Of a stretch of DNA of 36,176 nt, positions 1 through 36,176 are shown piece after piece (position 1 is the stretch's first letter; each line of letters begins with the position of its first letter). The translations under genes and the position numbers were made by a program. The notes under the pieces are model-generated. The model was given only the letters and a program-made list of their open reading frames with translations, had not been told where the DNA came from and searched no databases. The DNA lies in contig JAYZBY010000045.1 in assembly GCA_036338555.1 (NCBI GenBank), positions 1 to 36,176 of the forward strand, in the 5' to 3' direction. This DNA comes from Acidobacteriota bacterium (GTDB lineage Bacteria; Acidobacteriota; UBA6911; RPQK01; JADFOI01).

Positions 1-45
1 CTGTGCCTCTGTGGTGAAATTATCTTCTTCTGCGTCTCTTTGGTG
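1..45 (-). repeat. CACCACAGAG-type dispersed repeat, copy 1 (truncated by window edge)
   Basis: CTGTGCCTCTGTGGTGAAA...CTGCGTCTCTTTGGTG; homologous to 6757-6801, 8161-8212, 20496-20549; directly 3' of add. Confidence 0.8.
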
Positions 46-51
46 CAGCCC

Positions 52-1089
52 TCAAACCGAGATCCGCCGTATCTCCTCCTCGAACTCCTTCATCAGGGCA
101 TCCCTTTCAAGTTGAGGAAGGAAGGATGAACGAACCCCCTGCAGCGCCAGATGATCGATTTCTTTCCGGCCCAGCTCAAAAAGCCGGACCGCCAGCTGGA
201 ATTCCTGGTTCAGGGTGACTCCGAACAGTCCCGGATCGTCCGTATTCAGGGTCACGGCCACCCCCTTTCGGTAAAGCAACCCGAAGGGATTGTCCGAAAT
301 TGGCGTCCAGGCCCCAGTCCTGGCATTGCTGGTGAGACAAACATCCAGCCCGATGCCATGTTGACACAGGTAGTCGACGAGATCCGGATCCCGGGCCGCC
401 TGAATTCCGTGGCCGATCCGCCTGGCCCCTAGGACCTTGAGGGCCTCCCACACCTGTTGCGCATCGCCGATCTCACCGGCGTGAACATGGGCATAGAGCC
501 GGTGGGCCCGAACCCAGGCAAAGACCTCCTGATACTCGCTCATGGCAAGCGAATTTTCATCACCGCCCAGACCGATTCCCACCACTCCCTGCCCAGCAAA
601 CTCGGCAGCCAGCTCGGCGGTTCGCCAGGCCCACTCGACTTCGAATTGACGAACGCAATCCAGTATCCAACGAATCGTGGCTCCCTGACTCGCGATTCTT
701 GTACTTTGGTCCAGCAAAGCGACCAGGATCTCTTTTCCGTTTCCTCCGGCTCTCCAGGGAATAGAGGGCGTGTAGATGATCTCTGCGTAGCGAATATTTT
801 GCTCTCTGAAATAAACCCCCAGACGATCAAGCACCATCGAATAATCTTCAGGCTGGTGGAGATGCTCGCAGACAGTTCGGTAGGTATCCAGGAAGTGGTA
901 GAAATCTCGGTAATGGAAAAGCTGAGTCTCGAGCTCCTCCTCGGTGAGCGAGGCGTATTGGCTTTGGTATTTCCGGCTGAGATCCCGCAGGGTGGCGGGC
1001 GTTACCGATCCTTCCAGATGAAGATGGAGTTCCGCTTTCGGGAGGTGCTGGATGTAATCATCCGAGACGGAGTTGCTCTCCTTGGCCAT
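52..1089 (-). CDS. add: adenosine/adenine deaminase
   Basis: PKAELHLHLEGS, HAGE, RIGHG and NTDDP motifs; start overlaps upstream stop (TGATG). Confidence 0.88.
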   Translation of the reverse strand: MAKESNSVSDDYIQHLPKAELHLHLEGSVTPATLRDLSRKYQSQYASLTEEELETQLFHYRDFYHFLDTYRTVCEHLHQPEDYSMVLDRLGVYFREQNIRYAEIIYTPSIPWRAGGNGKEILVALLDQSTRIASQGATIRWILDCVRQFEVEWAWRTAELAAEFAGQGVVGIGLGGDENSLAMSEYQEVFAWVRAHRLYAHVHAGEIGDAQQVWEALKVLGARRIGHGIQAARDPDLVDYLCQHGIGLDVCLTSNARTGAWTPISDNPFGLLYRKGVAVTLNTDDPGLFGVTLNQEFQLAVRLFELGRKEIDHLALQGVRSSFLPQLERDALMKEFEEEIRRISV

Positions 1090-2036
1090 CAGATGAGCAA
1101 TTGAAGCTCCCTGAGGTGATCAATCGTCTCCCCGGAGATGAAATTCTCATAGGTCTTTAATTCCTTGTCGGCCGGAGTGCGCTTCCTCATTTCGTCCCAG
1201 CACATGGGAGAGACGAAGATGAGCTCAGCTTCCTGAATGATTTTTTCGATCAAATCCTCTCGGTGAATCGGTGCGATCCAGAATTGTTTCTCGGTGGAGG
1301 GATAAAAGAGATTCATGAAGATCTCCTGGGAGGCGTGCATCGTCTTCTCGTCCTGAATCACGATGGCGACGTTGCGGCTCTGGGCGGCCTCCAGGATCTC
1401 CCGGTAAATTTCATGGCTGGGTTTGATCTCCACCACCGGCTTCCCATGCTGCTCGGCAAGCGGCTTCACTTCCTCCATATGCCAACTGGTGGTCAAGAAG
1501 TAGTCGCAATCCTGGAGTAGCTGACTGGCGCCGTTGCTCTGGACCTGGCTCAGGGATATCGACGACGCCTTGGCTCCCAGGCGCAGTGTCAGCTCACGGG
1601 AGAAGATGAAGGCCTCCTCCTCATGATCAATCACGGCCAGATGAATCTGCTTCAAGTTCCTTCCCGAGGTATAGCTCTCAAAAAGCGGGATGAACTTCTC
1701 AGCAGGCAATCCCAGGCCTACGGCTTTCTTTTCAACCTCTTTCAGCAATTTGAAGATTGCTTGCCGCCGCATTTGCTCGTAGCCACCCTCCCCGCTTCGA
1801 TTGCGCAGGAAGGCACCGCTGCCTTTGACGATCTCGATATAGTTCTCTTCAGCCAGTCGGAGGTAGATCTTCCGAATGGTCTTGTAATTAACTCCCAGTT
1901 CCTCGGCCACCTCACGGATCGAAGGCAGGCGATCTCCCTCCTTGATTTTTCCGCAATAAATGGCCGACAGGAGTTGACCCTTGATCTGTTCGTAGGAACT
2001 TAGGGCGACTTCTGGATCGAGATTGAATTTGATCAT
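1089..2036 (-). CDS. GntR-family transcriptional regulator with long C-terminal domain
   Basis: N-terminal winged helix YEQIKGQL...GDRLPSIREVAEELGVNYKTIRKIYLRL...KGSG; ~190 aa alpha/beta C-terminal region. Confidence 0.85.
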   Translation of the reverse strand: MIKFNLDPEVALSSYEQIKGQLLSAIYCGKIKEGDRLPSIREVAEELGVNYKTIRKIYLRLAEENYIEIVKGSGAFLRNRSGEGGYEQMRRQAIFKLLKEVEKKAVGLGLPAEKFIPLFESYTSGRNLKQIHLAVIDHEEEAFIFSRELTLRLGAKASSISLSQVQSNGASQLLQDCDYFLTTSWHMEEVKPLAEQHGKPVVEIKPSHEIYREILEAAQSRNVAIVIQDEKTMHASQEIFMNLFYPSTEKQFWIAPIHREDLIEKIIQEAELIFVSPMCWDEMRKRTPADKELKTYENFISGETIDHLRELQLLI

Positions 2037-2047
2037 CTAAATTCGAG

Positions 2048-3340
2048 TCAGCCTAACACAAAGGGATGTCCGGTCAATTCTTCGGCATCATACATCCAGG
2101 GCCGCAGGGCCGCAGGGATGCGAACGGTCCCGTCGGCCTGCTGAAAGTTCTCGAGGATCGCCACCCAGGTCCTCCCTACGGCCAAGCCCGAGCCATTGAG
2201 GGTATGGACCCATTGGCTCCGCTTGTTGCCGCTGGCCTTGAACCGGATGTTCGCCCGGCGCGCCTGAAAATCCTCGAAGTTGGTACAGGAGGAGATTTCG
2301 CGATATTTCTCCTGAGAGGGCACCCAGACTTCCAGATCATAAGTCTTGGCGGCACTGAAGGACATGTCGCCGGTCGATAAAGTCACCACCCGATAGGGAA
2401 GTTCCAGCCGGCGGAGAATCTCCTCTGCATGGGAAGTCAATTCTTCCAGCCTTTCATAGGAGTCTTCCGGCTTGGAAAACTTCACCAGTTCAACCTTGTT
2501 GAATTGATGCTGCCGAATCAAACCCCTGGTGTCCTTGCCGTAGGATCCCGCTTCACTGCGAAAGCAGGGTGTGTAGGCCACGAAATTGATGGGTAGTTGC
2601 TCTTCATCCAGAATTTCATTGGCAAACACGTTGGTGACAGGAACCTCAGCGGTGGGAACCAGAAAGTAATCTGTGCCCTCCACATGAAACAGGTCTTCTT
2701 CAAACTTGGGGAGGTTGCCGGTTCCAAAAAAGCTGGCTCGATTGGCCATAAAGGGCGGAAGAATCTCCAGGTATCCATGTTCCCGCACGTGAACGTGGAG
2801 CATGAAATTGATCAGAGCCCGCTCCAGCAGCGCTCCATCCCCATAGTAGTTGGTGAATCGAGCACCGGTGATTTTACTGGCCCGCTCCGGATCCAGAATC
2901 CCCAGACTGGCACCCAGATCGACATGATCACGGACGGTAAAATCAAATTCAGGAACCTCCCCGACTTCCCTGACCAGGGCGTTGGCTGTTTCATCGGGGC
3001 CCACCGGCACGCTCGGGTGGGGAAGGTTCGGAATTTCCGCCAGCAGATCCCGGACACCTTCTTCCAGCGATTTGATCTTCTCATCCAGCTCCTTGATGCG
3101 AGCTGAAACCTGCTTCATCTCGGCAATCTTCTCGCCGGCATCCTCCCCCAGCTTTTTCATCTCGGCAATCTCGTCGCTGGTCTTATTGCGAAGCCCTCGG
3201 GCCTCCTCCCACTCCTGTCGGACCGACCGCTCTTCCTGGTCCAGCTTGAGAAAAGCCTCCTGGTCCAATTCAAAGCCTTTGCACTTGAGCCGCTCCTGGA
3301 CGGAATCCAGATTCTCTCGGATCATGCTTCGGTCTAACAT
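2048..3340 (-). CDS. serS: serine--tRNA ligase
   Basis: N-terminal coiled coil, [45 protein letters not shown]. Confidence 0.97.
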
Positions 3341-3346
3341 TCCAGG

Positions 3347-4222
3347 TTACAACCTCAAGCCTTTCAAGTAAGTTCGAAACTCTTCGCCCACCTCTGGGTG
3401 CTCCAGCGCGAACTGGACGGTGGCCACCAGATACTCCAGTTTATTCCCCGCATCATAACGAACACCGCGAAAACGATAAGCATACAAGGGTTCCTTTTCG
3501 ATCAAACCCTTGAGGCCATCGGTGAGCTGAATTTCTCCTCCCGCACCCGGCTGGGTGGCTTTGAGGGCTTCAAAAATTCCAGGGGTGAGAATGTATCGAC
3601 CGGGGATGATCAGATTGGATGGAGCATCCTCGGGCGCCGGCTTTTCCACCAGCCCCCGGACTCGATAGAGCCGATCGTCCTTGCCTTCAACCGGTTCGAC
3701 GGCCACCACCCCATAGCGGGAAACGGCTTCCGGCGGAACTTCCATCACGGCAACCACGCTGGCCTGGCAGGCTTGGTGGGCTTCCAGCAGCTGCTTCAAG
3801 CAAGGAACGTCGCCGCGGAAAATATCATCCCCCAACAGGACTGCGAAGGGCTCTTCAGTGAGCAGGCTCTGGGCAACCAGAACGGCATGTCCCAAGCCCA
3901 AGGGATTCTCCTGGCGGACCGAAGAAACGGAAACCATTTCCGCGATCTCCTCAACCATCTGGAGTTCCTTCTTTTTCCCCAATTCCAGAAGCCGCTGCTC
4001 CAGTCCGGTGTTGTGGAGAAAATGGCCTTCGATCTCGCCCTTTTTCGGGCTGGTCACCAAAACAACGTTTTCAAGGCCGGACTGGACCACCTCCTCCACA
4101 ACATATTGGATGGTGGGCTTGTCCACGATGGGCAACATTTCCTTGGGGACGGCTTTGGTGGCCGGGAGAAACCGAGTTCCCAGGCCCGCCGCCGGAATGA
4201 CCGCCTGTCGAACTTGCTTCAC
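3347..4222 (-). CDS. galU: UTP--glucose-1-phosphate uridylyltransferase
   Basis: AVIPAAGLGTRFLPATKAVPKEMLP, GLGHAV, VEKP, EIQLTD; start placed at GTG 4222 by family length (track start 4267). Confidence 0.93.
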   Translation of the reverse strand: MKQVRQAVIPAAGLGTRFLPATKAVPKEMLPIVDKPTIQYVVEEVVQSGLENVVLVTSPKKGEIEGHFLHNTGLEQRLLELGKKKELQMVEEIAEMVSVSSVRQENPLGLGHAVLVAQSLLTEEPFAVLLGDDIFRGDVPCLKQLLEAHQACQASVVAVMEVPPEAVSRYGVVAVEPVEGKDDRLYRVRGLVEKPAPEDAPSNLIIPGRYILTPGIFEALKATQPGAGGEIQLTDGLKGLIEKEPLYAYRFRGVRYDAGNKLEYLVATVQFALEHPEVGEEFRTYLKGLRL

Positions 4223-4251
4223 TGATTTTTCACCCACGCTTTGACCAGCAT
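4219..4251 (-). CDS. putative leaderless 10-aa upstream ORF MLVKAWVKNQ
   Basis: ATG 6 nt after extended -10 TGtTATCAT (4266-4258); its TGA overlaps the galU GTG. Confidence 0.3.
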   Translation of the reverse strand: MLVKAWVKNQ

Positions 4252-4313
4252 AAAAGGATGATAACATGGGGGTTCCAGGGAGGGAAGGCGACTGAACTGC
4301 AGGGCCATCGAAC

Positions 4314-4343
4314 TTGACAATCCCCAGGCTGGAATCATATATT
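4314..4343 (+). promoter_or_regulatory. sigma70-type promoter, probably leaderless, for FmdB-purD-purE
   Basis: TTGACA-N18-TATATT, 7 nt before ATG 4351, no Shine-Dalgarno. Confidence 0.65.
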
Positions 4344-4350
4344 TTCCCAG

Positions 4351-4647
4351 ATGCCTCTTTACGAATACCGCTGTGAACAATGTGAAGATATCAGCGAGAC
4401 CATTCAGAAGTTTTCTGATCCTCCGTTGACCACCTGCGAGGTCTGTGGAGGCAAGCTGGAGCGCCTCCTATCCCCTTCCGCCATTCAGTTCAAGGGGTCC
4501 GGATGGTATGTCAATGACTACGGCAAGAAGAATGGTCAGGAGGCTGGGGCCAAGGTTTCTTCGGAAAAAACGGAAAAAAAAGAAGCGGCGGGCTCTTCTG
4601 ACTCCAAGAGCGCTTCCAAAACCAAGAAGGACGCCCCTGCGAAGTAA
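4351..4647 (+). CDS. FmdB-family zinc-ribbon protein
   Basis: MPLYEYRCEQC...CEVCGG...FKGSGWY, followed by a low-complexity K/S/A tail. Confidence 0.9.
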   Translation: MPLYEYRCEQCEDISETIQKFSDPPLTTCEVCGGKLERLLSPSAIQFKGSGWYVNDYGKKNGQEAGAKVSSEKTEKKEAAGSSDSKSASKTKKDAPAK

Positions 4648-4679
4648 GTGCCAGTAGGCGCTAACATAAAGCGATTACC

Positions 4680-5969
4680 TTGAAAGTACTTGTCGTCGGG
4701 GCCGGTGGCCGGGAGCACGCCATCGTCTCGAAAATCAGTCGCAGTTCCCACCTCGAAAAGCTTTACTGCGCTCCGGGGAATGCCGGAACCAGTCAACTGG
4801 CCAACAACATCCCCATTCCAGCGGAGGACATCGACAGTCTGCTCGATTTCGTCCGCTCCGAGGGCATCGACCTGACGGTGGTCGGGCCGGAGGCGCCCCT
4901 GGTCAATGGAATTGTGGATCGTTTCGAGGAGAACGATTTCGCCGTAGCAGGACCCTCGCAGGCGGCAGCCATTCTGGAAGGCAGCAAGGCCTTTGCCAAA
5001 GATTTCATGAAGCGGCACTCCATTCCCACCGCAGCTTACCAGACTTTCGATCAGATGGACCTGGCCGGAGCCGCTCTGGAAAATAACCAGTTCCAGTTCC
5101 CGGTGGTTTTGAAGGCGGACGGCTTGGCGGCAGGCAAAGGCGTCTTCGTGTGCGCCAATCTGGAGGAGAGCCAGGAGGCTCTCGATGCCATCATGGGAGA
5201 AAGAAGATTCGGAGCTTCCGGCGATCACCTCGTCATCGAGGAGTTCCTGGAGGGAGAGGAAGTTTCTTTTATGGTTTTCTCCGACGGCGTCAAAATTTTG
5301 CCGATGGTGCCGTCCCAGGATCACAAGGCCATCCACGAAGGCGATCAAGGCCCGAATACGGGCGGCATGGGAGCCTATTCGATTGATGCCATTCTCTCCG
5401 ATGACCTGCGTCAACAGATTCTGGATGAAGTCATTCACCCTACGATTCGTGGAATGTCCCAGGAGGGAAGGCTTTACCGCGGCATCCTCTATGCCGGCCT
5501 CATGATCACTCGGGACGGCCCCAAGGTTCTAGAATTCAATGTTCGCCTCGGGGATCCGGAAACACAGGTCGTGCTTCCTCGACTCAAGAGCGATCTTTTG
5601 ACTGCCTTGAACCAAATGGCCCAGGGCGACTTGAAAGATGTGAATCTGGAATGGAGCGCCGAGGCGGCCGTTTGCGTGGTGATTGCCGCGGGAGGATACC
5701 CGGGATCCTATGAAAAGGGAAGGGAGATCTCCGGATTGGAAATGGCCGACGAAGAAACAAACACCATCACCTTTCATGCAGGAACTGAATTGAAAGAGGA
5801 GAAGGTGGTGACCAGCGGCGGTAGAGTTCTGGGCGTGACCTCCCTTGCACCCACCCTCAGGGCGGCCGTCATCCGAGCCTATGAGGCGGTGAACAAGATT
5901 CATTTCGACGGAATGTACTGTCGTCGGGATATTGCCTCAAAAGGAATTGCTAGATTAGAAAGGAATTGA
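4680..5969 (+). CDS. purD: phosphoribosylamine--glycine ligase
   Basis: GAGGREHA, VVGPEAPL, KADGLAAGKGV, GPNTGGMGA, EFNVRLGDPETQ; TTG start. Confidence 0.97.
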   Translation: MKVLVVGAGGREHAIVSKISRSSHLEKLYCAPGNAGTSQLANNIPIPAEDIDSLLDFVRSEGIDLTVVGPEAPLVNGIVDRFEENDFAVAGPSQAAAILEGSKAFAKDFMKRHSIPTAAYQTFDQMDLAGAALENNQFQFPVVLKADGLAAGKGVFVCANLEESQEALDAIMGERRFGASGDHLVIEEFLEGEEVSFMVFSDGVKILPMVPSQDHKAIHEGDQGPNTGGMGAYSIDAILSDDLRQQILDEVIHPTIRGMSQEGRLYRGILYAGLMITRDGPKVLEFNVRLGDPETQVVLPRLKSDLLTALNQMAQGDLKDVNLEWSAEAAVCVVIAAGGYPGSYEKGREISGLEMADEETNTITFHAGTELKEEKVVTSGGRVLGVTSLAPTLRAAVIRAYEAVNKIHFDGMYCRRDIASKGIARLERN

Positions 5970-5970
5970 C

Positions 5971-6453
5971 ATGGCGGCGCCAAAAGTCGGAATTTTAATG
6001 GGCAGCAAATCAGATCTCGGCGTCATGGAAGGGGCGGCCAAAACCCTCGAGCAATTTGAGGTTCCCTTCGACATGAAGGTTCGCTCGGCCCATCGGACCC
6101 CTCAAGAGACGGCGGAGTACGTCGGATCGGCCGAAAGTCGCGGCATCCAGGTCCTGATCGCCGGTGCCGGATTTGCCGCCCACCTGGCCGGAGCCCTAGC
6201 GGCCCACTCCAGCCTCCCGATCATCGCGGTTCCTCTGGACTCCTCTCCTCTGCAGGGATTGGATTCCCTGCTCGCCTCGGTTCAAATGCCCCAGGGGGTT
6301 CCCGTGGCCTGCATGACAATCGGCAAGGCAGGCGCGGTCAACGCCGCTCTTTTCGCAATCCAGATTCTGAGCCTGAGTGACCCGGATTTAGCCGAAAAGT
6401 TCAGGGAATATCGAAAAAAGCTGCGAGAAAAGACCCTGGCGATCGAGCTTTAG
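5971..6453 (+). CDS. purE: N5-CAIR mutase / AIR carboxylase PurE
   Basis: MGSKSD, SAHRTP, AGAGFAAHLAG, VQMPQGVPVA. Confidence 0.95.
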   Translation: MAAPKVGILMGSKSDLGVMEGAAKTLEQFEVPFDMKVRSAHRTPQETAEYVGSAESRGIQVLIAGAGFAAHLAGALAAHSSLPIIAVPLDSSPLQGLDSLLASVQMPQGVPVACMTIGKAGAVNAALFAIQILSLSDPDLAEKFREYRKKLREKTLAIEL

Positions 6454-6464
6454 CCCGCCGCCAA

Positions 6465-6485
6465 GCGCTGGTCGAAGACCAGCGC
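6465..6485. repeat. perfect 9-bp hairpin with GAA loop (module also at 14882-14900 and 20323-20343)
   Basis: GCGCTGGTC-GAA-GACCAGCGC. Confidence 0.85.
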
Positions 6486-6541
6486 GTTCCACGTTCCAGG
6501 TTCCACGTTCCAGGTTCCACGTTCCAGGTTCCACGTTTCTG
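6486..6541 (+). repeat. heptamer tandem repeat, alternating GTTCCAC/GTTCCAG
   Basis: 7 perfect units plus one degenerate unit. Confidence 0.95.
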
Positions 6542-6620
6542 GCAAGTGGGAGGCGCCGAAGAATTGCTGAAAGCTAACAAGAAGAGTTCAGGGCTAGGAG
6601 AGGGAGCCGGAATGGTGGGT

Positions 6621-6684
6621 CCGGAGTGGGGGAGGCGCCTCAGTGCGCCGATTTCGGAGAGCCGCTCATAGAGCGGTCACTACA
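6621..6684 (+). repeat. REP-like doublet (REP-A plus inverted REP-B)
   Basis: CCGGAGTGGGGGAGGCGC-CTCAGT-GCGCCGATTTCGG then CCGCTC-ATA-GAGCGG...CTACA (GTAG on the minus strand). Confidence 0.75.
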
Positions 6685-6695
6685 ATTTTGGAAGA

Positions 6696-6752
6696 AAATC
6701 CGAAATCCGAAGTCCCAAACTCGAAACAGATTCCAATTAGGGTTTCGGATTT
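6696..6752. repeat. AAATCCG-type heptamers, + oriented at 6696-6723 and - oriented at 6739-6752
   Basis: AAATCCG AAATCCG AAGTCCC AAACTCG; GGGTTTCGGATTT. Confidence 0.7.
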
Positions 6753-6756
6753 CTTT

Positions 6757-6801
6757 CTGTGTCTCTGTGGTGAAATTCTTCCCCGTGCCTTGGTGGTGAA
6801 A
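6757..6801 (-). repeat. CACCACAGAG-type dispersed repeat, copy 2
   Basis: CTGTGTCTCTGTGGTGAAA...CCGTGCCTTGGTGGTGAAA abutting the pgeF stop. Confidence 0.85.
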
Positions 6802-6803
6802 AA

Positions 6804-7550
6804 CTAGCTTCGAAAGCCTGCCAACAACCAGTTTCGCCCGGTTTCGCCTTCTTTTCGGTAAGAATAGAACAAATCGGTTCGGCAGGCCGTGCACATCCCG
6901 GAGTCCAGGACCCGGGTCACTCCCAATCCCCGGATCTGTGCCTGATTGGCCCGGACCAGGTCCAGTTGACCTCCCCCAAACAACTGATCCACATTATGCC
7001 CCGCCTCTTCAAACTGAGACCGCACCTCGGGACCCACCCGATAGCAGCAGCTGCGAATACCGGGTCCAATGGCCACGGTCACCTCCTCCGGAGTCACTCC
7101 GGGTAATTCCAGAAGTCGGGTAACCCCGCTCACGGCAATTCGATCCCGGGTCCCTCGCCAACCGGCATGCAGGAGGCATATTTGCTGCTTGGCAACCGCC
7201 AAAATGGGAAGGCAATCGGCGGTTCGGATCACCGGAAACTGATCGGAAGGCTGGACCAAAATCCCATCGGCAGGCCCAATCACAGCAGGCTCATGTTCCT
7301 TAGCAGAAGAGGGTTTCAATCTCACCACCTGGCTGGAATGAACCTGCTCCAGAAAGACCAACTGGCCTGCTCGGATTCCCAGTGCCGCGAGAAGGGCCTC
7401 GCCTTGCGTCGCATCTGAAATCGATGGATTTGCATCATTGATGGACGAGTCACTCTGACGTAAAGTAAAGGCGTGAACAAGATTTGGAATTGCTTCCAGT
7501 TCCTGGAATACAAAGAAGGTGGTCCCACCCAATTTCTTTTCGTAGAACAT
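6804..7550 (-). CDS. pgeF: YfiH/PgeF laccase-domain protein (purine nucleoside phosphorylase-like)
   Basis: QVHS, RTADCLPI, HAGWRG, GPGI..CCY, CT...FYSYR motifs. Confidence 0.88.
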   Translation of the reverse strand: MFYEKKLGGTTFFVFQELEAIPNLVHAFTLRQSDSSINDANPSISDATQGEALLAALGIRAGQLVFLEQVHSSQVVRLKPSSAKEHEPAVIGPADGILVQPSDQFPVIRTADCLPILAVAKQQICLLHAGWRGTRDRIAVSGVTRLLELPGVTPEEVTVAIGPGIRSCCYRVGPEVRSQFEEAGHNVDQLFGGGQLDLVRANQAQIRGLGVTRVLDSGMCTACRTDLFYSYRKEGETGRNWLLAGFRS

Positions 7551-7576
7551 CCGTCTGAAAAGGCTAACACAGGTCC

Positions 7577-7951
7577 ATGATCGTTGGCATAGGCATTGAT
7601 ATTGTCGAGATTCACCGCATCAGTACGGCTCTAAAAGGCACCCGGGCCATGGAACAAAGGGTCTTCACTCCGGAGGAGATCCGCTTCTGCTCTAAGCGCA
7701 AGAACAAGTACCAGCACTTCGGTGGGCGCTTCGCCGCCAAGGAGGCCGCCTTGAAGGCCCTGGGCACGGGATGGAGTCAGGGAATCCGCTGGAAGGACGT
7801 GGAGATCACTAGCGACGACTCGGGGAAGCCGATCCTCACCCTGCACGGCAAGGCCAGAGAGTTTTTTAAAAGCTCCGGTGCGCGCCACACCTGGGTCTCA
7901 ATCACTCACTCCTCAGAGCACGCCGTGGCCGTGGTGGTGTTGGAGAAGTGA
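7577..7951 (+). CDS. acpS: holo-[acyl-carrier-protein] synthase
   Basis: GIGIDIVEI, RFAAKEAALKALGTG, GKP, VSITH. Confidence 0.96.
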   Translation: MIVGIGIDIVEIHRISTALKGTRAMEQRVFTPEEIRFCSKRKNKYQHFGGRFAAKEAALKALGTGWSQGIRWKDVEITSDDSGKPILTLHGKAREFFKSSGARHTWVSITHSSEHAVAVVVLEK

Positions 7952-7959
7952 AGGACCGG

Positions 7960-7999
<40 letters not shown>

Positions 8000-8026
8000 A
8001 GGGGATGGTGATCCTTGCAGACTGAC

Positions 8027-8056
8027 AGAAAATCCGAAATTCGAAATCCAAATCCA
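8027..8056 (+). repeat. AAATCCG-type heptamer repeat
   Basis: AGAAAATCCGAAAT identical to 6693-6706, continuing TCG AAATCCA AATCCA. Confidence 0.75.
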
Positions 8057-8131
8057 GCCTGTTCTCCAGGTAGAGTGGCTGCCAAAGCGACCTGGCCGTG
8101 GGCTGGCGCTGCCCTGCAACCTGGCTGGTGA

Positions 8132-8157
8132 TCAGGGGCTAGGGGTCAGGGGTTAGC
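8132..8157 (-). repeat. ACCCCTG-type heptamer repeat
   Basis: TCAGGGGCTAGGGGTCAGGGGTTAGC; shares GGTCAGGGGTTAGCCT with 16085-16100. Confidence 0.8.
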
Positions 8158-8160
8158 CTT

Positions 8161-8212
8161 CTCGGTGTCTTTGTGTCTCTGTGGTGAAAATTTCTTCTCT
8201 GCGTCTTTGTGA
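8161..8212 (-). repeat. CACCACAGAG-type dispersed repeat, copy 3
   Basis: GTGTCTTTGTGTCTCTGTGGTGAAAATTTCTT, nearly identical to the 20501-20532 copy. Confidence 0.88.
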
Positions 8213-8230
8213 TTAGGCGCGGGATCGCCG

Positions 8231-9550
8231 CTAAACCTCCAGCACCAGATATCTGTCATCCCCTTCAGAGACCACTTTTCCTTCCAGAATCTGGTTAGCG
8301 GGGATCCCCGGATCTATCTTGGCCTTCAAATAGTTGCCGGAAATAGCGGTTCGCATCTGGCCTTTCGTTTCGCTTAGAGTCAGGACGGACAGCGCTTTGC
8401 CCACAAACCGGCGTCTAAATAAACGGTTTTTTTCATCCGAGATCTGCCGCAGTTCTTCGCCGCGGGACTTGGTGGTTGGGGGCTCGACCTTCAGGGACAT
8501 CTCCGAGGCGGTCGTGCCACTGCGGTCGCTATAGGGAAAAACGTGCAGATAGGTAAAGGGCATCCGAGTGACAAAGTCCACCGTTTCGCGATGATCCCGA
8601 TCGGTTTCTCCCGGAAATCCGGCAATCACATCGGTTCCAATGGCGGCATCAGGAATTCGCCGGTGGATCTCTTCAACGATTTCTCCAAAGCGGGCCGTAT
8701 TGTAGGGCCTGAGCATCTTCTTGAGAATTCGGTCGCTGCCACTTTGCAGGCAGATGTGAAAATGGGGGGCAATCTGCTGGCTGTCTGCAGCCAGAGCCGT
8801 TACGCGGCGGGAAAGCTGCATGGGCTCAACAGAGCTGAGCCGGACCCGTTCCAGTCCGGGCACAGCCATGATTCCGGTCAACAGACGGTCAAGAGAGGAG
8901 CGTGGTTTGAGGTGCATCCCGTAGGTCCCGATGTGAATTCCGGTCAAAACGACTTCCTTGAATCCTGCTGTGACCAAATCCCGGCATTGTTCGAACACCA
9001 ACTCAGGAGGAACGCTGCGGCTGGGCCCCCGGACCTGGGGAATAATGCAGTAGGTACATTTGGCGTCACAACCATCCTGGATCTTGATGAAGGGCCGAGT
9101 GCGGCCCCCGGTTTCGGTAGCCGGTATCGCCAGGATGGACCGAGCCCTGGTGAAATCATCGCGGAAAACCTCCGCCAGTTCGGCCTGGTAGAGAAGGGAA
9201 GGCTTCTCTCCTCTCCTGGTACCCAGCGCCGCAACCTGATCCTTGTGGCTGTTTCCGATAACGGCACTCACCCCTCCCAGTGCGGCCAGCGTTTCGGGAG
9301 CTCGCTGGGCATAACAGCCGGTCAGGATAATCCGCGCCTTTGGATTTTCGCGGTGCAGCTTGCGTGTCATCTGGCGAACCTGCTGATCGGAACGATGGGT
9401 TACCGTACACGAGTTCACCACAATCACATCGGCTTGTTTGGGGCCATCCGTTTCCTGGAAATCAAGGGTGAGAAACTGCTCCCGGATGGCGGCGCTGTCG
9501 GCCTGATTGGTACGACAACCAAAGGTTGCCAGGTAGAATTTCTTTGCCAT
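8231..9550 (-). CDS. mtaB: tRNA t6A37 methylthiotransferase MtaB
   Basis: TFGCRTNQ, NSCTVT, TGCYAQ, radical-SAM CDAKCTYC, HVFPYS; start re-placed at MAKKFY (track start 9610). Confidence 0.92.
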   Translation of the reverse strand: MAKKFYLATFGCRTNQADSAAIREQFLTLDFQETDGPKQADVIVVNSCTVTHRSDQQVRQMTRKLHRENPKARIILTGCYAQRAPETLAALGGVSAVIGNSHKDQVAALGTRRGEKPSLLYQAELAEVFRDDFTRARSILAIPATETGGRTRPFIKIQDGCDAKCTYCIIPQVRGPSRSVPPELVFEQCRDLVTAGFKEVVLTGIHIGTYGMHLKPRSSLDRLLTGIMAVPGLERVRLSSVEPMQLSRRVTALAADSQQIAPHFHICLQSGSDRILKKMLRPYNTARFGEIVEEIHRRIPDAAIGTDVIAGFPGETDRDHRETVDFVTRMPFTYLHVFPYSDRSGTTASEMSLKVEPPTTKSRGEELRQISDEKNRLFRRRFVGKALSVLTLSETKGQMRTAISGNYLKAKIDPGIPANQILEGKVVSEGDDRYLVLEV

Positions 9551-9685
9551 TTTTCCGCGCCCAATGCCCCAACCAAGGGGGCTATTCCTTTTCACACTCA
9601 GCTGATACATTCTATCTTAGTGCCTCGCCTCATAGATACAATGATGTTTACTGATGGGTCTTGTGAGGTGAGGTCAAGGAGTTTT

Positions 9686-9870
9686 TAGCCCGGATTTTGT
9701 ATAGGTTGTCGTAACGAAGGGCCGCAATCATCCGTGCTGACTGCGTTGTGCTTCCTTGGGCTCCTCGGCGTACTGCGTGAGTGCGCCTGCGGGGCCCTGC
9801 GTCGCACGCCTTGTCATCGCGGTGGCGGCGAGCCACAAACGTCACCGCATATATGGAACGAGGCATCTAG
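9686..9870. mobile_element. MITE-like palindromic element, diverged copy of 34947-35174 in opposite orientation
   Basis: starts TAGCCCGGA; core 9737-9816 is the reverse-complement homolog of 35021-35099; central hairpin GGCGTACT/AGTGCGCC. Confidence 0.65.
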
Positions 9871-9871
9871 C

Positions 9872-10651
9872 ATGAAAATAACTGTTCTGGGGAGTGGGAG
9901 CGGCGGCAACTGCACTTGCATTGTCACGAAAAATACCTGCGTCCTGGTCGATCTCGGCTTTGGCTGGCGCAGTCTGAGCAGACGGCTTAACGAGGCCGGG
10001 CTTCACAACCAGCATATCGATGCAGTTCTTCTCACCCACGGCCACTCGGATCATACCAAGGGCATTGCCTCTTTCCGATCCCGTTCCGCCGCACCCATTT
10101 TTGCCAATCGAGGAACTCAAGGAGAAGTTGCAGCACTGGGGGACATGGATGGCAAGGAAAGCTTTTGCTCCTACTCGCCGTTTGTCATTGGTGATCTGGA
10201 GATCGAAGCCTTCCCGGTGTCCCACGATGCCGCTGAGCCGGTCGGCTTTCGCTTTTCAGCCGGGGGCATTGACGGTGCGCTGGCCACCGACCTGGGCGAA
10301 CTCAGCCACCAGGTTGCGGCCAAGCTCCGGGGTTGTGATTGGCTGATCCTGGAGTCCAACCATGACGAGCAAATGCTGAAAATCGGGCCCTACCCCTGGG
10401 ACGTCAAGCAACGCGTGATGAGCCGCCTTGGGCACCTCTCCAACCAGGAGCTTTCCGGCTTCCTCACCGGTCACTTCGACGGCCAAGCTTCTCATATCCT
10501 GCTTGCCCATCTGAGCCGTCAAAACAACCTTCCCGAAGTGGCCCTCGAGCACGCCTCCCAGGCGCTTTCCCTGCAATCTCCGCGGTCGGCCGAAGACCCT
10601 CAATTGCACCTGACCTATCAGAACAAGCCCTCCGTGGTTCTAAACTTTTAA
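9872..10651 (+). CDS. metallo-beta-lactamase-fold hydrolase (YycJ/WalJ-like)
   Basis: LGSGSGGN, THGHSDH, SHDA, TDLG, LESNHD, GHLSN, LAHLS..NN; start re-placed from 9734. Confidence 0.88.
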   Translation: MKITVLGSGSGGNCTCIVTKNTCVLVDLGFGWRSLSRRLNEAGLHNQHIDAVLLTHGHSDHTKGIASFRSRSAAPIFANRGTQGEVAALGDMDGKESFCSYSPFVIGDLEIEAFPVSHDAAEPVGFRFSAGGIDGALATDLGELSHQVAAKLRGCDWLILESNHDEQMLKIGPYPWDVKQRVMSRLGHLSNQELSGFLTGHFDGQASHILLAHLSRQNNLPEVALEHASQALSLQSPRSAEDPQLHLTYQNKPSVVLNF

Positions 10652-10679
10652 TAAATCGGTCCATCCTTAGCGTGTGCAC

Positions 10680-10710
10680 TTGACTCGACGGGTCGAACCC
10701 TCCATATTCT
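10680..10710 (+). promoter_or_regulatory. putative leaderless sigma70 promoter of purB-pncB-peptidase
   Basis: TTGACT-N19-TATTCT, 7 nt before ATG 10718; spacer is unusually long. Confidence 0.45.
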
Positions 10711-10717
10711 TTAACTG

Positions 10718-12013
10718 ATGATCCCTCGATACACACTGCCCGAAATGGAACAGATCTGGTCGGACGAGAACAAATTTCGAACCTGGCTCGAGGTCGAGAT
10801 CGCCGTCTGTGAAGTCTTGGCAGAAATGGGAGAAATTCCCGAAGACGCGCTCAAGGAGATCCAGCAAAAAGCGGATTTCTCGGTCGAGCGCATTCAGGAG
10901 ATCGAGGCCCTCACCCGTCATGACGTGATCGCCTTCACCACGGCGGTCGCCGAGAAGGTCGGCCCGGCGTCGCGCTTTATCCACTTCGGATTGACCTCAA
11001 CCGATGTGGTTGACACGGCTCAGGCCCTGCAGATCCGGGAGGCGTCCCAGCTCATTGAGGCGGGACTCGTCGAACTGCTCTCTATATTGAAGTCACAAGC
11101 CCTGCGCTACAAGGATCTCCCCATGATCGGCCGTACCCACGGCATTCATGCCGAGCCGGTCACCTTTGGCCTGAAGCTGGCGGTCTGGTACTCGGAAATG
11201 GAACGCAACCTCGAGCGTTTTCGACGGGCTCGAAAGGGCCTGGAAGTTGGCAAGATCAGCGGACCCGTGGGTTCGTTTTCTCATCTCCCTCCCCAGGTTG
11301 AAGAAAAAGTCTGCGAGAAATTGGGAATCGATTTCGCTCGGGCCTCCACCCAGACCCTGCAACGCGACCGTCACGCCGAGTACCTGTGCACTCTGGCCAT
11401 CCTGGGGGGAACCTACGACAAGATGGCCACGGAAATCCGTCATCTTCTGAGAACCGAAGTTCAGGAGGCCAGCGAGCCTTTTGGAGCCCAACAAAAGGGC
11501 AGTTCCGCCATGCCCCACAAGAAAAATCCGATCACCTGTGAGCAAATTAGCGGTTTGGCCCGCGTGCTTCGCAGCAACGCTCAGGTTGCACTGGAAAACA
11601 TGCCCCTGTGGCACGAAAGGGACATCTCGCACTCCTCGGCGGAAAGGGTGATTCTTCCGGACAGCACCACCTTGACCCACTATCTGACCCAAAGGCTGGC
11701 TGCCATCCTGAAGGATCTGGTCGTTCATGAATCCCGGATGACAGCCAACCTCAATCTCACCCGGGGCCTGATTTTCTCGGGGAGCCTGCTGCTCGAGCTA
11801 GTTCGAAAGGGTGTCCTGCGGGAGGAAGCCTATTCCTGGGTTCAGCGCAACGCCTTGCGAGTGTCGGACGAAGCAACAGACTTCGAAACTCTAATCACCA
11901 AAGATCCGGACATTACCACCCACCTTACCTCGAGCGAAATCCAGGACATTTTCAACGTTCAAAACCGACTCCAGCACATTGATGCCGTGTTTGAACGAGT
12001 CTTTGGGTCTTGA
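10718..12013 (+). CDS. purB: adenylosuccinate lyase
   Basis: MIPRY, TRHDVIAF, GRTHGIHAEP, GSSAMPHKKNP, HERDISHSSAER. Confidence 0.97.
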   Translation: MIPRYTLPEMEQIWSDENKFRTWLEVEIAVCEVLAEMGEIPEDALKEIQQKADFSVERIQEIEALTRHDVIAFTTAVAEKVGPASRFIHFGLTSTDVVDTAQALQIREASQLIEAGLVELLSILKSQALRYKDLPMIGRTHGIHAEPVTFGLKLAVWYSEMERNLERFRRARKGLEVGKISGPVGSFSHLPPQVEEKVCEKLGIDFARASTQTLQRDRHAEYLCTLAILGGTYDKMATEIRHLLRTEVQEASEPFGAQQKGSSAMPHKKNPITCEQISGLARVLRSNAQVALENMPLWHERDISHSSAERVILPDSTTLTHYLTQRLAAILKDLVVHESRMTANLNLTRGLIFSGSLLLELVRKGVLREEAYSWVQRNALRVSDEATDFETLITKDPDITTHLTSSEIQDIFNVQNRLQHIDAVFERVFGS

Positions 12014-13383
12014 TGAAGCCGGCTTCACTCTTTCCCTCCGAAGAGACCCTGGCCATCAATACCGACCTGTACGAACTGACCATGGCCGCGGCCTACTTCA
12101 AGGCCGGGCGGATAGAAGATCGAGTTACTTTCGAGCTGTTCACCCGGCGACTGCCGGCCGCTCGGAGTTTTCTGGTCGCCGCAGGTCTGGAGCAGGCTTT
12201 GCACTTTATTGAAAATCTGCACTTCAATGATCAAGCCCTGCAATATCTGAGGGGGTTGGAGGTTTTCGAGTCGATTGAGGATGCCTTCTTTGACTATCTG
12301 GGCAGCCTGAAATTCAGCGGTGAGCTCAAGGCCTTGCCCGAGGGGACGGTCTTTTTCCCAAATGAACCCATCCTGCAAATCACAGCCCCCATCATCGAAG
12401 CTCAGATCTTGGAAACCTATCTGATCAACTCCATCAATTTTCAGACCATGGTGGCCTCCAAGGCGGCTCGGATCTGCCTGGCGGCACAAGGCAAGCCGGT
12501 GATTGATTTTGGGACTCGCCGAGCCCACAGTCCCCAGGCCGGCGTGCTGGCGGCCCGGGCGGCCTTCATCGGAGGCTGTGAAGGCACCAGCAACGTTCTG
12601 GCCGGCTACCGGATGGACATCCCCGTTTTCGGAACCATGGCCCATTCCTTCGTTCAGTTCTTCGACCAGGAAACTGAAGCCTTCGAGCGCTTCCAAGAAG
12701 CTTTTCCTCAAGGAACGACGTTTCTAGTCGACACCTACGACACCCTGGCAGGAGTGCGGAAGGTGTTGGATCTTGCAGGCGAGATGGCCGCCGTCCGCCT
12801 TGACAGCGGCGACCTGCACCACTTGGCCCTCGAGACCCGAAGACTACTGGATGAAGGCAATCGCTCCGAAGTCCGAATCTTCGCCAGTGGAGATCTTGAT
12901 GAAGAAAAAATTCAGGACCTTGCCGACGCCCCGATTGACGGCTTCGGCGTCGGCACCAATCTGGTGGTTTCCGCCGATTCCCCCAGCTGCAATCTGGTCT
13001 ATAAACTGGTGGAAGTGACTCGAGAGTGTATCGTTTCTCCGAAGATGAAAACCAGCCCGGGCAAGGCGACGCTGCCCCATCGAAAGCAGATCCACCGCCT
13101 GATCCGTGAGGGGAGCTTCTCAAGCGATCTACTCTGTACCAGCCGTGAGACGCCTCCCAAAAGGAACGGCGAGACTCTCCCGCTTTTGAAAGGCTACCTC
13201 AAGGGCGGCCAGCTTGTCCGTGAGTTGCCCGACCTTTTACAAATCCGGAAATTGGCCGGCGAACAGCTTCAGCAACTGCCTGCATCCCTGAAGGTTCTTC
13301 AGGCCGAGGAGGTCTATCCAGTAGAGTACAGCCCTCGCTTGCAACGCATTCAGAGAAAGCATGAGGAGAATTCCGCCTTATGA
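12013..13383 (+). CDS. pncB: nicotinate phosphoribosyltransferase
   Basis: TDLYELTM, DFGTRRAH, GTMAHS, LVDTYDT, VRLDSGD, GFGVGT; TGATG overlap with purB. Confidence 0.95.
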   Translation: MKPASLFPSEETLAINTDLYELTMAAAYFKAGRIEDRVTFELFTRRLPAARSFLVAAGLEQALHFIENLHFNDQALQYLRGLEVFESIEDAFFDYLGSLKFSGELKALPEGTVFFPNEPILQITAPIIEAQILETYLINSINFQTMVASKAARICLAAQGKPVIDFGTRRAHSPQAGVLAARAAFIGGCEGTSNVLAGYRMDIPVFGTMAHSFVQFFDQETEAFERFQEAFPQGTTFLVDTYDTLAGVRKVLDLAGEMAAVRLDSGDLHHLALETRRLLDEGNRSEVRIFASGDLDEEKIQDLADAPIDGFGVGTNLVVSADSPSCNLVYKLVEVTRECIVSPKMKTSPGKATLPHRKQIHRLIREGSFSSDLLCTSRETPPKRNGETLPLLKGYLKGGQLVRELPDLLQIRKLAGEQLQQLPASLKVLQAEEVYPVEYSPRLQRIQRKHEENSAL

Positions 13384-14753
13384 AGGAAGTCATCGAATAT
13401 ATCGAACAGAATGCTGAGCGATATCTGGAGGAACTGAATGAGTTCTTGAAAATCCCCAGCGTCAGCACCGATCCAGAATGCAAAAAGGACGTGACCGAGG
13501 CCGCCGAATTCGTTGGCGGGCAACTCCACGCGGCGGGAATGGAAAAGGTGGAGATTTTCCCCACCAAAGGGCATCCCATCGTTTTTGGCGAGCGGGCGGG
13601 CGGGCCGGACCACCCCACTCTCTTGGTCTATGGCCATTATGACGTTCAGCCGGTGGATCCCATCGAGCTGTGGGAGTCCGGACCTTTTGAGCCCACCGTT
13701 CGCCAGGGAGAACTCTACGCCCGCGGTGCTGCTGACGATAAGGGCCAGGTGTTCATCCACTTCAAGAGTGCCGAGGCGTTCGTGAATACCGGAGGCCAGA
13801 TTCCCGTCAACATCAAATTCTTGATCGAGGGAGAAGAAGAAATCGGTAGCCCTCACCTGGACCCCTTCATTGAAGAAAATCAGAAGCTGCTCGAGGCCGA
13901 CGTGGTGATGGTCTCCGACACTGCCATGTTTGCACGTGGAGTCCCTTCGATTTGTTACGCCCTTCGAGGGCTGATTTATTTTCAGGTGGACCTGGAAGGA
14001 GCATCGACCGACCTGCACTCCGGATCCTTTGGAGGCGTGGTGGTTAATCCCGCCTTTGAGCTGTCCAGAATTCTGGCTCAGATGAAGGATGAGACCGGCA
14101 GGATCACCATACCTAATTTCTACGACCCGGTTCGTGACTTAAGCGATCGGGAGCGCCAGGAATTTGCTCGCCTGCCTTTTGACGAAGCGGCTTACAGGAA
14201 AGACATCGGCATCCGGGAGTTCTCCGGCGAGGAAGGCTACTCTCCCCTCGAGCAACTCTGGACGCGGCCCACCTTTGAGGTGAACGGGCTCTCCAGCGGC
14301 TTCCGCGGGGAAGGGGCCAAGACCGTCCTTCCGGCTCGGGCCATGGCCAAGGTCAGCATGAGGCTGGTTCCCGATCAGGATCCCGACCAGATCGCTGATC
14401 GGTTTGAGGATCATGTGCGCCGACTGGCCCCTTCTTCGGTGAATTTGAAAATCACCCGAATGCACGGAGGTAAGCCCTGGATTGCCTCATTGGAACATCC
14501 TGCCCTGGTCGCCACCGCTCGAGCCATCAAAAAGGGGTTTGGTAAAGAGCCTGTTTTCCAACGCGAAGGGGGATCCATACCGGTCGTGGCCACCTTCGCG
14601 GAGCTGATGAAGATCCCCAGCGTCCTGATGGGCATTGGCCTGCCCGATGAAAACGCCCACGCTCCAAATGAAAGGCTCAACCTGGATAACTTCCATGGCG
14701 GGATCAGGAGTTCCGCCTACTTTCTGGATGAGCTTTCTCGATCGGGGCTGTGA
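13380..14753 (+). CDS. M20-family metallodipeptidase
   Basis: YGHYDVQP, ARGAADDKG, EGEEE, DLHSG, GGSIP, HAPNE; ATGA overlap with pncB. Confidence 0.9.
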   Translation: MKEVIEYIEQNAERYLEELNEFLKIPSVSTDPECKKDVTEAAEFVGGQLHAAGMEKVEIFPTKGHPIVFGERAGGPDHPTLLVYGHYDVQPVDPIELWESGPFEPTVRQGELYARGAADDKGQVFIHFKSAEAFVNTGGQIPVNIKFLIEGEEEIGSPHLDPFIEENQKLLEADVVMVSDTAMFARGVPSICYALRGLIYFQVDLEGASTDLHSGSFGGVVVNPAFELSRILAQMKDETGRITIPNFYDPVRDLSDRERQEFARLPFDEAAYRKDIGIREFSGEEGYSPLEQLWTRPTFEVNGLSSGFRGEGAKTVLPARAMAKVSMRLVPDQDPDQIADRFEDHVRRLAPSSVNLKITRMHGGKPWIASLEHPALVATARAIKKGFGKEPVFQREGGSIPVVATFAELMKIPSVLMGIGLPDENAHAPNERLNLDNFHGGIRSSAYFLDELSRSGL

Positions 14754-14801
14754 ACTCTGCGAGGTGGTGCGGTCGTGTTTTCGTGCTTTTGTAAGGGATT
14801 A

Positions 14802-14902
14802 CGAGCGACTCTCCGGAGTCGGCGCACTGAAGCGCCTCCCACACTCCGGAAAACTGGAATGTGGAACCTGGAACGTGCAAAGCGCGGGTCGAAGACCAGC
14901 GG
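14802..14902 (-). repeat. composite repeat: hairpin + GTTCCAS heptamers + REP-A + partial REP-B
   Basis: reverse complement reads CCGCTGGTCTTCGACCCGCGC...ACGTTCCAGGTTCCACATTCCAG...CCGGAGTGTGGGAGGCGCTTCAGTGCGCCGACTCCGG; collinear with 20323-20419. Confidence 0.88.
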
Positions 14903-14914
14903 CCGGGAAGGCGC

Positions 14915-15916
14915 CTACCCTACATCATACTGTCGGAACTTGACGCCAGACTCCTGCAACAAATGAAAGGATGTTTCATTCAGGGGGTAGTCCTGGTTGT
15001 ACACCACTTCCACAATGCCTGCATTGATGATCATCTTGGTACAGGTTAGGCACGGCGCGAAGGTGGTATACAGCACCCCGTCTTTGACGCTTACCCCATG
15101 GTAAGCAGCCTGGATGATTGCATTTTCCTCGCCGTGAGAACAGAGGCATTCCTCCAGACGAGTTCCGCTGTCCGCCAGATCATTGCAACGCGGGCAACCT
15201 CCCTCAAAGCAGTTCCTGGTTCCTCGGGGCGTTCCATTATAGCCGGTGGAAATCACCCTTTTATCTCGAACGATGACGGCGGCAACCTTTCGCTTCACGC
15301 AATTGCTCCTCAGGGACGCCACCATGGCCAGCTTCATGAAATATTCGTCCCAATCGGGCCGCTCGACCTGGCGTATCAAGCGCTTCAATAAATCGGAAAG
15401 CTGATCCTGCAGTTGACCCAGAGATCCGTTATTGCTGATGGTGAAATCAGCAATCTCCTCAACCGCCACCAGCTGTTGGCCATGCCAATCTACAGAGGCC
15501 TCTTCACGGCTCTCCAGCTCCATGAACTCCTCGACGGTGGTTGTATCCCTCTCACGCCCTCGGTCTCGAACACGTTGGAAGCGCACCTCCGGGGTGGCGT
15601 CAACCAAAAGGAGGCGGAAGTCGGGACGAAGCCTGAACGCCTTCACTTCATCCGGGTGCCGAAATGAATCGATGACATAGTTTTTGTCAGCTTCGATTTT
15701 GTCCAGAACTCGCTCCGCCAGCACACCTGTTCCACCCTGAGAACGCAGCTCGGTGCCCACTTCGATTAGCCGTTCCCGGGTGATCTCCATTCCCCGCACC
15801 CTGACCTCTTCGCGAATCACATCCGACAAGGAATAGGGATAAAAACTCTTGTACTGGAGAAACTTGACCGCCTCTCCTTTCCCTGATCCATTGCGGCCCG
15901 TCAAACCGATAATCAT
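14915..15916 (-). CDS. P-loop kinase-like domain fused to dCMP deaminase
   Basis: Walker A GLTGRNGSGKG, VIDSFRHPDEV; RPDWDEYFM, GYNGTP, HGE and PCLTC zinc motifs; start re-placed from 15934. Confidence 0.88.
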   Translation of the reverse strand: MIIGLTGRNGSGKGEAVKFLQYKSFYPYSLSDVIREEVRVRGMEITRERLIEVGTELRSQGGTGVLAERVLDKIEADKNYVIDSFRHPDEVKAFRLRPDFRLLLVDATPEVRFQRVRDRGRERDTTTVEEFMELESREEASVDWHGQQLVAVEEIADFTISNNGSLGQLQDQLSDLLKRLIRQVERPDWDEYFMKLAMVASLRSNCVKRKVAAVIVRDKRVISTGYNGTPRGTRNCFEGGCPRCNDLADSGTRLEECLCSHGEENAIIQAAYHGVSVKDGVLYTTFAPCLTCTKMIINAGIVEVVYNQDYPLNETSFHLLQESGVKFRQYDVG

Positions 15917-15937
15917 GGCTCTTTTATAACACAATCA

Positions 15938-16019
15938 TAGGCTGGATCTTTCAGAGGCTCTCGTCGCGAAGCGCTGAGGCCTTCATCTGAGCCAGCCGAA
16001 GCAAGCGCGTAGGGTCGGC
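15938..16019 (+). mobile_element. partial (left-arm) copy of the palindromic element
   Basis: CTCGTCGCGA, GCCTTCATCTGAG and AGGGTCGGC in the same order as in 34969-35019. Confidence 0.6.
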
Positions 16020-16070
16020 GTTCGGCTCTACCGGCCTGAAACCCTGAGGTCAACCCGGGTTCTCCATCCC

Positions 16071-16097
16071 GGTCAGGGGTCAGTGGTCAGGGGTTAG
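16071..16097 (-). repeat. ACCCCTG-type heptamer repeat
   Basis: GGTCAGGGGTCAGTGGTCAGGGGTTAG directly after the acs stop. Confidence 0.85.
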
Positions 16098-16098
16098 C

Positions 16099-18132
16099 CT
16101 ATTCCCCCTGCACCATTTGGCGGATGGCCTCGACCACCTCCGGATTGGCCAGAGTCGTTACATCACCCACATCCGTTTTGTTGGAAATCGCAGCCAGGAC
16201 GCGGCGCATAATTTTGCCCGAGCGGGTCTTGGGCATATCGGGAACGATGTAAACATGCTTCGGTCGGGCGATCTTGCCGATTTCCCTTTCGATCACCTTG
16301 ATCACTGCCTGTTCGATCTCCTCGGAGGCTTCATGCCCGGGCTGCAACGATATATATATATCGGGCACCTTACCCTTCACTTCATCCGCCATCGGAACCA
16401 CCGAAGCCTCGGCTACCTCAGGAACGGTAAGACAAGCGGATTCCAGCTCCTTGGTCCCCAGTCGATGCCCGGCCACGTTGATCACATCGTCGATCCGGCC
16501 CAGGATTCGAAAGTATCCATCCTCTGACTGGGTGGCAGCATCGCCCGTGAAATAGGGCCAATCTCGCCAATCCTTGCTGTTTTTATCTTTACAGTACTTT
16601 TCGTAGTAATTAAGGACGTAACGGTCGCGATCCCCCCAGATAGTCTGAAACCCTCCCGGCCAGGGGTTCCGGATGCAGATATTTCCGGCGGTTCCGCTTC
16701 CCCCTAGAACTTCCTTCCCTTCTTCATCATAAATGACCGGATGAATGCCGGGCATGCTGGGTCCCGCGCTTCCCGGTTTCATGGGATGCAACGCGGGCAT
16801 GGTACTGCACAAGAATCCTCCCGTCTCGGTTTGCCACCAAGTATCGACAATGGCAGCTTCACCCTTGCCGACCCGTTCGTGGTACCACCTCCACACTTCC
16901 GGCTCGATCGGCTCGCCCACCGTCGTCATGTGCTTGAAGTGGTAGTTGTACTTCTGGGGCTCATCGGGACCCGCTTTTCGCAACATCCGGATGGTGGTGG
17001 GAGCAGTGTGGAAGATGTTCACATCGAGCCGCTCGGCGATTCTCCAGGCCCGACCGGCGTCAGGATAGGTCGGCACCCCTTCAAACAGAACACCCGTTGC
17101 AGCCAGGGCCAGCGGTCCGTAAACGATGTAGGAATGCCCCGTGATCCAGCCGATATCCGCCATACACCAGTAGACATCCTCCGGGTGGATGTCCTGAACG
17201 TACTTTGAGGTTCCGGTCACATAGGCGAGGTAGCCCCCGATGCCGTGGAGACAACCTTTGGGTTTGCCGGTGGTCCCACTGGTGTACATGATGAAAAGGG
17301 GATCCTCGGCGGGCAAGGAAACAGGCTCCACTCGACTGCCCCGGTAATCCTTGAGGAGGTCATCCACGAAATAGTCGCGCCCCTGGACCATGGGCTTCTC
17401 GGAAACATCCGTCCCGGGATAGCGCCTCCAGACCAGGACCTTGTCGACTTGCTGGCCATGCTTGGCGGCGACGTCAACGGCAATATCCGCATTTTGCTTG
17501 TGGTCCAGAAGCTTGCCGCCCCGATGGTAGCCATCGCTGGTGATCAGGACGCGACTTCCGGAATCCGCAATCCTCTCACCACAGGCCGTCCCACTAAACC
17601 CACCGTACACCTCGGAGTGGATCACCCCCAGCCGGGCGCAGGCCAACATGGTGATGGGAAGTTCCGGAACCATGGGCATGTGCAGGGTGACGCGGTCACC
17701 CGCCTTCAGTCCCGCAAATTTCTGGAGCAACGCCGCCAGCTCATTAACCCGGACATACAGTTCCTGAAAGGTGATCGTGACATGAGGCTCATCTTCCGGC
17801 TCGGGCACATAAAGGAAGGCCGCCTTGTTCTTGTACTGATCCAGGTGCCGGTCCACGCAATTGAAACAGGCATTGATCCTGCCTCCCACAAACCACTTCC
17901 AGCAGGGTGCGTCACTGGTATCCAGGGTGGTGTCCCACCGCTGGTACCAGGTCAGCAGATCCGCATACTCCTTGAAGCAATCCGGGAAATGATCCAGGCT
18001 CATCCGGTCATAAATTTCCGGATCATTCATATTGGCCTGGGCGATGAATTTTTTGGGCGGGTGAAAGTACTCCTCTTCTTTCCAGTGAACCGCAATTTCC
18101 GCTTCGCTGACCCCTGTTTCCTTATCACTCAT
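16099..18132 (-). CDS. acs: acetyl-CoA synthetase (AMP-forming)
   Basis: YTSGTTGKPKG, ADIGWITGHSY, DTWWQTETGG, PKTRSGKIMRR; GAAAGGA ribosome-binding site. Confidence 0.96.
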   Translation of the reverse strand: MSDKETGVSEAEIAVHWKEEEYFHPPKKFIAQANMNDPEIYDRMSLDHFPDCFKEYADLLTWYQRWDTTLDTSDAPCWKWFVGGRINACFNCVDRHLDQYKNKAAFLYVPEPEDEPHVTITFQELYVRVNELAALLQKFAGLKAGDRVTLHMPMVPELPITMLACARLGVIHSEVYGGFSGTACGERIADSGSRVLITSDGYHRGGKLLDHKQNADIAVDVAAKHGQQVDKVLVWRRYPGTDVSEKPMVQGRDYFVDDLLKDYRGSRVEPVSLPAEDPLFIMYTSGTTGKPKGCLHGIGGYLAYVTGTSKYVQDIHPEDVYWCMADIGWITGHSYIVYGPLALAATGVLFEGVPTYPDAGRAWRIAERLDVNIFHTAPTTIRMLRKAGPDEPQKYNYHFKHMTTVGEPIEPEVWRWYHERVGKGEAAIVDTWWQTETGGFLCSTMPALHPMKPGSAGPSMPGIHPVIYDEEGKEVLGGSGTAGNICIRNPWPGGFQTIWGDRDRYVLNYYEKYCKDKNSKDWRDWPYFTGDAATQSEDGYFRILGRIDDVINVAGHRLGTKELESACLTVPEVAEASVVPMADEVKGKVPDIYISLQPGHEASEEIEQAVIKVIEREIGKIARPKHVYIVPDMPKTRSGKIMRRVLAAISNKTDVGDVTTLANPEVVEAIRQMVQGE

Positions 18133-18175
18133 ACGACATCCTTTCCAGGCTCCCGGTGGGGCCTACCTTGGTTCC

Positions 18176-18236
18176 CCTTGTCAGGGCGGGGTTCTCTTCG
18201 TTCCTCAGATAAAGGCCTCTCTGCTTCGCGGCAAGG
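18176..18236 (-). mobile_element. partial arm copy of the palindromic element in the acs leader region
   Basis: reverse complement CGCGAAGCAG...GCCTTTATCTGAGGAACGAAGA...CCTGACAAGG matches 34974-35028. Confidence 0.65.
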
Positions 18237-18245
18237 ACCCATGCA

Positions 18246-18818
18246 TCATCCGGACAATCCGGCGAGCCCCAGCTGTTCCGCGACTTCGACCATGGCATCT
18301 CGAACAAAAGCGATATGCTCCTCCAGCTCCACCTCGAGCCCTTCTGCGCCTGCCCGGATATCCTCCCGGCTGACGTTTCGAGCGAAGGCTTTGTCCTTGA
18401 GTCTCTTTTTCACCGACTTGACGGGTAGTTCCGCCACCTTTTTTTCGGGCCTTACCAACGTCGCAGCCGTTAGAAACCCACACAGTTCATCAACTGCAAA
18501 CAGGGCCTTGTCCATCAAGCTTTCTCTGGGCAGGTGCATGTGATCGGCGTGCGCCTTGATGGCATAGATGATGTCCTCCGGATACCCTCGAGCCTCAAGG
18601 ATAGCCGCACCCACACGCGGGTGATCTTCAGGATCGGGGTTCTGTTCGTAGTCAAAGTCATGAAGCAGTCCGGCAATTCCCCATTTTTCCTCATCTTTGC
18701 CGAACTTACGAGCATAGGCTCGCATGGCGGCTTCGACCGCCAGAGCGTGCTTGATCAGGCTTTCGCTCTGAGTATACTCATGAAGTAGTTGGCGCGCCTC
18801 GTCTCCGTTGACATCCAT
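18246..18818 (-). CDS. HD/HDIG-domain metal-dependent phosphohydrolase
   Basis: KHALAVEAAM, GLLHDFDYE, AVDELCG, KDKAFA. Confidence 0.88.
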   Translation of the reverse strand: MDVNGDEARQLLHEYTQSESLIKHALAVEAAMRAYARKFGKDEEKWGIAGLLHDFDYEQNPDPEDHPRVGAAILEARGYPEDIIYAIKAHADHMHLPRESLMDKALFAVDELCGFLTAATLVRPEKKVAELPVKSVKKRLKDKAFARNVSREDIRAGAEGLEVELEEHIAFVRDAMVEVAEQLGLAGLSG

Positions 18819-18881
18819 GAATTTCTCCGCTGCAGGAAGCCAGTATAATGGGTGCGCCAGGATAACTTAAACCTCCTAGTC

Positions 18882-20315
18882 ATGCGAAGAGCGAAAATAG
18901 TTGCCACTATCGGCCCGGCCAGCAATTCCTTAGAGACGATCGAGGAGTTGATTCGGGCGGGAATGGATGTGGCTCGCCTCAATTTTTCTCACGGAGACCA
19001 CGACTCCCACGCCAAAATGATCACCCGCATTCGCCAGGCCTCCCAATCGCTGGGAAAACCCGTGGCCATCATGCAGGACCTTCAGGGCCTGAAGATCCGG
19101 ACCGGTGAACTGGAGAGCAAAGAATCCGTTGAACTGAGAGCGGGCCAGCGATTCGTGATCACGACGGAAACAATCAAAGGCAGCCAGGAAAGGGTCTCCA
19201 CTTCCTATACATTGCTTCCCCAGGACGTAAAAAGCGGAAATCGCGTTCTTCTATCCGATGGCCTGATCGAACTCCGGGTAAAATCCACCACCGCCACCGA
19301 GGTGGAATGTGAGGTGATCGACGGCGGGACGCTCACGGAAACCCAGGGCATCAATCTGCCCGGGGTGCGCATTTCAGCTCCGGTCCTGACAAAAAAAGAT
19401 TTGGGCGATCTGGCCTTCGGGATAGAACATCAGGTCGACTACGTCGCCCTCTCTTATATTCAACGCGCCGAGGACATTCTGCGCCTGAGAGCGGAATGCC
19501 CCTCCCAGAATCGCGACATACCCATCATCGCAAAACTGGAGACTCCGATGGCGATCGAGAATCTGGACGCCATCATGGAGGCCTGCGATGCCGTCATGGT
19601 GGCGCGAGGAGATCTGGGCGTAGAGCTGGCTCCTGAAAAGGTCCCGGTCATCCAGAAGCAGGTGATAAGCCGCGCCAACCAATTGGGCAAAGCGGTTATC
19701 ACGGCCACTCAGATGCTGGAATCGATGGTCACCAACCCCCGACCCACCCGTGCCGAGGCCTCCGATGTGGCCAACGCCATTTTCGACGGCACCGACGCCG
19801 TAATGCTCTCGGCGGAGACCACCAAGGGCCGTTATCCAGTTGAATCGGTCGTCATGATGGCCAGAATTATTGACGAAGCCGAAAAGGCGGGAAGTCGGAC
19901 CCGGGCAGGCCGGCCACAGAAGGCCGAGGATCTTTCTTTCCCGGAAGCGGTCTGCAACGCCGCTTTTCATGCCTCCAAATCGATCAACGCCCAGGCCATT
20001 GTCGTTTTTACCCAAACCGGCTCCACGGCCCGCATGATCTCCAAGTTTCGTCCTTCAGCAAACATCTTTGGCCTCACCCCTCACTCTCGGGTGATGAACC
20101 GAATGGCCCTTTATTGGGGAGTTCAACCCCTACAGATGCCGGAGATCGCCAACCTGGAACAGTTGATCGAGGAACTGGAGAAGCTTCTACTCAAAATCAA
20201 ACTGGTTTCCGCCGGAGACAAGCTGATCATCCTCACGGGCGGCACCATCGTCCAGGAGGGCAGCACCACCCTGATGAAACTGCACGAAGTGAAACCCCTG
20301 ACCCCTGACCCCTGA
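18882..20315 (+). CDS. pyk: pyruvate kinase
   Basis: KIVATIGPAS, ARLNFSHG, MVARGDLGVE, ATQMLESM, PTRAEASDVANA; start re-placed from 18852. Confidence 0.97.
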   Translation: MRRAKIVATIGPASNSLETIEELIRAGMDVARLNFSHGDHDSHAKMITRIRQASQSLGKPVAIMQDLQGLKIRTGELESKESVELRAGQRFVITTETIKGSQERVSTSYTLLPQDVKSGNRVLLSDGLIELRVKSTTATEVECEVIDGGTLTETQGINLPGVRISAPVLTKKDLGDLAFGIEHQVDYVALSYIQRAEDILRLRAECPSQNRDIPIIAKLETPMAIENLDAIMEACDAVMVARGDLGVELAPEKVPVIQKQVISRANQLGKAVITATQMLESMVTNPRPTRAEASDVANAIFDGTDAVMLSAETTKGRYPVESVVMMARIIDEAEKAGSRTRAGRPQKAEDLSFPEAVCNAAFHASKSINAQAIVVFTQTGSTARMISKFRPSANIFGLTPHSRVMNRMALYWGVQPLQMPEIANLEQLIEELEKLLLKIKLVSAGDKLIILTGGTIVQEGSTTLMKLHEVKPLTPDP

Positions 20316-20419
20316 CCGGGGGCCGCTGGTCTTCGACCAGCGGATTCCACGTTCCAGGTTTCACGTTTCCGGAGTGTGGGAGGCACCTCAGCGCACCGAT
20401 TCCGGAAAGCCGCTCACAG
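20294..20419 (+). repeat. composite repeat: (ACCCCTG)3 + hairpin + GTTCCAS heptamers + REP-A + partial REP-B
   Basis: ACCCCTG x3 at 20294-20314; CCGCTGGTC-TTC-GACCAGCGG at 20323-20343; heptamers at 20344-20371; REP-A at 20369-20405. Confidence 0.9.
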
Positions 20420-20463
20420 TTGCTCGCCAGATTTCCAGCATCGCTCCGAAGGGGCGACAGGAT

Positions 20464-20492
20464 CTGAGTCAGGGCGTCCCGCCCTGACTCAG
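20464..20492. terminator. perfect 13-bp hairpin, possible terminator between convergent pyk and RND genes
   Basis: CTGAGTCAGGGCG-TCC-CGCCCTGACTCAG followed by TCTTCTCT; no clean U-tract. Confidence 0.45.
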
Positions 20493-20495
20493 TCT

Positions 20496-20549
20496 TCTCT
20501 GTGTCTTTGTGTCTCTGGGGTGAAAATTTCTTTCTGTGCCTTTGTGGTA
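20496..20549 (-). repeat. CACCACAGAG-type dispersed repeat, copy 4
   Basis: TCTCTGTGTCTTTGTGTCTCTGGGGTGAAAATTTCTTTCTGTGCCTTTGTGGTA. Confidence 0.88.
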
Positions 20550-20559
20550 AGACTCGATA

Positions 20560-23500
20560 TCAGGCAGGCGAGGGTCGACGACTGAGAATTCTGGAGACCA
20601 AACGGATCAGGTAGCTACCCCCTCGCGAGACATCGTCCATGTAGGAATACACGGTGGGCAGAATGATCAGGGTGAGAAACGTCGAGGTGGTCAGGCCGCC
20701 CAGCACGGCCAGGCTGATAGGAGTCCACATGCCGGCCCGGCCCTGAGCGGCTGGAAAGTATTCCGGTAAAAGAGCAGGCAACGATAGGGGTAAAAGGCCA
20801 AAAAGCGAGGTTGCCGCCGTCATTAAAATGGGGCGAAGGCGGTCCATCCCACCCTGACGAATGGCCTCACTCCGGGGCATGCCCTGACCTCTCAAAATAT
20901 TGATGTGCGCAATCAGGATGATCCCGTTGTTCACGACGATCCCAAACAGGACCAAAATGCCGAGATAGGCCATCGAATTGAGCGTGGTTCCCGTCAGGTA
21001 AAAGATGCCAGCCACTCCGATGATGGAGAAGGGCACGCAAAAAAGAATCGTCAAGGGGTGGATAAAGCTCTCGAACAGAGCCGCCATGATGATGTACATC
21101 AGAGTGAGCGCCAAGATAATAGCAAATAAACTATCCTGTTCCCCGCGCCGAAAACGCATCCAATCACGGCCGAAATCAAACGAGTACCCGGCCGGCAGCT
21201 GAAGCTGACTCTCCAGCTCACCCCGAATCGCCTCAGTGAGGAACACCCCACCTCCACGTTCGGCGTTCGCCGTCACCTGGAGAGTCCCCTTGCGGTCATC
21301 CCGCCGGATGGACAAAGGACCCTTCTGATACTGGTAGTCGGCAACGGCATAGAGAGGGATCATCTCACCATTCCGATTTTCAAAATGGACATTCTGCAAT
21401 TCCTGCAGGCTCAGATCATTCCCTTCTTCGAGCTGCATTACCACATCGATCTCACCATCATCGCTCTTGTACCGAGTCACGGAACGAGTGCTCAAGGCTG
21501 AGGCAACAGTTCGGGCGACCAGCTGGGAAGAAATTCCGAACTGTTCCGTCTTCCGTCGATCCACCATCAAATGAATCTCTTCATCGCCCGTTTCCAAAGA
21601 ACTTTCCACATCCTGGATCTCCGACATCTCTGAAAGAATCGACTTGACTTGCTCCGCATACATGGCCAGGACGGCCGACTCATCTCCTTTCAACTCGACG
21701 TTGACGCCCATTTCACCGCCACCCATTCGGTGCATGCGCCCGAAGCTGAAAGCGGCTCCCGGGACTTCCGGGAAAAGACCTCGCACCTGCTCCTGGACCA
21801 CTTCGGTCGGGTTAATGTCCCCCTCATCTTCCAGAAAGATGGTCATGGTTCCCCGGTACTGCCCGCGGTTGGTGGTCCTGTTGCTGAAATTGCTGGAAAC
21901 GCTGGCCACACCCAGCTCCTGCTTGCGATCCAGAATAAGCCTCTCGACATCGGTGAACAGGGCGATCATATCCTGAGCCGAAAAGGAGCGCTCCATGGTT
22001 ACGCTCACCCTCAGGTTCCGCTGAGATACCCGGGGGAGCATTTCCCGGTCAATCGAATTGAAGAGGTGATAGGAGGCGAATCCCAGCAGCGCCATCACGA
22101 TAAGCGCCACGAACCTCCAGCGCAACAGCCATCCCATGAGAGCCCCGTAGGTCTCGGTCAGCCACACAATGATCCGCTGCTTGGGCTTCTCCTCTCCCGT
22201 AAAGATGCGGCTCGCCAGCATCGGGATCAGGGTGAGGGAGACGATCAGAGCCGCCGTCAAGGCCACACCCACGGTCAAACCGAAATCCTTCATGAACCGA
22301 CCCATCTGAGAACCGGGCGCGAAGATAAAACTGGCAAAGACTACCAGGGTCGTCGCGGTGGAGGCCAGCACCGCCATTCCGACTTCCTTGCTGCCCAGGA
22401 TGGCTGCTTCACGGGCCTCCAGGCCTTTATCCTGCTTGTAGCGGAAGATGTTCTCCAGAACTACGACACTGCTGTCGACCAGCATCCCGATGGCGACCAT
22501 GAGGCCCATCAAAGACACCACGTTCAGGCTAATATCGGAGCCGGCAAAAACTCGGAGCAAATACATGAAAGCAAAAGTGAAAACGATCGACACCGGAATG
22601 GCGATGGAAATAATGAGGGTGCTGCGAAACTTCCTCATGAAGAAGAACAGCACGCCCATGGCCAGAACGCCCCCGTAGATTCCAGCGGCTTTCAGGTCGT
22701 CCAAGCTCTTGACGATTGCTTCGGACTGGTCCCGGAAAATTCTTGTCGATAATTGTCCCGCCAGCTGGGGTAACGCCTGGATCTCTTCCAATTCCGCCTT
22801 CAACAATTCAGCCACGTTGACGACATTGGCCGTGGAAGACTTGTAGACATTGAAATTAACAGCGTTGATGCCGTTGAGGCGAGAAAAGGAGGTCTTCTCG
22901 GGGTAGTCATACCGAACCTGGGCGACATCGGCCAGGCTGAAGCGTCCGCCTCGCAGGGGCAGACTAGCAATCTCATCGATGTCCGAAAACTCACCCACCG
23001 TTCTGAGGCTGTACTTTTTGCCCCCATCCATGACGTAGCCCCCGGCAACGTTGAGGTTGTTGCTGCGCAGCGCCTGGTTCAAATTGAAGATATCGATCCC
23101 GTAGGCCTGGAGTAATCCCTGGTCCAAATCAATGATGATCTGCTTGGTGTCCATGCCCCTGACCTCGACATTGGCGACCCCTTCGATTGGTTCCAGGCGG
23201 CGGCGCAGGGTCTCTTCAACCACCTGATACAGTTCCTCGCTATCTCCGCTCCAGGAAACGGAAAAGCGCAGTACCGGCTGATCGTCATCGTGCCATCTCC
23301 TGATAGCAACACGCTCCACGTCGGTCGGCAACGTGTTCCTGACCTGATCGATTCGGTCCCGTATGTCCAGGGACATGAGGTCCATGTCGGTCCCCTGGGC
23401 GAACTCGAGCCGAAGGGTGGATCGGCTCCCGGATGACGTCGAGTTGATGCTCTCCAGATTGTCCAGAGTGCTGAGGACTTCTTCCAACGGCCGGGTGATG

Positions 23501-23685
23501 TTCTGCTCCACCTCTTCGGGAGAGGAGGAAGGATAATCCACATTCACCGACAGCATGGCAAAGGAAATCTCCGGCATTTGCTTCAGGGGCAGGCGCTGCA
23601 GGGACAAAAAGCCCAGAACCAGAATGGAAAGGGTTGCCATCAGGACCGCTACCGGTCGATGCACTGAAAATCTGGACAGATTCAT
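20560..23685 (-). CDS. RND efflux transporter permease subunit 2
   Basis: 1041 aa; RPVA, YP..SPEEVEQ.IT.PLEE, GMLVDSSVVVLENI, RLRPILMT. Confidence 0.93.
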   Translation of the reverse strand: MNLSRFSVHRPVAVLMATLSILVLGFLSLQRLPLKQMPEISFAMLSVNVDYPSSSPEEVEQNITRPLEEVLSTLDNLESINSTSSGSRSTLRLEFAQGTDMDLMSLDIRDRIDQVRNTLPTDVERVAIRRWHDDDQPVLRFSVSWSGDSEELYQVVEETLRRRLEPIEGVANVEVRGMDTKQIIIDLDQGLLQAYGIDIFNLNQALRSNNLNVAGGYVMDGGKKYSLRTVGEFSDIDEIASLPLRGGRFSLADVAQVRYDYPEKTSFSRLNGINAVNFNVYKSSTANVVNVAELLKAELEEIQALPQLAGQLSTRIFRDQSEAIVKSLDDLKAAGIYGGVLAMGVLFFFMRKFRSTLIISIAIPVSIVFTFAFMYLLRVFAGSDISLNVVSLMGLMVAIGMLVDSSVVVLENIFRYKQDKGLEAREAAILGSKEVGMAVLASTATTLVVFASFIFAPGSQMGRFMKDFGLTVGVALTAALIVSLTLIPMLASRIFTGEEKPKQRIIVWLTETYGALMGWLLRWRFVALIVMALLGFASYHLFNSIDREMLPRVSQRNLRVSVTMERSFSAQDMIALFTDVERLILDRKQELGVASVSSNFSNRTTNRGQYRGTMTIFLEDEGDINPTEVVQEQVRGLFPEVPGAAFSFGRMHRMGGGEMGVNVELKGDESAVLAMYAEQVKSILSEMSEIQDVESSLETGDEEIHLMVDRRKTEQFGISSQLVARTVASALSTRSVTRYKSDDGEIDVVMQLEEGNDLSLQELQNVHFENRNGEMIPLYAVADYQYQKGPLSIRRDDRKGTLQVTANAERGGGVFLTEAIRGELESQLQLPAGYSFDFGRDWMRFRRGEQDSLFAIILALTLMYIIMAALFESFIHPLTILFCVPFSIIGVAGIFYLTGTTLNSMAYLGILVLFGIVVNNGIILIAHINILRGQGMPRSEAIRQGGMDRLRPILMTAATSLFGLLPLSLPALLPEYFPAAQGRAGMWTPISLAVLGGLTTSTFLTLIILPTVYSYMDDVSRGGSYLIRLVSRILSRRPSPA

Positions 23686-26600
23686 TTCCGTTTCTCCCGG
23701 GTAATCAATGTGTAGAGCACCGGGACCAGGCCCAATGTCAACAACGTCGATGAAATCAAACCGCCGATCACTGTGATGGCCAGCGGAACTCGAAGCTCCG
23801 AGCCTTCACCCAGGCTCACCGCCATGGGAATCAAGCCCAGGACGGTGGTGCTGGTGGTCATCAAAATGGGTCTCAGCCTTATGGCACAGGCCTGTTGGAT
23901 GGCCTCAAATTTGTCTTTTCCCTGTTTTCTCAGTTGGTTGGTAAAGTCTATCAAAACGATGGAGTTGTTCACAACGATGCCCGCCAGGATCACGACTCCG
24001 ATCAGCACCACGACGCTCAACACCAATTGGGTCAGGTACAGGGCCGCCGCCACACCAATTAAGGCAAAGGGTATGGCGAACATGATAATGAAGGGTTGAA
24101 CCAGAGATTCAAACTGGGAAGCCATGACCAGATAGACCAGAAAGATGGCCAATGCAATGGCGAATTGCATGCTTTCAAAGGCTACCACCCGCTCTTCGCT
24201 TTGACCGCCCACGTAGGCCAGGATATCGGGCGGAAACTCAAATTCCTGTAAAATCATGTCGATCTCACTCACCAGACTTTCCAGATCCCGCCCCACGATG
24301 TTGGCCGTTATCAGTGCAACCCGTTGAGGTCCGATCCGTCTGATTTCAGCTGGCCCTTCTTCCAAAATCACATCGGCTACCGTGGCTAGCTGAACAGGAG
24401 TGCGGTTGGGCACATCGATGGCTAAATTTTTTAGATCAAAAAGAGACCTGCGATCCTCTTCCAGGACCCGGACCCTGATATCGATCTTCCGATCCAATTC
24501 ATTCAACTCGGTCGCAATATCTCCCTGAACCTTGGTACGCAGCAGTCCCGCGGCCTGGCTGATGGTCAGGCCGTAATTGGCCAGTTTTTGTCGATCAAAG
24601 TGAATCTGAACTTCGGGATTTCCGCCGTCGGTACTGGCCTTGAGATCCCTCAATCCCGGTATCCGGGCAAGCCGTTCCCGGATCTGATCAGCATAGGTTT
24701 TCAAGGCCGTCAAATTGTATCCCTGGATGATCACCTCGATGGGAGTCTTGAAGCTAAATAGAGCCGGTCGGGAAAACGTGTAATCCACCGCCAGTAGGCC
24801 CTGAAACTTCCCTCTGAGCCCTTCCAAAACCTCGGTTTCTTTTTCCCGAAGCATGTCGGGACCCAAGGCCACCAAGACCCGCCCGATGTGCTCTCTCTCC
24901 TCGACTGCCGAGACGCCCGTTTGGTTGCCTGCGCCGGCAATGGTGTAATACATCCGGACCTCTTCCTGGCCCTCGATGAACCCCTCGACGCTCTCCATTT
25001 GTTGGGCAGTCTGCTCCACCGGGGTTCCGGGTGAAAACTGCAGATCCACAAAAAACTCGCCTTGGCTGATTTCAGGAATCAGCTCCGCTCCCAGGCCAGC
25101 AAGCATACCCAGGGCACCCACAAACAACGCCAGGGCAACGGCCAAAGAGACCCATCGCTGCCGTAACACCAGCCTCAGAAACCAGGAATAGGGGCGAACC
25201 AGAAAAAAGACCTTGTATTCTCTTGTGGGTGCAGTGCCCGAGAGTTCTTCTCCGCTTGGCCGACTCAAGCTGGCAAGCATGGGGATCAGCATGATGGCCA
25301 CCACCAGGGAAGCCGCCAAAGCGAAGGTGACGGTCAATGCCTGATCGGCAAAGAGCTGTCCAGCGATGCCCTCCACAAAAACAATCGGCGCGAAAACGCA
25401 GACAGTGGTCAGGGTGCTGGCAACGACGGCCTGACCCACTTCACTAGCGCCTAGGTTAGCCGCCTCCTTGGGCGGGTGGCCCTTCACCTGGTATCGGTAG
25501 ATGGCCTCCAGAACCACGATCGAGCTGTCCACCAGCATTCCAATGCCCAACGCCAGTCCGCTGAGCGACATAATGTTCAGGGAGATGTCGGCACCGTACA
25601 TCAAAAAGAAGGTGGCCACGATCGAAATCGGAATCGACAATGCGATGATCAGCGTGCTTCTGACGCTTCGCAAAAAGAGAAACAAGACGACGATCGCCAG
25701 GATGCCGCCCATGACGGCAGTACTTCGAACCTCGTTAATGGAGTTCTCAATGAATTGCGACTGGTCGAAAACCACTTCGAAATCAAGGGGATCTTTTTTC
25801 CCGGCGTACTCCTCTTCAAGCTGGTCCAGCCGGCTCCGCACCAGTGTTGCAGCGGTGACGGTGTTGGCGGCGGCGGCTTTGAAGATCGCAATCTCGACAC
25901 TTTCTTTCCCGTTGATCCGGGTAATGACCTTGCGTTCCTTGTAACCGGAAAACACCCTTCCGATATCATCCAGGCGAATGGGGATCGTATTTCTCTGAGC
26001 CACGATGATCTCATTGATTTCGTCGACTCCTTGAAACTCGTTGAGAGTTCGAACCAGATAATTGCTTTCGCCTTCCTGAAGGGTTCCTCCCGTCAGATTG
26101 ATGTTCTCCTGAGCCAGCCGAGAGGTGACTTCCTGAATCGAGATTCCCAGGGAAGCGAGTCGCTGCTCATCCAACTCGACCTGGATTTCTTCTTCGAATC
26201 CTCCTGACACCCGGACCGCCGCGACTCCGTCGATACTCTCCAGGTCGGATCGGATGAATTCTTCACAAAGATAGCGAATGGCTGCCAGATCGGATGAGCC
26301 GGAGACGCTGACCTTCATGATGGGGTCGCTGGAAGGGTCATATCGAAGTAAAATGGGCTTGTCTGCCTCCAGCGGCAGCTGCAGTTGATCCAGCTTTTCC
26401 CGAACGTCAAGTCCGGCAAAGTCCATGTTGGTTCGCCAGCTGAACTCCAGGATGACGTCGGAAACCTCCGGCCTTGAGACCGAACTTACACGGACCACAT
26501 TGTTGACCACACTCACCCCATTCTCGACCGGCTTGGTGATCAGATTCTCGATTTCAGCGGGAGCGGCACCCTCATAATTGGTGCGAATTGTGAGAGTCGG

Positions 26601-26726
26601 ATAGGAGATCTCAGGGAGGAGGTTCAGGGCCAGCCTGCTGTAGGAAACAATGCCAAAAACAGCGATCGCCAGAAAGAACATCGTCACCGTAACCGGACGA
26701 CGAATCGAAAATCCGACGATTCTCAT
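23682..26726 (-). CDS. RND efflux transporter permease subunit 1
   Basis: 1014 aa; RRPV, GMLVDSSIVVLE, GIVVNNSIVLID, RLRPILMT; ATGA overlaps on both sides. Confidence 0.93.
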   Translation of the reverse strand: MRIVGFSIRRPVTVTMFFLAIAVFGIVSYSRLALNLLPEISYPTLTIRTNYEGAAPAEIENLITKPVENGVSVVNNVVRVSSVSRPEVSDVILEFSWRTNMDFAGLDVREKLDQLQLPLEADKPILLRYDPSSDPIMKVSVSGSSDLAAIRYLCEEFIRSDLESIDGVAAVRVSGGFEEEIQVELDEQRLASLGISIQEVTSRLAQENINLTGGTLQEGESNYLVRTLNEFQGVDEINEIIVAQRNTIPIRLDDIGRVFSGYKERKVITRINGKESVEIAIFKAAAANTVTAATLVRSRLDQLEEEYAGKKDPLDFEVVFDQSQFIENSINEVRSTAVMGGILAIVVLFLFLRSVRSTLIIALSIPISIVATFFLMYGADISLNIMSLSGLALGIGMLVDSSIVVLEAIYRYQVKGHPPKEAANLGASEVGQAVVASTLTTVCVFAPIVFVEGIAGQLFADQALTVTFALAASLVVAIMLIPMLASLSRPSGEELSGTAPTREYKVFFLVRPYSWFLRLVLRQRWVSLAVALALFVGALGMLAGLGAELIPEISQGEFFVDLQFSPGTPVEQTAQQMESVEGFIEGQEEVRMYYTIAGAGNQTGVSAVEEREHIGRVLVALGPDMLREKETEVLEGLRGKFQGLLAVDYTFSRPALFSFKTPIEVIIQGYNLTALKTYADQIRERLARIPGLRDLKASTDGGNPEVQIHFDRQKLANYGLTISQAAGLLRTKVQGDIATELNELDRKIDIRVRVLEEDRRSLFDLKNLAIDVPNRTPVQLATVADVILEEGPAEIRRIGPQRVALITANIVGRDLESLVSEIDMILQEFEFPPDILAYVGGQSEERVVAFESMQFAIALAIFLVYLVMASQFESLVQPFIIMFAIPFALIGVAAALYLTQLVLSVVVLIGVVILAGIVVNNSIVLIDFTNQLRKQGKDKFEAIQQACAIRLRPILMTTSTTVLGLIPMAVSLGEGSELRVPLAITVIGGLISSTLLTLGLVPVLYTLITREKRK

Positions 26727-28249
26727 GGCCGGCGGGATACATCTCTATTTCTAAAGCGCTGCATCATCTGCTGGGCAAAGGTCCTCTTTTTATCAAAATC
26801 GGTGGCCAACTCAGGATCATCGACCAGACGGGACTCATACTCTTTCTTGATCTCAGGATCGTTGAGCAACCGACCCATCATGCGATCCACCATCTCCGGC
26901 GAAAGCGAGCCCTGGCCGCCTCTACCGCCAGGCCCTCCTCCTCTGGCCTGTTGTACGCGCTGCCGCTCTCGGTTAGGAACATTCGAGCCTTGCGGGGTGT
27001 CCGGAGCGCTCGCCGGCAAAGACGCCGCCGAACCTGGAGGTGAACTGGCCGAAGTTTGCTCAGAGGGTGGACTTCCATCCCACGACAGCACATTGACGGC
27101 ATAGCCATCGGCCAGGCCCTCATAGCCGACCGTGACGACCGCCTCTCCAGCCCTGATTCCCTCCACGATTTCGACCCAGTCTTCCTCGCTGAAGCCAAGG
27201 GTGACTTCACGTTTCTCGACCAGATTTTCGGCTGTGATGACAAAGGCTCGATTTTCATCGCGCTCACGCAAGATGGCCTTCTTGGGAATCACCACCGCAT
27301 CGGGGCGCGTTTCGGTCGCGATGTAAACGGTTCCAAACATCCCTGGCCGCAGCCGGTTGGTCCTTTCCATCTCCAGGGTCACCTTGACGGTTCCCGAGGC
27401 GGCATCGACAGTTGGATTGATCATCTTGATCCGAGCCGGAAACTCCTCCTCAGGAAAGGTCTCCACAACCACCTCGGCTTTCTGGCCCACCCGCAATTCG
27501 GGCAACTCCTTCTCAGGAACAAAAATTCTTGCCCACAACGGAGGGAACTCCTCGATGCTGAAGACCTCCTGATTGGAGTTGACTCGATCGCCCACTTCAA
27601 CCAGTCGCTGGGTGATCACACCATCTATGGGGGCCACGATCCGGGTGTATTCCATTTGGATGGTGGCCGCCCGCAGCCGGGCCTGAGCCGCCTCGTACTG
27701 CTGCTGGGCGGCGGCGGTACCCAGGCGATCGGTGCGATGGGTCAGGGAAGCCTGATCGAATTCCTGCTTGCTGATCAGCCTTTGCTCCAAAAGATCCTGG
27801 GCCCGGGCATGGTTGACTTCTGAGAGCTGGGCCTTCACCTCTGCCTGTTCCAGTTGCAGTCTCTCTTGATCCACCGCGATATCCGCCTGCTCATACTCAT
27901 TTCGAACTTCTCGATCCTCGAGCCGGGCCAGCACCTCCGCCGCCCGAACCGGGACCCCTTCCTCCACCAGAATCTCTTCGACGATGGCATTGAGCTTGGC
28001 ATGAACGGTCACCCTGCGAATCGATTCAACCGTTGTATTGGAGACGATATAGGTGGAAATAGGTTCGGTTGTGGCCAGGTAGGCCCTCACGCTGACGGCG
28101 CGAACTTCCCCTGAGCCACTCCGGCTACCCCGCCCGGGGCCACCCCGGGTGGAATTATTCCTCGCGGTCTCAGCTTCCTCCCCGCCCGAGCAGGCAATCA
28201 GAAAAAACAACTGCAGGAGAAGAGCCAACCCAGTGGATTTATGTCGCAT
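26723..28249 (-). CDS. RND periplasmic adaptor (membrane fusion protein), lipoprotein
   Basis: lipobox LIAC at Cys20, APIDGVI, LRPGMF, long helical hairpin, C-terminal extension. Confidence 0.9.
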   Translation of the reverse strand: MRHKSTGLALLLQLFFLIACSGGEEAETARNNSTRGGPGRGSRSGSGEVRAVSVRAYLATTEPISTYIVSNTTVESIRRVTVHAKLNAIVEEILVEEGVPVRAAEVLARLEDREVRNEYEQADIAVDQERLQLEQAEVKAQLSEVNHARAQDLLEQRLISKQEFDQASLTHRTDRLGTAAAQQQYEAAQARLRAATIQMEYTRIVAPIDGVITQRLVEVGDRVNSNQEVFSIEEFPPLWARIFVPEKELPELRVGQKAEVVVETFPEEEFPARIKMINPTVDAASGTVKVTLEMERTNRLRPGMFGTVYIATETRPDAVVIPKKAILRERDENRAFVITAENLVEKREVTLGFSEEDWVEIVEGIRAGEAVVTVGYEGLADGYAVNVLSWDGSPPSEQTSASSPPGSAASLPASAPDTPQGSNVPNRERQRVQQARGGGPGGRGGQGSLSPEMVDRMMGRLLNDPEIKKEYESRLVDDPELATDFDKKRTFAQQMMQRFRNRDVSRRP

Positions 28250-28284
28250 CGGTATTCCCGGCTACTATAAGGCACAGGTTAATG

Positions 28285-28310
28285 TACGAACCGGACCGCC
28301 CAGCGTTTCA
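28285..28310 (-). promoter_or_regulatory. ECF sigma-type promoter for the efflux operon
   Basis: TGAAAC-N16-CGTA, 35 nt upstream of the MFP start. Confidence 0.6.
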
Positions 28311-28499
28311 TTTGGTGGATTCGGGGCCGATTCGTAAGCTCCTTGCGAGTATAGCGCAAACATGCTGGACGAGACCTCTCGTTTTGGTGGGAAAGGCTAA
28401 TGACTGTTCAAGAGTATAGAGAAGCTCTTCGGCCACCTTCTTACCTTCTACGACTCGAACCAGGGGCCACTGAAAAGCTGCAAGGTGTGAGAGCCTGGG

Positions 28500-28700
28500 T
28501 TAACGGGGAGGATACTGCCGTCTCTTCTTCCGAGCCCGCTTCCTGGCCAGGGCCGCCTTCAATCGTTTCTTTTCTCCCGGCTTCAGGTTGAAAGCGTGCT
28601 TTTTGGCATCCCGTATGATGTCTTCCTGCTGCACCTTCCGCTTGAAGCGGCGCAGGGCGCTTTCCAGGGATTCGCCATCATGTACGATTACATCTGCCAA
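28500..28700 (-). CDS. rpsU: 30S ribosomal protein S21
   Basis: GESLESALRRFKRKV...KPGEKKR, basic tail; TTG start. Confidence 0.93.
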   Translation of the reverse strand: MADVIVHDGESLESALRRFKRKVQQEDIIRDAKKHAFNLKPGEKKRLKAALARKRARKKRRQYPPR

Positions 28701-28749
28701 GTCTTTTTGCCCTTCCAGTCAGGCCTTTTTGGCCGGATTCAAGCTACTT

Positions 28750-28779
28750 AGGATACGGGAGAGCCTTTTGATCTGTCAA
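28750..28779 (-). promoter_or_regulatory. sigma70-type promoter of rpsU
   Basis: TTGACA-N18-TATCCT. Confidence 0.65.
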
Positions 28780-28848
28780 GGGAGGGCATGGATGGCGGAA
28801 TAGGGGAGGGGCCTCCCGCTTCGCGGACTCGTGGGGTGGTGCAATCGA

Positions 28849-28918
28849 CCGGAATCGGCGCGCTGAGCGCCTCCTACACTCCGGAGGGCCGCTCTATGAG
28901 CGGCCGCTCTGTGAGCGG
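28849..28918 (-). repeat. two tandem REP-B hairpins followed by REP-A
   Basis: minus strand: CCGCTC-ACA-GAGCGG CCGCTC-ATA-GAGCGG ... CCGGAGTGTAGGAGGCGC-TCAGC-GCGCCGATTCCGG. Confidence 0.82.
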
Positions 28919-28948
28919 GCTTCAGGTCCACTCCGCCGTGTGTCCCTT

Positions 28949-28966
28949 GGTTAGGGGTCAGGGGTT
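28949..28966 (-). repeat. ACCCCTG-type heptamer repeat
   Basis: GGTTAGGGGTCAGGGGTT directly after the TPR gene stop. Confidence 0.7.
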
Positions 28967-28967
28967 C

Positions 28968-29789
28968 CTACTGCTCCCCCGGATCATAGTATCTGGCTTT
29001 TTCACCCAGGCGTTTGAGTAAATCGTCCTTGACCTGGGTAGGAAACTCCGATGTGGGAATAGTCTGGGCGACTTCTATCGCCTTGGACAGTTCCCCCAGA
29101 AACTCGTAGCTTTCAATTAATCCCAGCCGCGCGGTGCGCCGGCAGTCGGAACAGTTCGTTTCCTCCAGCACCTCGGAAAAATATTCCACTGACTCCTCGT
29201 ACCGAGTTTGGATCTGCATGATCGTTCCTGCTCGAGCTCGAGCCTGATCGGTTACATCGCCCACCTGTTCGTCGTTCATGAGAAGCTGGAACTCCCCCAG
29301 GGCCTTTTCGAACTGGTTCAGTTTGAAATGTGCATTTCCGATACTGAAACGCACCTGGCGGAGAGTTTCACGGGATATGTCCAGGGTGAGCAGTTGATTC
29401 CAGCAGGCGATGGCCTTGGGCAGGTCGGCCAGCTCCACCTCGTGGATCTGAGCGAGTTTCAAGTAGCTTTCAGCGGCCAGGGGGCTACCCGGATACTGTG
29501 TGGCCAGCTTGTGAAAAGAGATCAGCGCACGGTCTACGTCATAGAAATTGACGTAGTAAATGGTGCCGACTTCCCACAGCGCATCATCGACATACTGGCT
29601 CTTGGGATAATCCTGATAAACGGACTCGTAGAGCTCCACCGCTTCACGATAGTTTTTTACTCGCCACTGTTTTTGGGCTCGTCCAACCTGTACCCGCACC
29701 TCATTCTCGGTCCGAACGAAGACCCAGGAGGCCGCCAGAAAGATGAAAATGGGAATCGGAAGGACCCATCGAAGCTTGTCACTCATCAA
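28968..29789 (-). CDS. membrane-anchored tetratricopeptide-repeat protein
   Basis: N-terminal hydrophobic helix; YP.S...DDAL and [13 protein letters not shown]-like repeats; overlaps the gyrA 3' end. Confidence 0.8.
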
Positions 29790-32232
29790 GCTCTACTTCT
29801 TTTTCCTCCAGCACGTGAGTCATGGCTGCCACCTGATCATCCTCCCCGAGGTCAATAAGTTTGACGCCCTGAGCTCCCCGCGCAATGGTCTGGCGAATTT
29901 GGCCGGCCTCCAGGCGGATGATTTTCCCCTTGGCGGTAATGATGATCACCTCGGAGTCATCCTTCACGGCAAAGGCGCTGACCACCATACCGTTCCTCTT
30001 GGTCGTTTTGATGTTGATCACGCCCTGGCCGCCCCGGCCCTGTTGCCGATACTCACTGACCGCGGTTCGCTTTCCGAACCCTTTTTCCGTGACTGCCAAA
30101 ATGCCATAGGAGTCGTCGCGAATGATGTCCATGCTCACCAGTTCGTCGTCCTTTTTGAGGGCCATGCCCTTGACTCCCCGGGCCAGACGCCCCATGCTGC
30201 GAACCCGTTTCTCTGAAAAGCGGATGGCTTTCCCTCCACGAGAGCACAGGCAGATATCATCCTCGCCCTCGGTTTGGCCAACTGAGATAAGCTCGTCTCC
30301 TTGGGCCACGGCACAGGCGATGATGCCATTGGAACGCGGATTGGAGAAAGCCTTCAATTCCGTCTTTTTAATATAGCCTTTCCGGGAAACCATCACGACA
30401 TAGGTCGACTGGTTGAAATCCTGGACTGAAATAAGAGCGGAGACTTTCTCGCCCGGCTCCAGCTTGATCAAGCTGGCGATCGGTTTTCCCTTGCCTGCCG
30501 ATCCCACTTCCGGCAGCTCGTAAACTTTCAGCCAGTAAGCCCGGCCTTGACTGGTAAAACAAAGAACGTAACTGTGGGTGGAGGCCACGAACAGATAGTC
30601 GATGACATCCTCGGCGGTCCTGGTGGACATTCCGATACGTCCTTTTCCTCCTCTGTGCTGGCTTTTATAGGTATGCAAGGCAGTTCTCTTGATGTATCCG
30701 TTGTGGGTGGCGGTGATCACGGCCGACTCCTCAGGAATGAGGTCCTCTATCGTGATCTCGACTTCTTGGTCCGCAATCACGGTGCGCCGCGGGTTCTGGT
30801 ATTTTTCCTGAATCTCGATGAGCTCGCCTTTGATCACGTCCTTGAGAACCGTTTCGCTGGCTAGAATCTCTTTGAGCTGCTTGATCTGCTTGAGGATGTT
30901 GTTGTACTCCTCGAGAATCTTCCCCTGCTCCAGAGCGGTCAGCCGCTGCAGCTTCATGTCCAGAATGGCCTGCGCCTGCAATTCAGAGAATGAAAACTTC
31001 TGGGACAGCTTCTCCCTGGCTTCAGCCGGGGCTTTGGCCTTTCGAATCAAGGCAATCACGTTATCCAGCTCATCTAAGGCCTTTTTTAAGCCCTCCAGGA
31101 TATGAGCTCGTTTTTCAGCCTTTTCCAGCTCAAACCTGGTTCGGTGGCGGACCACTTCTTTGCGATGCCCCAGGAAAAGATTGATGATCTCCGGCAGCTT
31201 CAACACCCGTGGCTGGCCGTCCACCAGGGCCAGCAGGATGATTCCGAAGGAGGTTTGCATGGGGGTGAGCTTGTACAGGTTATTGAGAACAATTTGAGGT
31301 TGCTCCCCCCGTTTGAGTTCGATCACCACGCGCATACCCTGCCGATCGGATTCGTCTCGAAGATCGCTGATCCCCTCGAGCCTCTTGGCGTGCACCAAGT
31401 GGGCGATCTTCTCGATCAGCTTGGCCTTATTCACCTGATAGGGGAGTTCATGAATGATGATGGCATCGCGATCCTTTTCCACTTTTTCGATGGTCGCCCT
31501 AGCCCGTAACTTGATGATTCCCCTGCCCGTTTTGTAGGCCTTGCGGATCTCTTCTCTCCCATAGATAAAGCCCGCGGTCGGAAAATCTGGCCCAGGCACC
31601 AATTCCATCAGCTCCGCAACCGAGGCATCCGGCCGATCGATCAACAACAGGGCCGCGTCCACAATCTCACTTAGATTGTGGGGTGGAATATTGGTGGCCA
31701 TGCCCACCGCAATTCCAGAGGTGCCATTGACAATCAAATTGGGAATCCTGGCGGGCATGACCAGTGGCTCAATGAGGGTCTCGTCATAGTTGGGCTGAAA
31801 TTCCACCGTATCCTTGTCAAGGTCCGCCAGCAACTCCTCGGCTATCCGGGACATTCGAATCTCGGTATAACGCATCGCTGCCGCTGCATCGCCGTCAATC
31901 GATCCGAAGTTCCCCTGCCCATCCACCAGAGGCTCGCGCATGGAGAATTCCTGGGCCATCCGCACGATCGAATCGTAGACGGCGGTGTCCCCGTGAGGGT
32001 GGTATTTACCAATCACATCGCCGACCACGCGGGCTGATTTCTTGAACGGCTTGCTATGGGTATTCCCCAAATCGTTCATGGCGTATAGGATTCTTCGATG
32101 CACCGGCTTCAGGCCATCCCTCACATCCGGAAGCGCTCGCCCGATGATCACGGACATGGCATAGTCCAGGTAGGACGACTTCATTTCCTCTTCAATATTG
32201 ACGGGGACGACGCGGCCGCGATATTCGCGCAT
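29779..32232 (-). CDS. gyrA: DNA gyrase subunit A
   Basis: [29 protein letters not shown], GyrA-box QHRGGKG, C-terminal pinwheel repeats. Confidence 0.98.
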
Positions 32233-32284
32233 GAGTTCTCTCCTTATGGATTCGTCAAATCAAGTCAACTTGGATTGAGTCAGC

Positions 32285-34732
<2,448 letters not shown>

Positions 34733-34758
34733 TCAAAGTGTCCTAAAAAAGTACTATT

Positions 34759-34767
34759 ATTATATCA
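34759..34767 (-). promoter_or_regulatory. extended -10 promoter for gyrB
   Basis: TGaTATAAT 41 nt upstream of the ATG; GAGGGTG ribosome-binding site. Confidence 0.6.
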
Positions 34768-34794
34768 TATTACCCCTGTTGAGCCAGCCGAAAT

Positions 34795-34842
34795 ATGCAA
34801 AATATTGTGGTTTTTAATTATATAAGACCCAATATATTGTGG
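34795..34842. promoter_or_regulatory. tandem NrdR-like boxes
   Basis: ATGCAAAATATTGTGG (34795-34810) and ACCCAATATATTGTGG (34827-34842), starts 32 bp apart. Confidence 0.7.
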
Positions 34843-34946
34843 TATACGCAAATTTCTCAAACCGCTTCTCAAAAGCGGTCCCAAGAGGGTATTGGGGGGC
34901 CGTTTCAGGGGCTGAAATTGAGCTGAAAGAAAGCGAAAAAGCGGGC

Positions 34947-35174
34947 TACCCCGGATTTCTCACACCTGCTCGTCGCGAGGCAGCGTCGCCTTCATCTGAG
35001 GAACGAAGAAAGGGTCGGCCTGACAAGGCGCGCAACTGAGACCGAGGCAGGCGTACTTGCGGTACGCCGAGGAGGTCGAAGGAAACACAACACCGTCAGG
35101 GCGGATCATTCTTCACTTCGCTCAGATGAAGGCGAACGCCGACGCAGTAGGCGGGGTGTGAGGAGTCCGGGCTA
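34947..35174. mobile_element. ~225-bp palindromic MITE-like element (most intact copy)
   Basis: 18-bp terminal stem with 3 G:T pairs, perfect CGCCTTCATCTGAG/CTCAGATGAAGGCG, central GGCGTAC-TTGCG-GTACGCC, TA at both ends. Confidence 0.75.
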
Positions 35175-36176
35175 TAACTTCATGGGCATCAGCACATACT
35201 GATGCTGATAGCCCCCTTCCGGCTTGGGATTGAACAGCCCTTGGGTCTCTCCGTCACGGAGATGTAACTCAATTTCTTCGCTTTCCAATCCGGCCAGGAA
35301 GTCCAGCACATATCTGGCGTTGAATCCGATCTCCAGGCCGGCCCCCTGGTAGTTGGCAGGCACGGCTTCCTTGGCTTCTCCAATTTCCGTCCCGCTGGAT
35401 TGAATTTCCATTTGGCCCTTTTTTACCGAGAGGCGTACGGCGTGCGATTCCTCATCAGCCATGATGGAGACCCGCTTCAGCGCGCTTCCGAACTCGACAG
35501 TGCTCAAAGCCGCACATTGATCATTCTCTTGCGGGATGACCATGTTGTAATTGGGAAACTGCCCCGTTAGCACACGTGAAACCAGCAATCGCCCTCCGAG
35601 TCTGAAAAATAGATGATTTTCGCTATGGCCAAACTCGACCATGGAATCGCTTTCAGCCGTCAGTTTGCTGAGTTCATTGAGCGCCTTTTTGGGTACCAGT
35701 ACCCGGTTTTCGCTTTCCACCCCTTCGATTTCAGTGGCATGGGAGATGAAAACCAATCGATGGCCGTCGGTGGCAACGAAGGTGACCTTGCCCGAATCTA
35801 CAATCATCAAAGCTCCGCTTAACGTATACCTCGATTCCTCCTGAGTGATAGCAAAAGCGCACCGAGTGCTCATGTAGTGCAAAGGCTGGGCGGGGAGCGA
35901 AATGCTTTTCATATCAAGAGAGGGGATATCGGGAAAGTTCTCCTTGGACAAGCTCGCAATCTTGAACTTGGCCCTCTCGCAGGTGATGTGGATCCAGTTT
36001 TGCCCATCACTCTTGAAATGGATATCCGCTTCCGGCAAAAACCGGACGATGTCAAACAGCTTACGCGCAGACACGGCCAGAGCCCCGCTCGCCTTGATGG
36101 AGGCCGGGCAGGCACACTGCATGGTCACGTCCAAATCCGTCGCCGTTACGGCCAAGGTGTTGCCGGTGGTCTCGAG
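35172..36176 (-). CDS. dnaN: DNA polymerase III beta clamp (5' end outside window)
   Basis: ATDLDV, ESRYTLSG, VATDGHRL, GQFPNY, IGFNARY, YVLMPM. Confidence 0.96.
   Translation of the reverse strand, partial: LETTGNTLAVTATDLDVTMQCACPASIKASGALAVSARKLFDIVRFLPEADIHFKSDGQNWIHITCERAKFKIASLSKENFPDIPSLDMKSISLPAQPLHYMSTRCAFAITQEESRYTLSGALMIVDSGKVTFVATDGHRLVFISHATEIEGVESENRVLVPKKALNELSKLTAESDSMVEFGHSENHLFFRLGGRLLVSRVLTGQFPNYNMVIPQENDQCAALSTVEFGSALKRVSIMADEESHAVRLSVKKGQMEIQSSGTEIGEAKEAVPANYQGAGLEIGFNARYVLDFLAGLESEEIELHLRDGETQGLFNPKPEGGYQHQYVLMPMKL

Follow-up and report, generated by a model that had tools for sequence, protein, structure and literature searches.

The spacers of the analysed window, a 36,176-nucleotide stretch of DNA, hold mosaics that are probably a variant of known REP/BIME-type selfish DNA, and the direction of their repeats follows the nearest gene edge, not transcription. 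The component families are REP-type hairpins (a CTGGTC-TTC-GACCAG hairpin, REP-A and a GTAG-tagged CCGCTCAYAGAGCGG hairpin), tandem heptamers (GTTCCAS, ACCCCTG, GAAATCC and GGCCTCT) and a CA-rich double unit (CACCACAGAG). These spacers are probably BIME-like mosaics of several short dispersed repeat families with heptamer arrays, driven by a REP/RAYT system. A REP-associated tyrosine (HUH) transposase, like the one next to these modules in two sister genomes, would disseminate the repeats and recombine them as DNA, while heptamer arrays beside hairpins would be made by slippage or nuclease-primed unit addition. Selection would then spare repeats only where promoters and coding sequence stay unbroken, mostly right behind stop codons. 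In the available text of Ton-Hoang 2012 (PMC3333891), TnpA-REP is modelled as diversifying BIMEs and adding units.

Repeat modules in the window

All seven spacers were read, and every module named in the initial annotation was present where it had been placed (Table 1). Chance expectation was obtained from 100 dinucleotide shuffles per module. The four module patterns gave 10, 5, 7 and 4 matches against 0.07, 0.12, 0.52 and 0.03 expected, and no shuffle equalled an observed count, confirming that the modules are non-random. Below, B denotes a GTTCCAS array, C ACCCCTG, D the CACCACAGAG double unit and G a GAAATCC block. As had been proposed, the spacers share building blocks in changing combinations. 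The modules had also been called unrelated; several families are indeed present, but they are not fully independent, since a composite of hairpin, GTTCCAS, REP-A and CCGCTCAYAGAGCGG hairpin recurs. The spacers contain further modules beyond the earlier list, namely (GAAATCC)n, (GGCCTCT)n, a TCGCTCCGAAGGAGCGA hairpin and a CTGAGTCAGGGCG hairpin.

Gene strands were taken from Pfam matches for all 26 ORFs. The spacer given earlier as 16071-16098 belongs to a longer one, 15917-16098, and the gene at 7577-7951 is holo-ACP synthase (PF01648), the deaminase gene being the one at 14915-15934 (-). A separate repeat family is found at 9680-9830, 15938-15990, 18176-18242 and 34946-35165.

Table 1 Repeat modules in the spacers of the window (G003 and G001, sister genomes)
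Position	Strand	Feature	Context
1..51	-	Two CA-rich CACCACAGAG-type units (3-16, 32-45)	Abut stop of adenosine deaminase gene (52-1089, -); contig start falls inside the mosaic
6465..6485	+	E hairpin GCGCTGGTC-GAA-GACCAGCGC (GAA loop, the less common orientation)	11 nt past purE stop
6486..6534	+	B array, 7 tandem GTTCCAS heptamers	Begins at foot of E hairpin
6535..6622	+	Shortened REP-A 5' half (ends GTGGGAGGCGCC), then low-copy filler	Broken or nested REP-A
6623..6657	+	REP-A hairpin (GGAGTGGGGGAGGCGCCTCAGTGCGCCGATTTCGG)	
6661..6684	+	F hairpin GCCGCTCATAGAGCGGT with CACTACA tail	Opposite strand reads as GTAG-headed REP
6694..6750	+	G module: (GAAATCC)n-like heptamer block and downstream partner	
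6752..6800	-	D, double CACCACAGAG / CACCACCAAGG unit (CACCACAGAG at 6759-6772)	Abuts stop of Cu-oxidase_4 (pgeF-like) gene, 6804; at same place in G003 and G001
7962..7996	+	GGCCTCT x5	10 nt past acpS stop; sole array of its type in genome
8022..8054	+	G, (GAAATYC)n heptamer block	
8133..8153	-	ACCCCTG-type heptamers	Same orientation as mtaB
8160..8215	-	D double unit (CACCACAGAG at 8173-8186)	After stop of mtaB (8231-9610, -)
14801..14903	-	Composite: E hairpin 14882-14902, GTTCCAS x3 14854-14874, REP-A 14813-14847	Read from deaminase gene (14915-15934, -); same composite in G003
16074..16094	-	ACCCCTG-type heptamers	4 nt after stop of acs (16099-18132, -); missing in G003 and G001
20294..20314	+	ACCCCTG x3	Encode final residues of pyruvate kinase and its TGA stop
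20323..20405	+	Composite: E hairpin (TTC loop), GTTCCAS x3 20344-20364, REP-A 20371-20405	After pyk
20441..20492	.	Hairpins J (TCGCTCCGAAGGGGCGA) and K (13-bp palindrome CTGAGTCAGGGCG-TCC-CGCCCTGACTCAG)	
20495..20552	-	D double unit (CACCACAGAG at 20509-20522)	After RND transporter gene (20560-23685, -); retained in G003 and G001
28849..28967	-	ACCCCTG x2 (28952-28965), F hairpins x2 (28885-28919), REP-A (28849-28883; head 28866-28882)	Read from TPR gene (28968-29789, -)

Distribution in the host genome

The host of the window is a marine acidobacterium whose genome (G000) is 75.7% complete. Its modules are multi-copy and mutually nested, with 139 B, 83 C, 74 D, 112 E, 70 G, 199 REP-A and 129 F loci. 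Repeats make up 52.5% of the DNA of convergent spacers, 27% of tandem spacers and 12.9% of divergent spacers, and of the ORF ends lying to the 5' side of modules 62-72% are 3' ends, whereas 3' ends account for 48% of those available. These figures bear out the claim that modules are concentrated behind gene 3' ends. Divergent spacers do contain less repeat DNA than the others, as that claim had implied, although modules do occur in them.

A perfect hairpin of at least 6 bp ends within 12 nt upstream of 89 of 125 B arrays, and within 1 nt in 66 of these; the same criterion is satisfied downstream by 6/125 arrays and by 157 of 2700 random intergenic 40-mers. Hairpin+GTTCCAS units stand directly after the GAGGCGCCTC palindrome of REP-A in 19/140 cases, and REP-A is interrupted by inserts in 12 copies (147 are intact). 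The median distance from stop codon to hairpin start is 9 nt, with 47 of 83 hairpins beginning within 10 nt. Such precise spacing is not obviously explained by plain tolerance and counts against a REP/RAYT origin.

Turnover among relatives

Orthologous spacers of G000 and the sister species G003 were compared (n=220, flanks 91% identical). Gain and loss are extensive: only 8 of the 61 module-bearing spacers have an identical set of modules, and 31 share none. Retention is higher for modules at gene edges (17/43 for B, 10/25 for D) than for those in the interior (0/22 for I, 1/16 for G), and the window's own spacers differ wholesale in both G003 and G001. The mosaics turn over fast and are quickly reshuffled between sister species. 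The array pattern matches 205 times in G001 and 164 times in G003 but has 0 matches in the congener G002, whose single recovered spacer, between purE and pgeF, is devoid of modules. Among 89 length-variant spacers there are 21 clean indels, mostly of another repeat family. No clean single insertion of the window's modules was caught among these 21, which again speaks against REP/RAYT activity.

A candidate transposase

The initial annotation reported no responsible enzyme in the window, and none was identified by Pfam among the 26 ORFs. Both sister genomes, however, carry a gene for a REP-associated tyrosine transposase (RAYT) with these modules on its flanks. REP_Tyr_transpos (NF047646) matches G003 and G001 (77.8 bits, truncated ORF in the latter), with no match in the repeat-free G002. 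Both genes are bordered by a GTTCCAS-type array, a GTAG-headed REP and a hairpin, which is of the CTGGTC type in G003 and of the GGCC-stem type in G001; in G003 inverted REPs lie on either side. The RAYT-associated REP family has 220 cores in G000, of which 158 carry a GT[AG]G head, and its close pairs are arranged heads outward in 14/14 cases. This GTAG-headed REP is absent from the window, so that only adjacency would link the RAYT to the window's own modules. In G000 itself, 75.7% complete, searches with PF01797, NF047646 and the G001 protein returned no RAYT. Two further observations count against the REP/RAYT reading: in other genomes of the family, RAYT-like genes occur although GTTCCAS arrays are scarce, and a further genome, G035, has many arrays without any hairpin.

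Orientation with respect to gene edges

One rule is strong: modules turn their 5' side towards the nearest ORF, irrespective of whether the adjacent end of that ORF is its 3' or its 5' end. In G000, the 5'-side ORF is closer than the 3'-side ORF for 92/110 B, 54/57 C, 62/66 D and 100/123 hairpin+B units, and the pattern recurs in G003 (B 61/74, D 33/34) and G035 (42/57). Beside gene 5' ends, modules are directed away from the gene (B 12/15, C 10/11, D 16/18), and Pfam verified 10/10 of the genes beside such modules. The same 5'-neighbour rule is described in the available text of Rehm 2015 (PMC4692102) for heptamer repeats of Xanthomonas and Nostoc. A REP/RAYT origin leaves the rule without a cause, as does the accessible part of the REP and heptamer literature.

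Tandem spacers are the only spacer class informative on transcription polarity. There, most modules are close to random relative to the upstream gene (same:anti, ACCCCTG 19:11, CACCACAGAG 17:17, GAAATCC 16:15, REP-A 45:39, F hairpin 26:34). Only hairpin+GTTCCAS prefers the direction of the upstream gene, at 33:23 in G000 (25:10 under strict gene calling), 25:9 in G003 and 21:11 in G035, or 79:43 pooled over the three genomes; the effect is real but moderate, about 65-70%.

Edge modules could alternatively serve as gene-boundary punctuation, that is, one-way transcription stops or insulators kept by selection at both gene ends against outward-running transcription; variants invoke sites for Rho loading with hairpin pause sites after them, or mRNA-protecting 3' hairpins. 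We regard this as unlikely, although several observations fit it. Modules reading against the gene are scarce immediately downstream of 3' ends (C 1/19, D 1/16), as a function would predict and at odds with the REP/RAYT reading. Modules reading with the gene are scarce immediately upstream of 5' ends (B 3/15, C 1/11, D 2/18), as expected if a one-way stop placed in a leader does harm. The hairpin spacing behind stops and the 79/122 co-oriented tandem hairpin+GTTCCAS units point the same way. Classical hairpin plus poly-U terminators are, as first noted, not evident: the window has 20 against 17.5 expected, and hairpin plus T-run behind 856 genes genome-wide occurs 10 times in sense and 14 times in antisense. 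Rho is encoded in the genome. The D unit, rich in C and A and poor in G, has no folding advantage over shuffled sequence (z 0.40, -1.61, -0.61). However, the sites lack conservation: 31 of the 61 repeat-bearing spacers have no module in common with the sister species, and GTTCCAS arrays are wholly missing from G002. D, C and G show no tandem preference, and the sequence that follows the 856 genes shows no general C enrichment (mean (C-G)/(C+G) = -0.007). Base composition is also not the common cause, because the arrays of Xanthomonas and Nostoc obey the 5'-neighbour rule although their outgoing strand is G-rich (PMC4692102, available text).

Transcription-coupled or RNA-templated deposition behind stop codons, with module direction copying the transcript, had been offered as the origin of the polarity, and we now consider it very improbable. 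The recount in the window was identical, with all 15 occurrences reading with the preceding gene (GTTCCAS 3/3, ACCCCTG 4/4, REP-A 4/4, CACCACAGAG 4/4). Convergent spacers genome-wide concur (B 42/43, C 22/22, D 25/25), and 3' ends are in 2:1 excess on the module 5' side. The convergent agreement is equally expected if the 5' side faces the nearest ORF, and this rule, together with the fact that nearly all repeat-bearing spacers of the window are convergent, explains its transcription-like polarity. With five of seven spacers convergent or at the contig edge, the window cannot separate following transcription from pointing away from the nearest ORF. In the tandem test, five of six oriented modules are near random, and modules at 5' ends face away from the gene, the opposite of what such deposition predicts. 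Moreover, divergent spacers do hold modules, and a PF00078 search of G000 (75.7% complete) revealed no reverse transcriptase.

That replication sets the direction, by lagging-strand single-strand insertion through an HUH enzyme combined with gene-strand bias, is hardly credible: IS200/IS605-type HUH transposases do target the lagging-strand template (PMC6006769, available text) and an initial set of 30 triple-heptamer loci in G035 looked skewed, at about 22 leading to 8 lagging, but the window lies in a single replichore (dnaN, gyrB and gyrA at its right end, steady negative GC skew) although both of its strands bear modules, frequently next to each other. Leading:lagging counts lack significant bias in G000 (B 22:31, C 18:14, D 16:10; GC-skew proxy on 63 contigs) and stand at 33 to 24 in G035 among 57 intergenic arrays with both neighbours called (genes 389:260). 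The initial annotation was therefore right to set replication aside, though not in assigning the polarity to transcription.

Comparison with known systems

REP/BIME repeats with RAYTs (TnpA-REP; REPtrons, REPINs) are described from enterobacteria and pseudomonads in the available parts of PMC3333891, PMC3733652 and PMC3116915. According to the accessible text of Di Nocera 2013 (PMC3733652), REPs lie mainly between convergent and unidirectional ORFs, GTAG ends supply stop codons, and REP-type transposases occur in acidobacteria. The mosaics likewise consist of short GC-rich palindromes in hundreds of copies and variable composition, mainly between convergent and same-direction genes, where they frequently abut or provide the stop codon. 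GTAG-headed members form heads-outward pairs, repeats flank the RAYT gene (here in sister genomes), and turnover is at species level. Unlike REP/BIME, heptamer arrays are here fused to the hairpin foot, the mosaic also regularly includes further heptamer arrays and a CA-rich non-palindromic unit, the window's own hairpins have no plain GTAG head, and the 75.7% complete host genome yielded no RAYT.

A GC-rich hairpin just behind the stop codon also resembles an intrinsic (Rho-independent) terminator, but the hairpins here have no U-tract, and behind genes hairpin plus T-run shows no excess on the sense strand over the antisense strand.

The GGGGAYT heptamers of Nostoc are the STRR repeats of cyanobacteria. 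Rehm 2015 (PMC4692102), in its available text, treats them and the GGGAATC units of Xanthomonas as heptamer simple-sequence repeats. Both resemble the present arrays: tandem 7-base units are enriched between genes and scarce between divergent ones, differ in length and sequence between close relatives, lie almost always nearer the 5'-side ORF whatever its direction, and often overlap the stop codon. Their outgoing strand is G-rich and quadruplex-forming, with four units preferred, whereas it is C-rich (ACCCCTG) or mixed (GTTCCAS) here, and the arrays here, unlike those, are joined to hairpins and REP-like modules, with a candidate transposase.

Repeat modules and their composites

The initial annotation described seven spacers of the window as built from a shared set of modules. 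All seven were read and mapped, and the modules are present in them far above dinucleotide-shuffle expectation (10 observed versus 0.07 expected, 5 versus 0.12, 7 versus 0.52, and 4 versus 0.03). The named spacers are largely repetitive, as judged by comparing them with the genome itself. The same units recur across the genome, and those with short imperfect palindromes (the CTGGTC-TTC-GACCAG hairpin, REP-A, the CCGCTCAYAGAGCGG hairpin, and the cores of a GTAG-headed REP) occur in many intergenic copies. The hairpins fold strongly and as predicted, and the double unit CACCACAGAG is unstructured and C/A-rich. Strings of modules in many combinations were found in 346 spacers, forming variable-composition mosaics resembling BIMEs (mosaic clusters of REPs). 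The varied combinations agree with the original view of the modules as separate building blocks, but that view holds only in part, since a hairpin-GTTCCAS-REP-A-CCGCTCAYAGAGCGG hairpin string recurs as one composite, as does its reverse complement.

GTTCCAS arrays have a regular partner on one side. A perfect hairpin of at least 6 bp ends no more than 12 nt upstream of 89 of 125 arrays, with a gap of 0 or 1 nt in 66 of these, compared with 6 of 125 on the downstream side and 157 of 2700 random intergenic 40-mers. At the 3' junction, the array continues alternatively into REP-A (40/128), a GTAG-headed REP, or a longer repeat. No fixed tetranucleotide was seen by eye ahead of the arrays, so a sequence-specific target of that kind was ruled out. 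GTTCCAS contains no G-tract on either strand; GGGG runs appear only in the complement of ACCCCTG. By inspection, GTTCCAS has no stop codon in any frame of either strand, which rules out a stop-codon artefact for this unit. Such an artefact does apply to ACCCCTG, three repeats of which bring TGA into every frame. The final residues and stop codon of the window's pyruvate kinase are encoded by an ACCCCTG array, and the tails of this protein in the sister genomes G003 and G001 are different and shorter.

Within the GTAG-headed family, a GT[AG]G head is present on 158 of 220 cores in the genome, and the heads face outward in each of 14 close pairs; no copy lies inside the window. The search pattern for the CCGCTCAYAGAGCGG hairpin itself includes CTAC 3' of the hairpin (GTAG on the opposite strand), and GTGG is visible, by eye only, at the CTGGTC hairpin and REP-A. 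A perfect 10-bp palindrome, GAGGCGCCTC, forms the heart of REP-A. The hairpin with its GTTCCAS array directly follows GAGGCGCCTC in 19 of 140 units, with REP-A in either orientation. Inserts interrupt 12 REP-A copies, versus 147 intact ones, and are of two types: the hairpin and array followed by an invariant purine-rich tail, and a (CTGACAA)n array flanked in a similar way; the window holds one broken REP-A of this kind. The (CTGACAA)n array with purine-rich flanks lies inside the REP-A loop on contigs C165, C30, and C109. Where a CCGCTCAYAGAGCGG hairpin follows REP-A in this genome, 50 cases have the same orientation and 10 are flipped, reminiscent of flip/flop hairpins.

Terminal inverted repeats, which together with a short target-site duplication typify MITEs, are not apparent in the hairpin-GTTCCAS-REP-A-CCGCTCAYAGAGCGG composite. 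A separate family with CCCGGATTATGCATA-type inverted ends has four copies in the window, and its presence or absence between the window's genome and G003 takes the form of clean, MITE-like indels of 70-205 nt. One copy of this family is placed in a divergent spacer.

Abundance and orientation of modules in the window's genome
Module	Loci	Convergent spacers, reading with nearer gene	Tandem spacers, same:anti	Tandem, long high-scoring flanking genes only, same:anti	5'-side ORF nearer than 3'-side ORF	Nearest a gene 5' end, pointing away from gene	ORF ends on module 5' side, 3' end:5' end	Leading:lagging
GTTCCAS array	139	42/43	33:23	25:10	92/110	12/15	76:34	22:31
ACCCCTG array	83	22/22	19:11	11:8	54/57	10/11	41:16	18:14
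CACCACAGAG double unit	74	25/25	17:17	9:12	62/66	16/18	42:24	16:10
GAAATCC array	70		16:15		49/64			
REP-A	199		45:39					
CCGCTCAYAGAGCGG hairpin	129		26:34					
CTGGTC hairpin	112							
GTAG-headed REP cores	220							
Hairpin with GTTCCAS array					100/123			

Spacer classes and replication

Genes were called with a codon-usage model (1842 genes), and every spacer was classed. Repetitive DNA (at least five further copies) occupies 52.5% of spacer bases in convergent, 27% in tandem, and 12.9% in divergent spacers, and repeats are carried by 143 of 215, 270 of 783, and 55 of 244 of these spacers, respectively. Repeats are not equally frequent in divergent spacers. This distribution agrees with the one described for REPs in many genomes (PMC3733652).

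With dnaN-gyrB-gyrA at the right-hand end and a consistently negative GC skew, the window is placed within one replichore, near the likely origin. The end of the contig is probably only a short distance from dnaA and the replication origin. Modules occupy both strands of this one-replichore window and the skew test shows no bias, so the earlier statement that replication does not set their direction stands. Across 63 contigs of the genome, a GC-skew proxy gave no leading or lagging bias. In G035, a closed genome from another family, with origin and terminus taken from sampled skew, 33 intergenic arrays are leading and 24 lagging, versus 389 and 260 for genes; a bias apparent in the first 30 loci had faded to this ratio in the fuller set.

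Orientation relative to neighboring genes

The orientation counts reported for the window, each module reading in the direction of the gene that it follows, are exact (GTTCCAS 3/3, ACCCCTG 4/4, REP-A 4/4, CACCACAGAG 4/4). Genome-wide, an asymmetric REP-A pattern was used, since an initial pattern with three mismatches allowed did not distinguish the strands (34:35 in convergent spacers). In convergent spacers, nearly all modules read with the nearer gene. This agreement with the initial annotation would also be given by a plain rule that the module's 5' side faces the nearest ORF, and tandem spacers separate the two ideas. There, only the GTTCCAS array is biased, also when flanking genes are limited to long, high-scoring ones (43 of 110 GTTCCAS loci dropped), and its bias is repeated in 634 kb of G003 (25:9) and in G035 (21:11). 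These counts across genomes indicate that the bias of the hairpin with its GTTCCAS array is real but moderate (79:43 overall) and that the other modules are unbiased. Convergent spacers are therefore consistent with polarity along transcription, and in tandem spacers such polarity holds moderately for hairpin plus GTTCCAS but not for the other modules.

Modules have their 5' side toward the nearest ORF, whichever way that ORF is read; this strong rule is shared by several unrelated units in three genomes (GTTCCAS arrays, 61/74 in G003 and 42/57 in G035). Modules nearest a gene's 5' end mostly point away from that gene. Ten of ten genes checked beside such modules are real, their Pfam matches beginning close to the predicted N-terminus. 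Of the ORF ends on the module 5' side, about two thirds are 3' ends, versus 955 3' ends to 1041 5' ends available. Where the hairpin follows a 3' end, it begins a median 9 nt past the stop codon (within 10 nt in 47 of 83 cases); where it precedes a 5' end, the median distance is 104 nt. The reading of the mosaics as a transcription-polarised deposit was, overall, only partly right.

GTTCCAS arrays in G035 frequently lack a hairpin and begin 0-7 nt past the stop codon, and in several of them the first G completes a TAG stop codon.

Turnover between related genomes

A triple-heptamer pattern matched 205 times in the congener G001, 164 in G003, 44 in G035, and 0 in another congener, G002. The last genome (90% complete, 50 contigs) has neither GTTCCAS arrays nor a match to a REP-associated tyrosine transposase (RAYT; TnpA-REP, HUH type) and serves as a natural repeat-free control; its purE/pgeF spacer is short and unrelated. 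Hardly any of the window's spacer sequence is retained in G003 or G001, where coding sequence is ~90% and ~80% identical, respectively. Only gene-proximal units tend to persist; examples are CACCACAGAG after pgeF and after the RND gene, and the hairpin-array-REP-A string that follows the deaminase gene. Of 220 spacers orthologous between the window's genome and G003, 61 contain one or more of ten modules in at least one of the two genomes, and among these, only 8 have identical sets and 31 have nothing in common. Edge modules are shared more (GTTCCAS 17/43, CACCACAGAG 10/25) than inner ones (CCGCTCAYAGAGCGG hairpin 3/23, GAAATCC 1/16, GTAG-headed REP 0/22).

Among 89 length-variant orthologous spacers, 21 differ by single clean indels. 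These are mostly the other inverted-end family, gene-sized segments, or heptamer copy number, and no target site is therefore readable for the window's modules. The G003 orthologue of C33:4434-4760 contains a 128-nt insert with a CCGCTCAYAGAGCGG hairpin between direct repeats of ~23 nt of target; it looks like the product of template switching or slippage rather than a short transposase duplication.

Identity of the mosaics and a candidate enzyme

The best reading is that the mosaics are a variant of the REP/BIME kind, with tandem heptamer arrays as regular partners of the hairpins. They share with REPs and BIMEs the multicopy intergenic palindromes, the variable mosaics, and a location mainly in convergent and same-direction spacers. 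If so, they are mostly a well-documented case of small selfish repeats filling and remodelling gene gaps, here in an uncultured marine acidobacterium, which would also account for the fragmentation of such genomes into many short contigs on assembly. We found no description of these units in Acidobacteria in the literature, supplementary files apart.

The window's genome, 75.7% complete, has no match to Y1_Tnp (PF01797), NF047646 (REP-associated tyrosine transposase), the G001 RAYT protein, or RVT_1 (PF00078). NF047646 matches in G003 and, at 77.8 bits against a cut-off of 80, in an ORF of G001 cut by the contig end, and gave no match in repeat-free G002. In G001, a hairpin, four GTTCCAS units, and a GTAG-headed REP lie within the 130 nt upstream of the RAYT gene. 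In G003, the gene is bordered on one side by a hairpin, array, and GTAG-headed REP and on the other by that REP in two inverted copies. The RAYT, a candidate enzyme, is tied to the window's own modules by adjacency only; RAYT-like genes also occur in other genomes of the family, where GTTCCAS arrays are few. As described by Ton-Hoang et al. (PMC3333891), TnpA-REP cuts and recombines BIMEs; the authors propose that alternative cleavage sites lead to diversification and that units are added by nuclease-primed synthesis. REP-type transposases are on record in Acidobacteria (PMC3733652). G035 contains three identical copies of an IS200-like Y1 transposase.

Possible roles and origin of the arrays

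That the repeats serve as one-way gene-boundary signals is a less probable alternative. Classical terminators are not enriched, and the initial annotation was right on this point: the window has 20 versus 17.5±4.1 expected, and 856 well-called genes are followed by 10 in sense and 14 in antisense. With no classical terminators, the repeats may be reasonable candidates for 3'-end signals. They differ from intrinsic terminators in that the CTGGTC hairpin is followed by GTTCCAS and no T-run. Rho is encoded in the genome, and the composition and lack of fold of CACCACAGAG and ACCCCTG would fit the C-rich, G-poor, unstructured RNA of Rho-dependent termination. The strong folding of the hairpins and the rarity of wrong-way modules directly at gene ends are also compatible with a boundary role. 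As the main explanation, however, it meets several objections: sites are poorly conserved, one congener is free of arrays, most modules show no preferred orientation in tandem spacers, and the base composition of the repeats in Xanthomonas and Nostoc is the opposite.

Those repeats, like the present ones, are tandem 7-nt intergenic units nearer to the 5'-side ORF regardless of its direction (Rehm et al. 2015, PMC4692102); the passages of that report cited here give no mechanism. They have a G-rich unit with G-tracts and a four-unit preference (quadruplex), whereas GTTCCAS has no G-tract. The same rule here and in the 2015 report from distant phyla points to a general cause, and arrays placed at the base of REP-like hairpins next to a RAYT gene would offer a concrete candidate enzyme and substrates for the origin of heptamer arrays. 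It is conceivable, though we think it unlikely, that hairpin plus heptamer forms a distinct class of REP grown by a RAYT-type HUH nuclease. Such an enzyme would repeatedly add a 7-base segment at the hairpin foot, and one-sided growth anchored at ORF edges would yield the 5'-neighbor rule not just in Acidobacteria but also in Xanthomonas and cyanobacteria. Hosts whose genomes lack classical terminators might then adopt these caps as one-way boundary signals.

Genes and features of the window

The window is an entire contig of a 2.03-Mb bin of 174 contigs. All 26 of its ORFs have ordinary Pfam matches, none of them to a transposase, nuclease, or reverse transcriptase. Among them are adenosine deaminase, SerRS, purD, purE, a Cu-oxidase_4 protein, holo-ACP synthase, an MtaB-like radical SAM enzyme, purB, an M20 peptidase, a kinase-deaminase, acetyl-CoA synthetase, pyruvate kinase, two RND pumps with their fusion protein, S21, a TPR protein, gyrA, gyrB, and dnaN. 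Two of the initial gene names were amended. Neither Rfam at gathering thresholds nor ARAGORN (tRNA and tmRNA genes) gave a match in the window. Beyond the genus, the pyruvate kinase reaches just 54% identity to its best relatives, of which the first two come from a Nitrospinota MAG and an Acidobacteriota MAG. Marine or seawater metagenomes account for most of the public runs that contain the stretch, and no RNA run is among those listed for positions 13000-21500.

Coordinates of features in the window
Positions	Feature	Strand	Remark
6454-6803	Repeat mosaic		311 of 350 nt with at least five further copies in the genome
6535-6622	Broken REP-A		
7577-7951	acpS		Amended name
9680-9830	CCCGGATTATGCATA-type repeat		
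14915-15934	Deaminase		Amended name
15938-15990	CCCGGATTATGCATA-type repeat		
18176-18242	CCCGGATTATGCATA-type repeat		
20294-20315	Pyruvate kinase final residues and TGA stop		
20316-20559	Repeat mosaic		232 of 244 nt with at least five further copies in the genome
20464-20492	13-bp perfect palindrome, then T/C-rich complement of CACCACAGAG	plus	Strongest terminator-like site within 5900-21000
28500-28700	Ribosomal protein S21		66-aa ORF within this interval
29779-36176	gyrA, gyrB, dnaN, consecutive	minus	
34946-35165	CCCGGATTATGCATA-type repeat		

The S21 gene divides what had appeared to be a single long spacer upstream of the mosaic on the TPR side.
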